DNA from: an uncultured virus (IMG/VR IMGVR_UViG_3300002835_000042)
Lineage: Duplodnaviria > Heunggongvirae > Uroviricota > Caudoviricetes
Reading direction: 5' to 3' (one strand)
Virus record (IMG/VR): IMGVR_UViG_3300002835_000042
Length of the DNA: 56,514 bases
In this document: positions 1-56,514 of the stretch, piece after piece
How the letters are laid out: each line of letters opens with the position of its first letter
How positions within the stretch are numbered: the first letter of the stretch is position 1
Notes under the pieces: model-generated
Seen by the model: the letters and a program-made list of their open reading frames with translations, nothing else
Told to the model about the DNA's origin: nothing
Databases searched by the model: none
Program-made: the position numbers and the translations under genes

Positions 1-768
1 GGAGACGCTGCAAATGGAGTTATAAATGTGGTTGATTCAAACAATCAAGAGTTAAAGGTTTTTTCTACAAATGCTGACAATAGAATTTTTACAAATGAAA
101 ACAGAGTCGAAAGAAATGAAAGATGCAGATTTTTAAATAACATCGTTGCGATGAGGGGAGACACATCAACTCTCTCATACAACCCACAAGGAAGTATGGT
201 TGGATTAACTGGATCAGACTATATTGTATTAGATCCAACTTCTGTAGATTTTACTAAAAACAGTCCATTAGATGAACTTAGACTTGCGTTCTCTGTTGTA
301 AATCGGGTTCCTGGAACAAGCCTAGTGCCTGCAGCCGTTCCAGACAATGTAAAGATTTTGTTAGAGTTTTCTCACACTGGAACAGATGGAAATCTTCAGT
401 ATGCAAAATTTGTTGTAGACATTGATGATACTAACTATGCACAAGGAACATCAGAAAATGAACACAACTTTGCAAATAATAGATATGTTGTAGTAAACAG
501 AACCTTTCAAGAATTAGAAAAAACTTTAAGGTTTAAGTGGTCTGATGTTACAACAGCAAAAATTTATGCTTCTGTTAGAAAAGAAAATTTACTGTCAGAT
601 TCTTTTTATGTTTGTTTAGATGCTTTAAGAATTGAAAATACAACCTCTACAAACTCTTTATATGGACTAACTGGATACTCTGTAATTAAAAATATTAATG
701 CTAGGCCAGTAATTAAGTCATCTAATACAACCAACTACATAGAGTTTAGATTTGTTTTGGATGTTTAA
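1..768 (+). CDS. C-terminal part of a probable virion/tail-associated protein (5' truncated by the window)
   Basis: Frame is open from base 1; beta-rich composition; lies before the replication module. Confidence 0.5.
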   Translation, partial: GDAANGVINVVDSNNQELKVFSTNADNRIFTNENRVERNERCRFLNNIVAMRGDTSTLSYNPQGSMVGLTGSDYIVLDPTSVDFTKNSPLDELRLAFSVVNRVPGTSLVPAAVPDNVKILLEFSHTGTDGNLQYAKFVVDIDDTNYAQGTSENEHNFANNRYVVVNRTFQELEKTLRFKWSDVTTAKIYASVRKENLLSDSFYVCLDALRIENTTSTNSLYGLTGYSVIKNINARPVIKSSNTTNYIEFRFVLDV

Positions 769-770
769 AT

Positions 771-1208
771 ATGACAAATACACCAGATAAAGGGATCAAA
801 AATGTGGTTGTTAAGAAAGAATTCCTAGGTAAAGTAACAGGGTCTAATGCAACCATTGTAAGATTTCGGCTAGTATCAGAAGACAAAAATAGAAAATCTC
901 CATATTCTCAAATATTTGTCACAGAATCTGGAGAGGTATTTATAGGTATTGGAGATATAAATGTTGTGGGAAATACTGTATTTGTGAACTGGTCATCTGG
1001 AGATGTTTCTACACAAATAATGTATGATGTTTTTGTAGGGTTTGATTCTTCTGCGCCAGCATTTAGAGCAACAACTGGATCAACTAACTACTCGTTCTTA
1101 AAAACTGGAACAACCTCTGTTAGAGTCAGAGTTCAAGTATCTTCAATAAATCCAGCATTAAATGAAGACTTAAAGATTTACGACTCTGGAACGATTCCTC
1201 TGGTATAA
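771..1208 (+). CDS. hypothetical protein, possibly virion
   Basis: 145-aa ORF tightly packed after the previous gene. Confidence 0.55.
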   Translation: MTNTPDKGIKNVVVKKEFLGKVTGSNATIVRFRLVSEDKNRKSPYSQIFVTESGEVFIGIGDINVVGNTVFVNWSSGDVSTQIMYDVFVGFDSSAPAFRATTGSTNYSFLKTGTTSVRVRVQVSSINPALNEDLKIYDSGTIPLV

Positions 1209-1215
1209 TTATATT

Positions 1216-1659
1216 ATGGCAATCTTACCATTACCCGAAAGAGGACAACCACTAGACGTAACCTATCTTTACCAGATAGTTAAGGCTGTTAATGATCTTT
1301 CAACACAAGCATCAACATCTATATATAAGTATGTAACTGTAGACACACCTAATGCAGGAAAGCAAAGCGTTAAAACCTCAGAAGCAAGAATTATTGGAGG
1401 GTATGTTCAGGTAACATCTAGTTCTTCACAAACTGCTGGTTCCTCTCAACCTTTTACTTATAATTTCCCAAGCGAATTTAAATTTGCCCCAATTGTTACT
1501 GCAACCCCAATAAACATTGGAAATACTGATGCTGGAAAAGATGTTACAGTAACTTTATCAGCCATTACAACATCTGGAATTGCTGGAACAGTAAAGTTTA
1601 ATGTTGGCGGAGATACTTCTATAGGAGTTAATCTAATAATAGTTGGAATTCCTAACTGA
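1216..1659 (+). CDS. hypothetical protein, possibly minor tail protein
   Basis: 147-aa Ser/Thr-rich ORF; TATAAT at 1204-1209 lies 6 nt before the ATG. Confidence 0.55.
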   Translation: MAILPLPERGQPLDVTYLYQIVKAVNDLSTQASTSIYKYVTVDTPNAGKQSVKTSEARIIGGYVQVTSSSSQTAGSSQPFTYNFPSEFKFAPIVTATPINIGNTDAGKDVTVTLSAITTSGIAGTVKFNVGGDTSIGVNLIIVGIPN

Positions 1660-1850
1660 TGATTTTTTGTAAAAGATGTAAAGGTAGAATGTTTCTTGAT
1701 CGACAATATTCAGAAATCAATAATCTAGAAATGTATTGCATGTCTTGTGGAGCAAGAGCATTTTTCCATCCACCTAGTAATTCTCAGGAGGGCAAGTGGC
1801 TATTAAAAAGGGAACAATTGAGAGCGAAGGCTACAATGTCCTCCCTGTAA
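1659..1850 (+). CDS. small zinc-ribbon protein
   Basis: CKRC...CMSC motif; overlapping stop/start. Confidence 0.6.
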   Translation: MIFCKRCKGRMFLDRQYSEINNLEMYCMSCGARAFFHPPSNSQEGKWLLKREQLRAKATMSSL

Positions 1851-2338
1851 TCCCAGGGAATAAAAAGGTTTGGTTCTTAAACGGAGACTTAGTAAGGATA
1901 CATCATCTTAACAAGTCTAATGGAATAATGTCTGTTTATAATATAACAAAAGATCAAATTGAAAGTTGTTTAATTAGTGATTTTAAAAATAAAAGAGAGC
2001 GAGCCTACACCGTAGGTCAGACTGCTGATCTAGTTAATCGTCATAAAAAATATATGCCATCATTAATGAAACGAGGAGTCATTCCATTTCCAACGGGATC
2101 TCAAAAAGGTGGAGCAAGAGGATTTCAAGTAAGATCATATTATTCGGAATCTCAAGTAAGAGAGATTCGTGATATACTTGCTACATACCATATTGGTAGA
2201 CCAAGAAAAGATAAATTAATTACTAATGATATTACGCCTAGTAAGCAAGAGTTGACACGCAGAATGGGCGATGGTATACTTACATATACGAGAACAGAAG
2301 ATGGACGGTTTGTACCTATTTGGGGCGAATCTATTTAG
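1796..2338 (+). CDS. putative HTH (MerR-like) DNA-binding protein
   Basis: YTVGQTADLVNRH...RSYYSESQVREI resembles a MerR/excisionase-type HTH. Confidence 0.55.
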   Translation: MAIKKGTIESEGYNVLPVIPGNKKVWFLNGDLVRIHHLNKSNGIMSVYNITKDQIESCLISDFKNKRERAYTVGQTADLVNRHKKYMPSLMKRGVIPFPTGSQKGGARGFQVRSYYSESQVREIRDILATYHIGRPRKDKLITNDITPSKQELTRRMGDGILTYTRTEDGRFVPIWGESI

Positions 2339-2351
2339 CGAAGGGTATAGT

Positions 2352-2561
2352 ATGGAAAATGAAACAACAAAGGTATCTGTAACACTTGGGTACACATTAA
2401 ATCTAGGAAACTTTCAATCACTAAGACTTGACCTTGGAGTAGTTGACTCTAAGCGTGACGGAGAAAATACAGATCAGGCTTTTGAGCGTGTCTACAAATT
2501 TGTTGAAGACAAACTAACTGCCAAGATTTTAGAAGCACAAACCGAGGCTGAAGAGAAGTAA
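2352..2561 (+). CDS. conserved actinophage hypothetical protein
   Basis: VSVTLGYTLNLGNFQSLRLD; ATG at 2352. Confidence 0.6.
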   Translation: MENETTKVSVTLGYTLNLGNFQSLRLDLGVVDSKRDGENTDQAFERVYKFVEDKLTAKILEAQTEAEEK

Positions 2562-2869
2562 TGGCTGAACGCAAAGACCGTATGGCTTTGCTTTCAAGAT
2601 ACAGCAAGTATCATACCGCAAGGTACGAATCAAAGCCATCTCTGAACCTAAATGTAGAACAGTGGGCATCTGATGCTCTGATTGAGTCCTACACCTTGCC
2701 AGGATGTTACGATATACTTGAGTATTACTTTGCTGTTTCAGAAACCCCATCATGGAATTACTTTGCATATAATGCAGAAAAAATATTACAAGCAAAAAAA
2801 GATAGACTAAGGGATAGTCAAGAGAGAGCAGAGCGTAGACGAATGGCTAAGGAGTGGCTGAGTGAATAA
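2561..2869 (+). CDS. hypothetical protein upstream of helicase
   Basis: 102-aa ORF translationally coupled on both sides. Confidence 0.6.
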   Translation: MAERKDRMALLSRYSKYHTARYESKPSLNLNVEQWASDALIESYTLPGCYDILEYYFAVSETPSWNYFAYNAEKILQAKKDRLRDSQERAERRRMAKEWLSE

Positions 2870-4082
2870 CACAGAGTCAAAATTAATTACTGCCGTTCTT
2901 CAAGATAAGCAGATCCATGTTTTGCTACAGGCAAATGTAGATAACCTTCTTAGAACTCATGGCGATATATGGAACTTCGTAAGACTTTATTTTGAAAACA
3001 ATTCGTCTATGCCTCCTGTAGATTTAGTAAGAGAAAAGTTTCGTGACTTTGATCCAGTCCCAGGCGTTGGGGCAACAAAGCACCACCTTGAAGAGTTGCA
3101 AGGAGAGTATCTACGGGACAGCCTAAAAGACATACTAAGGTCTGCTGCGACAGATGTTCAACAGGGTGAGGGTGGCAAGGCCCTAGAGGGTCTTATTACA
3201 AAGACCTCAGAACTAAAAAAGAATACTGCTGCTATTCGTGATATTGATGTAACAGACCTAGAGTCTGCGATTGCTTACTTTGAAAATGTAAAGAAGCAAC
3301 AAGCCCTAGGACATGTTGGCATCAAAACTGGCTTGCCAGGATTTGACAACTACTTACCCTCTGGAATCATGCCAGGGCAGTTAGGAGTCTTCTTGGCATA
3401 CCCAGGTATCGGAAAGTCGTGGTTGGCTCTCTATTTCGCTGTACAGGCCTGGAAACAGGGTCGTAGCCCACTGGTCATAAGCCTTGAAATGAGCGAAACG
3501 GAAGTCCGCAATCGTGTCTTTACTATTATGGGTGAGGGTCGCTGGTCACACAGAAAGTTGAGTAACGGAGAGATAGAGTTGGACATGCTTAAGGATTGGC
3601 ATGAAAAAAATCTACAGGGCAAACCAGAGTTTCACATTATCTCAAATGATCAGGGTGGAGAAATCAACCCTTCTGTTCTTCGTGGAAAAATTGACCAGTA
3701 TAAGCCAGACTTTGTAATCGTTGACTACCTTCAGTTGATGGCCCCTAATCAGAAGTCAGAAAATGAAACGGTACGAATGAAGAACCTTTCAAGAGAACTA
3801 AAACTAATGGCTATCGGCGAAGAGGTTCCTATTATTGCTATCTCTTCTGCTACCCCAGATGATGTCAATGACTTGTCTACCGTCCCTACACTGGGCCAGA
3901 CAGCATGGTCTAGACAGATTGCCTACGATGCAGACTGGGTGTTGGCACTTGGTCGTGGGACGAATAGCGATATTATTGAATGTGCCTTTAGAAAGAATCG
4001 TAACGGATTTATGGGAGACTTCCTAGTTCAGTGCGATTTTGACAAGGGATACTACAGGTATAAAGACTATGAAGATAAGTAG
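2862..4082 (+). CDS. dnaB: DnaB-like replicative helicase
   Basis: Walker A AYPGIGKS, SLEMS, Walker B VIVDYLQLM, KNRNG motif. Confidence 0.93.
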   Translation: MNNTESKLITAVLQDKQIHVLLQANVDNLLRTHGDIWNFVRLYFENNSSMPPVDLVREKFRDFDPVPGVGATKHHLEELQGEYLRDSLKDILRSAATDVQQGEGGKALEGLITKTSELKKNTAAIRDIDVTDLESAIAYFENVKKQQALGHVGIKTGLPGFDNYLPSGIMPGQLGVFLAYPGIGKSWLALYFAVQAWKQGRSPLVISLEMSETEVRNRVFTIMGEGRWSHRKLSNGEIELDMLKDWHEKNLQGKPEFHIISNDQGGEINPSVLRGKIDQYKPDFVIVDYLQLMAPNQKSENETVRMKNLSRELKLMAIGEEVPIIAISSATPDDVNDLSTVPTLGQTAWSRQIAYDADWVLALGRGTNSDIIECAFRKNRNGFMGDFLVQCDFDKGYYRYKDYEDK

Positions 4083-4094
4083 TTATAATATGGT

Positions 4095-4466
4095 ATGTCA
4101 CAAACCAAGGAGAACATACCTCCAGATTTCTATCATCATAAGCCACTTAAAAGATTTTATATAAGTGGCATAATCCAAGACGAGGCTTTGCTCGGAAGAT
4201 TAAAAATAGAATATGTAAGATTACTAGTTTCAGAGATGAGGTTAAGTGGGTATGTTCCAAGAATTGACATTGACCCAGACTTCACTTTGCGGTATAATGA
4301 TAGTAAAGACTTTTTTGAATTTGAATTATCAGTACACGGAGTTTACGCAGGGAAAAGGAAAAGCGAATGGATAGCAGGAATAGACGGAACCAACCTAGTC
4401 CCTATACAGCCGAGCAAGTCAAAAGAGTCCTTACAGGATCAGGCACAACAGTCGAGTCAGAACTAG
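4095..4466 (+). CDS. hypothetical protein
   Basis: 123-aa ORF; TATAAT at 4084. Confidence 0.55.
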   Translation: MSQTKENIPPDFYHHKPLKRFYISGIIQDEALLGRLKIEYVRLLVSEMRLSGYVPRIDIDPDFTLRYNDSKDFFEFELSVHGVYAGKRKSEWIAGIDGTNLVPIQPSKSKESLQDQAQQSSQN

Positions 4467-5311
4467 ATGCAGACTTTATAATATTCTGTCCATTTCACAA
4501 TAATCATAGAACCCCAGCAGCAGAAGTACACAAAACCAACGGAATGTTCTTTTGTTTCTCATGTCAAAAATCTGCAGACCTAATAGAATTAGTAATGCAC
4601 ACCTCTGGCAGAACATATTTTGAGGCAGCAAGGTTTATAAAGAGTAAAGAAAAGGCAAGCAATCTTGCTACAGAAATTGATCGTGCTCTTATTAAAGAAG
4701 AGCAGTACAAGCCATTTGACGAACTAATTATAAAAAGACTTCACAACAACCTTGTTGCATCTGATAGAGCCAAAAATTATTTTCAGTATCGTAAATTAAC
4801 TAAGCAGTCTTGTGTTAAATTTTCTTTAGGATATTCTGAAAAGCAAGATATGGTTACTGTCCCAGTTCATAGTCCAGACGGCATACCACTTGGTTTTGTT
4901 GGAAGATCCATTGAGGGCAAAGACTTTAAAAATACTCCAGGCTTGCCTAAAAGTAAAACTCTTTTTAACTTGCATCGTGTAAAGAAATCTGATATAGTAT
5001 ATGTAGTAGAGTCTTCATTCGACGTAATTAGACTTGACCAATTAGACATCCCCGCAGTGGCAACACTTGGGGCCAATGTCTCAGGCAAACAAATAGAATT
5101 GCTTCAGAAGTATTTCAATAACATTCTTGTTATTGCTGATAACGATGAGGCAGGAGGAAACATGAAAAACAGGATAATTGAAAAACTTGGTTCTCGTGTT
5201 TCTGTTATACAACTAAATAAACAATATAAAGACATAGGCGATATGCCAGATGAAGAAATTAGAAGTTTAAAGTCTTCATTTGACAAAACCATAGAGTCTA
5301 TGCTAAACTAA
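4367..5311 (+). CDS. dnaG: DNA primase (zinc finger + TOPRIM)
   Basis: CPFH...CFSC zinc finger, VVESSFD, DNDEAG TOPRIM, KDIGD. Confidence 0.92.
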   Translation: MDSRNRRNQPSPYTAEQVKRVLTGSGTTVESELDADFIIFCPFHNNHRTPAAEVHKTNGMFFCFSCQKSADLIELVMHTSGRTYFEAARFIKSKEKASNLATEIDRALIKEEQYKPFDELIIKRLHNNLVASDRAKNYFQYRKLTKQSCVKFSLGYSEKQDMVTVPVHSPDGIPLGFVGRSIEGKDFKNTPGLPKSKTLFNLHRVKKSDIVYVVESSFDVIRLDQLDIPAVATLGANVSGKQIELLQKYFNNILVIADNDEAGGNMKNRIIEKLGSRVSVIQLNKQYKDIGDMPDEEIRSLKSSFDKTIESMLN

Positions 5312-5336
5312 TACAAACACACAAAGGAGAAATAAT

Positions 5337-5993
5337 ATGAGCATTGTAAAGGGAATCAAGAACATCAACGCCCTGCTCGATAGACCAAAGTATGAAAACG
5401 ACGGGCCAAAAGTAAAGTGGCTCAAACTAGCAGATGGACAATCTGTCAAGATTCGCTTCATTGAAGAACTTGACGAAGACTCTGCAAACTATAATGAAAA
5501 GCGTGGCCTAGCACTTGTTGTTAAGGAGCACGTCAATCCAAAGGACTATAAGCGTAAGGCTGTAGACACAATGGAGTCAGAAGGCCGTGACTGGGCAGAA
5601 GAGATGCACCGTAAAGATCCAAAGGCTGGATGGCGTGGCCGTCTTCGCTTTTACTGCAACGTTCTAGTTGACGATGGCATTGAAGCACCATATGTTGCGA
5701 TCTGGTCAATGGGTATTAGCAAGCAATCATCATTCAATACAATTCGTGAGTATGCTCTTGAAACAGGAAGCATCTCAAACGTAGTATGGAAGTTAAAGCG
5801 TAATGGTCAGGGAACTGAAACCAATTACACACTTATTCCATCAGCACCAGATAAGGAACCTTTCGACTGGAAAGATATTGAGCCTTATCCTTTGGAGTCA
5901 GCACTAAAGAAGATTCCATATGCGGAACAAGAAGCGTTCTACCTGGGCTTTGACGGCCCTTCAGTAACTTCATCTACCAACGCTGATTGGTAA
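5337..5993 (+). CDS. single-stranded DNA-binding protein (gp32-like)
   Basis: Between primase and polymerase; KIRF...LKRNGQGTETNY pattern; strong AAGGAG RBS. Confidence 0.7.
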   Translation: MSIVKGIKNINALLDRPKYENDGPKVKWLKLADGQSVKIRFIEELDEDSANYNEKRGLALVVKEHVNPKDYKRKAVDTMESEGRDWAEEMHRKDPKAGWRGRLRFYCNVLVDDGIEAPYVAIWSMGISKQSSFNTIREYALETGSISNVVWKLKRNGQGTETNYTLIPSAPDKEPFDWKDIEPYPLESALKKIPYAEQEAFYLGFDGPSVTSSTNADW

Positions 5994-5994
5994 G

Positions 5995-8900
5995 ATGAAC
6001 TACGTAGGCTTACATGTCCATACCCATTTCAGTTTGTTTGATGGGATTGCTACTCCAGAAGAATACGTGAACCGTGCAGTTGAGTTGGGGATGCCAGCAA
6101 TTGCTATCACTGACCACGGTACTTTATCTGGGCATAGGGAACTGCACCGTATTGCAAAAGCAAAGGGCATAAAGCCAATTCTTGGGCTAGAGGGATACAT
6201 GTGTGCAGACATATCTGATACACGAGATAAGTCTGAAAGAGAAGGTCAACAAGATCTTGTCTATAATCACATTATCCTTCTAGCCAAGAATCAAATTGGT
6301 TTAGAAAACCTGAACAAGATTAGTGAACTATCTTGGACAGATGGTTTTTTTAAGAAGCCAAGGTTTGACTTTACTATTTTAGAAAAATATAAAGAGGGAA
6401 TTATTGTTACCTCTGCTTGCCCAAGTAGCGTACTTGTAAAGGCATTGGAAGAAGAAGAGTTTGCTCTTGCCAAAAAGTATATATCTTGGTTTAAAGAACG
6501 GTTTGAAGATGACTACTATATTGAAGTCATGCCTCATAACGAAGCCCACATCAATAAATATTTAATTGAACTTGCAGATGAGTTTGGAATTAAAGTAGTT
6601 GTAACGCCTGACTGCCACCATGTTGACTCATCTCAAAAAGAAGTTCAAGAGTTTAAGTTGCTCATGAACACACACGGCAAGTTTGTAAAAGATGCAACAT
6701 ATGAGAAGTCAAAGAAAAAAGGCAGCATGATGGAACGCCTTGACTACCTCTATGGAGAAGATCGTCAGATAACATTTAATAAGTTTGATATCCACCTACT
6801 CTCATATGAAGAGATTAAAGCAGCGATGGAATCGCAGGGGATTGATCGACCTGACATCTACTCAAATACACTACTACTAGCAGATACAGTAGGAGACTAT
6901 GGAATTCAAGAAGGATTAAACCTTCTACCAGTACAGTACAAGAGTCCTGATAAAGAACTTGCAAAGGTTGCACTAGAAGGTTTGGTAGAGCGTGGTTTGT
7001 CAGAAAACCAAGAGTACCTTGATAGACTTGAAGAAGAGTTACAGATTATTAAAGACAAAAAGTTTGCACCATATTTTCTTGTTGTAAGCAATATGATTAA
7101 CTGGGCAAAAAAAGAAGAGATTTTGGTTGGTCCAGGCAGAGGTTCTTCTGCTGGTTCTCTTGTTTGTTATGCTTTAGGAATTACAGATATTGACCCCATT
7201 GAGCATAATCTTTTGTTCTTCCGATTTATTAATCCAGAGCGTAATGACTTTCCAGATATTGATACAGACATTCAAGATACTCGTCGTGAAGAAGTAAAAG
7301 ACTATCTAGTTAGACAGTATCGACATGTTGCTTCCATTGCCACCTTCCTTGAGTTTACTGGTAAAGGAATTGTTAGAGATGTTGCACGAGTTTTAAACAT
7401 CCCTTTGTCAGATGTTAATAAGGTATTAAAGACTGTAGACTCGTGGGATGATTTCTGTACATCAAAATCAACATATGAGTTTCGTGAAAAATATCCAGAA
7501 GTAGAGATTTATGGAGAGCAACTTCGTGGTCGTATTCGTGGTACAGGTATTCACGCAGCAGGCGTAGTAACAAGCAAAGAACCAATCTTTAGATACGCAC
7601 CACTTGAAACTAGATCGTCTACTGGTTCTGATGAAAGAATTCCTGTTGTTGGCGTTGACATGGAAGAAGCAGAAAGAATTGGTTTAATTAAAATTGATGC
7701 TCTTGGACTTAAAACTTTGTCAGTTCTTAAAGACACAATTGATATAATTAAAGAGCGAGATGGTAAAAAGATAAACCTTCTTAAGATTAAAATGGATGAT
7801 GCCAATGTTTATCAAATGCTTTCTGATGGCCACACAAAGGGGGTGTTTCAGTGTGAAGCAGCACCATACACAAACCTTCTTGTTAAGATGGGCGTTAAAA
7901 ATTTGAATGAACTTGCAGCATCCAATGCCCTTGTCCGTCCAGGTGCAATGAATACAATTGGAAAAGATTATGTTGATCGTAAGCATGGTCGTCAGAATAT
8001 ATCTTATACACACCAAGTACTAAAGGAATTTACGGAGGACACCTATGGCTGTATTCTTTACCAGGAACAAGTTATGCAAGCATGCGTACACCTTGGCGGT
8101 ATGTCCATGTCGGAAGCAGATAAAGTTAGAAAGATCATTGGAAAGAAAAAGGATGCTAAAGAATTTGATCAGTTTAAGGAAAAATTTGTAGAGGGTGCAT
8201 CCAAGTACATTACACCACATGCTGCTCTAGATTTGTGGCATGACTTTGAGGCCCACGCAGGGTATTCATTTAACAAGTCTCACGCAGTAGCATATTCAAC
8301 TCTGTCATACTGGACAGCATGGTTAAAGTATTATTATCCACTTGAATTTATGTACTCAGTGCTAAAAAATGAAAAGGATAAAGATGCAAGAACTGAATAT
8401 CTTATTGAAGCAAAAAGAATGGGCATTAGCGTTAAGTTACCTCACATTAACGATTCGGATATTGATTTTAAAATTGAGGGTAAGGGTATTCGGTTTGGGC
8501 TCACTGCTATCAAGTTCATATCTGACAAAATTGCAGAAAGATATATTGCAGCACGACCATTTAGTTCTTACAAAGAACTTGAAGAGTTTACTTTTACAAA
8601 GGGTAATGGAGTAAACTCTAGGGCACTTCAGGCACTGAAGGCTATTGGTGCTGCAACATTTCCAGATAATCCAAGGGATGATAAGGCAATCAAAGAAAAT
8701 CTTTATGAGTTTTTAAACCTTCCAGAGTTTAATATTACTATTCCTTCTCACTACTATGCATTCATTCAGGACATTGTTGACTTTGAAGAAAAAGGCTCAT
8801 ACATTTTTATGGGTATGGTAAAATCTATTAAAAGGGGAACAGGATGGTCACGAGTTGAAATTTTGGACAAGACTGGGTCTGTCGGTATATTTGATGATGA

Positions 8901-9270
8901 AAATACCGCTATTGAGACGGGTCGTTCTTATTTGGTTCTTTGTAATGATAATCGGATTGTATCTTTCATACCATCTGAAGAAATAAAAGAATCATCGCAT
9001 GCTCTTGTAAAGTTTTTAGGATACAAGCAATTGCCATTTAAAGATGATGAAATGTTTGTGGTTTCTTTTAAACCAAGAGTTACTAAGGCTGGAAAGAAAA
9101 TGGCGTCGCTTACACTGGCAGACACAAAGAGAGATCTTCATTCGATTACAGTGTTTCCAACATCATTTCCAAAAGCATACATGCATATTGAAGAAGGAAA
9201 GTATTACAAGTTTGATTTTGGCAAGACTAAAGACGGAACCGTAACATTGGAGGATGTACATGTCAGTTAG
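5995..9270 (+). CDS. dnaE: DNA polymerase III alpha subunit
   Basis: PHP domain HVHTHFS/TDHG, GRGSSAGS, PDIDTD catalytic motif, GYSFNKSH. Confidence 0.97.
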   Translation: MNYVGLHVHTHFSLFDGIATPEEYVNRAVELGMPAIAITDHGTLSGHRELHRIAKAKGIKPILGLEGYMCADISDTRDKSEREGQQDLVYNHIILLAKNQIGLENLNKISELSWTDGFFKKPRFDFTILEKYKEGIIVTSACPSSVLVKALEEEEFALAKKYISWFKERFEDDYYIEVMPHNEAHINKYLIELADEFGIKVVVTPDCHHVDSSQKEVQEFKLLMNTHGKFVKDATYEKSKKKGSMMERLDYLYGEDRQITFNKFDIHLLSYEEIKAAMESQGIDRPDIYSNTLLLADTVGDYGIQEGLNLLPVQYKSPDKELAKVALEGLVERGLSENQEYLDRLEEELQIIKDKKFAPYFLVVSNMINWAKKEEILVGPGRGSSAGSLVCYALGITDIDPIEHNLLFFRFINPERNDFPDIDTDIQDTRREEVKDYLVRQYRHVASIATFLEFTGKGIVRDVARVLNIPLSDVNKVLKTVDSWDDFCTSKSTYEFREKYPEVEIYGEQLRGRIRGTGIHAAGVVTSKEPIFRYAPLETRSSTGSDERIPVVGVDMEEAERIGLIKIDALGLKTLSVLKDTIDIIKERDGKKINLLKIKMDDANVYQMLSDGHTKGVFQCEAAPYTNLLVKMGVKNLNELAASNALVRPGAMNTIGKDYVDRKHGRQNISYTHQVLKEFTEDTYGCILYQEQVMQACVHLGGMSMSEADKVRKIIGKKKDAKEFDQFKEKFVEGASKYITPHAALDLWHDFEAHAGYSFNKSHAVAYSTLSYWTAWLKYYYPLEFMYSVLKNEKDKDARTEYLIEAKRMGISVKLPHINDSDIDFKIEGKGIRFGLTAIKFISDKIAERYIAARPFSSYKELEEFTFTKGNGVNSRALQALKAIGAATFPDNPRDDKAIKENLYEFLNLPEFNITIPSHYYAFIQDIVDFEEKGSYIFMGMVKSIKRGTGWSRVEILDKTGSVGIFDDENTAIETGRSYLVLCNDNRIVSFIPSEEIKESSHALVKFLGYKQLPFKDDEMFVVSFKPRVTKAGKKMASLTLADTKRDLHSITVFPTSFPKAYMHIEEGKYYKFDFGKTKDGTVTLEDVHVS

Positions 9271-10270
9271 TATAGAAGAAGCGTTAGCACAGTTAGACCC
9301 CAAGTTAAGAAAAAGATTGGGCAGTGGTGTAGGTATCAACTATGAGTATCAGCCCACACCAAGTTTTGGTTTAAACCGTGCCCTTGGCGGTGGACTTCCT
9401 TACGGCAGACAGGTACTTATCTGGGGATCTAAGTCCTCTGCAAAGTCTTCTATGTGTCTTCAAATGATTGCTCTTGCTCAAGCAGAAGGCAAGTTGTGTG
9501 CGTGGATTGACTCAGAGATGTCATATTCAGAAGACTGGGCCAGAACTCTTGGGGTAGATCCAGAGAAACTAATCTACTCACAAGCAAGAACTATTAGCGA
9601 CATGGTAGACGTAGGTGTCGGATTAATGAATGCTGGAGTTGATCTAATTGTGGTAGACTCTATTACATCAATGCTTCCTGCAATCTATTTTGAAAAAGAT
9701 ACAGATGAAATGAAAGCATTAGAAAACACTAAACAGATTGGAGCCGAATCTCGTGACTTTAGTAACGCATGGAAAATGCTTAACTATGCAAACAATAAAG
9801 TTAAGCCAACTCTGCTTGTTCTTATTTCTCAGTCTCGTAACAATATCAATGCTATGTATACTAGCCAGCAGCCTTCTGGTGGTCAGGCTACTAAGTTTTA
9901 TTCCTCATGTATTATTAAACTCTTTTCTTCAGAGTCAGACAATCAAGCGATTAAGGGCAAGATCAAGGTAGGAGATAAATTAATTGAAGAAAAAATTGGT
10001 AGAACTATTAAGTGGGAACTCCAATTCTCCAAAACCTCTCCAGGGTTCCAGTCTGGTGAGTATGATTTTTACTTTAGAGGTGACGATATTGGTCTTGATA
10101 CCATTGGTGATCTGGTTACTACAGCAGAACTAAACGGTATTGTAGAGCGTACAGGAGCATGGTACATACTTCCTGATGGCACAAAAGTTCAGGGTAAAGA
10201 AGCATTTGTTAATCGAGTAAGAGAGGATCTTGACTTGCAAGAATCAATTAAGTCTAGGTTAAATGACTAA
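9260..10270 (+). CDS. recA: RecA/UvsX-like recombinase
   Basis: LGGGLPYGR, GSKSSAKS P-loop, IVVDS, GGQATKFYS, GAWY. Confidence 0.9.
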   Translation: MSVSIEEALAQLDPKLRKRLGSGVGINYEYQPTPSFGLNRALGGGLPYGRQVLIWGSKSSAKSSMCLQMIALAQAEGKLCAWIDSEMSYSEDWARTLGVDPEKLIYSQARTISDMVDVGVGLMNAGVDLIVVDSITSMLPAIYFEKDTDEMKALENTKQIGAESRDFSNAWKMLNYANNKVKPTLLVLISQSRNNINAMYTSQQPSGGQATKFYSSCIIKLFSSESDNQAIKGKIKVGDKLIEEKIGRTIKWELQFSKTSPGFQSGEYDFYFRGDDIGLDTIGDLVTTAELNGIVERTGAWYILPDGTKVQGKEAFVNRVREDLDLQESIKSRLND

Positions 10271-10439
10271 CTACAGCATATACGAAGGAAAGTTTCCTTG
10301 TAAGACTTGCAAAAAAGAAGTAAAAACCATGAGGGTTTATATGGAAACTGGTATGGCGTCTTGGATGTGCTCAGAAAAACATTTATCAGAAGTAATGTTA
10401 TTTAAAAAAGGATATAAGAAAGTAAAAAAAGATGACTGA
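10263..10439 (+). CDS. small Zn-binding hypothetical protein (58 aa, not in the ORF track)
   Basis: MTNYSIYEGKFPCKTC...WMCSEKH fills the gap between recA and the resolvase. Confidence 0.6.
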   Translation: MTNYSIYEGKFPCKTCKKEVKTMRVYMETGMASWMCSEKHLSEVMLFKKGYKKVKKDD

Positions 10440-10713
10440 GAAAAGCGAAAGCAAAAGAATTGGTGCCAAACAGCACAAGAATTCTGGACGCAATACCCAA
10501 AAAGGCGATGCTTCCTGGAAAACTTTTGTCGTAGACTTTAAAGAAGTTGGAAAATCTTTTACCTTAAATAAAGAGGTTTGGGCTAAGGCTACTACGGATG
10601 CCATGAAAAATGGCAAGGATCCAGCCATCGTAGTCGTAATCGGCGAGGGTAATGCCAAGGTAAGACTTGCTATAATTGAGATGAGCATACTAGAAGACAT
10701 GATGGAGGAATAA
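10432..10713 (+). CDS. PD-(D/E)XK Holliday junction resolvase-like protein
   Basis: NSG...KGD...VDFK pattern; context next to recA. Confidence 0.65.
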   Translation: MTEKSESKRIGAKQHKNSGRNTQKGDASWKTFVVDFKEVGKSFTLNKEVWAKATTDAMKNGKDPAIVVVIGEGNAKVRLAIIEMSILEDMMEE

Positions 10714-11018
10714 TGGAACAGCAACAGACAACAATAGAGATGGTAAATGGTTTGGCAGAAATAGCAGACTATATGCAGGACGAGGAGTTGACTACAGCCC
10801 TTACCTTTATAGCCAAGATTATTATCAAGCCAGACATACCACTTAATGTGGCAACAGTTGAAATAGTTCGTTTACAGGCAATCGCTGCAAAGATGTCATT
10901 AAAGGCTACTTGGATGGCCAATGTTGATAAATCTGACAGGGGAAAGAAGAATCTTTACTATACTGCAGCGGAGTCAATTAACAATCTTGTATCTGCTCTA
11001 AAGTATATAATCCGATAA
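10713..11018 (+). CDS. hypothetical helical protein
   Basis: 101-aa coupled ORF. Confidence 0.6.
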   Translation: MEQQQTTIEMVNGLAEIADYMQDEELTTALTFIAKIIIKPDIPLNVATVEIVRLQAIAAKMSLKATWMANVDKSDRGKKNLYYTAAESINNLVSALKYIIR

Positions 11019-11052
11019 TCTGCTATACTTATAGTACTAGAAAAGAGATATA

Positions 11053-11868
11053 ATGACAAAAAATTTACTACATACAGTTATGATAAAGCCAGAAGAAAAA
11101 CCAGTTCATTCGATGAATGTTGATGCCCTTGTTGAAAAAATCAGAGAGGGATATACTATTAAAAGAGTAGATAAGCATACAACCAAAAAGACTTTTGCTC
11201 CTTCTACCATTGCTTACGGCCATGGAGAGTGTGCTAGATATTGGTACCTTGCTTTTGATGGACAGACATTTGAAGATAATGCTGACGCATATGCTGCAGC
11301 GAATATGACTGCTGGTACTCTTTCACATGCAAGAATTCAGGCAGCGATGATAGACTCTGGGGTAGCAAAGGTATATCGTGATGACGATAATAACGAAACT
11401 ACTGAATTTAAGATTAGGCATGATGATCCACCTATCTTTGGATATGGAGATGTTATGCTTGATTGGCAGGGAGAAGAACTCATTGGTGAAATTAAGACAA
11501 TGATGAATGAAGGGTTTGAGTATAGAAAGGCATCAGGTAAAGCCAAGACTGGCCACCTAATGCAATTACTTATTTATATGAAAATCTTAAAACGGCCAAA
11601 AGGTGTTATGATTTACGAAAACAAAAACAATCATGAACTTCTTTTGATTCCCGTAGATGTAAACGATCATTACCGTCGGTGGGTAGACCAGGCATTTGAT
11701 TGGATGAGGACAGTTCGAAAGGCATGGGAAAATAAAACTTTGCCAGTCAAGAACTATAGGTCCAACTCTAAGATATGCAAGTCATGCCCAATTAGAAAAG
11801 CATGTGAGTCTGCAGGACAAGGTGTAATAAAGATTGCACCCCTGGAGATTCTAAGTGAGACATTGTAA
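11053..11868 (+). CDS. Cas4-like PD-(D/E)XK exonuclease
   Basis: N-terminal Cys, GYGD...EIKT, QLLIY, C-terminal CKSCPIRKAC (Fe-S ligands). Confidence 0.85.
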   Translation: MTKNLLHTVMIKPEEKPVHSMNVDALVEKIREGYTIKRVDKHTTKKTFAPSTIAYGHGECARYWYLAFDGQTFEDNADAYAAANMTAGTLSHARIQAAMIDSGVAKVYRDDDNNETTEFKIRHDDPPIFGYGDVMLDWQGEELIGEIKTMMNEGFEYRKASGKAKTGHLMQLLIYMKILKRPKGVMIYENKNNHELLLIPVDVNDHYRRWVDQAFDWMRTVRKAWENKTLPVKNYRSNSKICKSCPIRKACESAGQGVIKIAPLEILSETL

Positions 11869-12139
11869 CTTTTGCGATAAACAATTTCCTCAGTCTGTAT
11901 CTTACCAGATATATTGTTCTCCAGAATGCAGAGAACTTGCAACAAAAGAAAAAATTGCTGCAAGGTATATGCAATCAAAAAGAGCAAAAAGAAAAGGAAA
12001 GACAAGGCTATGCAAATCTTGTTCTATGCCACTATCAATATATAATGATTTTGCAGTGTGCTCATCTTGTTCCGTAAATCCAGAAGCAGTAGTCAAAGCA
12101 ATTAAAAAGATTAAGGATAAGACAAATGGTAAAAAATAA
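11855..12139 (+). CDS. Cys-rich zinc-finger protein
   Basis: CNFC, YCSPEC, CKSC, CSSC. Confidence 0.6.
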   Translation: MRHCNFCDKQFPQSVSYQIYCSPECRELATKEKIAARYMQSKRAKRKGKTRLCKSCSMPLSIYNDFAVCSSCSVNPEAVVKAIKKIKDKTNGKK

Positions 12140-12704
12140 ATGGGGTCTAGAACTAAAGCCACAGACTATTTGCGCTATTGATGCTAGTACTAATAGCCTT
12201 GCCTTTGCTTTGTTTGAGGGGGAAGACTTAAAAACTGTAGGAAAAATAAACTTTCAAGGCAATGATATATATGAAAAGGTTATGGATGCAGGGAAAAAGG
12301 TAAAAGGATTTTTTGATATATACGGTGGGTTTGAGGCAATCGTGATTGAGCATACGGTATTCATGAATAGCCCTAAAACTGCAGCAGACCTTGCATTAGT
12401 TCAAGGAGCAATCCTTGGATCAGCAGGGCAATCTGGGACAAGAATAATTGGAAAAGTCTCTCCAATAACTTGGCAAAACTATATTGGTAATAAAAAAATA
12501 TCAAAGGATGAACAACTATTTATTCGTTCTCAGCACCCAGGAAAGTCAGAGTCTTGGTATAAAACCTATGAAAGAAATCTTCGTAAAGAAAGAACAATCA
12601 AGTTTATTAATACAATCTATGATAGAACTATTACTGATAACGATGTAGCAGACGCTTGTGGCATTGGACATTGGGCAATAAAAAACTGGGAGAAAGCAAT
12701 ATGA
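12126..12704 (+). CDS. RuvC-like Holliday junction resolvase
   Basis: AIDAST, VIE, DVADACGI RNase H-fold acidic residues. Confidence 0.8.
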   Translation: MVKNKWGLELKPQTICAIDASTNSLAFALFEGEDLKTVGKINFQGNDIYEKVMDAGKKVKGFFDIYGGFEAIVIEHTVFMNSPKTAADLALVQGAILGSAGQSGTRIIGKVSPITWQNYIGNKKISKDEQLFIRSQHPGKSESWYKTYERNLRKERTIKFINTIYDRTITDNDVADACGIGHWAIKNWEKAI

Positions 12705-13756
12705 AAATACTAGTATCAATAATTTCTTATAAAGAAGGAGACCTGCTGGGTACAGTTCTTGACTGCTACTCTAAAGCAAAAGACAAGGACAGCCTTTTCT
12801 TTTCTATAGTTGAAGAGCATTTTCCAGAATTTTATTCAGATCTTAGTTTTATACCAGAAAGCCAAATGCTATACAGAAAATTTGATTTATCTGAGTATAG
12901 AGGTATTCTCTGGGCAAGAGACCTAACAACAAAAGATATTCCAGTTGAGTTTGACTATGTCCTTTATATTTGTGGACACACAAGGTTTGAACAAGACTGG
13001 GATGTAACATGCCTACAGGAGTATGCAAAAGCAAAAGCAAAGTCTGAAACTGGGAAAGCAATCTTAACTTTTTGTAGTCCAGACTTTGCATACAATGAAG
13101 ATTGGTCTATTAAATATAAAGATGTCGTAAATACCAATCTTTATCATCCTTCTATTTCTGGATGGGATCCAAGATCTCAGACTGCTACAGACTTCATACC
13201 AGGATACTGGTTTCCAATTGGTCATGCTCCACCAGAGGACGATGATGTGCATGAAGGGTATTGGGTGCACTTTACTTGGTGCTTTGCAGAAAAGTCATAC
13301 ATAGATGAAGTTCCGCTTGATCCAGAAATGAATTTTAATGGAGAAGAGCCATATGTTTCTTTACAGTCCTGGGGTCGTGGATGGAGAATGTTTGCTACAT
13401 CTAAAATATTTTATTACCATAATCTTAAAAGAGAATACCCAGGAGAACAAATAAGCAGACATAACACCGCCAGACCATGGGCAGACAATAAAAAACATTA
13501 TTACTGGGAGCATTCAAGAAAAGCAATGCTTAAGTTAAATTTATTGTTTTCTGGAAGACTTGAGGGCAAGTATGGAAATATTCCACTATCAGTTACACAA
13601 GAATACTGTAAAAAAAGTGGGATTGCTTTAGGTATGACAAGGTACAATCCAGAATACGACAAGATTGATGGGTATCAGCATATGATGGGAATAAAAGATT
13701 CTCCACCAGTCAACAGAGAAGATCTTGACTGGAAGGTTCCAGGAGTTGACAAATAA
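12701..13756 (+). CDS. glycosyltransferase, Gnt1-like GlcNAc transferase family
   Basis: ILVSIISYKE, RGILWAR, CGHTRFEQDWD, FNGEE motifs. Confidence 0.7.
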   Translation: MKILVSIISYKEGDLLGTVLDCYSKAKDKDSLFFSIVEEHFPEFYSDLSFIPESQMLYRKFDLSEYRGILWARDLTTKDIPVEFDYVLYICGHTRFEQDWDVTCLQEYAKAKAKSETGKAILTFCSPDFAYNEDWSIKYKDVVNTNLYHPSISGWDPRSQTATDFIPGYWFPIGHAPPEDDDVHEGYWVHFTWCFAEKSYIDEVPLDPEMNFNGEEPYVSLQSWGRGWRMFATSKIFYYHNLKREYPGEQISRHNTARPWADNKKHYYWEHSRKAMLKLNLLFSGRLEGKYGNIPLSVTQEYCKKSGIALGMTRYNPEYDKIDGYQHMMGIKDSPPVNREDLDWKVPGVDK

Positions 13757-13760
13757 CGCC

Positions 13761-13916
13761 ATGGCTGCTAAACTATATACATCAGAAGTCTTTATGCGTA
13801 AGCGTTATCTTATGGACAAAAAGACTCCAGACGAGATTGCAAAGGAGTGTGGGGTAAGCGTGGAAACTATTTATGTGTATCTTGCAAAATTTGGATTAAG
13901 GAAATCTAAACGATGA
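13761..13916 (+). CDS. small HTH DNA-binding protein
   Basis: TPDEIAKECGVSVETIYVYL HTH. Confidence 0.7.
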   Translation: MAAKLYTSEVFMRKRYLMDKKTPDEIAKECGVSVETIYVYLAKFGLRKSKR

Positions 13917-14047
13917 GTAAAACAAAAAAGATTATTTTAGCCATTACCGTGGCTAGTTCAGTAGGTATAGCCTATGTCATTAATTCCTTTAAAAACTTTC
14001 CAGATATTTTTGACTTAAGTGACGAGGAGGATGAGGATGAGTTCTGA
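13913..14047 (+). CDS. small membrane-anchored protein with acidic tail
   Basis: MSKTKKIILAITVASSVGIAYV...DEEDEDEF fills the gap. Confidence 0.5.
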   Translation: MSKTKKIILAITVASSVGIAYVINSFKNFPDIFDLSDEEDEDEF

Positions 14048-14309
14048 GACACAGTTTACTATTGCTCAGGTTTGTGATGAAATTAAAGAAATGTTAATTG
14101 CAAAAAACAAATCTTATGGTGACTCTGCTCTTAATCCTGTTAGGGTTTTTGCCACATCAGACAGAGTAGAGCAACTACATGTTCGAATTGACGACAAACT
14201 TTCTAGAATAACTAGGGGCGGATCTTATATTGGTGATAACGATTTAGACGATTTAATTGGTTATCTAGTATTACTAAAAATAGCAAGGGAATTAAATAAT
14301 GTCAACTGA
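14037..14309 (+). CDS. DUF1599/Nmad1-like nucleotide-modification-associated protein
   Basis: KNKSYGDS...RIDDKLSRI...DLIGY. Confidence 0.65.
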   Translation: MSSETQFTIAQVCDEIKEMLIAKNKSYGDSALNPVRVFATSDRVEQLHVRIDDKLSRITRGGSYIGDNDLDDLIGYLVLLKIARELNNVN

Positions 14310-14844
14310 AGATGATCTAGTTAAGCATCTTGATCAAGTTAATCAAGTAGTAGAAGAATACCTAAAGGGAAATGACCCTACGGTAATTTCTAAACAACTA
14401 GACATCCCAAGGACTAAAGTAGTAACACTTATTAATGAGTGGAAGGTTATGGCGTCTGCTAATGATGCTATCCGTGCTCGTGCCAAAGAAGCACTGGCTG
14501 CTGCAGACACACACTACAGTAAATTAGTTTCTCGTACATACGAAGTTATTGATGAAGCATCAATGACTAATAACCTTAGCGCAAAGACTGCTGCAATTAA
14601 ACTTGTAATGGATATTGAATCTAAAAGAATTGATATGCTACAGAAGGCTGGCTTGCTTGAGAACAAAGAACTTGCAGAAGAAATGGTTGAGATTGAAAGA
14701 AGACAAGAAGTTCTGGTGGGAATTCTTAGAGATATAGCGTCAGAACATCCAGAAGTAAGAGACATTATCATGCAAAGACTATCTGCTATTGCAAAGCAAA
14801 ACGAAGTAGTAACGATTGTATCTGAATCAATTAGTGAGCAGTAA
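14299..14844 (+). CDS. HTH/coiled-coil protein, candidate terminase small subunit
   Basis: N-terminal HTH; directly upstream of and coupled to terL. Confidence 0.55.
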   Translation: MSTEDDLVKHLDQVNQVVEEYLKGNDPTVISKQLDIPRTKVVTLINEWKVMASANDAIRARAKEALAAADTHYSKLVSRTYEVIDEASMTNNLSAKTAAIKLVMDIESKRIDMLQKAGLLENKELAEEMVEIERRQEVLVGILRDIASEHPEVRDIIMQRLSAIAKQNEVVTIVSESISEQ

Positions 14845-16625
14845 TGGCAAACTTTGATGATTTTTTAGAAGTTCTTAAAAGTAATCACTTTGAAGAAACC
14901 CCAGTAGATGCAAAGACTTTTGTTGAGTCTCCAGACTACCTTGGCCAACCACCTTTGTCTGATATTCAATATGACATTGTTGAGGCTATGAGTCAGATTT
15001 ATCGTAAAGAAGATTTGATAGATATAATGGGGGAAGAAAAAGGATCAAGGTACTACGATAAGTACACAAAGAATGAAATCATCCTGCAACTTGGCAAGGG
15101 ATCTGGAAAAGACTTCACATCAACCGTAGCATGTTCATATATAGTATATAAACTATTATGCCTAAAAGACCCTGCAAAGTATTTTGGAAAGCCCTCTGGA
15201 GATGCTATTGACCTTATCAATGTTGCTATTAACGCACAACAAGCAAAGAATGTTTTCTTTAAAGGTTTTAAATCTAAGATTGAAAAGTCCCCATGGTTTG
15301 CTGGAAAGTATAATGCTAAGGCAGACTCAGTTGAGTTTGATAAATCAATTACTGTTTATTCTGGTCACTCAGAAAGAGAATCACATGAGGGTTTGAACTT
15401 GCTACTTGCAGTACTTGATGAGATTTCTGGTTTTGCATCTGAGGTTGGAACAGGTAACGAACAAGGAAAGACTGCAGACAACATTTACAAGGCTTTCCGT
15501 GGATCAGTAGACTCTCGTTTCCCAGATCTAGGTAAGGTTGTTTTGCTTTCATTTCCAAGATATCCAGGCGACTTTATTTCAGAAAAGTATGATGCAGTAA
15601 TTGCTGAAAAAGAATCAGTTGAAAAAACACATGAGTTTATAATTAATCCACTACTCCCAGACACAGATCCAGATAATAAGTTTCAAATTTCGTGGGACGA
15701 AGATCATATAATTTCATACAAGTACCCAGGAGTATTTGCACTAAAGAGACCTACATGGGAAGTAAACCCTACTCGCAAGATTGACGACTTTATGATTGCA
15801 TTTATGACAGACCTTGGTGATGCCATGATGCGCTTTGCATGCGTACCAACTTTTGCTTCAGATGCATTCTTTAAGCAGGCAGAAAAAGTAAGAGCCTGTA
15901 TGACATTAAGAAACCCAATAGATAACTTTAAAAGATTTGATGAAGCCTTTAAGCCAGATCCAACTAAGAAATATTATGTTCATGCTGACCTTGCACAGAA
16001 GCATGACAAGTGTGCTGTAGCAATTGCACATGTAGAAAAATGGGTAAACATACAAGTAATCAATAACTACGAACAAGTAGCACCAATCGTAGTAGTAGAT
16101 GCAGTAGCGTGGTGGGAGCCAAAGGTTGAAGGACCAGTAAACCTATCTGAAGTTAAACAATGGATCCAAAACCTTAGAAGGATAGGGTTTGATATTGGCA
16201 TGGTTTCGTTTGACCGTTGGCAGTCATTTGATATTCAAAATGAATTAAAGCAGGTTGGAATGAAAACTGATACTGTTTCTGTTGCCAAGAAGCACTATGA
16301 GGATATGGCTATGCTCGTGTATGAGGAAAGACTTGCTATGCCTGCAATTGATTTATTATTTGATGAACTAACCCAGTTAAAGATTATGAAAAATGATAGA
16401 GTTGACCATCCACGCAAAAAGTCAAAGGACTTGGCTGATGCTGTGTGTGGTGCTATTTTTGGGGCTATATCTTATACCCCTAAAAATACAGACACTGAGG
16501 TAGAGGTTCATACTTTTAGGGATAGACCTAAGCGAGTTGACGAACTACCTGAGAACGTGATACAATATAAACCTAGCCAGATAGAAGAAATAAAAGACTA
16601 CCTGGACAGACTAAAAACACTATAA
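14844..16625 (+). CDS. terL: terminase large subunit
   Basis: GKGSGKD Walker A, VLDE Walker B, HADLA...FDRW...KDLADA nuclease. Confidence 0.9.
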   Translation: MANFDDFLEVLKSNHFEETPVDAKTFVESPDYLGQPPLSDIQYDIVEAMSQIYRKEDLIDIMGEEKGSRYYDKYTKNEIILQLGKGSGKDFTSTVACSYIVYKLLCLKDPAKYFGKPSGDAIDLINVAINAQQAKNVFFKGFKSKIEKSPWFAGKYNAKADSVEFDKSITVYSGHSERESHEGLNLLLAVLDEISGFASEVGTGNEQGKTADNIYKAFRGSVDSRFPDLGKVVLLSFPRYPGDFISEKYDAVIAEKESVEKTHEFIINPLLPDTDPDNKFQISWDEDHIISYKYPGVFALKRPTWEVNPTRKIDDFMIAFMTDLGDAMMRFACVPTFASDAFFKQAEKVRACMTLRNPIDNFKRFDEAFKPDPTKKYYVHADLAQKHDKCAVAIAHVEKWVNIQVINNYEQVAPIVVVDAVAWWEPKVEGPVNLSEVKQWIQNLRRIGFDIGMVSFDRWQSFDIQNELKQVGMKTDTVSVAKKHYEDMAMLVYEERLAMPAIDLLFDELTQLKIMKNDRVDHPRKKSKDLADAVCGAIFGAISYTPKNTDTEVEVHTFRDRPKRVDELPENVIQYKPSQIEEIKDYLDRLKTL

Positions 16626-16645
16626 AACAAGGAGAAATAAATTAA

Positions 16646-17839
16646 ATGAACTCATTTAAGAAAATCGCACTAGCCATGGTTGCAGCCATGACTTTGGGCA
16701 CAATCGTAGCAACACCTGCAAGTGCTGCTGTAATGACAGTCGCTGTATCATTAGATTCTGTAGCAAACACTACAAACTCTTCTATTGCTACACCTGCTGC
16801 ATTGCCAGTACCCGCAGATAACACAGTTGACGCTGCAGACGCACTTAAGTTCGTCGCAACAGTTGACACAGGAACATCGGTTTCTGTTACAACAACAAAC
16901 GCAACAATCGTGTCTGCACTACACACAACCGCTGCACCAGTAGGAGCAACATCAGGATCTTCATCTTTGACAATTGCAACTGGTACAGGAACAACTGCAA
17001 CATTTTATGTCTACACAAAGACAACAGCAATTGGCACAGTTGTAATCAACAACCAGGGAACAACCCTTACATACTATGTACAGGGAACTGCTGGCAAGAT
17101 TAATACTCTTACAGTCTCTGCACCTGCCACAGGTGCTGCTGGTACAAAGCAAGATATCACAGTAACTGCAACAGATACATTTGGAAACAAAGTATCTGGT
17201 AAGTCAATTACTGCAACAGTATTTGCTGCAACAGCAACACTAGACACAGCAACAGCAACCACTGGTGCTACGCTTTCAGATTTTGGAGTTGCAAAGTTTG
17301 TTGCAACACTTCCAGCAACTGGAACACGCTCATTAATTACATTCAGCCCAACAACTGCTGCAGATGCAACAACTGCTGATGTAGTAGGTCTTCCTGCTCG
17401 TGCATTAGCACCGTTTGCAGAAATCACAGTCCGTGATCTAGTATCAGAACTTGCTGCACAGACTGCTGCTAAGGATGCAGCACTTGCTGCTAAGGCTGCT
17501 GCAGATGCTGCATTAGTTAAGGCAACAGCAGAGCACACTGCTCTAATTGCTGCTAAGAATGCTGAACTTGCAAAGTTCAAGGATGATACAACAACCGCAG
17601 TTGCTCAGGCAAAGGCTGTTGCAGATGCTGCTATTGCAGCAGAGAAGGCTGCTTCTGCTAAGGCACTTGCAGATGCAAAGGTAGCATCAGATGCTGCTCT
17701 TGCTGCTAAGGATGCACAGATTGCTAAGTTAACAGCAGATAACGCTGCTGCACTTGCTTCTTTGAAGAAGTCATTCAATGCACTTGCTACAAAGTGGAAC
17801 AAGAAGAATCCAAAGGCTAAGGTTGCTTTAGTTAAGTAA
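16646..17839 (+). CDS. secreted Ala/Thr-rich surface (S-layer/Ig-like) protein with C-terminal coiled coil
   Basis: Sec signal peptide ending PASA; strong RBS; strongly biased codons; terminator downstream. Confidence 0.7.
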   Translation: MNSFKKIALAMVAAMTLGTIVATPASAAVMTVAVSLDSVANTTNSSIATPAALPVPADNTVDAADALKFVATVDTGTSVSVTTTNATIVSALHTTAAPVGATSGSSSLTIATGTGTTATFYVYTKTTAIGTVVINNQGTTLTYYVQGTAGKINTLTVSAPATGAAGTKQDITVTATDTFGNKVSGKSITATVFAATATLDTATATTGATLSDFGVAKFVATLPATGTRSLITFSPTTAADATTADVVGLPARALAPFAEITVRDLVSELAAQTAAKDAALAAKAAADAALVKATAEHTALIAAKNAELAKFKDDTTTAVAQAKAVADAAIAAEKAASAKALADAKVASDAALAAKDAQIAKLTADNAAALASLKKSFNALATKWNKKNPKAKVALVK

Positions 17840-17854
17840 TTAGTCCAACACTAA

Positions 17855-17885
17855 AGGGGTTATCAATTGTGATAGCCCCTTTTTT
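17855..17885 (+). terminator. intrinsic terminator
   Basis: AGGGGTTATC-aattgt-GATAGCCCCT hairpin followed by a T run. Confidence 0.85.
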
Positions 17886-17979
17886 GTGCAATAAAATGAT
17901 ATAATAACCCTATCAGACATTAGTCTGCAAGGGGGAAAGGCAAATAAAACGCTTAACAAGAATAGTAACAGCCACTTTA

Positions 17980-20037
17980 TTGGCCTTTGGATGGCTTCTA
18001 ATAGCCCCTACAGAGGCCAATCCTAACGATCCCATATCAGTTGCTGCTCAAGAAATACAAGACCTTAAAGACAGCGTAGATGACCTTGGGTATAAAGATC
18101 AGTTCAATAGCCTTATTGATATAGCAGAAAATAAATATAACTTTGCCGTTGATGCTAAACAGGATAGGGACGATGCCTATGCTGCACATACCAATGCCCT
18201 ATCTGCAGAAACCACGGCACTTGAAGAAAAAGACTTAGCCCAAACAGCAGTAGATGGACAAACAGTAACGGTAGCCACAGCACTAGAAAATAAAAATGAT
18301 GCACAAGACGCCCTTGACATAGCAAATATAAATCTATCTACAGCACAAGCATCTGTGCAGGGTGGTGTAGGACTTGAGTATACCGTTTATCATCTATTAA
18401 GAAATGGTAGCGTAGCGATACCTGGATCTGTTATATGTACTGGCACATGGAATTCAAGTTCAATGAACCTTCCAGTTTGCGGATACTATGAAAATATTAT
18501 CGTTAAGTTTACTGGAGTAATTACGGTGCCATCACACTGGACCTCGACATATTTTGCAGGGTACACAGATGATGGATTTAGAATGTATGTTAACGGAAAC
18601 CTTGCTGTTAATAACTGGGTAGAGCAAGGAACAACATGGAGTCCATATTCTCCAGTGTACGATGTTAGTGAAGACAAGACTTTAGATGTAGAGATATGGT
18701 GGTATAACGGTGGAGGCCCAGGATCCTATCATCTTGGATGGGCAATTCCTGGAGGTTGGACTGGAGCAGGTTGTGATTATACTGGTGGATGGGGTGTAGG
18801 TTTTAGTTGTAATCTTAATACATTCTCCCATGGCACACAAGCAAGTCAAGAACAAGTTAATGCATATAATGCTGCCCTTGTTGCAAAGACCTCAGCCCAA
18901 GCAGTATACAATGACAAACTAAATGTTTACAATCAGGCAGTTTCAACACTGAACACATACAACCAAACCTTGACAACTAAAACTAACAACTATAATACTG
19001 CCGTAACAAACACAGCAACTGCACTACAGAACAAAGAAAATGCAGAAGATGAATATGATCAGTCAATAGTTGATCTTAATAGTGCCATTGAAGATGCATG
19101 GGAATATTATTATGAGCAGGCACAACGAGAACTTAATGCTGCTATTGCTCAAGCAGCAGCCAATGCTGCAGCCAATCAGCCTACACCAGAACCTTCACCA
19201 GAGCCTACTACAGAACCAACTGAAGAGCCAACTCCTGATCCTACAGATGAGCCAAGCCCAGAACCTTCTACAGAGCCAACTGAAGAACCAATAGAAGAAC
19301 CTACACCAGAGCCTTCTCCAGAGCCTACAGTAGATCCTACAGATGAGCCTACACCTGAACCTACCCCAGAGGTTACACCAGAGCCAGAACCAACTGAAGA
19401 GCCAGTTGCAGAGCCTACTGAAGAGCCTACCCCAGAACCATCGCCAGAGCCTGGACCAGAACCAGAGCCAGAAGAGAATCCTTGGACTGAGCCAGATGTA
19501 GAAATTGAAGATGAAGTTTTAGCAGCACTTGTTCCTGAAAAAGGAACTGGAACATCAGAAGATCTATCTGGAGTTATTGCTAACCTTACAAGCAAGGATA
19601 ACAAATTAGTTATTCTTTCCCCTGAACAAATAACAGCAGTTAGCCAAACACTTAAAGCATTGACTCAAGAAGCAAAGCAGGAGGTTGCAGAAGATCTTGG
19701 TATTAAGGTCTCAGAAGTTGCACAGATTGCTGAGCAGATGAAGTCTAATCCAGAACTTGCTTCAGCATTTGTTGAGTTTGGTGATAGAGCAGAATCTGCA
19801 GGGGATACACCAATGCCCTTTACATTAGCAGATGCAGTAACAGAAGTACAAACAGAAGCATTCTTAGCAGACCCACTTGGAGCAGTCTTTGCAGTGGACC
19901 CAGTAGAACTCCTATCTAATTTCTCTGAGTTAGGTATGGATATGACAGACGATCAGAGAGAGAAAGCGCAAGAAGTAATTGTCCCAGTGATCATCGTATC
20001 ACAAATTGCAGGGGCAGTCATAAGGAGGAACAAATGA
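17980..20037 (+). CDS. large exported protein with PA14 domain, coiled coils, Pro/Glu/Thr linker and C-terminal anchor (start uncertain)
   Basis: FAGYTDDGFRMYVNG...WWYNGGG PA14 motif; PTPEP repeats. Confidence 0.75.
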   Translation: MAFGWLLIAPTEANPNDPISVAAQEIQDLKDSVDDLGYKDQFNSLIDIAENKYNFAVDAKQDRDDAYAAHTNALSAETTALEEKDLAQTAVDGQTVTVATALENKNDAQDALDIANINLSTAQASVQGGVGLEYTVYHLLRNGSVAIPGSVICTGTWNSSSMNLPVCGYYENIIVKFTGVITVPSHWTSTYFAGYTDDGFRMYVNGNLAVNNWVEQGTTWSPYSPVYDVSEDKTLDVEIWWYNGGGPGSYHLGWAIPGGWTGAGCDYTGGWGVGFSCNLNTFSHGTQASQEQVNAYNAALVAKTSAQAVYNDKLNVYNQAVSTLNTYNQTLTTKTNNYNTAVTNTATALQNKENAEDEYDQSIVDLNSAIEDAWEYYYEQAQRELNAAIAQAAANAAANQPTPEPSPEPTTEPTEEPTPDPTDEPSPEPSTEPTEEPIEEPTPEPSPEPTVDPTDEPTPEPTPEVTPEPEPTEEPVAEPTEEPTPEPSPEPGPEPEPEENPWTEPDVEIEDEVLAALVPEKGTGTSEDLSGVIANLTSKDNKLVILSPEQITAVSQTLKALTQEAKQEVAEDLGIKVSEVAQIAEQMKSNPELASAFVEFGDRAESAGDTPMPFTLADAVTEVQTEAFLADPLGAVFAVDPVELLSNFSELGMDMTDDQREKAQEVIVPVIIVSQIAGAVIRRNK
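19180..19475 (+). repeat. coding Pro-Thr-Glu tandem repeat (PT linker)
   Basis: Degenerate 12-nt units encoding PTPE/PTEE/PSPE. Confidence 0.85.
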
Positions 20038-20261
20038 AGATAATCAATAAAGCAATTAACCTTTTAGGTAAACTACTAAAGGGATTAGTTAAATGGTTTA
20101 AAGACGCAGGAATGGAATTAATTGCACAGGCATTCACCCTCCTTGGCTTCTTTATCGCATGGTTAACCCTAACAGGATCAGCCAGAGATATTGTTGGTAT
20201 TGCAGTACTTGCAACAACAGTAATTTGGTTAATTACAATACCGCTAAGAAAGGAGGACTAA
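20034..20261 (+). CDS. small membrane protein
   Basis: Two hydrophobic helices. Confidence 0.65.
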   Translation: MKIINKAINLLGKLLKGLVKWFKDAGMELIAQAFTLLGFFIAWLTLTGSARDIVGIAVLATTVIWLITIPLRKED

Positions 20262-20262
20262 A

Positions 20263-20475
20263 ATGAAAGATAAATTAATGTGGGTCATAACCCTAGGCAT
20301 ACTTGGCTTTATTGGCTTAGTAGTTCTTGGTGAATATGCCTCAATGCTCTTACAGCAATCTTCAACGGGTGAAAAATTTGGAACCAATGAAGATGCTATC
20401 GCTTTAGTTCAAAATGCCTTAGTAGGTCTAATTGGAATTATTGGCGGATATTTCGCTGGGAAAGGAGATAAATAA
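20263..20475 (+). CDS. small membrane protein
   Basis: Two hydrophobic helices; AGGAGG RBS. Confidence 0.65.
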   Translation: MKDKLMWVITLGILGFIGLVVLGEYASMLLQQSSTGEKFGTNEDAIALVQNALVGLIGIIGGYFAGKGDK

Positions 20476-20759
20476 TGGCAACTAAAAAGGTAGTAGAGGC
20501 CCCTAAAAAAGAGAGCCCACAAAAAGCCCTTTCTAATATATTAATGCGTATCGTAGCAGTGTTTGCTGCTTCTGGTCTATCAGTACTTGGTGCTGGTGCC
20601 GTAGTAGGAATTGATACCCTTCAGGCAGTAATGCTCGCAGGTCTGCTTGGTGTAGCAAGTGTCATTGAGAGGCTTGCAAGAGCCTTCTTAGACGATGGAA
20701 AACTCACATTAGCAGAGATTAATGATGCGTTTAAAACGGTAGACAAAAAGGCTAATTAG
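20475..20759 (+). CDS. membrane protein, holin-like
   Basis: Two TM segments with a charged C-terminus. Confidence 0.55.
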   Translation: MATKKVVEAPKKESPQKALSNILMRIVAVFAASGLSVLGAGAVVGIDTLQAVMLAGLLGVASVIERLARAFLDDGKLTLAEINDAFKTVDKKAN

Positions 20760-20775
20760 TCATTATTGACCCTAG

Positions 20776-20805
20776 TTGACAGCCCCTTCAGGTGGATGGT
20801 ATACT
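20776..20805 (+). promoter_or_regulatory. sigmaA-type promoter
   Basis: TTGACA-N18-TATACT. Confidence 0.7.
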
Positions 20806-20834
20806 TAATCATACCTATCTGGAGGGGCTTTCGC

Positions 20835-21359
20835 ATGACCTGTATTGCTGTAGTAAAACACGAAGGTAAAGTATATATGGCTGGAGATCGTGGGGCATCT
20901 GACGATAATACTATTCTATCACTTGATGCGCCAAAGGTTTGGAAGATAGGTCCATATCTTATTGGATATGCTGGTGCAATGGACGGAGAAAGAATCCGTT
21001 ATAATTTTAAACCAACAGCACCCAACCTTAAAGACACAGACAAATTTATGCAGACTAAGTTTGTTAAAGAACTTCGTGATTTTTATAACGAGTTCTGGGT
21101 TGATACATCCAAAGACGGAGACCTAGGATTAATTGTTGCAATTCGTGGAGAAATATATGAACACAGTTCTGGGGATATGTCTTTATCTAAATATACAGTT
21201 CCATATCTAGCCATGGGCTCTGGAGCAGAGTATGCGTATGGGGTTTTGTATGCCACAGACAAACAAAAAAATGCAAGAAATAGAGTTCTTCAGGCAGTTA
21301 ATGCAGCCATAAAATTTAGCCCATCCTGCATGGGTCCAGTTGACATTGTCAGTGCTTAG
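20835..21359 (+). CDS. Ntn-hydrolase peptidase (HslV/proteasome beta-like)
   Basis: Start MTCIAVV exposes an N-terminal Thr; AGDR, PKV, AMGSGAEYA. Confidence 0.75.
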   Translation: MTCIAVVKHEGKVYMAGDRGASDDNTILSLDAPKVWKIGPYLIGYAGAMDGERIRYNFKPTAPNLKDTDKFMQTKFVKELRDFYNEFWVDTSKDGDLGLIVAIRGEIYEHSSGDMSLSKYTVPYLAMGSGAEYAYGVLYATDKQKNARNRVLQAVNAAIKFSPSCMGPVDIVSA

Positions 21360-21368
21360 GAGTATAAT
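21347..21368 (+). promoter_or_regulatory. RecA-NDp/PafBC-type promoter
   Basis: TGTCAG-tgcttaggag-TATAAT; ATG 6 nt downstream. Confidence 0.7.
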
Positions 21369-21374
21369 TATTAT

Positions 21375-21557
21375 ATGCTAGAAGAAATAGATCACGATGA
21401 GTTTACTATATGGTTGGAAAACGGTATAGATAGAGGGTGGATTACAGAACCGTTCTGTAACACCCATGATGGAGATCCATACATGACTGCTGAAGAACAG
21501 CAGGAGTGGGAAGACGGTGGAGATCCATGTCAAGTAGTTTTTAAAATAAAAGAATAA
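21375..21557 (+). CDS. small acidic hypothetical protein
   Basis: 60 aa with CNTHDG...DPC; probably leaderless. Confidence 0.65.
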   Translation: MLEEIDHDEFTIWLENGIDRGWITEPFCNTHDGDPYMTAEEQQEWEDGGDPCQVVFKIKE

Positions 21558-21584
21558 ACAAACAACAAACAAAGGATAAAATAA

Positions 21585-22457
21585 ATGAAGAAAGCACTAC
21601 TAGCACTACTATCAGCAGTACTTGTAATCACAGCAATTCAGCCAGCACAGGCACAAGATGAAAGAGTCTTAGCGATTATTGACTCTGCCATCAATTCTAA
21701 TAACTTCCCTCAAATTATTCACGAGGTCTGCTTTACAACTGTAAAGTCAAAGATTGTTTCTCAAAACATGTCTTGCCCTAACGGAGAACTGTTTATGGAA
21801 GGCAAGGGTGCAGCATCTGCTCCATGGCCAAAATCAATTAACAACGCTACCTACCATGGTGATTCAATGGTTAAGGCTGCTCTCACTGTTGATCCAAATC
21901 TAAAGATTGTTTTTATTAGATTTAATGATGTTACATCCCTTGGAAATTCAAGGGGAGATGCAAGAGCCTTGGCACTAGCATTTGACTGGGTATCAAAGAA
22001 TGCATCTAAGTATAGTATCGATGCTCTTTCAGTCAGCCAGTCCTCAGTAAGCGCAAACAACCTTAAACTATGCACAAATGATACAGTTACTGTGAATGCA
22101 GTAGCATCTTTAAATGCAAACAACATTCCAGTGTTTGCTGCAACAGGCAATGATCGACGCAAAGATGTTGTAGGATTTCCTTCATGTGTTAATGGAGTAA
22201 TTGGTGTGGGAGCATTGGGCAACGCAACACAACTAGAAGGACTGACAAACACAGGTCCTGGACTTGATATGGTTGCTCCTGGCAAGGTTCGTATCACCAA
22301 GTACAATGGTTCTCCAACAGATACTGCTGGAAGTTCTGTGGCAACTGCAGTTTCTGCAGCCTCGTATGTAAATCGCAATACCTTTAGTACCTTTGGAGAG
22401 TATTTATCTTCTCTTTCAAAGATTGTAATAGGGTCTGCCTCTTACATTCGTAATTAA
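21585..22457 (+). CDS. secreted subtilisin-like (S8) peptidase
   Basis: Signal peptide; IIDS, HGDSM, AATGN, AGSSVA triad motifs. Confidence 0.8.
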   Translation: MKKALLALLSAVLVITAIQPAQAQDERVLAIIDSAINSNNFPQIIHEVCFTTVKSKIVSQNMSCPNGELFMEGKGAASAPWPKSINNATYHGDSMVKAALTVDPNLKIVFIRFNDVTSLGNSRGDARALALAFDWVSKNASKYSIDALSVSQSSVSANNLKLCTNDTVTVNAVASLNANNIPVFAATGNDRRKDVVGFPSCVNGVIGVGALGNATQLEGLTNTGPGLDMVAPGKVRITKYNGSPTDTAGSSVATAVSAASYVNRNTFSTFGEYLSSLSKIVIGSASYIRN

Positions 22458-22462
22458 ACATC

Positions 22463-22488
22463 AGTCCTGGGTATGACTAAAACTGCCC
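22463..22488 (+). ncRNA. H-type pseudoknot element, copy 1
   Basis: AGTC-CT-GGGTA-T-GACT-AAAAC-TGCCC. Confidence 0.7.
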
Positions 22489-22512
22489 TTAAAAACATGT
22501 TATAATAAAATC

Positions 22513-23304
22513 ATGAAATCAATCTATGATATTCCTCTAAACTCAGCAGAAGGCACCCCAAACCACCTTGAACAATACAAAGGCAAGGTTACACTGGTAG
22601 CAAATACCACAGTCGGTTGCGGTAACGCCAACCAACTAGAAGTTTTACAGATGCTTCAAGATAAGTATAACAGCGAAGATTTTGAAATAATTGCTATACC
22701 AACAAACGACTACTGCGGTCCAGGAGTTACCAAAGGAAGATGGTCACAAGGAATTACTTGTGGTTTAGATTCAAAAGCCTACGGGGAAGAAATTTACAAT
22801 ACAACCTTTAAGTACTCAGAGATGGTTTCTTCGGTTCCTCATGAGTTACTAAACGAAGTGTTAGAGAACGGACTTAGCGCTGGAACTAACGGACTAGGAC
22901 AACCAACACTACCACCTCACGAAGTATATGCAGAAATTTCATCACAGATGAAAATGTTACAGTTAATGAGAGATTCTTTAGAAGATGGGAATGTTGAAGG
23001 AAAATTTAAATCACCTTGGCTAAACATTGGATTTTATGATGGAGTTCAAATGGGTGGCAATTATGAGAAGTATTTGATTGATAAGGACGGCTATGTTATG
23101 AAACATTTTACATGCACAGTCTTAAATTATGACATAGAAAAAACCTTAAAAGAGGCTCTAATTGCAGAAGGAAAGAACCCAGCGATGGGCTCTGACAGAT
23201 CTCCAGAAATCTTTGAAGAAGAGTTTGCCTTTGTTTGTTCTGAAATTGAAAAGGCTATTGCGGGAGCAAGATCTGCCCTTAATCCATCCTTAGCAAAAAT
23301 ATAA
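22513..23304 (+). CDS. glutathione peroxidase-like protein
   Basis: YKGKVTLVANT..GCG, IAIPTND, NYEKYLID. Confidence 0.8.
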   Translation: MKSIYDIPLNSAEGTPNHLEQYKGKVTLVANTTVGCGNANQLEVLQMLQDKYNSEDFEIIAIPTNDYCGPGVTKGRWSQGITCGLDSKAYGEEIYNTTFKYSEMVSSVPHELLNEVLENGLSAGTNGLGQPTLPPHEVYAEISSQMKMLQLMRDSLEDGNVEGKFKSPWLNIGFYDGVQMGGNYEKYLIDKDGYVMKHFTCTVLNYDIEKTLKEALIAEGKNPAMGSDRSPEIFEEEFAFVCSEIEKAIAGARSALNPSLAKI

Positions 23305-23314
23305 TACACACTTA

Positions 23315-23343
23315 TTGACAGACACACCTTGTTCTGCTATAAT
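23315..23343 (+). promoter_or_regulatory. consensus sigmaA promoter
   Basis: TTGACA-N17-TATAAT. Confidence 0.8.
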
Positions 23344-23373
23344 ATATGTATGCTACATTAACAAGGAGGAAGC

Positions 23374-24021
23374 ATGTCGGTAAAAGGTTCGGTAGAAGCA
23401 ATTATTGAAGTTGCAAAGAAAGAAGTAGGAACTATTGAAGGTCCTAAAGATAATGAAACAAAATATGGTAAGTGGACTGGTGTTAATTTCCAACCATGGT
23501 GCCAATCATTTGTTTCTTGGTGTGCATTTACATCAGGATTAAATCCAAAGAAGTATCCAAAGTCTGCATCAACCGTTGCAGCATCTGATTGGTTTAAGAA
23601 AAATGATCGTTGGGCAGATGCTCGTAATGACGACCCAACCCCAGGAGACTGGATCTATTTTGATTTCCCAGAAGACGGAGTAAATCGTATTTCACATGTT
23701 GGTATTTGCATTAAGAATAATGGAGATGGAACAATCCAGGTTATTGAAGGCAACACATCAGGCACTGCAAAGGGAGACCAGCGAAATGGCGGTATGTGCG
23801 TAGAAAAAACACGTGCATATGTAAAGAACAACAAGAAAAAACTAATCAATGGAGTTGTTGGCTGGGGTCGTCCAGTTTATACTGGCGAAGAAGATCTTCC
23901 ATTGCTAAACAAACTAGCAGAGCAACCAGTAGTACCCGCTAAGAAGTCTGTTAAGAAGGCTGCAAAGCCTGTTGTAAAGAAATCCGTAGGTGGCGGAGGA
24001 AAAGGAATGGTAGCACTATAA
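23374..24021 (+). CDS. CHAP-domain amidase (endolysin-like)
   Basis: PWCQSFVSW, PGD, SHVGI, IEGNTS. Confidence 0.85.
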   Translation: MSVKGSVEAIIEVAKKEVGTIEGPKDNETKYGKWTGVNFQPWCQSFVSWCAFTSGLNPKKYPKSASTVAASDWFKKNDRWADARNDDPTPGDWIYFDFPEDGVNRISHVGICIKNNGDGTIQVIEGNTSGTAKGDQRNGGMCVEKTRAYVKNNKKKLINGVVGWGRPVYTGEEDLPLLNKLAEQPVVPAKKSVKKAAKPVVKKSVGGGGKGMVAL

Positions 24022-24239
24022 TGGAGTCTAGAAGAAAGTCATTACTAAAAACTGCAAGTTGGCCATTTGTACACTTTACTTTTGTTTCTGGAATAATCTA
24101 TTTCGTACTTAAGTATTACACTGGAGAGGCAGAGTGGGAGTATGTTGGTCTATATGGACTGTCATATCTAGCACTAGAAATGACTTTCTTCTATATTCAT
24201 GAAAGAGTTTGGTCAAAATTTGGTGGGAGAATTAAATAA
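24021..24239 (+). CDS. DUF2061-like membrane protein
   Basis: ESRRKSLLKTASW...YIHERVW. Confidence 0.7.
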   Translation: MESRRKSLLKTASWPFVHFTFVSGIIYFVLKYYTGEAEWEYVGLYGLSYLALEMTFFYIHERVWSKFGGRIK

Positions 24240-24348
24240 TGAGAATAAAAATAATTAAGTTTATCGTAAAAGCATTAGGGTATGAGTGGTCTGGAGACCA
24301 ATTAAACCTACCAGTATGGCAAGTAAAGGCTAAAACGAAAAAGAAATA

Positions 24349-24534
24349 ATGCCATCATATGAATATGACTGTATGTCTTGTGCAATAAGATATACAAAGA
24401 TTAGGTCTATGTCCGAAAACGATCCAGGGTATCAATGTGAGACTTGCAATCAGTCCCTAGTTCGTGTATACTCTAATATAGGAGTCACATTCAATGGCTC
24501 TGGATTTTATAAAACCGACAATCGGAAGGTATAA
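24349..24534 (+). CDS. FmdB-family zinc-ribbon protein
   Basis: MPSYEYDCxxC...CxxC...FNGSGFYKTD. Confidence 0.85.
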   Translation: MPSYEYDCMSCAIRYTKIRSMSENDPGYQCETCNQSLVRVYSNIGVTFNGSGFYKTDNRKV

Positions 24535-24535
24535 T

Positions 24536-24763
24536 ATGTTTACAATGCTTAAAGATGATGTAAAACCAGAATGGAAATTGTCACCTTTAAATAGATGCGA
24601 TAGGTGCAATGCGGAAGCCCTGGTTCAAGTAACTGGGTTAAACGGAGACTTGCTATTTTGTGGTCATCACTATAATAAAATCATGGATAATGCAGTAGGC
24701 TATGACAAAATGATGAAGTTTGCTATAACAATTATTGATGAACGAGAAAAACTTGCTCAATAA
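24536..24763 (+). CDS. small actinobacterial-type Zn-binding protein
   Basis: RCDRC...FCGHH. Confidence 0.65.
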   Translation: MFTMLKDDVKPEWKLSPLNRCDRCNAEALVQVTGLNGDLLFCGHHYNKIMDNAVGYDKMMKFAITIIDEREKLAQ

Positions 24764-25593
24764 TGAATATTCATTACATGCTAAGAGAGTCCCAACTTCC
24801 TCTTGATGCTCTTTCTCATTACCTAGAAGAATGTGGCTATAAGTCAGTTTTGTTAACTTTTCATTCACAACAACCAGACTATTTTGTAAAGTCTGCTGCT
24901 TCTCTTACCCCTGGCCACAAACTAAAATATATGATTGCACTAAGACCGTATCATGTAAGTCCTCAGTATCTTTCAATGATGACTAAAGCATATAATGAGA
25001 TAGAAAGTAACAGACTTATAATTAATTGGATTGCTGGTGATTTTCATAATAGATCAGATGAGCCAGATATAGAGTTAGATGTTTTTTTAGAATCAGAACC
25101 AATAGATACTATACAAAAAAGAACTACATTTTTAAGAAATTTTGTAAAAATGTATAAACTTTACTGTCCAGTTTCTGAAAGACCTCCTATGGTTTTTAGC
25201 GGATACTCTGATTACACCTTAGAGACTGTAAAAATTCATGGGGGAACATCGCTATGCATGTTGGATACATATAGAGAGAATATAAAAAAGTTTGACGGAA
25301 TTGAAAAAAGAATGGTCAGCGCAAATGTTACCATCTTAGAATCAAACAAAGAGATTGAAGAGTATAAAGAAAAAATTATTCCTGCTAATCCTAGACACAT
25401 AAACTTTTCAATTATTGGAGACTATCAAACAGTTAAACAAAAGATAATTAATCTAAAGGATGAGGGAATAACTGATTTGCTACTGTTTACGAATACAGAA
25501 ATTTTAGACTCAGACTGGAACCAACAGAACGATATAAGAGTAAATAGACTTGTTAAAGAAATAAATAGTGAGGATGCAGAAAATGATAGTTAG
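24763..25593 (+). CDS. luciferase-like monooxygenase family protein (divergent)
   Basis: KYMIALRPYHVSPQYL...RLIINWIAG resembles LLM/SsuD. Confidence 0.6.
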   Translation: MNIHYMLRESQLPLDALSHYLEECGYKSVLLTFHSQQPDYFVKSAASLTPGHKLKYMIALRPYHVSPQYLSMMTKAYNEIESNRLIINWIAGDFHNRSDEPDIELDVFLESEPIDTIQKRTTFLRNFVKMYKLYCPVSERPPMVFSGYSDYTLETVKIHGGTSLCMLDTYRENIKKFDGIEKRMVSANVTILESNKEIEEYKEKIIPANPRHINFSIIGDYQTVKQKIINLKDEGITDLLLFTNTEILDSDWNQQNDIRVNRLVKEINSEDAENDS

Positions 25594-26167
25594 AGATAAA
25601 GAGTATAGTGCAGTACTTTTTGTTCACATACCAAAGACTGCAGGATCTTCAATTTCTAAAATATTAGATGAAAAAAATTTAGACAACTGGAAGAGAGAAT
25701 GGCCAAGGCATCACGATCCATACTCATATCTAAAAGAAGCAAACCTAATAGACGAGAGAGTCTTCTCTTTTGCTGTTGTAAGAAACCCCTACACAAGAAC
25801 CTATAGTTGCTACAAGCAATACAATAAAACTAATCAAACAGACATCTCTTTTGCACAGTACCTAGATAATATTAAACAGGGAAAAATATCTACAGTAAGC
25901 CCACTACTCCACATCCCCCAGTCTTTTTATATCATGGACCAGGATGATCTGCAGGTAGAGAGACTTTATAAGTTTGAGAACCTAAAAGAGTTAGAGGATG
26001 AACTCGGCTGGGAACTTGGATTTTACAATGTAGGCAACTATGTGGTAGAATCATATATACAAGAATATTCAGATGAGGCAATAAAAATGGTTCAGGATTT
26101 CTACAGTTCTGACTTTATTAACTTTGGATATTCTAAAGATTTTAATCAGACCCTGGAGGCAAAATGA
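25583..26167 (+). CDS. sulfotransferase family protein
   Basis: FVHIPKTAGSS (5'-PSB) and VRNPYTR (3'-PB) motifs. Confidence 0.8.
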   Translation: MIVRDKEYSAVLFVHIPKTAGSSISKILDEKNLDNWKREWPRHHDPYSYLKEANLIDERVFSFAVVRNPYTRTYSCYKQYNKTNQTDISFAQYLDNIKQGKISTVSPLLHIPQSFYIMDQDDLQVERLYKFENLKELEDELGWELGFYNVGNYVVESYIQEYSDEAIKMVQDFYSSDFINFGYSKDFNQTLEAK

Positions 26168-26727
26168 GAAAGACGCTAGAAGACTTTAACTTTAAGCAAC
26201 ACAGTAAGTATGATGTTGAGCCCATCAAAAACTATATAGATAGTTTTTCTGAAGAGTGGTTTATCAATACATCAAGACAAGATAACTACTATGTTCATAA
26301 AGATACTAACTCATACTTTGTCTATACCGCAGATCTTATGTGGAAAGAAGGAGAAGAATTTTCTACTCAGAAAACATCTAATGATACTGGGCTGCTTGAA
26401 ATTCTTGAGCCAATAATCTCAGACCTTGAAAGAATCCACAAGGGTGTCAGAGGTATGGTGCTTTTGATTAAGTTAAAAGCAGGTCAAGATATAGCACATC
26501 ATCATGATGCAGGAGACTATCTCATGCTTTCAAGAAGAAACCACATCCCAGTAGTTACTTCTGACAGTGTATTCTTTGGTGTAGGAGATGATAGGGTTAA
26601 GATGGGTACTGGAGAATGTTGGGAAATAAACAACTCAAGAACTCACTATGTAAATAATGGCAGTGAAATAGATAGGGTGCATTTGTTAATTGACATTATG
26701 CCAAACACAGAGATAGGGAAAAAATGA
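26164..26727 (+). CDS. Asp/Asn beta-hydroxylase-like 2OG-Fe(II) oxygenase
   Basis: HHD...RNHIP...WEINNSRTH.V.N...RVHLLID. Confidence 0.8.
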   Translation: MRKTLEDFNFKQHSKYDVEPIKNYIDSFSEEWFINTSRQDNYYVHKDTNSYFVYTADLMWKEGEEFSTQKTSNDTGLLEILEPIISDLERIHKGVRGMVLLIKLKAGQDIAHHHDAGDYLMLSRRNHIPVVTSDSVFFGVGDDRVKMGTGECWEINNSRTHYVNNGSEIDRVHLLIDIMPNTEIGKK

Positions 26728-27482
26728 TTATTCAGATTATTGGTCTGCCAGGTGCAGGCAAGACAGAGTTGGCCAAGGCACTCAAAGAAAGAATTAACGC
26801 CATTCACCTTAATGCAGATGAGGTCCGTGCAACAGTAAACTCAGACTTAGGTTTTAGCCCTGAAGATAGAATTGAACAGGCAAGACGTATGGGGGACATG
26901 GCAAGACTTATTGCTAAGCAGGGAGTTGCTCCAGTAATCGTTGACTTTGTATGCCCTACCGACTTGACTCGTGCAGCATTTGGCAATCCAGATATTTTAA
27001 TTTGGGTAGACAGAATTGAGTCTGGAAGATTTGAAGATACAAATAAGATGTGGGAAGATCCAGAGTCATGCGATGTCAGAATCCCCTGTGGCATGACCGT
27101 AGAAGAAGAGGCTGACCTTATCATTACTGCTTGCCAGTTACACGACTGGACAGCCCCTACAACCCTTATGCTGGGCAGATATCAGCCATGGCATGAAGGA
27201 CATCACGCTCTTTACAAAGAGGCAGGGAAAAGAACAGAGCAGGTACTTCTTGGAGTACGTAATACATACAATACAAGTGAAAAAGATCCACTTAAGTTTG
27301 ATCAGGTAAAGGAATATATTGCCAAGGATGAATTTATGGATGGGGCATTAGTGCTAAGACTACCTAACATTACTAATATTGTATATGGTAGAGATGTGGG
27401 ATACAAGATTGAACAAGTAGATTTGGGGGCAGACATTCATGCTATATCGGCTACGCAAAAACGTAAAGAGATGGGTATCTAA
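26724..27482 (+). CDS. APS-kinase-like domain fused to HIGH-type nucleotidyltransferase
   Basis: GLPGAGKT, LNADEVR, DLGFSPEDR; GRYQPWHEGH, ISATQKR. Confidence 0.8.
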   Translation: MIIQIIGLPGAGKTELAKALKERINAIHLNADEVRATVNSDLGFSPEDRIEQARRMGDMARLIAKQGVAPVIVDFVCPTDLTRAAFGNPDILIWVDRIESGRFEDTNKMWEDPESCDVRIPCGMTVEEEADLIITACQLHDWTAPTTLMLGRYQPWHEGHHALYKEAGKRTEQVLLGVRNTYNTSEKDPLKFDQVKEYIAKDEFMDGALVLRLPNITNIVYGRDVGYKIEQVDLGADIHAISATQKRKEMGI

Positions 27483-27530
27483 AATTTGGAAAGCAATTAG
27501 TAAAGGCCCTGACAATATGGAGTGGCCTTC

Positions 27531-27734
27531 ATGAAAGTAACCAAGGCTAGATCATTTGCCAAAGCATTAAGTTATCGCATATGGGGAACTCTTTCCTCTG
27601 TTGCTGTTGCCTATGTCATAACAAAAAATGCTGCTCTTTCCGTAACTATTGCGTTTTGGGAAACGGTAGTTAAAATATTCATTTACTACGCACATGAGCG
27701 TGGATGGAACTATATACAATGGGGAAGAAAATAA
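27531..27734 (+). CDS. DUF2061-like membrane protein
   Basis: RSFAKALSYR...YYAHERGW. Confidence 0.75.
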   Translation: MKVTKARSFAKALSYRIWGTLSSVAVAYVITKNAALSVTIAFWETVVKIFIYYAHERGWNYIQWGRK

Positions 27735-29278
27735 TGACAAAGAATATAGTTATTGTTGGTGGCGGAAGTGCTGGTTGGCTTACTGCCCTCAAAGCACAAA
27801 GGTCATACCCAGATCTAAACATAACAGTTATAGAGTCAACAGAAATAGGAATCTTGGGAGCAGGAGAAGGGTCTACCCCATACCTTGCAGACTTCTTTGA
27901 CCATTTAAATATTCCTTTATCTGACCTAATAAAAAATTGTGATGCAACTATTAAAAATGGAATCAAGTTTACAAATTGGAATAATGATGGAGAGTTTTAT
28001 TACCATGGTTTTTCTACAACAGATAGGTCGCTAGGCTTTGATGCTGTGTACGATAGGTATCTTTCTAATAGCCCTCTTGTTGCAGCAAGCATTGCTTTAA
28101 ATAATAGCGTAAAGAAGATAGACTTTACAGAAAAAATTTCAGAAGCCAACAAGGTTCCATTCACTTTGGAAGCAAACAAGAGAGATTTCGGTTTTGTATC
28201 TAAAAAAGATCCTATAGATGATTATAAAAAAATAGGAAATATTTCTATACATTTTAATGCTACCAAACTAGCAAATAGACTAAAAGAAATAGGAATAGAA
28301 AGAGGAATCAAAGTAGTTGATGGCACAATAAAAAATGTCTCACTAGATAAAGATAACTATGTAAATGGTTTAACTTTAGAAAATGATGAAAAGATTATGT
28401 GTGATTTTGTTTTTGATTGTAGCGGATTTCATAGGCTAATCATTGGGAAAGTATATGATGCTAAATGGAAAAGTTACAAAGATTTCCTTCCAGTAGACTC
28501 TGCTATTCCATTTTTTGTTGAGATGACAGATAAGATTCCATCCTACACAGAAGCAATTGCTATGAAATACGGATGGATGTGGAAGATTCCACTCCAGAAC
28601 AGGTTTGGCTGTGGGTATGTCTACGACTCATCCCTTATCTCTGAAGAAGAAGCAGTGAAAGAGATAGAAGAGTTCTTAGGCTATGAGCCAACCTATCCAA
28701 GAAAAGACAAGGGTGGCTTTAAGTTTAATGCTGGATGCTATGAAGAGCCCTGGATCAATAACTGTGTTGCGGTAGGCCTTGCAGCAAACTTTGTTGAGCC
28801 ACTAGAAGCAACATCAATTTGGGTTAGCATTGTAGAGTTGACACAGATATTTGACAATCCGCTATGGCTATTCGAGAACTCGAAAGAGATAAGACAAGAG
28901 TTTAACAAGAACATAGTTAGTATGAACAATAATATTTCTGAATTTATATATTTTCACTATATGACTTTAAGAAATGATACAGAGTTTTGGAAAAAGTTTT
29001 CATATGAGAATGCACCAAAAGATCTGCAAGAAAAAATTAGCAAGTGGAAGGTCAGACTTCCAAACAAGTTTGACTCTGGAGAGCACTGGTCATCAAATAG
29101 TTGGACCTTTGTAGGCTCTGCACACAACACAATTAATAAAGATATTGCAAAAGCATATATAGAAAATTCTGCAGACTATAAAAAGGGTGCTGATATGTAT
29201 GACTATTACAAGAAATATCAAGACTACAAGGTGTCAGAATGTATAGATCATAGACAATTTTTGGAGGGATTAAAATGA
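27734..29278 (+). CDS. tryptophan halogenase-like flavoprotein
   Basis: VGGGSAGW, GAGEGST, FDCSGF, WMWKIP, FVEPLEATSI. Confidence 0.9.
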   Translation: MTKNIVIVGGGSAGWLTALKAQRSYPDLNITVIESTEIGILGAGEGSTPYLADFFDHLNIPLSDLIKNCDATIKNGIKFTNWNNDGEFYYHGFSTTDRSLGFDAVYDRYLSNSPLVAASIALNNSVKKIDFTEKISEANKVPFTLEANKRDFGFVSKKDPIDDYKKIGNISIHFNATKLANRLKEIGIERGIKVVDGTIKNVSLDKDNYVNGLTLENDEKIMCDFVFDCSGFHRLIIGKVYDAKWKSYKDFLPVDSAIPFFVEMTDKIPSYTEAIAMKYGWMWKIPLQNRFGCGYVYDSSLISEEEAVKEIEEFLGYEPTYPRKDKGGFKFNAGCYEEPWINNCVAVGLAANFVEPLEATSIWVSIVELTQIFDNPLWLFENSKEIRQEFNKNIVSMNNNISEFIYFHYMTLRNDTEFWKKFSYENAPKDLQEKISKWKVRLPNKFDSGEHWSSNSWTFVGSAHNTINKDIAKAYIENSADYKKGADMYDYYKKYQDYKVSECIDHRQFLEGLK

Positions 29279-29559
29279 AATTTAGAACAGAGTGGATTAA
29301 TGCTCTAAAGACAATGAGACACAAAGAGTATTGGAACAAGCCAAATACTGTTGAGTTCTTTGCTTTTATGACAAAAATATCTATTATATTTCCAGGCTTA
29401 CTATTCGGTAAGCAATGGTGGTGGCTATACATCTTTGCATTGGTATCAAGCCTTGCATTGATTTGGTCATCGACAGTTAAGACTTTGCCTACAATTATTT
29501 GGTTTAATATCCTGTGGACAATTCTTGCCGTAAGTGCTATAATTAAACATTGGGTCTAA
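29275..29559 (+). CDS. membrane protein
   Basis: Three hydrophobic segments. Confidence 0.6.
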   Translation: MKFRTEWINALKTMRHKEYWNKPNTVEFFAFMTKISIIFPGLLFGKQWWWLYIFALVSSLALIWSSTVKTLPTIIWFNILWTILAVSAIIKHWV

Positions 29560-29570
29560 GGGGGCTTATT

Positions 29571-29978
29571 ATGTATCAGTATTATGTAAGAAAAGTAGAG
29601 AATGTAGTAGATGGAGATACCATTGACGTTCTTATTGATTTAGGGTTTGACATTTTGTTTTCATCTCGTGTAAGATTGGCTGGTATTGATACTCCTGAGT
29701 CTCGCACAAAAGATCTTAAGGAAAAGGCTCTTGGCCTTGAGTCTAAAGAATATTTAAAGAAGGCTCTAAAAGATGCCAAGTCTGTTGTAATCAAGACTGA
29801 GAAGATGGATTCATCTGAAAAGTATGGCCGTATCTTGGGTTGGATCTATGTCAATGATGACACTGTGTCTCTTAATGACATGATGATTAATGATGGTTAT
29901 GCATGGGGATATCTTGGAGATACCAAGGTAAAAGATTTTGATGCTTTAGCAAAGGCTAGAAAGAAGTCAGGGAAATGA
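29571..29978 (+). CDS. thermonuclease (SNase-like) family protein
   Basis: VVDGDT, RLAGIDTPE, KYGRILG. Confidence 0.85.
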   Translation: MYQYYVRKVENVVDGDTIDVLIDLGFDILFSSRVRLAGIDTPESRTKDLKEKALGLESKEYLKKALKDAKSVVIKTEKMDSSEKYGRILGWIYVNDDTVSLNDMMINDGYAWGYLGDTKVKDFDALAKARKKSGK

Positions 29979-30307
29979 TCAATGAAGATGAAATATTTGA
30001 TAGGCTGGTTTTAACTGGTGGAATAAAGTTTACTGGAAAAGATCCAGAAACTGGAGAGAATATGTATGTCAGAACAGAACTGCTAAAAGACATAGATCCC
30101 AATCTTGATCGAGAAATGTCTGTTTATTTTTCAGAAGTAGCAATGAAGTTGTGGGAAAAAGGTTTTGTAGACATGGACATAACCTTGCCAAACCCAATTG
30201 TAACTATAAGCGAGAGGGCCTTTGATATAAATAAAATAAAGGCTCTTCCTGTTGATGAAAGAACAGCCCTTCAGCAAATAATCAAGGTTCTTTTTGATAA
30301 AAAGTGA
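29975..30307 (+). CDS. hypothetical protein
   Basis: 110-aa coupled ORF. Confidence 0.55.
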   Translation: MINEDEIFDRLVLTGGIKFTGKDPETGENMYVRTELLKDIDPNLDREMSVYFSEVAMKLWEKGFVDMDITLPNPIVTISERAFDINKIKALPVDERTALQQIIKVLFDKK

Positions 30308-30319
30308 TAGAATAGTGGA

Positions 30320-30748
30320 ATGGATGCTTTTATGAATAGCGCCTTGGGGGCAGGAATAGTAAGCGTAAGTATGCTTTTGCTTTTGTCTGTTTATATAATT
30401 AAAGCACGATTAAATTCAAAAAGTTCCCCGATAGTTAGCCAAGCAATGCTACAGTATAGATTCTCTGGTGGAAACAGGTATTCAAGAAAACTTAACAGAA
30501 AAAGTCAATCTAAAAATCATGAGAAAGAAACAAATGTTCGGGTCATTATTGTAGATGGTCAGGCTTATTGGATTAAAGATAACATTTTTTACAATGCCCC
30601 ACTAATAAATAACCTGGTTGACAAAGAGTCTGCACAAAGAGTTGACACAACCCACATGGATAAGGTACAATTAGATCAGATGTTGTTCATTCTGGACAAA
30701 CTGAGAGAAGGAGTAAGTGATGATAGTAGGGGTTCAAGGGACGCCTAG
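30320..30748 (+). CDS. membrane-anchored hypothetical protein
   Basis: N-terminal TM; TAGAAT 6 nt upstream. Confidence 0.55.
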   Translation: MDAFMNSALGAGIVSVSMLLLLSVYIIKARLNSKSSPIVSQAMLQYRFSGGNRYSRKLNRKSQSKNHEKETNVRVIIVDGQAYWIKDNIFYNAPLINNLVDKESAQRVDTTHMDKVQLDQMLFILDKLREGVSDDSRGSRDA

Positions 30749-31070
30749 TTTCAAAAACTATAATATTTTTCTTCGAGCAATGGCAGTTGCCTTATCTGAA
30801 TTAAAAGAAGATGAGAAAGAGTTTTACTTGTATACTGCTGGTCCAGGAAACATTAGTGCAATGGCGTCAGAGTTTGTAAATCTTTCTGAAAGAGGAATGA
30901 AGGCTAGAGGAAAGTCTATTAAACTATTTAGAGTTAGCCCTGAATGGGTTGAAGAAAACATAGATAGTTTTAATCATTTTGCTTTTGTTGCTAATCCAAA
31001 AGAACAAGTTTCTAAAGTAGTAAATTTGTCAAGATCAAAAAACATCAACACAAACGTATACAACTTCTAA
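30717..31070 (+). CDS. hypothetical protein (possibly SLOG/YspA-like)
   Basis: IVGVQGTPSFKNY start resembles SLOG proteins; weak. Confidence 0.45.
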   Translation: MMIVGVQGTPSFKNYNIFLRAMAVALSELKEDEKEFYLYTAGPGNISAMASEFVNLSERGMKARGKSIKLFRVSPEWVEENIDSFNHFAFVANPKEQVSKVVNLSRSKNINTNVYNF

Positions 31071-31082
31071 GGAGTACACACA

Positions 31083-31295
31083 ATGATATCAGTTAATTCT
31101 CTTGAAAAAATGGAAGCAATTGTTTCCAAGAACAGCAACCTGTCCTGGGATGGATGGGATGTTGTAGAGATGATAAAGTCAGATAAGGCTTTTACATCAA
31201 AGTACGGAGCATTAAAAAATAATGCCTGGCACCTAAAAAAGATTTTCGTCGTTTCTAGAAATGGATGGGAAATACCTGACAAGTATGTAAGGTAG
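31083..31295 (+). CDS. hypothetical protein
   Basis: 70-aa Trp-rich ORF with AAGGAG RBS. Confidence 0.6.
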   Translation: MISVNSLEKMEAIVSKNSNLSWDGWDVVEMIKSDKAFTSKYGALKNNAWHLKKIFVVSRNGWEIPDKYVR

Positions 31296-31296
31296 C

Positions 31297-31578
31297 ATGA
31301 ATAAGTATGAATGGAAAGATAATGCTGCATGCCTGGATTATGATACAAATGTATTCTTTGACAAGTATGAAGAAGATGAACTTTTAAGACCTGCTGTAGA
31401 TTTATTGTGCTCTACTTGCCCAGTAAGAAAAGAATGTTTTTCTGTTGGTATTTCTGGTAAAGAGTGGGGCGTTTGGGGCGGGGTATACTTAGAAAATGGA
31501 GAGTTGTCAAAAGAATTTTCTAGTCATAAAACAAAGGCTGATTGGGGAACAACATGGCAATCCCTAACAATGGAGTAA
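31297..31578 (+). CDS. whiB: WhiB-family transcriptional regulator
   Basis: W...AAC...FF...CSTCPVRKEC...GVWGG. Confidence 0.92.
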   Translation: MNKYEWKDNAACLDYDTNVFFDKYEEDELLRPAVDLLCSTCPVRKECFSVGISGKEWGVWGGVYLENGELSKEFSSHKTKADWGTTWQSLTME

Positions 31579-31579
31579 T

Positions 31580-31819
31580 ATGTATACAGATCAAATGAGA
31601 AGAGCGTTTAGATCTTTGGATTGTCCCAAGGGATTTTCTTTAGAGGTAATAGACAATGATAGTTTTATTACTGTTAAAGCAAAAGAAAAAGTCTTTATGT
31701 CCTTAGAAACGGTTGATCTTAAAAGACAGGCCGTAGAGTATATGATTCGTGTAAAAAAAGCACTAGAGGATAATGGAGCAATAGTTCTTTTAGTTAGAGA
31801 AGGTGGTAAAGAGTTATGA
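31580..31819 (+). CDS. hypothetical protein
   Basis: 79-aa ORF in operon. Confidence 0.6.
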   Translation: MYTDQMRRAFRSLDCPKGFSLEVIDNDSFITVKAKEKVFMSLETVDLKRQAVEYMIRVKKALEDNGAIVLLVREGGKEL

Positions 31820-32226
31820 TTGAATTAGTTTTAATTTTTGTGATGTCTACTTTTACTTCTTTGTTTTTGTACCTTTATTTAAAACAAAGAAAAAACAATA
31901 AGGCCATTCTTGCCAATACCCTAAAACTATTGATACATCAACAACAAGAGCACGAAGCCAGCAAAACAGATAAAGAAAAATCTAATGAAGATTTTTTAAA
32001 ATTTGTTTCAGATTCTCGTGATTGGGCATACCAATACATAGAAGAAGTTCAGGCTGGACTTAAGTCGTTTATTGATGAGGTTGGTCCTCAAGTTGAATAT
32101 TACGATAGATATGGTGCAGCAGTAGATGGTATGGTTGCTCCACACGACTTTGCCTTAAAAAAAATATCTTCAGAATTTAAAAAATTAAAAAGTTTATTAC
32201 CAGAAGATTATGATAAAATAGTATAA
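31816..32226 (+). CDS. membrane-anchored hypothetical protein
   Basis: N-terminal TM helix. Confidence 0.6.
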   Translation: MIELVLIFVMSTFTSLFLYLYLKQRKNNKAILANTLKLLIHQQQEHEASKTDKEKSNEDFLKFVSDSRDWAYQYIEEVQAGLKSFIDEVGPQVEYYDRYGAAVDGMVAPHDFALKKISSEFKKLKSLLPEDYDKIV

Positions 32227-33104
32227 TGAAATTTTATTATTTTGGTGGAGTAATGGGAGATCCCGAAAATATCAAATCCCCATCAAACTTAAACAGCAAT
32301 AATTTCTCTGGAGTAATGTTTACACATGATATTCCAGAAGGTGATATGTTTATAAAAGCAGCAAAAGATATAAAACAAGGCGAAAACATTAAATATTTGG
32401 TAGCAATTCGTCCATACACAATATCTCCTCAATATCTTTCTATGATAAATAGGTCTATGGATAGAATAGACAAAAATAGGCTTCAGGTTAATTTGATTTG
32501 TGGATATATTAAAGACCATGAAGATGGTGTTGGTGGTATTGTTGGAAACGTAAACGATAAATCAAGTAACGTTGACAGATCAAACTATATGATAGAATTT
32601 CTTAAAGTACTAAACGAAATGGATCAAGATAAGGAATCCCCAGGATATTGGCGTGATCCAAACCACACAAACAAGTTAGATGTTTATGTTTCAACGACAA
32701 ATCATTATGTTTTTGAAGCAGCAAAAAAATATGGACACAAAATTATCTTGCCATATCACATATATGCTCGTGGAGGTTGGTCTGATTTTTTGAAGGGTCC
32801 TTCTGTATCAGTTCCACTTGACTTAAAAGGCATGGAAGTAATGTTAGCAATTACTCCAATTATCAGAAAAACAGAAGAAGAACTTGATTTATTAACTAAT
32901 CATGTAGTTAGACCAGTATGGAAAAAAGGAGAAGTTCCACAGCCTGTTCTTGATGCTGCATACTTTACTTATGAACAGTTTGACGATCTTGTGAATACTC
33001 TTGAAAGCAGAGGTATAAACCATATGCTTATTAATGCTGTTCCATCAGAAGAAGTAGAAGTAATAGTTCCTTTTATAAAAAATTATGTGGACTCAAGACA
33101 ATGA
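32226..33104 (+). CDS. luciferase-like monooxygenase family protein (second paralog)
   Basis: KYLVAIRPYTISPQYL, shared with 24763..25593. Confidence 0.6.
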   Translation: MKFYYFGGVMGDPENIKSPSNLNSNNFSGVMFTHDIPEGDMFIKAAKDIKQGENIKYLVAIRPYTISPQYLSMINRSMDRIDKNRLQVNLICGYIKDHEDGVGGIVGNVNDKSSNVDRSNYMIEFLKVLNEMDQDKESPGYWRDPNHTNKLDVYVSTTNHYVFEAAKKYGHKIILPYHIYARGGWSDFLKGPSVSVPLDLKGMEVMLAITPIIRKTEEELDLLTNHVVRPVWKKGEVPQPVLDAAYFTYEQFDDLVNTLESRGINHMLINAVPSEEVEVIVPFIKNYVDSRQ

Positions 33105-33262
33105 TAGAATTTAAAACCTACGATCAACTTTCTTTTGAGCCATTGGGTATTTGTAGTGTTATTGCATGCGATCTTGACGGAGAAAAATTGTTTAGCACGG
33201 AAACAAAAGTTCTAGATGTTTGTTTAAATCATTATACACAACTACAAAAATCGAGGGAATAA

Positions 33263-33448
33263 ATGAAAGAAATATTACTATCACTATCTGTAGGGCTTAC
33301 TTTAGGTCTAATTATCCTATCAATAAGCGCAATATCCCCAATTAAGATTCCAATCCCTGCTCCCCCAGTTTTTGCTGGTGTTGCTGGTATAATTGGATTA
33401 TGGCTTGCCCAACCAGTTTGGACAGCCATATCGAAGTTCATATCCTAG
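33263..33448 (+). CDS. XapX/DUF1427-like membrane protein
   Basis: IPIPAPPVFAGVAGIIG. Confidence 0.7.
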   Translation: MKEILLSLSVGLTLGLIILSISAISPIKIPIPAPPVFAGVAGIIGLWLAQPVWTAISKFIS

Positions 33449-33459
33449 GAGGAATAAAC

Positions 33460-33768
33460 ATGAACCAACAAATTAAAAATGCACTAGCGTCATACGGACG
33501 ATCAGTACTTGGAGCAGCAACAGCAATGTATGCTGCTGGTGTAACTGATCCACAGACACTAGCATACTCACTACTTGGTGCACTTGTGCCAGTAGTATTG
33601 AGAGCAGCCAATCCATCTGATCCAGCGTTCGGTAGAATGCCATCAGTAGAAGATGTAGATGTTGCAGTTAAGAATGCAAAGGTAGTCAAAAAGACTGCCA
33701 AGAAGGCTCCTGCAAAGAAGTCACCTCGTAAGGGTGGCGGAGGCGGAACCAGCCATAACGTCTTGTAA
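33460..33768 (+). CDS. holin-like membrane protein with Lys/Ala-rich tail
   Basis: SYGRS...TM...RAANPSDPAFG; AGGAGG RBS. Confidence 0.55.
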   Translation: MNQQIKNALASYGRSVLGAATAMYAAGVTDPQTLAYSLLGALVPVVLRAANPSDPAFGRMPSVEDVDVAVKNAKVVKKTAKKAPAKKSPRKGGGGGTSHNVL

Positions 33769-33787
33769 TAAAGACTAAATAAGATTT

Positions 33788-33818
33788 GGCGGTTGTCATT
33801 TGACAGCCGTCTTTTCTT
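33788..33818 (+). terminator. intrinsic terminator overlapping the hsp20 -35 box
   Basis: GGCGGTTGTCA-tt-TGACAGCCGTC followed by TTTTCTT. Confidence 0.7.
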
Positions 33819-33828
33819 ATGCTATAAT
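33800..33828 (+). promoter_or_regulatory. consensus sigmaA promoter of hsp20
   Basis: TTGACA-N17-TATAAT. Confidence 0.8.
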
Positions 33829-33885
33829 ATTTATGCCTGCCCAATAGGGGGGCAAATTAAATTATTCGCTTGAAAGGGGAATAAA

Positions 33886-34305
33886 ATGAAACAAACATGG
33901 TCAACACTGGATCTATTTAATGATCCTTTTTTTATTGGCTTCAACAGAGAGTTGAATCGCCTAAATAATGCATACAAAACAAACTCACAATCATATCCAC
34001 CTTATGATCTTATTAAACTAGATGAAGATACATACAGGATATCTCTTGCGGTTGCTGGTTTTTCCAAGGGAGATGTTGATGTTACAGTAGACAATGGGAC
34101 TCTTATTATTAAGGGTGAGATTGTAGAGGTAACAGATGCAGAGGTAGTACACAAAGGTATAGCAGGACGAAAGTTCGTAAGATCTTTTGCTCTTGGTGAG
34201 TACATGGAAGTGACCTCAGCAGAACTAAAAGATGGCATCTTAAATGTAAATGTCATCAGAGTAGTTCCAGAAGAAAAGAAACCTAAGTCTATTAAAATCA
34301 AGTAG
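33886..34305 (+). CDS. small heat-shock protein Hsp20 (IbpA-like)
   Basis: YPPYDL, LAVAGF, HKGIAGRKFVRSFAL, DGIL. Confidence 0.93.
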   Translation: MKQTWSTLDLFNDPFFIGFNRELNRLNNAYKTNSQSYPPYDLIKLDEDTYRISLAVAGFSKGDVDVTVDNGTLIIKGEIVEVTDAEVVHKGIAGRKFVRSFALGEYMEVTSAELKDGILNVNVIRVVPEEKKPKSIKIK

Positions 34306-34320
34306 TATAATAGATAGTAT

Positions 34321-34420
34321 TCCGTCATGATACATGCAGTTGCTTATAGCAACCTTATTGCTGAGTACGGAGGACCAGGGTCATTACCTGGGGGACCTGA
34401 GCAAGTCTATTAAACTGCTC
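34321..34420 (+). ncRNA. candidate structured small RNA ending in pseudoknot copy 2 (34393-34420)
   Basis: TATAAT upstream; TCCGT/ACGGA, GTTGCT/AGCAAC and CCAGG/CCTGG stems; GAC-CT-GAGCA-A-GTC-..AAAC-TGCTC. Confidence 0.5.
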
Positions 34421-34443
34421 CATTATTATGTTACAATATATAT

Positions 34444-34530
34444 GTCCCCATACAGGACCTTAGAGATGGCTTAGTTACCCATTGATATATACCGTGGCCT
34501 TCGTGCCTGAATTGCCTGTATGGGGCTTTT
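34444..34530 (+). ncRNA. candidate small RNA closed by an 11-bp terminal stem
   Basis: CCCCATACAGG (34446-34456) pairs with CCTGTATGGGG (34515-34525), then TTTT; TACAAT just upstream. Confidence 0.5.
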
Positions 34531-34564
34531 AATGCCCTTAAAAGGCTATATAATGGGTGTATCT

Positions 34565-34840
34565 ATGACAGACAAAGAGTTGTCCGCTTACAATAAGAAA
34601 CAGTTTAAGCAGAGACTGACAGAGATAAAAGAGGCTGCTGGCTGTGCTGATTGTGGGAATAAGAACCCTATAGTCTTAGATTTTGATCACCTGGGAAATA
34701 AAAAATATAATGTCTCAAGAATGGTCCACGATGGGATGTCCTGGAAGGCTATCAAAAAAGAGATTGAAAAGTGTGAAGTGGTTTGCGCTAACTGCCACAG
34801 GATAAGGACTCATAATAGGTTCTTAGGTTTTATAAAGTGA
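34565..34840 (+). CDS. HNH-like endonuclease
   Basis: CADC...FDH...CANCHR. Confidence 0.7.
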   Translation: MTDKELSAYNKKQFKQRLTEIKEAAGCADCGNKNPIVLDFDHLGNKKYNVSRMVHDGMSWKAIKKEIEKCEVVCANCHRIRTHNRFLGFIK

Positions 34841-34852
34841 TATAATAGTTAG

Positions 34853-35134
34853 ATGTTAAAAGAATACGAAGGCTGCGGATGCCCTATGTGCAAAGAACTT
34901 AATGTTAGTTGTGAAGATTGTCCACAGTGCCAAGCAGGAGAAATGAAATCGGATTGCTGTGGCAATGTCAATAAGCAGGCACCTTGTTGGGATGGATATG
35001 TTCAAAGAGGAATGAAGCCTGGGGCCGACGGTAAACCAGTTCCTAATTGTATTCCTGCTGCAAAGGCAGAGAGTTTGTTTTCTGACTTTGGAAAAGATCA
35101 TACCAAAGTACAAAGAGAAAAGTATACTATCTAA
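34853..35134 (+). CDS. Cys-rich hypothetical protein
   Basis: CGCPMC..CEDCPQC..CC, then CWDGY..GMK..VPNC. Confidence 0.6.
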   Translation: MLKEYEGCGCPMCKELNVSCEDCPQCQAGEMKSDCCGNVNKQAPCWDGYVQRGMKPGADGKPVPNCIPAAKAESLFSDFGKDHTKVQREKYTI

Positions 35135-35282
35135 TGGGAAATAGAAAAGCATCTGGTAAGTTTAGGACAAAGCATCCATTTAATCCTATTCAGATTAAAG
35201 ATGGAATGATTGTTCGTTTAAGAAAAGACGGGACAGTTAAAGCAGTCCTTGGTAAATACGGAGAGTATAAGAAGGATAAGTA

Positions 35283-35534
35283 GTGAAAGAACTAATACAT
35301 TTTACAGCAGACTGGTGTGCTCCATGTAAAAGAATTGCCCCTATCATAGAGGAGTTTATCGTAAACAATAAAGATATTTACTATGACAAGGTAGATGTAG
35401 ACAAAGAATTTAAAAAGGCAGAACTATACAATGTTCAATCAGTGCCCACACTTATATCTAAAATTGATGGCAAGATTTATGATCGTGTTTCTGGCACTGT
35501 ATCTGAGTTTACTTTGAAATCAATGTTTTCATGA
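35283..35534 (+). CDS. trx: thioredoxin
   Basis: FTADWCAPCK; VPT cis-Pro motif. Confidence 0.9.
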   Translation: MKELIHFTADWCAPCKRIAPIIEEFIVNNKDIYYDKVDVDKEFKKAELYNVQSVPTLISKIDGKIYDRVSGTVSEFTLKSMFS

Positions 35535-36268
35535 AATACAATAAAGTCTATTTTTTACACATACCAAAAACTGGTGGAAGGTTTTTAACAAAATACATCC
35601 TTAGACCTATGGAAGAGACTCTTGCTAAGCACGGCATTGAGTATTTAAGAATGCCAGAAGACATGAGACAACACGGTGGATGGCCATTCTTTATAGATGA
35701 TGAAACATATGTCATTTCAGTTTTTAGAGAGCCTTGTGAATTTTTTGTTAGTTCCGTATGCCACGCTGCTGCAGGTAGAGCAGACTTAATAGACAAAGAA
35801 AATTGGCACACAATCAATGGAGAAAATCTTCATGTTGAAAAAGAAGAGTTGTTTGAAAAATTATCCACATGGCCATACATGAAAGATTTTCAGTCTCACA
35901 ATTTTGCTTTAAGTCCAGATCCAGCAGCAATGTCTGTTATCAAAGAAGCACAATTTTTTCATAATGAACAAAAAGAATATGATACAGAGTTGATATACGA
36001 CAGAATTAAGAGAACAAACCTATTTATTAGGACTGACGAGTTAGAGTCTATGGACTATGAGTTGTTAGTTAAAAAGATATCAGAAGATTTGGGTGTAGAA
36101 TTAAATATTGATTTGTCACAAATTAATAAAACATATTTTAAGAATGATGCTTCAGAAAGATTATTTAATTCTTTAGATCAAAGCGAAAAAGATTCAATAC
36201 TTGAAAACTTTAAACTAGATAAAGAGATATACGAAAATAATTCTTTGTTTTGGAATCCTAGTCGTTAG
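35531..36268 (+). CDS. sulfotransferase family protein
   Basis: FLHIPKTGG; FREP. Confidence 0.7.
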   Translation: MKYNKVYFLHIPKTGGRFLTKYILRPMEETLAKHGIEYLRMPEDMRQHGGWPFFIDDETYVISVFREPCEFFVSSVCHAAAGRADLIDKENWHTINGENLHVEKEELFEKLSTWPYMKDFQSHNFALSPDPAAMSVIKEAQFFHNEQKEYDTELIYDRIKRTNLFIRTDELESMDYELLVKKISEDLGVELNIDLSQINKTYFKNDASERLFNSLDQSEKDSILENFKLDKEIYENNSLFWNPSR

Positions 36269-36412
36269 ATAAATATTTTTTAATTAGTTCCATAATTGAA
36301 ATAGTATACTTGTCATAATCAATTTCTATAATGAGGTTTCCATCAATAAGTTTGTGAACCTTAATTTCCTTTCCTATTTCAAAAAGTATATCTTTTATTT
36401 CATTTTCTAAAT

Positions 36413-37477
36413 TCATTTTTGGTTGTCCATTGGATAGCCAATTTGATTTTTTACTTTATTTAGAGAATCTTTGTCTGTTGTTCCCCAGTATCCAAAATAA
36501 TCTCCAGATATTATTTGTTGAAAATTTGTTGCAGAGTTATTTATTTTTGTCTCTAAGTAGTCTGATCCAACCTTATTTGCTTCATATGTCTTCCAGTTGT
36601 GGCCTTTGCCTAATGGAATAGATGCATCTTCTTTAAAATCTTTATCTATATATACTTGATTTAAAACAGCAATGGTCGGATACTTGGGACTAAAAATTTT
36701 ATATCCTCTGCTTAAAAGCCTAATAGAATAGTTTGTTTGATCTCCATGAAAATGATCCTCTGGATCATGAAGAACTTCTCTATTTAGTTTTGCTTTAGAA
36801 AACATAAAAGTTCCATGAACTCCGTTTGATTCTTCGTATTCTTTTTTATCTATATAGTTATCGCCATAAACTATTGGGAAATTTACATGGTCTTTAACTA
36901 AATTGTTATTTTGTTTTCCATCATAAACAAATTTGAGTTTTGTCATGCCCCTGTTTATTAATTCTTCAGCATTTTTTTCTAAATTTAAAGGATCTATTTC
37001 GAGTGCTGTTTTGTTTTCTTTGTCAATGATATAAACTTTTTCAGGATTTTCATCGTAGTAAGTCCAAGTAAATCCACTTGACGCAGAAAGAACCAACTTA
37101 TTTTCATTAATATTTTCTTGTTCTTTAATTTTATTAAAAATATTTATTAGTTGATTATCCCATTTTTTGCTAAAAAATGTATGAGCATCTATCTGAAACA
37201 TGTAGTCAAATTCTTTAAATTGCAACAAAGAAGCATTCATTCTTCCAAAACCAGTACCCATTGGCGCTGGAGTTATTAGTTCAACATAAAAAATTTGATC
37301 ATTATTTAGTAAAAAGTCATTATCTAGTAAAGAATGTTCTTTCTTTAGTATGTTGTTAAATATACCAAAATAGATATTGTCTGGATTTTCGGCGTTAGAC
37401 AAAGCACTTTTTACAGTTTGCTCTATAAATCTTTCTTCACAGGCTGCTATTGGTATAAATATTGAATCTTTAATCAA
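36413..37477 (-). CDS. glycosyltransferase, Gnt1-like GlcNAc transferase family (second)
   Basis: SIFIPIAACEE, QIDAHTFF..WD, FHGDQ. Confidence 0.65.
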   Translation of the reverse strand: MIKDSIFIPIAACEERFIEQTVKSALSNAENPDNIYFGIFNNILKKEHSLLDNDFLLNNDQIFYVELITPAPMGTGFGRMNASLLQFKEFDYMFQIDAHTFFSKKWDNQLINIFNKIKEQENINENKLVLSASSGFTWTYYDENPEKVYIIDKENKTALEIDPLNLEKNAEELINRGMTKLKFVYDGKQNNNLVKDHVNFPIVYGDNYIDKKEYEESNGVHGTFMFSKAKLNREVLHDPEDHFHGDQTNYSIRLLSRGYKIFSPKYPTIAVLNQVYIDKDFKEDASIPLGKGHNWKTYEANKVGSDYLETKINNSATNFQQIISGDYFGYWGTTDKDSLNKVKNQIGYPMDNQK

Positions 37478-37571
37478 ACAAGTTCACCTCAAAAATTAGG
37501 AGGGTGTGGTGTTGCAACATAGACTATAAAAGTTTCCCGACAAATATAGGCCAACCACACCCTTATTCCTA

Positions 37572-38417
37572 TTATAGCATGCTAAACATTTCTTCTGCAA
37601 TATGCAAATGTTTGTGAAATCCATAATGTCCAGGTGGCCAATACTCATAGTCTGCAGCATAATCAAAAAATTTGTTATCTGACAATTCCATATGACATCC
37701 CAGTTCTTTTGGAATGCACACACTATCTATATGAGGGCTTTCAAAATATGTGTCAGTAAATTTTGTAAATGAATATTTTTCTAAAGAGGAATCATTATAA
37801 TAGGTCCATACTAGTTTAATGTTGTTGGATTTGCAGTATTGTATAAAAATTTTCATAAATAAAATATTGTAAAAAATTGCAAACTCTTCTGGTAAAACAT
37901 TTTCTATTGTGTGAGGTTCTTTAGAAAATTTTTCAATCCAATTATTTGAAAGTAAAGCCTTGCCTATGTAATCTTCTGTATTTAAGTTTTTTATATTTTT
38001 GTTATTTCTTACTTTTAGATTAATTAAAGGTGCTTCCATTCTTGTTATTGGAAATACTGCGAATATGTGTGTTGGATGATAAAATTCTTTAAAAAATTGA
38101 AATGCTTTTACTATTTGCGCTTGCATCCCATCTCCACCTTTTGCTAAGTTTATATAGCCTTTATTCATTTTTTGTGATATCAAGTAAGGCCAGGTTAATT
38201 CTATTGGGAGTGCGTGACCCTCTGTTTGAGAACAGCCAAGAGTTAGAATTTTTTGATTAGTAAATTCATCACATCTATATCCATGAGTATTTAGTCTGTA
38301 TTCTATTTTAACTGAGTCTGCTTTTGTATTTGGCAAAGCGTGTCCACTCATTTCTTTTAGTGATCTATATAAAAAAATGTCTGGTATTTTTTCTAAATTG
38401 ATAATTTCATTATTCAT
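37572..38417 (-). CDS. SGNH-like hypothetical protein
   Basis: NTHGYR, LGCSQTEG, NLAKGG, GHYG. Confidence 0.55.
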   Translation of the reverse strand: MNNEIINLEKIPDIFLYRSLKEMSGHALPNTKADSVKIEYRLNTHGYRCDEFTNQKILTLGCSQTEGHALPIELTWPYLISQKMNKGYINLAKGGDGMQAQIVKAFQFFKEFYHPTHIFAVFPITRMEAPLINLKVRNNKNIKNLNTEDYIGKALLSNNWIEKFSKEPHTIENVLPEEFAIFYNILFMKIFIQYCKSNNIKLVWTYYNDSSLEKYSFTKFTDTYFESPHIDSVCIPKELGCHMELSDNKFFDYAADYEYWPPGHYGFHKHLHIAEEMFSML

Positions 38418-38421
38418 ATTG

Positions 38422-39843
38422 TTATTTTACCACAGAACTACTATATGTTTGCTCCCATTTTTCTATATCTTTTTCGTCATTTAACAATGGTTGTCCTTTT
38501 ATATTTAAACTTGTATTTAGTAATATAGGAATACCTGTCATTGCATGCCAATTAGATAATACTTCATATAGTCCTGGATGCTGTTCTTTTTTTACTGTCT
38601 GTACCCTTGAAGTCCCGTCTTTATGAACCACAGCAGGAATTTTATCTGGCTGCAAACATTTAACGGTATACTGCATATAGGGGCTTTCAAAATCCATATC
38701 AAACCATTTGTGTGCATGCTCTGCTAGTACCACTGGTGCAAATGGTCTAAAAAGTTCTCTTTGTTTAATTAGATTTACCTTATCTTTAATGTTTGGATCT
38801 CTTGGATCTGCAAGTATAGACCTATTACCCAATGCTCTTGGACCATACTCGGCCCTACCTGATGCCACTGCCACAACTTTGTCTCTTATTAGTCCTGTTA
38901 ATATTTTGCTTACTGGGTATTCCCCGCCCAAATCGTAACCCAAGTAAGGATTTTTCCACTCAATATGTTTTCCGTATAGTGCTGCTGCAGCGCCTAAAGA
39001 ACTTCCAGCATCACCAGGATTTGGCATAATCCAAATCGTATCAAAAATATTCCATAATAGCGTATTTGCTGAAGAGTTAAGAGCACACCCACCCATAAAT
39101 ACTAAATTGTTTTTACCAGTAATTGACTTTGCCATACGCATAAAGTCATTTAGTCTTTGCTCATAAACAAACTGAACTGCTGCTGCAATATCAAATTTAT
39201 CTTCTTCTAAAACCCAGCCCCAATCTGTAATTCCTTTATGAAAATTATATTTTTGATTGTCGTATGAAGGGAAATACTCGTCAACCTTCTTATAATACTT
39301 TGTCCAATCACCATAAGCAGCCATACCCATCATAATATATTCTTCTTGGTTTGGCATAAGACCTATTAGTTGTGTAAAGGCTGAATAGAATAATCCAAAA
39401 CTAATAGGATAATTTTGCTTATACTTTAGTTTAATCTTTTCGCCTTCGCCAACCCAAATTGTGGAGGTATTGTATTCACCCATAGCATCTAAAACAACAA
39501 TTGCAGCATCATTAAATGAACTTGTATAGTATCCTGCTGCAGCGTGAGAGTAGTGATGACTAAAAGATTTTCTTGGAATTCCAGGGAGTTCAAACCTTGG
39601 CTTCCAGTCTCCAGTCCCACCCCTTAAAGCCAGTCTGGAAGCCTTTAAAAGCGGTTTCTCATAGTAAGCAATATGATCTGGTACGCCATATTTTAAAGCA
39701 TCTTTTATTAAACTATCATTGATATACCAGTCATTTTTTTTCTTACTATATCTTTCTGCATGTCCTGCAAAAAGTATTTCTCCATCTTTGATTAGGGATA
39801 TTGAAGCGTCGTGAGATGTTTCGTTAATTCCAAGTATTATCAT
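38422..39843 (-). CDS. O-carbamoyltransferase (NodU/CmcH/TobZ family)
   Basis: HDAS, ERY, HHYSHA, GGCALN, GPRALGNRS, FRPFAP, LNTSLN. Confidence 0.93.
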   Translation of the reverse strand: MIILGINETSHDASISLIKDGEILFAGHAERYSKKKNDWYINDSLIKDALKYGVPDHIAYYEKPLLKASRLALRGGTGDWKPRFELPGIPRKSFSHHYSHAAAGYYTSSFNDAAIVVLDAMGEYNTSTIWVGEGEKIKLKYKQNYPISFGLFYSAFTQLIGLMPNQEEYIMMGMAAYGDWTKYYKKVDEYFPSYDNQKYNFHKGITDWGWVLEEDKFDIAAAVQFVYEQRLNDFMRMAKSITGKNNLVFMGGCALNSSANTLLWNIFDTIWIMPNPGDAGSSLGAAAALYGKHIEWKNPYLGYDLGGEYPVSKILTGLIRDKVVAVASGRAEYGPRALGNRSILADPRDPNIKDKVNLIKQRELFRPFAPVVLAEHAHKWFDMDFESPYMQYTVKCLQPDKIPAVVHKDGTSRVQTVKKEQHPGLYEVLSNWHAMTGIPILLNTSLNIKGQPLLNDEKDIEKWEQTYSSSVVK

Positions 39844-39921
39844 TAATATATAAAGTCTTTCTTTTTTCTTTTTTTATTTTTAAAGTATATGACTATTTTG
39901 TAGTACTGCCATCTAATATTG

Positions 39922-40833
39922 TTAATCATTTTTTATCTCCATATATTTATCTGCAAATAGTTTTGCAATATGGTGATTTACATGTATTCCCCAATGACCT
40001 AATTGTTTTTCTGAAACAGTATCTGCTGCCCAAGAGTATAGTTTGTGTCGAGAAAATTTTCCGCAATATTCTTTTTGAGACGATATAGAGCAATTTGAAA
40101 GGTGACTTTGTGGTTGATCGTCTGGCTGCTGAAGTAAATCTGATGTGTTTAAATAATTTTTTAAAATGTTGTAAGAAGAAAACTCCATTTCTTTTTTATC
40201 TTCTTTGCTATCATATATGCTCCATATAAATTTTATATTGTGTGATTCACAGTATTGTTCAAGCATTTTTATAAGCATAAAATTATAAAACATCACAAAC
40301 TCTTTTGGAATAACATATTCTGGGTTGTGTGGTACTTTTGAAATTTTTGTTATGTATTGTTGATAAAAGAATGCTATTCCTACTGATAACTCTGATCTTT
40401 GTGCCCCATTTCTTGGATTATCACCTTCAAATTTTCCTGGCACAGAAATATATTCTAGTCTATATAGTGGAAATAGCCCAATAACTAATTTTGGATTTCC
40501 TACTTCTTCAAAATATTTAAAGGCTTTATATACTTGAGCACCTATGGAATCTCCTGGAATTGCAAGCCTTGAATATTTTTGATTTGTAAAATTACAAAAA
40601 AACTCAGGCCATGTAAGTTCGTTGTGCATCCCAGAGCCGTAGGTTTGAGAGCAGCCCAAAACCACTACTTCGTTGTTTTTGTTAAATTCTTCAGATCTGT
40701 AGCCATGGCTATTGATATTGTAAGATATTTCCTCTAAAATATCTTGATTAGAATAAACCGTTTTACCAAGTTCACTTGGATGTCTTCTTGATGCTTCCTT
40801 TAATGTTCTGTAAAACAAAAGATTTTCGTTCAT
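39922..40833 (-). CDS. SGNH-like hypothetical protein (paralog of 37572..38417)
   Basis: NSHGYR, LGCSQTYG, GHWG. Confidence 0.55.
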   Translation of the reverse strand: MNENLLFYRTLKEASRRHPSELGKTVYSNQDILEEISYNINSHGYRSEEFNKNNEVVVLGCSQTYGSGMHNELTWPEFFCNFTNQKYSRLAIPGDSIGAQVYKAFKYFEEVGNPKLVIGLFPLYRLEYISVPGKFEGDNPRNGAQRSELSVGIAFFYQQYITKISKVPHNPEYVIPKEFVMFYNFMLIKMLEQYCESHNIKFIWSIYDSKEDKKEMEFSSYNILKNYLNTSDLLQQPDDQPQSHLSNCSISSQKEYCGKFSRHKLYSWAADTVSEKQLGHWGIHVNHHIAKLFADKYMEIKND

Positions 40834-40847
40834 ATAACTAATTATAG

Positions 40848-40919
40848 CACCCCTGGCAGGAATCGAACCTGCGACAAACGGATTAGAAGTCCGCTACTCT
40901 TCCGCTGAGTTACAGAGGT
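40848..40919 (-). tRNA. tRNA-Arg(TCT)
   Basis: Cloverleaf, anticodon loop CT-TCT-AA, GGTTCGATTCC T-arm; CCA not encoded. Confidence 0.92.
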
Positions 40920-40923
40920 TCAG

Positions 40924-40996
40924 TATCTCCAACGGGATTCGAACCCGTGTTGCCACCGTGAAAGGGTGGAGTCCTAGGCCTCTAGACCATGGAGAC
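40924..40996 (-). tRNA. tRNA-Glu(TTC)
   Basis: Anticodon arm CCACC-CTTTCAC-GGTGG; GGTTCGAATCC. Confidence 0.92.
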
Positions 40997-41000
40997 ATAG

Positions 41001-41074
41001 TAGAGCAGGTAGGACTTGAACCTACGATAACCGAATTATGAGTTCGGGGCCTTGACCAACTTGGCTACTGCTCC
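41001..41074 (-). tRNA. tRNA with CAT anticodon (Met or Ile2)
   Basis: CCGAA-CTCATAA-TTCGG; GGTTCAAGTCC. Confidence 0.88.
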
Positions 41075-41274
41075 CCGTATATTAATTTGATATTAGTCTT
41101 AAGCCAGAAGAAATAATCTCTTGTCTTTTAGCAATTAGTTTGCGTTCATGCTTTGACAAGTATGGCTTATCTTTTATTCTTTTCTTATTTTTAGCATAGC
41201 GTTTTGCTTTGTGTTGAGATGCCTTGTTGTTATTTTTTTTCATAATACAATCATATCATAGTTGCCACGTATAG

Positions 41275-41724
41275 TCAACCACGATCACCGTCCCAATCTC
41301 CTATTTTTGTAGTAGGAATTCCATTGTCCTCCCACAATTTTATAACATATGGGTTGTCATCTACTGCATGAACAACATCCCAAAGTTCTGTAATTCTATT
41401 AAGTATATCTCTTTTGGTTTCGTAATCTGGCCTGTGATCATCGTCTGCTCTCATAAAAAGTGCATGACACTTTATCTTATTTCTTGCAAGCCACAGAGAG
41501 GTTATGCCACGGTATTTTTCTTTTCTGGATGTAACAATTATTATAGAGTGGTCATCACTAGCAGAATTATTTAGCATCTCTACAACTTCTACATTTGGCA
41601 GGGCATCAATAGAAGAATAGTGAAATGCATCGTAATCTTTATTACCATTACGGACATAGTGTAAGAACGGATCTACATTGGCAAGAGTTCCATCTACATC
41701 GTAGATGTGTGCTGTAGGCTTCAC
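41275..41724 (-). CDS. HAD phosphatase, T4 PNK (PseT) 3'-phosphatase-like
   Basis: YDVDGTL, VTSR, LFMR, VDDNP. Confidence 0.8.
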   Translation of the reverse strand: MKPTAHIYDVDGTLANVDPFLHYVRNGNKDYDAFHYSSIDALPNVEVVEMLNNSASDDHSIIIVTSRKEKYRGITSLWLARNKIKCHALFMRADDDHRPDYETKRDILNRITELWDVVHAVDDNPYVIKLWEDNGIPTTKIGDWDGDRG

Positions 41725-41817
41725 TTATGATCTTTCATATGTCTTGCTAGAGACTCATTGGCCATGATTCCCCATCTTAATTCCCATTCTTTTTTACAAA
41801 TAGCACATATAACTAAT

Positions 41818-42120
41818 CTACTCATCTTTTCCCCATTTTTCCCAATACGGAATTCCATCTTCATCATAGTCATCCCACTCAGGACCAGACATATCTTCTT
41901 TAAAAGACAGTAGGTCTACCATGTAGTATGTGCCCCACTTCTCGTATGGTTTGTTTACATAGTGCCAAACCTTTGTATGAAATTTAAAGCGAGGTCCAAA
42001 GTTTTCATCATCCTGTAGGTTAAATGCTTTAACTAAACTATTACTTGAAATTTGACCACACAGATTCCCAAACCATCTTAATGGAAGAATATTAGTCTTT
42101 TCTACTTTATGAGATATCAT
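41818..42120 (-). CDS. hypothetical protein
   Basis: 100-aa ORF. Confidence 0.5.
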   Translation of the reverse strand: MISHKVEKTNILPLRWFGNLCGQISSNSLVKAFNLQDDENFGPRFKFHTKVWHYVNKPYEKWGTYYMVDLLSFKEDMSGPEWDDYDEDGIPYWEKWGKDE

Positions 42121-42417
42121 CTACTACTCAAAATCTTTTTGGTTTTCAAACATATTGGTCATGTAGTTATCTTTTCCTCTGGCCACCGCAGCAGCAAGAA
42201 TACGCATACCAAGAGCGTTTAGTTGTGAACCACCTTCTGCAATTGGGATAGACTCTATCTTTAGTGCAATCTCTTCCCGTAGCATCATTTCATCAATACT
42301 CATTTTATTTCCAGCCTTTAATTCTGATCAACTTTATATGTCATTATAAAATAACATGCAATATACCCAAGTATAAAAGCAGGGATTAAAAAGAATGCAC
42401 TTATCATAGACTATCTC

Positions 42418-42666
42418 CTATAGTGGTAGTTCATTGACTGGTTCTTTAGACCAGTGAATGTAGGATCTAATGTATACTGCTGCATATGCAAGGGCAGATA
42501 GAATAAATCCATATTGCTTAGTAACTATAGCATAACCTATCCATAGTGTCTCATTAAACAATAAGACAAACCATCCCCATGCATCTTTACGGCCAACAAA
42601 GTATATACCTGCTACCCCAATGACAGCAAGAATCCATGAGCCATATGTATCCATTAATTGTTCCAT
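42418..42666 (-). CDS. small membrane protein (PnuC-like)
   Basis: Three TM segments; TTGACT...TATACT promoter just upstream. Confidence 0.55.
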   Translation of the reverse strand: MEQLMDTYGSWILAVIGVAGIYFVGRKDAWGWFVLLFNETLWIGYAIVTKQYGFILSALAYAAVYIRSYIHWSKEPVNELPL

Positions 42667-43408
42667 ATATCCAGTATACCCTATGTCAGTGGTTTAGTCA
42701 AATATCTCTGCCCTTGGTCTTAAACCATGAGCCTATAAATCCATTGAGTACTTTACTTCTTAATATTTCTGCAAATGTTCCGTGAGGCATTTCTGAACCG
42801 ATGTATTCTTGTCCTGTTTCAAGGTCAATTAGTTTCCATTTGGCAGGAGCCTTGGTGTGTATAATTAAATCAACAGGCTTCTCGTAGGAATCAACTTCTG
42901 ATCCATCTTTAAGTTTTCTTTTATTAATTTTTAGGTCCTATCTCAAGATACCAAGGCTACAGTAAAGTGTTTGGCACAGACATCGGCAACAATATATTTT
43001 TCATCTTTAACGACTACATCATAGTAGATCGCTTCTTGATTACAGAAAAAACATTTTGTTTTGGTCATAAAACCATTATATCATAAATAATGTTATTTAT
43101 TACTATCTGAACTTACTTTATCTTTAGGCACCCACACCTTTTTCCCATCTTTCCAGACAGGCCAGTAGCCTAGGGAACGCCAATCCATCTTCGTAATCTT
43201 AGGCTCCCTTGGCACACCACACCTTGTAATCACTCATAGTTTGATGGGTATCCCAGTAGTTAATGTTTTCTTTATCCATCCCGCAGGTTTTACAGATCAT
43301 TGTCTATGCCTTTTCTTATTACCAAACTTAGCCTTAATATCAGCCTTAGCCTGATCAACGATAATCTTGGTTAATTCTTCAACAGTAAACTCTTGGTCAA
43401 AGGTTTGT

Positions 43409-43615
43409 TCAGTATCCACCACAGCACTCATTTCTTGTATGGTATAGTCTAACTTTTGTTAAAATTTTGCGGGTAGGTGCAAAAAGATCTTCGCTACAGC
43501 ATCCACACTTCATATGCCATTCTCTAGCAAAGAAGTCATACACAGCACCTTTAGCGTTGGCATACTTGTTGGCTACAAAGGTTTGAAATGGATCTGGTAT
43601 TTCCATATTGATCAT
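43409..43615 (-). CDS. hypothetical protein
   Basis: 68 aa with a CGCC...H...C motif. Confidence 0.45.
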   Translation of the reverse strand: MINMEIPDPFQTFVANKYANAKGAVYDFFAREWHMKCGCCSEDLFAPTRKILTKVRLYHTRNECCGGY

Positions 43616-43663
43616 ATCCTAAGTATATCGATTTTGGCGGGGGATGTCAAGTATAATAGACTT

Positions 43664-43993
43664 ATGACCCTATTATACATACTCTACAGCCCTATATACA
43701 AGGCTATCAAGATAGGTATATCAGATGTGTCTGGTAGAAGGTTTGCAAGCCACAGGCAGAAGGGCTGGGTTCTAATCAAGTATTGGTGGTTTTCCGAACG
43801 GGATCAAGCAAGAGCAGTAGAATCCCTAGTATTAGACACACTAAGGACTAAGTACGGACACTTCCTAAGCAAGGCAGATATGCCTCAAGGTGGGTATACG
43901 GAGACGTTTGATGCGTCAAAAATTACGAGACGAGGTTTGGTCCGCATGGTCAATAATGCTATTAGCAAGTCTTTAGAGTTCGGCGCAAAATAG
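43664..43993 (+). CDS. GIY-YIG/T5orf172-like protein
   Basis: LYIL...KIGIS...R...E...YTETF; TATAAT 6 nt upstream. Confidence 0.6.
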   Translation: MTLLYILYSPIYKAIKIGISDVSGRRFASHRQKGWVLIKYWWFSERDQARAVESLVLDTLRTKYGHFLSKADMPQGGYTETFDASKITRRGLVRMVNNAISKSLEFGAK

Positions 43994-44103
43994 AGTTAAC
44001 AAACCTTCCTATGCCCTAAGAGGGCAATAGCGGTTAGTATCCTAAAAATGCGGGGAAGAAAAAGATATCATCATAATCCCCAATAGCATGATAGAATACC
44101 TAT

Positions 44104-44919
44104 ATGAAACCAGAACTATGTAACGCAAGCCCTAAAGGAATAGGTCATGCTGGTGAGTATGGCAAGATAGGCTTTTGCAGATGTGGCAGATTTGTCTCCC
44201 ATGAGGCAGATAGCCCATGTAAGGTTTTAGATACAGCCAATGAGAAGGATTATCTACCAATACCAGATGATTGTCAGTGTAATGAGTCAAATTGCCCATG
44301 TGGGGAGTTTTTGTCACATAGTGTTTTTGATTCATGTACCGCCAAAATATCCTCAAAGGACATAAGCATAGTCACTGATATATTCTCAAAAGAAGAGATA
44401 GAGATTTTGTATGAGAACATAAAGGCCAATAAGTCAGAGTCAACTGACGAGTATGGCAGGATTAGGTATGCCCTTATGTCAAATAGCGTAAGCCAAAAGA
44501 TTTTTGATAAGTTACATAATGTTATAAAGAAAGTTACTGATCTACCGTTGCAGATAAGCAATGTTACCTATGTAGAATATAACTTGTTGTATGGCAAACC
44601 CAACCTACCAGCACATGTCGATAGAGATTCAACTGAGTTGATTCTAAATATCCAGTTAGAGTCTAATACAGATTGGGCTTTAGGCTTAAACTTTGAGACA
44701 TATAGCCTAGTAGACAACTCTGCCCTGGTTTTTAATCCCAACAAAGAGATCCATTGGAGAGTCCATAAGGAGTTTAAGGATGGAGAATATGTCAGAATGC
44801 TCTTTGTAAGGTTTGGCAATCAAGAGAAACCATCAGACTATTCTTATCTTCCAGACCATCCAGATAATGAAATGTTTAAAGAAGTAAGAGAGTTTAGAGA
44901 TAGTCTAAGAGGGTTCTGA
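44104..44919 (+). CDS. 2OG-Fe(II) oxygenase with Cys-rich N-terminus
   Basis: LPAHVD...IHWR facial-triad pattern. Confidence 0.65.
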   Translation: MKPELCNASPKGIGHAGEYGKIGFCRCGRFVSHEADSPCKVLDTANEKDYLPIPDDCQCNESNCPCGEFLSHSVFDSCTAKISSKDISIVTDIFSKEEIEILYENIKANKSESTDEYGRIRYALMSNSVSQKIFDKLHNVIKKVTDLPLQISNVTYVEYNLLYGKPNLPAHVDRDSTELILNIQLESNTDWALGLNFETYSLVDNSALVFNPNKEIHWRVHKEFKDGEYVRMLFVRFGNQEKPSDYSYLPDHPDNEMFKEVREFRDSLRGF

Positions 44920-45068
44920 TAAGCCTTCGTAATACTCTGCAGTTGCTTCAATTATCTGGTTTGCTAGTTTGATAGATAGGGCATCTTTATGCTTACCCTT
45001 CAAATGATCATAGATAATATCTGCAATAATCTCATGTAGGTTCATACTTATCAATTATAGCATCATAG

Positions 45069-45133
45069 TTATCCACAGGTTTGACACATCTATATTGGTT
45101 TGGATATAGAAGTTATCCACAGGTTTATCCACA
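45069..45133 (+). promoter_or_regulatory. three perfect DnaA boxes
   Basis: TTATCCACA at 45069, 45113 and 45125. Confidence 0.7.
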
Positions 45134-45169
45134 GATAAATGTTACTGATTATATTATTAAACAGTCTAG

Positions 45170-45900
45170 AAGTGGAGTGAAGTGGAGGATAGTGGAGAAT
45201 GGCGCACTTTCATAGATTGCTCGTAATGTCAAATCGAAAAACCTTCCTATCCCAAACCTCACAAACCCTCATACCACATATGCCCGATATTGTCAAACCT
45301 CATATCCCATTGTAAGGTTTGGGCATTATACATGCAAAATGATGGTTTGTCAAGTCCTTGTATGCATGATTTTGCCCATAAAAAATCTCCCAAAACCAGG
45401 GAGAAATTGTCGATAATCGTAATGTTATTTTATAAAACCAATATGGAATTTATAGAAAACCAGGATAAAAGGTTTGTTATTCTATAGGGGGTTGTTTTGT
45501 TCTTCTTGATCCCCCGCATTTTGCGACGGCATTGGGTAAGGCGCATCAATCTTAGTACTATTAACGATTTCGGCAGGGGATCTAAAGAAAGGAAAGAAAG
45601 CCCTAAGAGTAACAATAGAATACAACATACCTGTTATGGTTTGAATGTCATCATGAAATATTTCGATATCTCTTTTAGAGTCATGGCGATGAGATCTTTC
45701 GCTATAAAGGTTTGCAAAATGTCTTGGACTCATATATAAATTATACACCTAGTTTGACAAACCAAGGTTTGCGTGGTATAAGGTTTGGGGATATAAAGGT
45801 TTGGATCGTAATGTTCAGCAGGGGGAAAGTTTTAGGGGTTCGTAATGTCTTTTCGTAATAAGGTTTAGAGGTTTGTGGTTTGTCAATAAGAAGTCCCGGC
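45170..45900. repeat. repeat-rich, mostly non-coding region (candidate origin or genome-end region)
   Basis: AGTGGAG x3 with 10-nt period; many GGTTT(G)/(C)AAACC; TCGTAATGT x4. Confidence 0.6.
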
Positions 45901-45905
45901 CCTTT

Positions 45906-46199
45906 TCAGGGGTTGGGATTATTGTGTTGGTCTAATGCTTCTAGACAATCCCAAAGGTCTTGCAAATCGTCAAACCCAGAATCCACAAGGTTCAACGCCT
46001 CTAGCAATAAGTCAAATGTTTCGTTAACATATTTCTCTAGTGTTGGTGTGCTATTGATTATTCCCTCAGCATAAGCAAAAGCAAGAGGGATACCGATATC
46101 ATTGTATTCAAAAAAATCTGCCATCTCATCATCAGTTTTGTGTTGCATCCAAACCTGACCTAAGATTAAAGCCTTGCTGTCAAAAGTTGTTGTGGGCAT
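45906..46199 (-). CDS. acidic hypothetical protein
   Basis: 97-aa ORF with AAGGAAGG RBS. Confidence 0.55.
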   Translation of the reverse strand: MPTTTFDSKALILGQVWMQHKTDDEMADFFEYNDIGIPLAFAYAEGIINSTPTLEKYVNETFDLLLEALNLVDSGFDDLQDLWDCLEALDQHNNPNP

Positions 46200-46386
46200 A
46201 ATTTGTACCTTCCTTAGTTTCTTTGGCTGACTCTGCTATTACCTGTAATCTATTATACACGACATTGGGTTGGGACTTTGCTAAGTATTCCCCCACTAAT
46301 TCCAAATCAACTCTGAGGTCAGAAATCTCATTGCCAAGTTTGTTAGCAACTTTTTCCTCCGCTGTTAGTATTCGTCTTATACGCAT
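46180..46386 (-). CDS. hypothetical protein
   Basis: 68 aa; GGAGGAGG RBS. Confidence 0.55.
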   Translation of the reverse strand: MRIRRILTAEEKVANKLGNEISDLRVDLELVGEYLAKSQPNVVYNRLQVIAESAKETKEGTNYAHNNF

Positions 46387-46474
46387 AGTCCTCCTCCAGT
46401 ATCCATTGTATCAAAAAGTAGGGGAAAGGGCAACCCCACGCTGCCCCTCCCCTGTAGATCTAAGGGACCCAACC

Positions 46475-46834
46475 TTAGACCTTCGCAATTAAATTTGTGT
46501 GATATGAGATAAAGTCTTCAATCTTGTGCCAGTCTTCACCGCTGCCCACGGTCATGTCTGTTAAATCTATTGTGATTGGTGAGTCCAAGAAACCTTGGTC
46601 GCTAGGGTCCATGGCATAAATTCCATAGCCTGTCTCATCGAGCACAGAATCTCTAATAATATGGCTAATGGCCATGCGGGTAGCATATGGGATATCTCCC
46701 ATTTGTAGACGTGGACGAGCATGATGTAAGGCTGCTGCTAGTACCTCGTGCATATAGTCCTCATCCCAGTGACTGTACAGGCATACGGCCATGTCTTCTG
46801 ATTGTTTGAATACAAAGTTACAACGGGCTCCCAT
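46475..46834 (-). CDS. hypothetical protein
   Basis: MGARCNF...LYSHWD; GGAG RBS. Confidence 0.6.
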   Translation of the reverse strand: MGARCNFVFKQSEDMAVCLYSHWDEDYMHEVLAAALHHARPRLQMGDIPYATRMAISHIIRDSVLDETGYGIYAMDPSDQGFLDSPITIDLTDMTVGSGEDWHKIEDFISYHTNLIAKV

Positions 46835-47068
46835 TATTTGTGCTCCCCTGTATATCCAGTTAGGCCACCTGATAGTGCACCAAGAAACCAAATGATAGCC
46901 AAAATTCCTAGAATAATTTCCATTACTCTTGCTCCTTAAAAGATACGATTGATAGTTGGTTTAATATTTCATTGCAGAGGTCCGCCTCATTATCTGACTC
47001 AGCCTCATATTTAAAATGCATGTAGTCGCCTGTGGGTTCAAAGATAACTTCTACAGTATATTCATTCA

Positions 47069-47392
47069 TTAGTTAATGTCACCTTCGAAATCAATAACTA
47101 CCTTGCTAACTCGTCCGTCCTCATTGAGTTGAACAAAGACAGGATAGTATCCGTCGCCATAGCCTGTGTTGAATACAACGGCAGAGCCTACGCCAAGTTC
47201 TCCATAAGACTTCTCAATTGTTGTAGCAGAGGCACCCTGATAGGAATACTGACCTATCTTGCCGTCCAAATCCCACTCCTCGCCTTCATTGGTTTTCCAT
47301 TGGTCAAGGTAGCAGGGGTCGCCCACCATTGCTTGTCCGCTATCCACACCAAAACGGCCTGCCTCGATAAGATTATTTAGTTCTACTTTCAT
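47069..47392 (-). CDS. DUF4241-like protein
   Basis: GVDSGQ..DPCY...TGYGDGYYPV. Confidence 0.6.
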   Translation of the reverse strand: MKVELNNLIEAGRFGVDSGQAMVGDPCYLDQWKTNEGEEWDLDGKIGQYSYQGASATTIEKSYGELGVGSAVVFNTGYGDGYYPVFVQLNEDGRVSKVVIDFEGDIN

Positions 47393-47847
47393 TGGGTCTC
47401 CTTTATTTTTAGTCCTACTAGGGTCATTTCTTCAAGTGTAGCACATTCTGTACATTTTTCCAAATCGTGTTCTTGGAAGGCATCTCTAATAAGATTATCA
47501 GGGTCTTCCAGTTCAGCATAACAGTTCTCACAGAAGTACCACTGTACTCCTACTTGAATCTGAATCGTGGTATTAGGTGGGCACGGTACCTCAGTGATGA
47601 AGTATCCTAATCTATTTACAAATCCCCAGCCAGACCAGATATAAGAGCCACCGTCATCACCGTCGCCATACATCCAGATTTTGTCAGGGGATTGAGATTT
47701 AACAAACTCTACCTCATCACCATAGGTTTCAAACATAAGACCATTACCGTCCTCATCCTGAAAGGAGGCATTCTTGTCTATATGGTTAGTGATTGGTTTG
47801 TATTGCTCAATCCAATCTTCAAATGATAGTTCAATGAATGTGTCCAT
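47389..47847 (-). CDS. acidic hypothetical protein with two CxxC pairs
   Basis: ORF track; coupled to neighbours. Confidence 0.55.
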   Translation of the reverse strand: MDTFIELSFEDWIEQYKPITNHIDKNASFQDEDGNGLMFETYGDEVEFVKSQSPDKIWMYGDGDDGGSYIWSGWGFVNRLGYFITEVPCPPNTTIQIQVGVQWYFCENCYAELEDPDNLIRDAFQEHDLEKCTECATLEEMTLVGLKIKETQ

Positions 47848-48026
47848 TACAGTTTCCCCTCGATGTTTGTAGATTCGCACTCTTTACAAGTGCCTTCCTC
47901 AACATCATGATACTCCTTATAGGTGACATCTACAAGTTCGCCTGCTTGGTCGTACTCAGCCTCATTGTAACTGTTCTCCATATAAGTAAACTTAACAGTG
48001 TTACCGCAATCTAGGCACTTAGGCAT
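47847..48026 (-). CDS. small zinc-ribbon protein
   Basis: CLDC...CKEC. Confidence 0.55.
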   Translation of the reverse strand: MPKCLDCGNTVKFTYMENSYNEAEYDQAGELVDVTYKEYHDVEEGTCKECESTNIEGKL

Positions 48027-48291
48027 TCTTCTTTGTCCTATCACTAATGGCAAACGATAGTTGGTATGTCAGGGCATATACCCAAGATAGAGCGTCCATT
48101 TGGCCTTCCCAGTACTTCCGCTCCATGGAATCCATAGCCTCTTCCGTGTATTCTTCTTGCTCAACAGCGGCATTGTATTCTTTCTCAGCCTCATACATGA
48201 GGTTCTTAAGTTCACCATGGAGGATATCAGTTCCTGATTCTCCAAGGTCAACGAGTTTCTGTAGGTGTGGTGCTAGTTCTGTAGTTATCAT
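48019..48291 (-). CDS. acidic hypothetical protein (probably leaderless)
   Basis: ATG 6 nt after the -10 of the promoter at 48298-48319. Confidence 0.6.
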   Translation of the reverse strand: MITTELAPHLQKLVDLGESGTDILHGELKNLMYEAEKEYNAAVEQEEYTEEAMDSMERKYWEGQMDALSWVYALTYQLSFAISDRTKKNA

Positions 48292-48488
48292 TACTCTATC
48301 ATACCCTCTGCCACTGACAAAATGTGGCGGGTAGCAAGAGATTGACCTGACACATGATTATACTCAAAGTCTAACTCAGTGTAATCTTTAGAAGCAGGGT
48401 CAAGGCTCTCCATCTGATTAGAGATATCCTCTAGGTCCTGCTCTAGGCTGATTGCGTGTATCTTTAGATATTCTATTAATGTGTTCAT
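48291..48488 (-). CDS. hypothetical protein
   Basis: 65-aa coupled ORF. Confidence 0.5.
   Translation of the reverse strand: MNTLIEYLKIHAISLEQDLEDISNQMESLDPASKDYTELDFEYNHVSGQSLATRHILSVAEGMIE
48298..48319 (-). promoter_or_regulatory. RecA-NDp/PafBC-type promoter
   Basis: TGTCAG-tggcagaggg-TATGAT. Confidence 0.65.
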
Positions 48489-48491
48489 ATA

Positions 48492-48731
48492 TTAATTATA
48501 CGGGTTAGAGTTGATTTTTACAACCTCACGGGGTGTGACCTTAATCACAGGCTCGTAGTCAGGGGTAGGATCCTCATCCACATGGGTAACAGTTGCATCC
48601 CATTTGCTTAATAGGATTACATGAGATGATGCATGGCAAATACAGGCGGGATCAATCTGAGGCTCAACAGATGCAGTAATCTCTATAAGAGCATCACAGT
48701 CTGTACATAGATAAGTAAACTTAGTCCACAT
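48492..48731 (-). CDS. hypothetical Zn-binding protein
   Basis: CTDC...CIC. Confidence 0.5.
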   Translation of the reverse strand: MWTKFTYLCTDCDALIEITASVEPQIDPACICHASSHVILLSKWDATVTHVDEDPTPDYEPVIKVTPREVVKINSNPYN

Positions 48732-49033
48732 TATTCTCCCCAATACTTTACAATAGTTTCCATTGTGATATGTAGGTTGCAGTCACAGGGCTCTCCACCC
48801 ATGTTCTCTTCAAATTCAAAGTGCGATAGGTTGTCCTCGTAGATTTCGCATACGAGTTCGTTTATGGTGTATGGTTTGTATGTTTGGGTCATGTATTAAT
48901 TATTGCAGAAAACCTGGGAAATGTCAAGCCTATCGTAAAGATTTTTGGTTTTGACATTTTTGGGGATTTATAATAGTCTTCGTAAAGATTTTTAGATTTG
49001 ACATTTTTATATGCATGTGCCGGGGCGCATTTG

Positions 49034-49109
49034 CGATTCCGATGGGATTTGAACCCACGATCTCTACAGTGACAGTGTAGCGATTTAAACCAGACTAATC
49101 TACGGAACC
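49034..49109 (-). tRNA. tRNA-Asp(GTC)
   Basis: CTACA-CTGTCAC-TGTAG; GGTTCAAATCC; acceptor GGTTCCG/CGGAATC. Confidence 0.9.
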
Positions 49110-49116
49110 AATTGGT

Positions 49117-49143
49117 GAGCAGTTTTTATTCTTGCTCAGGAAT
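49117..49143 (-). ncRNA. H-type pseudoknot element, copy 3
   Basis: ATTC-CT-GAGCA-A-GAAT-AAAAAC-TGCTC. Confidence 0.7.
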
Positions 49144-49152
49144 TTTTTTTAT

Positions 49153-50169
49153 TTATGCAATCTGCAAAACATTTTGCACAACTTTTAGCAGACGATTTTT
49201 TTCTGCATTGATAGCAGGGTCAAAACCGCTTGCGCTTGCAAGAATTGATTCGTTAGAACCACCACGAGCAGAGCGATACCAATCAAGGCGTTCTGTTAGT
49301 GCATTGAAAGCACCCCAAGCGTTTCCAGCAATCATGCCATTGAATTCGCCTGTGTAGATGTCATTGATAACATCAACCTTGTTTTCCCACTTCTTGAAAG
49401 CACCCTTAGAATCTTTCTCAGGCTTAGGATAAGCAGCGAGAATGATGTCATTGAATTGCTGAGCGGATACTTCTTTCTGAATCATAGCGTTAGCCATAAC
49501 ATCAAAAGAATCCATGTACTTATGGGCAAGACCCAAAGTTTCACGAGCAACGGCAACCTTACCAGAAGCGGTCTGAGTGTGGCGAATCTTGAAAGATTGC
49601 TTGACACCATTCTTTTTCTTGAGTGAGCCAAGTGCAAGATTGAGAGTGTTAGCGCACACAACACGAACAGGTGTAATGCTTGCTTGAATAGCGATTGAGC
49701 CGTCATGTGATGTATTGATAAGTAAATAAGTCTTGACCTTATCTGCAACACCGCTAGGGTCTAGAATTGTTTCACGCTCTAGTGCTAATGCACCGAACAC
49801 GACACGACCACCCTTGATTGAGCCAGCCGTTTCCCAACGACCTCCGCCGTCTAGAATGTTATCACCGAATGAAAATAAATCTTCGTTCTGCATAACATGA
49901 TAACGCTCACCAACGACACCAAGAATGTCGGTCTGAGAGTTGTCAGTAGGATTGGTACGCAATACATACTGATAGTTTTTATCGCTTGATAAATGTGAGG
50001 GGGTTTCCAAATCTTCCAGACGAACATTCCAATTAGAAAGATTAGCCAAATCTAACATTTCTTTTGTTGTTTTTTCTTCTGTAAATACGGTACCCAATCC
50101 ATGCCAAGCGGGTTCACGAAATGATGCGAATGAAGCCTTACCATTTTGTGTTTCGATTTCATGTGCCAT
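49153..50169 (-). CDS. DUF932 family phage/plasmid protein (TIGR03299-like)
   Basis: MAHE..REPAWHGLG, ETAGS..GG, YLL..SHDGS, TPVRVVCANTL, RHT. Confidence 0.85.
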   Translation of the reverse strand: MAHEIETQNGKASFASFREPAWHGLGTVFTEEKTTKEMLDLANLSNWNVRLEDLETPSHLSSDKNYQYVLRTNPTDNSQTDILGVVGERYHVMQNEDLFSFGDNILDGGGRWETAGSIKGGRVVFGALALERETILDPSGVADKVKTYLLINTSHDGSIAIQASITPVRVVCANTLNLALGSLKKKNGVKQSFKIRHTQTASGKVAVARETLGLAHKYMDSFDVMANAMIQKEVSAQQFNDIILAAYPKPEKDSKGAFKKWENKVDVINDIYTGEFNGMIAGNAWGAFNALTERLDWYRSARGGSNESILASASGFDPAINAEKNRLLKVVQNVLQIA

Positions 50170-50201
50170 GAGTTTTCTCCTTTTGTTGTTGTTGAATTTC
50201 A

Positions 50202-50223
50202 AGTATAGCAGTATGGGCTGACA
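50202..50223 (-). promoter_or_regulatory. RecA-NDp/PafBC-type promoter
   Basis: TGTCAG-cccatactgc-TATACT. Confidence 0.7.
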
Positions 50224-50335
50224 AATGCAAATCGGGATAGTTAAACATGGACAAATTGGACATTTCTTAAAGTGATCTTAATCACACGGCGTGTCGCTTG
50301 ACAAATCAAAGTTTGCGGGGCCGGAAATTTTTATT

Positions 50336-50364
50336 GAGCAGTTTACATGGCCGTGCTCAGGGCC
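50336..50364 (-). ncRNA. H-type pseudoknot element, copy 4
   Basis: GGCC-CT-GAGCA-C-GGCC-ATGTAAAC-TGCTC. Confidence 0.7.
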
Positions 50365-50410
50365 CTTGCCTAGTTTAGAGACATTCGACATGTCTATTAG
50401 TAGCCCCCTA

Positions 50411-50833
50411 CTAAATGTCTACTCTATCAATTGAGGATGATAGATAAGAAATTGAATCACTGTTGTAGTCGACGGTATCAAAATCAATATCGTGAATTGC
50501 ATTCTGTGCTTCTTCTTCATTACGTGCATTAACTGTAACCGAGTACATTACTGTAACTTCTACTTCAAATTCTTTTGTTAAATCAAATCCGCAAATCATT
50601 GCAATTTCTTCCGCCTGTGATTCTGTGATATCGCTAGCGTCCAAGGCCTCTAAGGTCCACTCTTGCATTTCATTACGCATACGGTTACGCTCTGCAGCCT
50701 CACCATATGAGCGCTGAGTTACTTTTTGAATGTGCTCGTGTAGTTGCTGAATTTCTACCTTAGCACTTTCGATTTGTGACTTAAGAAAGTCTTCTGTTGC
50801 ATGTACTACTGGTGTTTCTATTGACTGGTCCAT
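50411..50833 (-). CDS. acidic hypothetical protein
   Basis: 140 aa; GAAAGAGG RBS. Confidence 0.6.
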   Translation of the reverse strand: MDQSIETPVVHATEDFLKSQIESAKVEIQQLHEHIQKVTQRSYGEAAERNRMRNEMQEWTLEALDASDITESQAEEIAMICGFDLTKEFEVEVTVMYSVTVNARNEEEAQNAIHDIDFDTVDYNSDSISYLSSSIDRVDI

Positions 50834-50865
50834 GGGGGCCTCTTTCTGTTAGTTGGTTTAAATTA

Positions 50866-50887
50866 ATTATACTAGGTACCGCTGACA
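50866..50887 (-). promoter_or_regulatory. RecA-NDp/PafBC-type promoter
   Basis: TGTCAG-cggtacctag-TATAAT. Confidence 0.7.
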
Positions 50888-50978
50888 AATTATAGGATCC
50901 CCAGGGAACACTTGCTAACCATAGCGTGGAGCGCAGGGGATAATGAGTGGGGCTTTTACACCCCACCCAATTATTTAA

Positions 50979-51470
50979 TTAAAGACTTACAAAGACTATA
51001 ACAAATACCAAAATGGAAAGAGTAATGGCATTTCGCACAAACTTCCTTTGCGCCTCTTTGCGGTTTTTCTCTAATTGGGCAGACTGTTCTTCAGGAGTAA
51101 GTCTGTCAAAGGCTTCTTGTGCTTCCTTTAATTGTTGAACTCGTGCAAGCCTATCTGCTTCTTTTCTTTCTGCTCTTTCTTTCTTAGCCTTTGCATATGC
51201 CGCATCTATTTCTTCCTTTGTGCAAGGGTATTGTTCAACTGAGTATCCTAAGACATCTCTTACTTGAGCCAAAAGGTTGGGCTCTGTTGCTCCGTTTTTA
51301 ATATTGTCCCAAGAGTTGCCCCATTCTTCGCTCCACTTTTCCCATTCAAATCTTTTGTATGCTTCTAAATCTTCTGCTGGGGTTTCTGACATTTCTTTTC
51401 TAATTTTGTTTTTTAATAGAACAAAATTCTCTACTGGCTTTAATATTGTGATTTCCAAATCGTTTGACAT
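50979..51470 (-). CDS. coiled-coil protein with C-terminal TM anchor
   Basis: 163 aa with hydrophobic C-terminus. Confidence 0.6.
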   Translation of the reverse strand: MSNDLEITILKPVENFVLLKNKIRKEMSETPAEDLEAYKRFEWEKWSEEWGNSWDNIKNGATEPNLLAQVRDVLGYSVEQYPCTKEEIDAAYAKAKKERAERKEADRLARVQQLKEAQEAFDRLTPEEQSAQLEKNRKEAQRKFVRNAITLSILVFVIVFVSL

Positions 51471-51498
51471 TTCATTCCTTTGTTAGTAATTTTAGGGT

Positions 51499-51525
51499 GA
51501 GCAGTTTAGCAACATACTCAGGTTG
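51499..51525 (-). ncRNA. H-type pseudoknot element, copy 5
   Basis: CAAC-CT-GAGTA-T-GTTG-CTAAAC-TGCTC. Confidence 0.7.
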
Positions 51526-51537
51526 TTTATTATCTAA

Positions 51538-51960
51538 TTATAGATAACGAGCAACTGCGTTGTAGGTAGAAGTATTGACTACTTCCTCATCTGTCATCTT
51601 TAGGATACGAATTGCGTTAGACATTTCCTCTTTTTGAGAGTTGTATTCGTGGCGGTGGATTTGCTCAAAACCACGCTCAGGCTCTTTTGGAAAGTCTGTG
51701 CCATTTGTTTTGATGTCAAAATCAACATTGAGGCTTTCGTTCCAAGAACGATAGTTAGTTCTGATGTTGTCAGCCTTGCTAAATTGAGCAACTGCCCACT
51801 TAGCAATTTCCTTCTGCCACTTCTCGTATTGCTTTTGATACTTTGCTTCGTTCTCGTCTTGTGTTTTGTAGTTAGCCTCTAGTTCTGCTAACTTTGTTTC
51901 TAGTGCCTTGATAACTTTTACTGTGGGTATCTTTACACTAATTGCTTTTCCTCTTGACAT
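51538..51960 (-). CDS. hypothetical protein
   Basis: 140-aa ORF with RBS and promoter. Confidence 0.65.
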   Translation of the reverse strand: MSRGKAISVKIPTVKVIKALETKLAELEANYKTQDENEAKYQKQYEKWQKEIAKWAVAQFSKADNIRTNYRSWNESLNVDFDIKTNGTDFPKEPERGFEQIHRHEYNSQKEEMSNAIRILKMTDEEVVNTSTYNAVARYL

Positions 51961-51995
51961 TGGGTCTTTTTCCTTTTCTATTAGTTGGGGGTTCT

Positions 51996-52017
51996 ATCAT
52001 AGCACTTTGCTCTGACA
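51996..52017 (-). promoter_or_regulatory. RecA-NDp/PafBC-type promoter
   Basis: TGTCAG-agcaaagtgc-TATGAT. Confidence 0.7.
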
Positions 52018-52025
52018 ATTTTGGT

Positions 52026-52055
52026 GAGCAGTTTTTGTAGTCATACTCAGGACTA
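52026..52055 (-). ncRNA. H-type pseudoknot element, copy 6
   Basis: TAGTC-CT-GAGTA-T-GACTA-CAAAAAC-TGCTC. Confidence 0.7.
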
Positions 52056-52070
52056 TTAGCGTTTGCTAAA

Positions 52071-52235
52071 TTACTTGGCTGTCCAAGTTGTGTATCGTGG
52101 CTTGCCATTTACATCTAACTTGACACGAACATTTCCGTTAGCCTGTGGTGTGATTTCTGTGATGATACCACTTACCTTTGACTTTTGAGTTGTGTAGGTG
52201 TCGCCTACTTTGTAAGTTGCGGTTGCTACTGACAT
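52071..52235 (-). CDS. small basic beta-barrel-like protein (54 aa, not in the ORF track)
   Basis: MSVATATYKVGDTYTTQKSKVSG...; GAAAGAGG RBS. Confidence 0.6.
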   Translation of the reverse strand: MSVATATYKVGDTYTTQKSKVSGIITEITPQANGNVRVKLDVNGKPRYTTWTAK

Positions 52236-52332
52236 TTGTTTCCTCTTTCTGTTAGGGTTTTGCTTACTGTATAATTATGACATTTCTTGGGAAAAATGTC
52301 AAATCTAATTTGAGATTTCTCAAATAGTGAGA

Positions 52333-52503
52333 TTACTTGCTGGTCTTGACCATAGCCAAACGGCGTGAGCCATTTGCTAGAACTAGACTAACTCTGGTAA
52401 GTTTATTAGACATTGGCTCAAAACTAGCAATACGACCTGTAATGCCTGTCTTGCTTGTCGTGAATAAATCACCAATCTGATAGGTGTATCCTCCGAGGGT
52501 CAT
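52333..52503 (-). CDS. small basic protein, paralog of 52071..52235 (56 aa)
   Basis: MTLGGYTYQIGDLFTTSKTGITG...; GAAAGG RBS. Confidence 0.6.
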   Translation of the reverse strand: MTLGGYTYQIGDLFTTSKTGITGRIASFEPMSNKLTRVSLVLANGSRRLAMVKTSK

Positions 52504-52735
52504 TTGTTCTGCCTTTCTGTTATGGGGTTTTGCTTATAGTATAATTCTAGCAGAAAAATGTCAAAAATACCAATCGGGCGAGGGATTTGGGGTGTGTCCT
52601 TAATCACATCTTAAAGGTGTGTTGCGACTTGACAGATCAAACAAAACGGGCCGGGGCCTCCAAAAAATTATTGATAGAAAAATAACAGTAATAAAAAGAA
52701 TGCTAAGAACATCCATTGTGTTGAATTCATTTATC

Positions 52736-53458
52736 TCATTTCTTACTCGATGAAAAAATTATGTCGCTCTTAGAGTATACACAAAGAGAGCAAGAAACGC
52801 AAGCGCTTCCACTAGTTGAGATAAGTGGAATTTGTTTATTATTCTCAGGACACTTAGCAGCAGGCTTACCAATCATTTCTTTTATGTCTGCTTTACCAAT
52901 AGCAAAATTCTTAGCAAGGTACGCCATGCGTATGCCACTATTAATTTTTAAGTCTACTGCGGTTTTGACATTCTCGCTATCTGCAGAAAAATATAGACTT
53001 AGATTATCAATACCCTTGAGCATTAGAGCAGCAGAGGCAACACGAGTGTATACCCAGAATTGAATTTCAGGATGATTAAGGATTACAGTCTTCCATGCGT
53101 TGGTGTAATTATCATTAAAGAAATCTCCGTCCCAATGGATACGGAATAATTTAGGAGCGTCTTTTTTATTACAATCAGCAACAAAATCAATAATCATCTC
53201 ATCGATAAGAGCAACCATAGTATCATAGTTGGCGTCTTTAAGCAATGACCAATTGTGTAGCAGATTAGTTTTTACTGCGGGGAATAGTCTTTCGAGTTTT
53301 CCTGCGTAGCATACGCTTTCACAAACACTAGTGGCACCAGGGCACGAGTAAGCCTTACCAGCAGGCAATCCAAAAGTGTTGGCGATACTTGCTTGCTTTC
53401 CATTTTTTGTGACAAGGTTAGCCACCTTTCTATCTTTAGAGCGTTTTAGTTGGGTCAT
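52736..53458 (-). CDS. GP88-like (radical-SAM-like Fe-S) phage protein
   Basis: CPGATSVCESVCYA, FRIHWDGDF, WVYTR, C-terminal CP...CVSCSLC. Confidence 0.7.
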   Translation of the reverse strand: MTQLKRSKDRKVANLVTKNGKQASIANTFGLPAGKAYSCPGATSVCESVCYAGKLERLFPAVKTNLLHNWSLLKDANYDTMVALIDEMIIDFVADCNKKDAPKLFRIHWDGDFFNDNYTNAWKTVILNHPEIQFWVYTRVASAALMLKGIDNLSLYFSADSENVKTAVDLKINSGIRMAYLAKNFAIGKADIKEMIGKPAAKCPENNKQIPLISTSGSACVSCSLCVYSKSDIIFSSSKK

Positions 53459-53480
53459 GGGGTCCTACTTTCTTTTTTCA

Positions 53481-53502
53481 ATCATATCACTAGGGTCTGA
53501 CA
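53481..53502 (-). promoter_or_regulatory. RecA-NDp/PafBC-type promoter
   Basis: TGTCAG-accctagtga-TATGAT. Confidence 0.7.
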
Positions 53503-53661
53503 TTTTTTTCCTATTGTAAGTTTTCTTTGACGGAACGCTTGAGGCAGCATTAGATCTACGCAATTCCATAAGTCTGCGTAATTCCTCGGGCGTTTTCTTT
53601 TGTGTCATAAACTAATCTTAGCAGACTTCAGCAAAAATGTCAAAACGACACGCCGGGGCGC

Positions 53662-54126
53662 CTACACGGCAATTAAGTGTCGTCTTTTTCTAGTAGTTGT
53701 TGGTGCAATTGCGTGATGCATTTTGCATAACACTCTGCACTTTGCTATTTCTTGTTCTACAATTTCCCAAGGATACTTTTTGGTTTGTTGCAACATTGTA
53801 GAAACTGCTGCAAGTTTTAGTGTTGGGTTAATATGGTCAAGTTCAAGTTGTTTGTGGTCTGTAATTTTATACTCACAACCACCTTCCCACTCACAACCTT
53901 TACTCATTTTAATTCTTGCAACTTTTTGTCTTCTAACATTTCCTACAACCACCATTTTTTTTGCAGCATTGTTTTTATATGTCTTGTTGCAGTATTCACA
54001 CCAGATAGTTCCTTTTAGTTCTGGATGTTTTTCTAGGTGCTTTTCTAAAACTATTTTGTGAGATTGAGATTGTGGAGTTATCTGAATCTCACAATATGTG
54101 CAGCGAACAATAGTATTATTACTCAT
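53662..54126 (-). CDS. HNH-like endonuclease with N-terminal Zn finger
   Basis: LELDHINP...EIAKCRVLCKMHH; same family as 34565..34840. Confidence 0.65.
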   Translation of the reverse strand: MSNNTIVRCTYCEIQITPQSQSHKIVLEKHLEKHPELKGTIWCEYCNKTYKNNAAKKMVVVGNVRRQKVARIKMSKGCEWEGGCEYKITDHKQLELDHINPTLKLAAVSTMLQQTKKYPWEIVEQEIAKCRVLCKMHHAIAPTTTRKRRHLIAV

Positions 54127-54361
54127 ATGTTTCTATAAAGACATACAAAGGAATTGAATCGGTGTATGAATAAGTGGCAAACTCTAACTCATCAAACTCA
54201 TTCTTAGTCTGAATAGTCCAATTGTCTGCGGTTGAATCACTTTCAATAAACATAACCTCAACAATGTCATCACCAACTTTAATTAAATCGCCAATCATTA
54301 ACTGATCTGGCTTGAGTTCATCTGCATAAATTAGTTCCATGCTATTTATTGTATCAGACAT
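54119..54361 (-). CDS. acidic hypothetical protein
   Basis: ORF track; RBS at the end of the upstream gene. Confidence 0.5.
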   Translation of the reverse strand: MSDTINSMELIYADELKPDQLMIGDLIKVGDDIVEVMFIESDSTADNWTIQTKNEFDELEFATYSYTDSIPLYVFIETYE

Positions 54362-54362
54362 T

Positions 54363-54578
54363 TTACTTTCCTCCAACTGTTCCGTTGCGATAAAAAATCT
54401 TGGTGTGCATTTTGCCACTAGGCTCTGAGAAATTATAGGTTGCGTATTCATCTGCGAATCCCCAATCTACAATTTTATTCCATTCTGATACTGCGCTAAT
54501 TGCGTCTGAATAACGACCAACCCATTGTGGTGCAGTATCGTTATCATAGGTTGCGGTAATTGCGTATGAGTATTCCAT
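54363..54578 (-). CDS. hypothetical protein
   Basis: 71 aa; GAAAGGG RBS. Confidence 0.55.
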   Translation of the reverse strand: MEYSYAITATYDNDTAPQWVGRYSDAISAVSEWNKIVDWGFADEYATYNFSEPSGKMHTKIFYRNGTVGGK

Positions 54579-54579
54579 T

Positions 54580-54876
54580 TTAGTATTCCCTTTCAATAAG
54601 CCACGCATTTAGGTGGTGTGATTCAATAATAGACCATGCGGGGGCAGTAGTCAAACCTCTCCAAGATACGCCTTGAGGTAGTGGTATTTCTAAGTCCCAT
54701 AGTCCTAAGTCATTTACTGCGTCAATAGCCTCAATACAAGGTGCGACCATTTCTTTAGGCACTGGAGGATAGTGATTACTAGATAGGTGAATTGCTATCT
54801 GTGTTTCAATATCTAATTGGATACCTAATTCAGCAAGAGTTCCGTCTGCCATTTCATTAGCGAAATTACTTCCCAT
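54580..54876 (-). CDS. hypothetical protein
   Basis: HLSSNHYPPVP; AAGGAGG RBS. Confidence 0.6.
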   Translation of the reverse strand: MGSNFANEMADGTLAELGIQLDIETQIAIHLSSNHYPPVPKEMVAPCIEAIDAVNDLGLWDLEIPLPQGVSWRGLTTAPAWSIIESHHLNAWLIEREY

Positions 54877-54877
54877 T

Positions 54878-55117
54878 TTAGTAAGCCTCCTTGCTTCCAA
54901 AGATAGCCAATTCAGGCTCACTTAGCAAACCATTATCCCAAATAACATCTCCGTCATCATCAAGAATAATATCATAAGTATTACACTCACAAGTTTCTGT
55001 GTCGTAGTCCTCGCCATTTCCCCAATAGAGGTGTCCTCTACCTTCGCAAATAAAACAAGAGCGAATTGCGCTTAGTGCGTAGTCTAGTTTATCCATTTTT
55101 TCCTTCTTTCTGTTCAT
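54878..55117 (-). CDS. small Zn-binding hypothetical protein
   Basis: CFICEG...CEC. Confidence 0.55.
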   Translation of the reverse strand: MNRKKEKMDKLDYALSAIRSCFICEGRGHLYWGNGEDYDTETCECNTYDIILDDDGDVIWDNGLLSEPELAIFGSKEAY

Positions 55118-55123
55118 ACTGAA

Positions 55124-55145
55124 ATCCTATCAGGTAGGGCTGACA
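55124..55145 (-). promoter_or_regulatory. RecA-NDp/PafBC-type promoter
   Basis: TGTCAG-ccctacctga-TAGGAT. Confidence 0.65.
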
Positions 55146-55165
55146 TTTTCAACCCTACCAAGCCC

Positions 55166-55663
55166 TTACCAAGACGAATGGTATGAAAAGGACAAATCGG
55201 ACAATTCGGGTAGAGCAAGAATACGCTCTAATTGCTCAATAGTATTCTCTAAATCTCTCCAATACCATTGGTCGATATCCGTTCCACCAAAGAAAAATCC
55301 TTCCTGTGGTGGCAATAGGCTAGGGTCTTTATTTTCTAGCGAGTGCTTACAAATAGCAAGCAATTCAATTAGTTTATCTTGTGATACATAGTAATCACCG
55401 CAGTCGTCAATTCCTTTTTGAACATTTTTGACAAACCAAGAGTGTATCTGATTAGCCTTGCGCCAATAAGCACAAGTGACTTCTACGCTTGCGCCATAGA
55501 TATCTGTTGCGACATTGGATAACTGTGTTAGTTCCATTAGATTATTGAATTGCGGATATACCGCTTCAGGTGAGTCATAAGATAATTCATCATTATCTCT
55601 TAGTGCGTTCCAATTCACTTTTTCCAAGTGCTTCTTGGCTTGTAAATACATATCTAATCCCAT
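55166..55663 (-). CDS. conserved phage hypothetical protein
   Basis: MGLDMYL...YWRKANQIHSWF...GFFFG...YHSSW. Confidence 0.75.
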   Translation of the reverse strand: MGLDMYLQAKKHLEKVNWNALRDNDELSYDSPEAVYPQFNNLMELTQLSNVATDIYGASVEVTCAYWRKANQIHSWFVKNVQKGIDDCGDYYVSQDKLIELLAICKHSLENKDPSLLPPQEGFFFGGTDIDQWYWRDLENTIEQLERILALPELSDLSFSYHSSW

Positions 55664-55693
55664 TAGTTTTCCTTTCATTAGGTTTAGGCTTCT

Positions 55694-55715
55694 AGCCTAT
55701 CATCTCCTACTGACA
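55694..55715 (-). promoter_or_regulatory. RecA-NDp/PafBC-type promoter
   Basis: TGTCAG-taggagatga-TAGGCT. Confidence 0.65.
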
Positions 55716-55813
55716 TTTTCAATTCGACACGCCGTAAAATCTGGGGGAATCTTAAAATGTGTCGTAAATCACCCTGTGTATAACCCTGTGGAAGACACGC
55801 CGGGATTTTTGTT

Positions 55814-55839
55814 GAGCAGTTTTAGATCATGCTCAGGAT
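55814..55839 (-). ncRNA. H-type pseudoknot element, copy 7
   Basis: ATC-CT-GAGCA-T-GAT-CTAAAAC-TGCTC. Confidence 0.65.
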
Positions 55840-55944
55840 TTGAAAACTAGAATCCGTTTTCTTTTATATCTTGAATTGCTAATCGCAATAAATAAAATGT
55901 TGAAATTAGCAAAGCAAGTTGCACTAGTGTTGTTAGAAATCTGC

Positions 55945-56145
55945 TCATGCGTCTACCTCAATTTTTTTGTAGCAAGCAAGAGCAAATTTATTTGCGTCAA
56001 ATCTTTCATTATCACTTTCAAACATTAGAGAAAATTCATCTACTAAGTCAGCAAATAACATTTCTCCTTGTTCATCAAAAACAGATGTAGCAAAATAATT
56101 GCTAAGAATTTCAGCAGTTTTGACATAGTCTTTTCGTGTCATCAT
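55945..56145 (-). CDS. hypothetical protein
   Basis: MTRKDY...DNERFD..KF..AC. Confidence 0.65.
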   Translation of the reverse strand: MMTRKDYVKTAEILSNYFATSVFDEQGEMLFADLVDEFSLMFESDNERFDANKFALACYKKIEVDA

Positions 56146-56233
56146 TTATGATTACACTCGCTTTCTATTTCGTGTCCAAATTCATCTACTAATTCCTCGT
56201 AGATTTCATCAAGGTAGTCTAAGTAATCGCTCA

Positions 56234-56440
56234 TTATTCGGCCACCTTTAGGACCGCCCACGAATTGCCTTTATTTACTTCATCAAGAGCAGGCTTTAGA
56301 GCAGGCGCTATCAATTCTTTTAGCAGACTTTCAAGAAAGTGAATTTGCACTTCACTATCTAATTGTAAAAGTTGCATAGCAGTTGGATGAGTTTCATCTA
56401 CCTCAGTTATGAAGTGGAGAGAGTGTTGAATTGTTTTCAT
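56234..56440 (-). CDS. hypothetical protein
   Basis: 68-aa ORF. Confidence 0.5.
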   Translation of the reverse strand: MKTIQHSLHFITEVDETHPTAMQLLQLDSEVQIHFLESLLKELIAPALKPALDEVNKGNSWAVLKVAE

Positions 56441-56514
56441 TTATTTTATTTCCTATTCGTTTAGTTTGAGGGGATAAGTGTGCCACGAAGTGTGCCACGA
56501 ATTGAGAGAGAGTC

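What the first reader, a model, noticed from the sequence alone, without database searches (positions are those of the whole stretch)
22463..55839. Seven dispersed copies of a compact H-type pseudoknot with fully covarying stem 1
Seen: consensus [P1]-CU-GRGYA-N-[P1']-N(1-4)AAAC-UGCYC at 22463(+), 34393(+), 49117(-), 50336(-), 51499(-), 52026(-) and 55814(-). P1 differs between copies but always pairs: AGUC/GACU, GAC/GUC, AUUC/GAAU, GGCC/GGCC, CAAC/GUUG, UAGUC/GACUA, AUC/GAU. P2 also covaries (GGGUA/UGCCC vs GAGCA/UGCUC). Every copy is on the transcribed strand, downstream of a stop codon or candidate sRNA; one sits just before tRNA-Asp. Inference: a selected RNA (or ssDNA) structure that could act as a 3' exonuclease block, processing signal, non-canonical terminator or protein-loading site (compare the T4 gene 32 pseudoknot; this phage has a gp32-like SSB). 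The architecture recalls the STAXI motif, which is normally tandem; I cannot confirm identity.
Basis: partly seen in the sequence, partly recalled or inferred. Interest (0 to 1): 0.85.

Follow-up and report, generated by a model that had tools for sequence, protein, structure and literature searches.

The report
Coremin-type RNA knot between phage genes
The seven repeats are real copies of a tiny knotted RNA fold that many phages and some bacteria place just past the end of a gene; it is a variant of the plant-virus 'coremin' knot that stops RNA-degrading enzymes and sliding ribosomes, and probably works as a similar roadblock on bacterial messages, though nobody has tested that.

Summary
Confirmed: seven 26-30-nt H-type pseudoknots on the coding strand (0 in 200 shuffles). 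Hundreds of relatives in phages of many host phyla show covariation in both stems and near-fixed loops (CU; AAAC). No Rfam family covers it; it is not STAXI. Its core (GUC/GAC stem, C...A loop, AAACU) is that of the coremin Xrn1-resistant RNA of plant viruses; here an 8-nt loop forms five Watson-Crick pairs. Exact tetraloop and hexaloop coremins occur in DNA phages at the same kind of site (terminator, knot, scaffold gene), so the forms look interchangeable. True stop codons show a hard edge 9 nt before the loop, the reach of a terminating ribosome; no readthrough signal. In anaerobic bacteria the knot overlaps a HCxxGC leader peptide before Rrf2/ferritin/peroxiredoxin genes, suggesting a ribosome-gated switch. 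Best reading (about 0.45): a roadblock to 5'-to-3' RNA machines; main rival (0.28): a 3' cap. Some hosts lack RNase J, others Rho. Function untested.

The parts
22463..22488 (+). Pseudoknot copy 1 (P1 AGUC/GACU, P2 GGGUA/UGCCC), 9 nt after the stop of the 290-aa protease-like ORF; an extended -10-like TGTTATAAT follows
34394..34420 (+). Pseudoknot copy 2 (P1 GAC/GUC, P2 GAGCA/UGCUC), 91 nt after the Hsp20 stop, at the end of a conserved hairpin-rich stretch; TGTTACAAT follows
49117..49143 (-). Pseudoknot copy 3 (P1 AUUC/GAAU), 13 nt after the DUF932 stop, 7 nt before tRNA-Asp
49033..49109 (-). tRNA-Asp(GUC) directly 3' of copy 3
50336..50364 (-). Pseudoknot copy 4 (P1 GGCC/GGCC), 50 nt after a stop, behind two small hairpins
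51499..51525 (-). Pseudoknot copy 5 (P1 CAAC/GUUG, P2 GAGUA/UGCUC with a U-G pair), 16 nt after a stop, 28 nt before the next start codon
52026..52055 (-). Pseudoknot copy 6 (P1 UAGUC/GACUA), 20 nt after a stop; TTGTCA-17-TATGAT follows
55814..55839 (-). Pseudoknot copy 7 (P1 AUC/GAU), 10 nt after the stop of a 33-codon ORF

Best explanation
Each copy folds in the phage mRNA into a compact H-type pseudoknot of the coremin family (3-5-bp P1 closed by C-G, loop C-U, 5-6-bp P2, one bulged base, and an A-rich strand ending AAAC that packs on P1). SHOWN here: the fold, its strand, its conserved loops, its placement just beyond the reach of a ribosome on a stop codon and at least 15 nt before the next start, and its interchange with true coremins at one kind of site. 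INFERRED: like coremin it is a roadblock to machines that move 5'-to-3' along RNA: RNase J-type decay where the host has it, and ribosomes (possibly Rho or scanning RNase E) that slide on past a stop. It thereby insulates and protects the RNA downstream (next gene, tRNA, ribozyme or other ncRNA) from the fate of the gene upstream. It must sit outside coding regions because an elongating ribosome would unfold it. INFERRED further: some anaerobic bacteria use that weakness as a switch, with the knot inside a cysteine-pair leader peptide so that it survives only when the ribosome halts at or before the second Cys codon.
For: Core shared with coremin GUCCGAAGACGUUAAACUAC, which stalls Xrn1 and scanning ribosomes and tolerates 6-8-nt loops; 182 of 347 hits carry UAAACU and 43 GUUAAACU. 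Tetraloop coremins occur in phage contigs before head scaffolding genes (8 of 8 tested, picked by eye from 42 distinct matches; 7 directly behind a U-tract); 74 of 108 distinct 6-nt-loop matches are coremin-type and 19 are Watson-Crick type with 3-4 pairs; the 8-nt form precedes scaffolding genes in 4 of 83 downstream ORFs and in Lj771 and D6E. Where a terminator lies directly upstream (13 of 248 within 100 nt, 6 within 10 nt; downstream 3 of 248) only the downstream RNA can carry the knot. True stops: 8 at 0-8 nt, 42 at 9 nt, 23 at 10 nt among 263 hits, while non-coding stop triplets are flat at 10-23 per position from 4 to 10 nt. Next start with SD within 40 nt in 90 of 291 against 7 on the other strand. 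One L3 base covaries with a P1 pair (A-U with A 30 of 33; C-G with U 19 of 23). Leader class: loop C 11 nt after the last Cys codon in 10 of 10 parsed loci; stop inside the knot in 99 of 117; downstream Rrf2 15, ferritin 3, peroxiredoxin 2 of 42.
Against: No activity was measured. Two features that coremin needs are absent: G at loop position 2 (0 of 128) and a second hairpin (27 of 150 against 45 and 43 in controls). RNase J was not found in 10 of 32 motif-bearing genomes nor in 31 of 31 genomes of the phylum of G018; Rho passed its cut-off in only 17 of 32; true copies lie in crAss-like and Moraxella phages. In Ma-LMM01 the genes upstream are about 6-fold higher than the gene downstream (log2 FPKM 12.19 vs 9.56 at 6 h; one site, and that gene has its own listed promoter). 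Copies before tRNAs (20 of 347, many orthologous), hammerheads (3 of 302) and promoter-like sites (3 of 7 in the window, read from sequence) fit a 3' cap as well or better. Only 53 of 106 leader loci have a same-strand gene downstream (crude calling).
Confidence: 0.45

Rival explanations
1. 3' cap: after cleavage or Rho-type termination downstream (RNase P at a tRNA, a hammerhead, an AU-rich RNase E/Y site), PNPase or RNase R trim back to the knot, which stabilises the upstream message, as REP hairpins do (recalled).
For: Tight link to the upstream stop; G-poor AU-rich 3' flank (G 8% in the first 8 nt; 5 or more T in 56 of 248); tRNA 0-13 nt downstream in 20 hits, upstream in 4; hammerhead core downstream 3, upstream 0 of 302; Ma-LMM01 step down; needs no RNase J or Rho; upstream genes include Hsp20 (4), SSB (2), major head protein.
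Against: Useless directly behind an intrinsic terminator, between two tRNAs (L504) or just before a terminator in stand-alone leader loci; the tested relative works from the 5' side.
Confidence: 0.28
2. Binding site for a host or phage protein or for RNA polymerase (a gene-32-like loading site or a put-like antiterminator).
For: Loop bases are nearly fixed (CU 119, AAAC 118 of 128); one copy lies before an SSB gene, one behind a phage promoter (L232); terminators follow some leader copies without overlapping them.
Against: The fixed bases are those coremin needs for its own fold; flanking genes are of all kinds; hosts span many phyla.
Confidence: 0.12
3. Weak non-canonical terminator or pause signal.
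For: U-rich tail in 56 of 248; promoter-like sites follow 3 of 7 window copies; Ma-LMM01 step down.
Against: Strict promoter matches follow in only 14 of 248 while genes or tRNAs follow within 40 nt; P2 alone is only 5-6 bp.
Confidence: 0.08
4. Self-cleaving ribozyme or small-ligand aptamer.
For: Conserved bases cluster at the helix junction; neighbours include hammerheads and tRNAs.
Against: About 27 nt with no conserved flanks, smaller than known natural self-cleaving ribozymes (recalled); no expression platform; no common gene theme in phages.
Confidence: 0.05
5. Stop-codon readthrough or frameshift stimulator.
For: Spacer of 5-6 nt from stop to P1 equals that of recoding pseudoknots (recalled).
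Against: Stops are mostly UAA (79 of 121), the frame stays open through the knot in only 55 of 121 and extension lengths are scattered; many copies are far from any stop.
Confidence: 0.02

Closest known systems
Coremin motif / xrRNA-C (Dilweg et al. 2019, PMC6546385; Dilweg et al. 2023, PMC10520033)
   Same: 3-5-bp first stem closed by C-G, loop starting with C and with A next to last, spacer ending AAACU, frequent place near stop codons and in tandem; loops of 6-8 nt are known and active.
   Different: Loop position 2 is U, not the required G; the base after AAACU is G and pairs Watson-Crick; five P2 pairs replace the second hairpin; found in DNA phages and bacteria. The 2023 paper has no occurrence of 'phage' or 'bacteri'. 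Earlier notes of this scan name a Watson-Crick variant 'xrRNA-WCC'; I saw no paper on it.
GP20-b RNA (Rfam RF03003)
   Same: Small pseudoknot-like units with AAAA linkers before phage scaffold genes; its 5' half aligns weakly on this motif (18-21 bits, cut-off 36.2).
   Different: Different loop sequence; two units; true GP20-b hits lie downstream of a separate hexaloop coremin (L847, L865).
STAXI RNA (Rfam RF01728; PMC2864571)
   Same: H-type pseudoknots in mobile DNA.
   Different: STAXI units have a 5-nt UGAGA loop, a UUCG hairpin in the third loop, a CCAAU lead-in and come two or three in tandem; no match here.
PhotoRC-II RNA (Rfam RF01717)
   Same: Cyanophage pseudoknot with GAGAC/GUCUC second stem and an AAAU/AAAC linker.
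   Different: Longer first loop ending ACC, 5-bp P1, tied to photosynthetic reaction centre genes; no Rfam match to the window or loci.
Luteovirus and MMTV frameshift pseudoknots; T4 gene 32 pseudoknot (recalled)
   Same: Compact H-type fold, short first loop, A-rich third loop; same spacing from a ribosome's A site.
   Different: No slippery site, follows stop codons, no readthrough signal; no tie to SSB genes.
Cys-codon leader-peptide attenuators (uORFC-8-2, PMC8632094)
   Same: Short uORF with two conserved Cys codons ahead of regulated genes, as in the cellular class.
   Different: There a terminator hairpin is the switch; here the knot overlaps the uORF and any terminator lies apart.

Membership tests
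Coremin / xrRNA-C | First hairpin of 3-5 bp, structure over sequence | tested here: met
   P1 pairs 100-101 of 101 at three positions, 78 of 101 at the fourth
Coremin / xrRNA-C | Loop starts with Y and has A next to last, D last | tested here: met
   First loop base C in 125 of 128 when left free, last base A/U/G in 116 of 128; the A was fixed by my patterns
Coremin / xrRNA-C | G at loop position 2 (YGAD / YGNNAD) | tested here: not met
   G in 0 of 128; U in 119
Coremin / xrRNA-C | Spacer AAACUA with essential A after U | tested here: not met
   AAAC in 118 of 128, but next base after AAACU is G in 333 and A in 12 of 347 (set biased by my patterns), pairing with the loop
Coremin / xrRNA-C | Second hairpin directly after the spacer | tested here: not met
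   27 of 150 against 45 and 43 in control windows
Coremin / xrRNA-C | Stalls Xrn1 / scanning ribosomes | not testable with these tools
   Needs an assay
STAXI (RF01728) | Two or three tandem pseudoknots | tested here: not met
   All seven window copies are single; pairs occur in a few other loci (L075, L235)
STAXI (RF01728) | UGAGA second loop and UUCG hairpin in third loop | tested here: not met
   Seed alignment read; here one bulged base and an AAAC strand
STAXI (RF01728) | Rfam model score above 40.5 bits | tested here: not met
   No match at E up to 10 in window 48900-56514 or in 5 records; none at gathering in the whole window
GP20-b (RF03003) | Rfam score above 36.2 bits | tested here: not met
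   18.3-20.8 bits over the motif at scaffold loci; none in the window
GP20-b (RF03003) | Upstream of GP20-type scaffold genes | tested here: inconclusive
   True for 4 of 83 downstream ORFs of relatives, for none of the window copies
Intrinsic terminator | Strong hairpin followed by a U-tract, new promoter for the next gene | tested here: not met
   No window copy is in the terminator list for 40000-56514; U-tail in 56 of 248, promoter in 14 of 248
Readthrough / frameshift pseudoknot | Leaky stop or slippery site with an open frame beyond | tested here: not met
   UAA 79 of 121; open through motif 55 of 121

The most novel reading that the evidence does not exclude
The coremin fold is one RNA roadblock family shared by eukaryotic RNA viruses, DNA phages and bacteria. 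This Watson-Crick form is a general bacterial exoribonuclease-resistant RNA and ribosome bumper, used constitutively by phages at gene boundaries and as a ribosome-gated switch in anaerobes, where stalling at the second Cys codon of a HCxxGC leader peptide lets the knot form and turns on redox-stress genes without a terminator-antiterminator pair.
Probability: 0.3. Interest if true: 0.88.

Novelty: new variant of a known kind. Interest (0 to 1): 0.7.

Why it matters
Nuclease-blocking RNAs are known from eukaryotic RNA viruses; the papers I could read describe none in phages or bacteria. A 27-nt knot found in hundreds of phage contigs, in cultured phages of cyanobacteria, lactobacilli, staphylococci, Bacillus and Streptomyces, and interchangeable with exact coremins, would give a direct handle on how phages set message lifetimes and gene-to-gene stoichiometry, explain the function of an unsolved viral fold through natural compensatory variants, and supply a very small insulator part for bacterial gene circuits. 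The leader-peptide class would be a new kind of attenuation in poorly known anaerobes.

Tried and rejected
STAXI, GP20-a and other Rfam families: no match above cut-off in 8 Rfam scans and 3 family searches; one search used a wrong accession (lysM-Prevotella). DNA operator (TGAGCA...TGCTCA dyad): rejected because P1 covaries outside the dyad and U-G wobbles (99 of 347 at one P2 position) hold on one strand only. 'UAA is part of the motif': rejected by the flat profile of non-coding stop triplets. RNase J alone or Rho alone as the target: neither is found in all hosts (incomplete genomes). boxA likeness of TGCTC: rejected, P2 covaries. RNA reads: only assembled contigs were served; they cover the region, some run across copies, and one ends at 55813 beside copy 7, which is no evidence. 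My orientation classifier and hairpin finder were noisy, so convergent-gene counts are not used for phages. One blastn query hit nothing because I gave coordinates off the motif; E. coli genomes gave no match to one 35-nt query. An apparent absence from gammaproteobacterial phages failed: Moraxella phage Mcat1 has a true copy. The supplement of PMC5737381 (224 motifs) could not be read and three supplement files of PMC10690425 were not searched; either could hold this motif. bioRxiv supplements are closed.
Full report
OBSERVATION. The window is phage DNA (37.7% GC) with terminase, DnaB, primase, SSB, DnaE, RecA, WhiB, Hsp20 and four tRNAs; WhiB and weak matches to Streptomyces phages suggest an actinobacterial host, and RNA libraries holding part of it come from lake, aquatic and marine samples. 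All seven copies are there as described. The strict descriptor gives 7 hits and 0 in each of 200 shuffles; a loose one gives the same 7 against a mean of 0.22. A covariance model adds no eighth copy. Rfam at gathering level gives only tRNAs. Three related records of 98-116 kb carry 4-6 copies each.

THE FOLD IS REAL. The same kind of scan in cellular genomes gave 39 of 123, the rest being chance. In the 101 distinct viral matches of standard length P1 was unselected: pair 3:16 is kept in 101 of 101 (1.85 bits of mutual information, shuffle maximum 0.24) and pair 4:15 in 100 of 101. A scan that left four P2 positions free gave full P2 pairing in 94 of 120 distinct matches, with G-C, A-U, U-A and C-G exchanges. 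A scan that left the loops free gave CU in 119 and AAAC in 118 of 128. On a 99-sequence alignment 97.2% of cells pair with 180 double changes, 0 of 500 shuffles (the P2 variants in it were chosen for pairing). U-G wobbles at one P2 position (99 of 347) work only on the coding strand. One third-loop base follows the identity of a P1 pair, a hint of a base triple.

WHERE IT SITS. Of 291 viral hits, 160 have an upstream ORF ending within 20 nt (41 on the other strand), 90 have an SD and start within 40 nt downstream (7 on the other strand; only one closer than 15 nt), and 4 lie inside a long sense ORF. After removing near-duplicates (263 of 297), true stops number 8 at 0-8 nt from the first loop base, 42 at 9 nt and 23 at 10 nt, while stop triplets that end no ORF are flat. 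P1 therefore starts 5-6 nt after the stop, at the mRNA entry channel of a ribosome with the stop in its A site (geometry recalled). The stops are mostly UAA and no frame is kept beyond them, so this is exclusion from the ribosome, or contact with it, not recoding. tRNAs follow within 13 nt in 20 of 347 hits, half of them one orthologous tRNA-Asp site; hammerhead cores follow in 3 of 302 and precede in none. Strict promoter matches follow in 14 of 248; terminators follow in 3 and precede in 13. Flanking genes are of every kind (145 of 168 upstream ORFs were scanned). Cultured carriers checked by sequence include S-RIM4, S-H35, S-EIVl, Ma-LMM01, CrV, Lj771, D6E, Edson, ClubPenguin, cr7_1, CRP-6 and Mcat1.

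A CELLULAR CLASS. Eleven cellular hits lie at the end of a short ORF, M...R[PV][VIT]AHCx[ED]GC; in 10 of 10 parsed loci the first loop base is 11 nt after the last Cys codon. A metagenome scan for this arrangement, with that spacing fixed, gave 117 distinct loci; 63 pass my strict descriptor, most others have a variant junction pair, and the stop falls inside the knot in 99. Of 42 downstream ORFs tested, 15 are Rrf2, 3 ferritin, 2 peroxiredoxin, 1 flavin reductase-rubredoxin, 11 have no family. By the 9-nt edge, a ribosome waiting on the second Cys codon leaves the knot whole and one codon further starts to unfold it. That is an inferred switch; against it, only 53 of 106 loci have a same-strand gene downstream, so the peptide may be a product in itself.

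WHAT IT RESEMBLES. It is not STAXI: I read passages of PMC2864571 and part of its seed alignment, whose units have a UGAGA loop and a UUCG hairpin, and the model finds nothing. GP20-b overlaps weakly and PhotoRC-II looks alike but differs. Earlier notes of this scan, on other genomes, had found the same motif and named coremin. I read passages of PMC6546385 and passages plus one results part of PMC10520033: coremin is GUCCGAAGACGUUAAACUAC, needs YGAD or YGNNAD, the spacer bases AACUA and a second hairpin, tolerates 7- and 8-nt loops, and stalls Xrn1 and scanning ribosomes. The present motif shares stem, loop ends and AAACU, but has U for the loop G, G for the spacer A, five Watson-Crick pairs and no second hairpin: it works like coremin by inference and is not a member by the published rules. 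I then tested whether true coremins occur in phages. They do: of 42 distinct tetraloop matches, 8 that I picked precede head scaffolding genes (8 of 8), and of 108 distinct 6-nt-loop matches 74 are coremin-type and 19 Watson-Crick type, in contigs of all sizes, some again before scaffold-like genes. The 8-nt form occupies the same kind of site. This series from G-A to Watson-Crick forms at one site type is the strongest link to a tested function.

MECHANISM. I rank a 5'-to-3' roadblock first (0.45), because the tested relative acts that way and because copies directly behind terminators can serve only the downstream RNA. The moving machine cannot be one protein everywhere: RNase J was found in 22 of 32 motif-bearing genomes and in 0 of 31 of the phylum of G018, Rho passed its cut-off in 17 of 32; 31 of 32 have one or the other, which is expected of most bacteria and proves nothing; ribosomes are universal. 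The 3' cap, favoured by most earlier notes, is close behind (0.28): it fits copies before tRNAs, hammerheads and promoters, and the one expression data point, a roughly 6-fold drop across the Ma-LMM01 copy (four rows of a supplementary table of PMC5780444). A knot may do both. Protein or polymerase binding, weak termination, catalysis and recoding share the rest. Assembled RNA contigs could not show ends.

NOVELTY. No Rfam family and no paper found in ten searches describes the motif in phages or bacteria, but the searches did not use the word coremin, a Watson-Crick coremin is named in earlier notes without a source I could see, and key motif supplements were unreadable. Of PMC5737381, PMC10085705 and PMC8632094 I saw passages only; of PMC10690425 the listing and six supplement files. 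I file it as a new variant of a known kind. Interest 0.7.

Noticed in passing
L147, L149, L151, L173, L196, L203, L215, L229, L235, L237, L250; L550-L667: Family of 16-27-codon uORFs, M...R[PV][VIT]AHCx[ED]GC, overlapping the knot in Desulfobacterales, Aminicenantes, Omnitrophota and other anaerobes, before Rrf2, ferritin, peroxiredoxin and hybrid-cluster genes, or standing alone before a terminator; no NCBIfam match for one member.
   Followed up: partly
L700, L702, L704, L710, L738, L767, L769, L782; L807, L810, L847, L865: Exact tetraloop and hexaloop coremin motifs in dsDNA phage contigs ahead of head scaffolding genes, mostly right behind a terminator; the tetraloop class is followed by repeated GAGACAC...AAAACTG units.
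   Followed up: partly
window 34300-34530 (+): Two candidate small RNAs after hsp20: a hairpin-rich stretch ending in copy 2 (similar in L313) and a 95-nt stem with a U tail behind TGTTACAAT (z -1.9); no Rfam match.
   Followed up: partly
L557, L584, L605, L657: Leader-class knots that seem to carry whole hairpins inserted in the third loop, with AAACTGCCC appearing 40-60 nt later.
   Followed up: no
L006, L010, L029: Knot directly followed by a hammerhead core, then an SD and start codon.
   Followed up: partly
L047, L216: Knot directly 5' of DUF2800 RNA (RF02960, 140-160 bits).
   Followed up: no
window 26724-27482 (+), 25568-26727, 27704-29278: APS-kinase-domain gene beside sulfotransferase, Asp/Arg hydroxylase and tryptophan-halogenase-like genes; earlier notes call the first a miniature PAPS synthase.
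   Followed up: no
window 48700-56514 (-): Early-type region of short genes with sigma-70 promoters, repeated CGGCGTGTC / GACACGCCG words and DnaA-box-like TTCCACAGG / TTATACACAG near 55790.
   Followed up: no
window 31297-31578, 5995-9270, 9254-10270: WhiB, DnaE and RecA genes, with nearest cultured matches among Streptomyces phages, point to a large freshwater actinophage (inference).
   Followed up: partly
L528 near 1455-1490: crAss-like phage cr7_1 has a possible variant knot with a G-C top pair just upstream of the canonical copy.
   Followed up: no

Follow-up and report, generated by a model that had tools for sequence, protein, structure and literature searches.

What reads the TGTCAG motif that recurs before the small genes of an uncultured lake phage (IMG/VR IMGVR_UViG_3300002835_000042)? 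The initial annotation had described seven minus-strand copies of TGTCAG-N10-TANNNT in the window (by which we mean the whole 56,514-nt stretch of DNA that was analysed) and had proposed that they wire early phage genes to PafBC, a DNA-damage regulator of the host. According to the accessible parts of two reports, PafBC promoters have the consensus tGTCgg-N10-tA-N3-T and lack a -35 (PMC8635444), PafB reads the GTC at -23 to -28, and PafBC, once bound to ssDNA, fits in between SigA region 4 and the DNA of the promoter (PMC8635444, PMC11804915). The phage motif does have this layout. We consider it fairly probable that the motif marks promoters of SigA in which TGTCAG is a -26 element for PafBC, and at which PafBC would act as the gain control, not the ignition, of a module of small genes.

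Predicted promoters of the small-gene block

A pattern scan of the window found the seven copies at exactly the coordinates reported, as well as an eighth, on the plus strand at 21347-21368, which the initial annotation had overlooked. Dinucleotide shuffling gave 0.68 +/- 0.79 copies (100 shuffles, maximum 3) against the 8 present, and spacers of 7-9 and 11-18 between TGTCAG and TANNNT gave 0-2 copies each. With one mismatch tolerated, most of the excess disappeared (34 copies vs 24.85 in shuffles, with 34 reached by 6 of 100 shuffles), so the exact sites are not surrounded by a broad population of weaker ones. The block, its promoters, and other sites in the window are as follows:

45906..56440, minus strand: block of small co-oriented genes with the seven sites; it extends past the window
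55694..55715, minus strand: predicted -26-type promoter, TGTCAG-N10-TAGGCT with TGn and with TTGAAA at -35; before a 165-aa ORF (ATG 55663)
55124..55145, minus strand: predicted -26-type promoter, TGTCAG-N10-TAGGAT with TGn and TTGAAA; leaderless-type; at the head of a series of ORFs descending from 55117
53615..53643, minus strand: predicted ordinary SigA-type promoter, TTGACA-N17-TAAGAT; before a 47-aa ORF
53481..53502, minus strand: predicted -26-type promoter, TGTCAG-N10-TATGAT with TGn, without -35; before the GP88-family gene
52736..53458, minus strand: GP88-family protein (PF17338)
52536..52564, minus strand: predicted ordinary SigA-type promoter, TTGACA; before a 56-aa ORF (52333-52503)
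52071..52235, minus strand: 54-aa ORF with a -35-type promoter in the window; the clearest case of promoter switching
51996..52017, minus strand: predicted -26-type promoter, TGTCAG-N10-TATGAT with TGn, without -35; before a 140-aa ORF (51538-51960)
50866..50887, minus strand: predicted -26-type promoter, TGTCAG-N10-TATAAT without TGn or -35; before a 140-aa ORF (50411-50833)
50202..50223, minus strand: predicted -26-type promoter, TGTCAG-N10-TATACT with TGn and with TTGCAT at -35; before the DUF932 gene
49153..50169, minus strand: DUF932 protein (PF06067); shares 53-54% identity with a gene from the terminal repeat of Streptomyces BE phages
48298..48319, minus strand: predicted -26-type promoter, TGTCAG-N10-TATGAT without TGn or -35; ATG 6 nt past the -10
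37521..37542, minus strand: possible ninth site, with TGTCGG as the hexamer, 44 nt ahead of ORF 36413-37477; possibly a chance match
21340..21368, plus strand: eighth site, a perfect -35/-26 hybrid, TTGACA-T-TGTCAG-N10-TATAAT (TTGACA-N17-TATAAT); ATG 6 nt on

As had been proposed, all seven sites sit 5' of co-oriented gene starts, and at two of them (55124 and 48298) an ATG lies 6 nt past the -10. The eighth site has the same arrangement; the 60-aa ORF that it starts has no match in Pfam. At the other five sites, the start lies 22-35 nt past the -10 and has a purine-rich ribosome site. All eight sites read TGTCAG, which fits the GTC-centred tGTCrg hexamer of PafBC promoters. The -35 is absent at four of the eight, and -35-like hexamers stand at the normal place at three of the first seven (TTGAAA at 55694 and 55124, TTGCAT at 50202). 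Two sites lie within the 3' end of an upstream ORF (53481 in the 47-aa ORF and 48298 in a 65-aa ORF). In relatives, the motif is kept in other reading frames (MSDPSD here, CQTQ in one example) and after different upstream sequence, so coding constraint does not explain it.

The DUF932 and GP88-like assignments were confirmed by matches to Pfam, most small proteins of the phage had no family assigned by Pfam, and a search of Rfam found nothing but tRNAs. The labels "early" and "host takeover" for genes of the block derive from a resemblance to the terminal repeats that Streptomyces BE phages have and should be read as provisional. Promoters of the ordinary TTGACA type are interspersed with the -26-type ones. 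The nearest relative record (a 47.6-kb fragment) has three further sites where the block runs past the end of the window. Parts of the block were contained in 9 RNA runs, all as contigs; four RNA contigs from the block, one of which runs across the DUF932 promoter, had neither start nor strand discernible.

Exchange and strength of promoters in relatives

We compared 80 relative loci, which are close kin (DUF932 is 90-98% identical), so counts over these loci are not independent. The motif occurs 586 times co-oriented with genes and 48 times in the opposite orientation, and the co-oriented copies have a spacer of N10 in 586 cases, N9 in 16, and N11 in 1. The hexamer is nearly invariant (TGTCAG in 96%) amid 236 different spacers at 603 sites. 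The spacers described as unrelated nonetheless have a feature in common: 5 of the 7 in the window end in TGn, an extended -10 (TG at -15/-14) that had been overlooked and that is present in 203 of 322 phage -26 promoters (63%). Secondary spacer peaks at N5, N15, and N16 are probably due to neighbouring TA..T sequences of the same promoters.

Four complete relatives have 9-16 copies each, mostly within one block, against 1 for a control pattern. A gene was found downstream of 535 of 610 co-oriented sites, but this test is lenient (30 of 49 sites on the opposite strand also passed), and its informative part is the distance from motif to gene, which peaks at 6 and at 30-34 nt. An ATG stands 6 nt past the -10 at 50 of the 535 assigned sites, which would fit the start expected of PafBC promoters, about 6-7 nt past the -10. 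A scan of the collection with a 15-base version of the motif returned 109 stretches; among the 80 loci listed, just one had two copies on the same strand, and thus a second family of phages did not emerge.

In a motif-blind test, the -26 motif preceded 76 of 80 orthologues of the DUF932 gene. It also precedes all 12 orthologues of the 165-aa ORF (site 55694), 70 of 78 for the 140-aa ORF at site 50866 (53 of which also have a match to a TTGAC[AT] promoter), 40 of 67 for the GP88-family gene, and 31 of 57 at site 48298. For the 140-aa ORF at site 51996 it was found in 28 of 73 orthologues, and many others have a CTGAG hairpin instead. At site 55124, the motif is present in 4 of 12 orthologues and a TTGAC[AT] promoter in 8 of 12, while the 47-aa ORF has a TTGAC[AT] promoter in 47 of 67 orthologues and the -26 type in none.

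Across relatives, TGTCAG and a canonical -35 repeatedly swap at orthologous promoters. The 54-aa gene has 69 orthologues, of which 27 have the -26 type, 24 have TTGAC[AT], and none have both; the -26 versions have weakened -35s (TTGAAA, TTGATA, TTGGAA). The promoter type changes 8 times on the gene tree, and at least three of these changes are forced by well-supported branches. This pattern supports the view that the hexamer stands in for the -35 at orthologous promoters.

The -10 is within one mismatch of TATAAT in 213 of the 322 phage -26 promoters, and these -10s are much nearer to consensus than those of the hosts, whose recA boxes mostly have three mismatches. TGn is also found in 108 of 184 ordinary TTGACA promoters of these phages. 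Among the 322, the -35 is poor (at least 3 mismatches) in 207 and near-perfect in 61, and TGn is more common with a poor -35 (139/207 vs 30/61, p = 0.015). Because of the TGn and the stronger -10s, basal activity with SigA is likely. Just 68 of the 322, including 50866 and 48298 in the window, have neither TGn nor a usable -35; judging from these elements, nearly full dependence on PafBC should be limited to this fifth or so.

Candidate hosts and candidate regulators

The annotation had asked whether likely hosts have PafBC and its box. Indeed, the candidate hosts (Planktophila-like and other freshwater Nanopelagicales) carry pafBC and the TGTCAG variant at recA and at other genes of the damage type. 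Complete Planktophila-like genomes have TGTCRG-N10-TANNNT at recA, as well as an adjoining WYL gene pair, in 22 of 22 cases, with TGTCAG in 19; all 29 small-genome loci of the Nanopelagicales type have a recA box when the GTC pattern is relaxed; and a wider sample of 26 recA boxes from Nanopelagicaceae has TGTCRG in 8, cGTCRG in 17, and none in 1. An adjoining pair of WYL genes was found in 24 of 26 small rhodopsin-bearing genomes, and PafC-HTH was matched in two samples from the candidate host groups (47 of 61 genomes in one, 115 of 151 in the other). An R-x-FER recognition helix, which we take to correspond to the DNA-reading R46/R50 of M. smegmatis PafB, is kept in 22 of 24 PafB rows of one set and in all rows of another. 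In the genome G469, the box stands upstream of carD, of the gene for a RecB-family nuclease, and of LysM and DUF6504 genes, both of which also have an SOS box. In five acI genomes, the pattern was not enriched genome-wide (10-17 matches vs 20-34 for the control).

Several impressions of the host promoters did not hold up. The recA promoters of Planktophila-like genomes seemed degenerate when 260 nt were scanned, but the TGTCRG box lies farther upstream in all 22. Host boxes seemed never to have TGn (0/73), but 7 of 17 distinct Planktophila-like boxes do. Genomes without a match to PafC-HTH were considered as a negative control, but they keep the recA box in 20 of 21 parsed loci (of 24), so the missing matches probably reflect incompleteness or insensitivity and these genomes are no control. 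Querying genome contigs with DUF7455 gave 12 loci; the best five are spread over the bins of unrelated taxa, as wrongly binned phage contigs would be, and point to no host.

The phage's WhiB does mark its host as an actinobacterium. The annotation had also asked for a regulator of the phage's own. There was no WYL over the cut-off, PafB-like protein, or sigma region 2 in any of five complete relatives, nor PafC-HTH in G002. The Pfam scan of G002 covered 116 of its 169 ORFs. Two other candidates are present:

1796..2338, plus strand: 180-aa MerR-like HTH protein, found throughout Stanwilliamsviridae; could be a rival regulator
31297..31578, plus strand: phage WhiB (Pfam); candidate rival regulator

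The five complete relatives also lack a match to the integrase family PF00589 (in a search confined to that family), and the phage is probably lytic.

PafBC as a predicted booster

Because the promoters predicted for most units of the small-gene block carry the exact recA box of the likely hosts, the phage probably borrows the PafBC switch, which, going by the promoter elements, would more likely be a booster than an on/off gate. The proposal of PafBC wiring is supported as to the layout, the pafBC genes and boxes of candidate hosts, the lack of a WYL or sigma match in complete relatives, and the exchange of the hexamer with the -35. Dependence of the genes on the damage sensor is not supported: most of the sites have near-consensus -10s and most have TGn, TTGACA promoters are interspersed, and either type is used for the same gene. 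At a basal level, the block would be transcribed by host RNA polymerase from the TTGACA promoters and from those whose -10s are strong or extended. Host PafBC would be activated by ssDNA, whether it is produced as phage DNA is processed or replicated, as host DNA is broken down, or by UV damage already present, and would raise the output of the -26 promoters.

More tentatively, it is possible that a lytic actinophage family, from lakes to Streptomyces BE phages, has put its first-acting module on the host's ssDNA alarm. Infection-made ssDNA would then make PafBC a feed-forward switch, pafBC would be a host factor without which infection is slowed or blocked, and damage from sunlight would set the output in surface water. 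A lytic phage that enlists PafBC for a whole module would supply the first known case of a phage regulon that works by sigma adaptation through an adaptor of the host, and would bear on the coupling between infection and host state in phages of the most abundant freshwater bacteria. In the literature that could be read, we found no paper on phage PafBC promoters.

We think it unlikely that SigA holoenzyme alone reads the strong or extended -10s and that TGTCAG is a copied relic of host damage promoters or a contact for a basal factor. The strength of the -10s, the preference of TGn for promoters with poor -35s, and the service of one gene by either promoter type would fit, and it does seem awkward for a first-expressed module to await a stress signal. 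But a relic would decay, and the hexamer is nearly invariant while the spacers vary; at the 54-aa gene, it is missing in precisely those relatives that have a canonical -35 there; 68 of the 322 promoters have neither TGn nor -35; and recA boxes of Planktophila-like genomes often carry TGn too. It seems quite improbable that TGTCAG is read by an activator from the phage itself, such as the MerR-like HTH protein, WhiB, or some small protein that escaped recognition, working like MotA/AsiA of T4, and that the likeness to PafBC boxes is due to convergence or inheritance. The HTH protein is conserved and MerR-like (a high-confidence atlas lead, and so annotated in Streptomyces phages), WhiB is present, most small proteins have no family, and the phage hexamer varies less than host recA boxes do. 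Yet its sequence and register equal those of the hosts' own recA box. Furthermore, the HTH gene lies among replication genes, outside the block, and is found in 127 Streptomyces phage records, including Karimac and Wofford, where GTC is present in 1/16 and 2/17 promoters; and WhiB proteins, in the part of PMC10243135 available, bind to SigA region 4 and make contact with DNA on the upstream side of the -35.

It is very improbable that the promoters serve mainly as a sponge that, on replicating phage genomes, diverts activated PafBC-polymerase from host repair and defence genes, with phage expression secondary. The 9-16 sites per phage genome do compare with 10-17 pattern matches per whole host genome, the phage -10s are the stronger, and PafBC regulates phage resistance in Mycobacterium, according to the accessible part of PMC12848934. 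But nearly all sites lie at the fixed leader distances and replace -35s, as working promoters would; diversion is compatible with boosting by PafBC and may be its side effect.

As far as the available text describes them, the PafBC (RecA-NDp) promoters of Mycobacterium and other actinobacteria share the GTC-centred hexamer at -23 to -28, the 10-nt spacer, TANNNT, and frequent leaderless starts (PMC8635444, PMC11804915). In contrast, the phage promoters are on a genome without an integrase match, in 8-16 copies, before genes of no assigned function; they have near-consensus -10s, TGn in 63%, and real -35s in about a fifth (hybrids), and their PafBC dependence is a prediction. Appropriation of sigma by T4 MotA/AsiA is named as an analogue of the PafBC mechanism in the text seen of PMC8635444. 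T4 middle promoters are likewise a class of phage promoters with an upstream box for the -35 and an adaptor bridging to sigma region 4, but T4 encodes its adaptor, while here the candidate is an ssDNA-gated host protein, with the box at -26.

Temperate phages have promoters under host LexA (coliphage 186 tum, the N15 antirepressor, CTXphi, and GIL01), which also wire phage genes to a host DNA-damage circuit. Those are repressor sites that time prophage induction, while here an activator box is multiplied over a module. WYL sensors of ssDNA are known in two roles, in the regulation of damage responses and in the triggering of anti-phage systems. BrxR, CapW, and DdaA, so far as the sources describe them, are ssDNA-sensing WYL proteins that answer damage and belong to anti-phage systems. 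There the host turns the sensor against the phage, while here the phage would exploit it, and a lytic phage that recruits a WYL sensor as the activator of a whole module would reverse this role.

Streptomyces phages of cluster BE (Stanwilliamsviridae) have terminal repeats of about 11-kb, and the accessible part of the description makes no mention of their promoters (PMC5764925). Like the block, these repeats hold small co-oriented genes with their own promoters, including DUF932 and related genes. Among 18 cultured actinophages, the strict motif showed no enrichment (0-6 copies per genome vs 0-5 for the control), and no promoters with GTC in the register were found in the regions scanned of BillNye and Comrade. 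Karimac, Wofford, and LukeCage have GTC in 1-2 of 16-17 promoters. In five cultured BE phages (Peebs, Bmoc, Jay2Jay, Mildred21, and Mandalore), 32 of 77 promoters, or 5-8 of 13-17 in each phage, keep the GTC read by PafB in this register, counted solely among promoters with a TTG/TAG -35; these hexamers are mostly TGTCCT, TGTCTC, and TGTCCC, unlike the TGTCRG here.

TGTCAG promoters in the window and its relatives

The window comes from a low-GC phage and spans half of its genome, with genes for DnaB, primase, SSB, RecA, WhiB, DUF7455 and four tRNAs. Its closest cultured phages are the Streptomyces Stanwilliamsviridae (53-54% for the DUF932 protein and up to 54.5% for the large polymerase), whose DUF932 gene is reported to sit among small genes in a terminal repeat of 11 kb (PMC5764925). 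Because the small co-oriented genes at 45906..56440 (minus strand) resemble those terminal-repeat genes, we infer that this block is an early module. In IMG/VR, 416 proteins are related to this DUF932 protein; the 80 best matches are 90-98% identical and sit on contigs as long as 118 kb. A tyrosine integrase was matched in none of five complete relatives.

The initial annotation described seven minus-strand promoter-like sites upstream of genes in this block. All seven are present to the nucleotide, and the pattern has one further match, on the plus strand:

55694, 55124, 53481, 51996, 50866, 50202 and 48298, minus strand: TGTCAG-N10-TANNNT
21347-21368, plus strand: eighth TGTCAG-N10-TANNNT site, by pattern match

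These 8 matches are an enrichment over shuffled versions of the window, a comparison that the initial annotation had proposed and that gave 0.68 +/- 0.79 matches (maximum 3). Each spacer length other than N10 gave 0-2 matches. Downstream of every site is a co-oriented start, at 6 nt for 55124, 48298 and 21347 and at 22-35 nt, with a ribosome site, for the rest.

A scan of relatives, also proposed, found 586 co-oriented and 48 opposite copies in the 80 loci closest by DUF932; because these loci are closely related, the counts demonstrate conservation and not independent origins. Every locus carries the motif, 75 of them at least three times, while the N9 and N11 spacer variants number 16 and 1. 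Four complete relatives hold 9-16 copies each, most within one block, versus 1 for a reversed control. When we picked the genes first and inspected their upstream sequence second, the motif preceded 76/80 orthologues of DUF932, 70/78 of the 140-aa gene, 12/12 of the 165-aa gene, 40/67 of GP88, and 31/57 and 28/73 of two further genes. The spacers are diverse (236 different ones at 603 sites).

At some genes, TGTCAG is exchanged for an ordinary -35. Among 69 orthologues of the 54-aa gene (52071..52235, minus strand), 27 have TGTCAG and 24 have TTGAC[AT]-N17/18; the two never occur together, and the remaining 18 fit neither strict pattern. The -10 and the end of the spacer are often identical between the two versions, and the TGTCAG versions show weakened -35s (TTGAAA, TTGATA or TTGGAA). 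The same swap is seen at the 53-aa and 79-aa genes; for the 140-aa gene, 53/78 copies match both patterns. This exchange at orthologous genes argues that TGTCAG serves as a functional element of the promoter at the -26 position. On a tree of 52 distinct copies of the 54-aa gene (leaving out rows that were below 55% identity, truncated or duplicate), the -26 label requires 8 changes, of which well-supported branches force at least 3; the tree has 162 columns and is hence weak, and cassette recombination would yield the same picture.

Many of these promoters should also have basal strength. We assessed 322 distinct phage -26 promoters to which a gene could be assigned. TG stands at -15/-14 in 203 of them (the TGn of extended -10s, which the initial annotation overlooked). 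The -10 differs from TATAAT by no more than one base in 213, the -35 has at most one mismatch in 61, and both TGn and a usable -35 are lacking in 68. Of the seven minus-strand sites, TGn occurs at five and a -35-like hexamer at three, leaving 50866 and 48298 as the only ones without either. Extended -10 promoters can function without a -35. Furthermore, ordinary TTGACA promoters are interspersed in the same block of the window. Given the TGn, the near-consensus -10s and these TTGACA promoters, we consider it unlikely that damage exerts strict on/off control over most units. The initial annotation had proposed that a host damage sensor switches on the early genes: the PafBC-type layout stands, and "switch" is better softened to "second input".

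PafBC and its box in candidate hosts

We reached host-candidate genomes via a river Actinomycetota bin, and RecA clusters of its order and family bear the source name Ca. Nanopelagicales. PafC-HTH matches were found in 115/151 genomes sampled in that order and 47/61 in that family. At recA loci of small genomes, a GTC box lies 10 nt from TANNNT in 29/29, and it is TGTCAG in the lowest-GC ones.

For acI proper, we sampled 26 small rhodopsin-bearing genomes. PafBC is a pair of WYL regulators, and 24/26 of the acI-type genomes have an adjacent WYL pair with an R-x-FER helix. Upstream of recA, TGTCRG-N10-TANNNT is present in 22/22 complete acI-type genomes, many of them close relatives, and is TGTCAG in 19. 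Candidate hosts of this type have both the genes and the motif that the initial annotation's reading calls for. The recA box frequently adjoins an SOS box in the complete genomes, and most host recA boxes come with a weak -10 (for example TACCTT). Of 26 recA loci sampled more widely in the family, 8 have TGTCRG, 17 have cGTCRG and one has no box. Some Planktophila-like recA genes (L261-L264, L275, L277, L279 and L280) have tandem boxes, with TGTCRG by the SOS box upstream and a cGTC variant downstream.

One Planktophila-type genome (G469), which shares an identical RecA with Ca. Planktophila sulfonica, has 15 sites. Of 13 inspected, 12 are followed by an ORF within 66 nt, six of these at 5-7 nt. 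The genes behind the box include carD, a PD-(D/E)XK nuclease gene, and LysM and DUF6504 genes, the last two with SOS boxes; this suggests that carD may belong to the acI PafBC regulon. At this carD (L380), TGTCAG-N10-TAGAAT lies 24 nt upstream of the start. The pattern is not enriched genome-wide in five acI genomes, where it is rarer than the control.

The phage gene whiB is reported to predict hosts to the phylum level only (PMC12143481). Close relatives of one phage gene also appear in genome bins assigned to Acidimicrobiaceae, Chitinophagaceae, Methylococcus and Nitrososphaera (L093-L097); these are probably mis-binned phage contigs.

Cultured phages and the reader of the box

The strict motif shows no enrichment in 18 cultured actinophages. 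PafB is reported to read a GTC triplet (PMC8635444), and we scanned for GTC in that register at promoter-like sites chosen by their -10, a TTG/TAG -35 and a downstream start. The triplet was in register in Peebs (8/17), Bmoc (6/16), Jay2Jay (5/17), Mildred21 (8/15) and Mandalore (5/13), with 0-1 at any other offset in each. Karimac (1/16), Wofford (2/17) and LukeCage (1/16) had few; in BillNye, Comrade and two Rhodococcus phages, the regions that we scanned had none. Among 77 distinct promoters of the five GTC-rich phages, 32 have GTC, and a good -35 is rarer with GTC (5/32) than without (19/45, p = 0.014). The GTC hexamers of Streptomyces phages are mostly TGTCCT, TGTCTC and TGTCCC, with copies homologous within and between phages. 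Published accounts of Streptomyces differ: RecA-NDp promoters are shown in S. coelicolor (PMC5087735), but a first search of S. venezuelae for the M. smegmatis motif is reported to have found none (PMC9380542). We view the GTC register as a lead towards the same kind of promoter in cultured Streptomyces phages.

PafBC is reported to be activated by ssDNA of 6-12 nt and to join polymerase already bound at the -26 promoter (PMC11804915). Judging from sequence, the candidate promoters probably behave like PafBC promoters and are read by the host's PafBC. We think it likely that SigA would transcribe the module at a basal level and that host PafBC would raise its output once ssDNA appears. It is unlikely that the promoters are independent of any activator, and that the sites act as a sponge that titrates PafBC seems very improbable.

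A phage-encoded activator that reads the box is also rather improbable. The best candidate is a 180-aa MerR-like HTH protein (1796-2338), but it occurs in 127 Streptomyces phage records, including phages with few GTC promoters. The initial annotation had raised the possibility of a WYL/HTH protein of the phage's own: the MerR-like protein is an HTH candidate, and five of five complete relatives gave no WYL above cut-off, PafB-like protein or sigma region 2. In a related phage record (G002), PafC-HTH had no match, and WhiB was the only regulator by Pfam among the 116/169 ORFs scanned. Two cultured Planktophila phages of a different family are reported to encode a sigma factor (PMC10202952). Peebs (L081; coordinates given 2417-2857, 4055-4573) has a 133-aa "DNA binding protein" gene (13814-14215) and an Lsr2-like gene; neither had a tblastn match in the window, two related phage records (G001 and G002) or the 80 loci, and both genes seem to be missing from the lake phages.

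In the open-access literature searched, we found no description of PafBC-type promoters in a phage. PafBC is stated to directly regulate phage resistance in Mycobacterium (PMC12848934, citing Rafique et al. 2025), and the cited study may bear on novelty. The eighth promoter, a hybrid, is flanked by genes for an HslV/proteasome-like peptidase and a second protease-like protein (20838-22457). In mycobacteria, pafBC is reported to be part of the proteasome locus, with the response ended by the proteasome (bioRxiv 612655).

Other elements in and around the block

Four other kinds of element recur here:

55813-55836, 52025-52050, 51498-51521, 50335-50360 and 49116-49139, minus strand: hairpin CTGAG(C/T)A-loop-AAACTGCTCA, just after stop codons
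55726-55733, 53647-53654 and 55794-55801, minus strand, and 50288-50295, plus strand: GGCGTGTC/GACACGCC motif, which includes GACAC, the WhiA site
45069-45133 (three, between convergent gene blocks) and near 55775 (one): perfect DnaA-type boxes, TTATCCACA
48534-48549, 50271-50286 and 52593-52608: CRP/GlxR-type palindromes TGTGA-N6-TCACA, also within the small-gene block, with 0, 1 and 1 mismatch

The hairpin has 330 co-oriented versus 5 opposite copies in the loci, a predicted 6-bp stem in 4/5 window copies, and no Rfam match. In many relatives it directly precedes the leader of the 140-aa gene with no promoter there, and it is possibly an RNA processing or stabilising signal. The DnaA-type boxes, which we take to match the DnaA box consensus, number 140 + 282 copies in the loci; the phage could possibly use or titrate host DnaA.

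In the loci, GCGTGTC and GACACGC have 178 and 140 copies versus 3 and 25 for reversed controls. At 55726 and 53647 the motif ends 3 nt upstream of the -35, and its position relative to promoters is variable. The same GACAC-containing motif precedes the SOS box at most host recA promoters. GACAC is reported as the WhiA site (PMC3781837, PMC10243135); together with the phage WhiB, the motif suggests a WhiA/WhiB input.

By eye, we spotted two direct repeats, AAAAATGTCAAA..AAAAATCTTTACGA (about 48935-49005, minus strand), upstream of the TTGACA promoter that serves the 53-aa gene. A lone tRNA-Asp (49033-49109) lies within the small-gene block, directly after DUF932 and a hairpin, and three further tRNAs are at 40847-41074.
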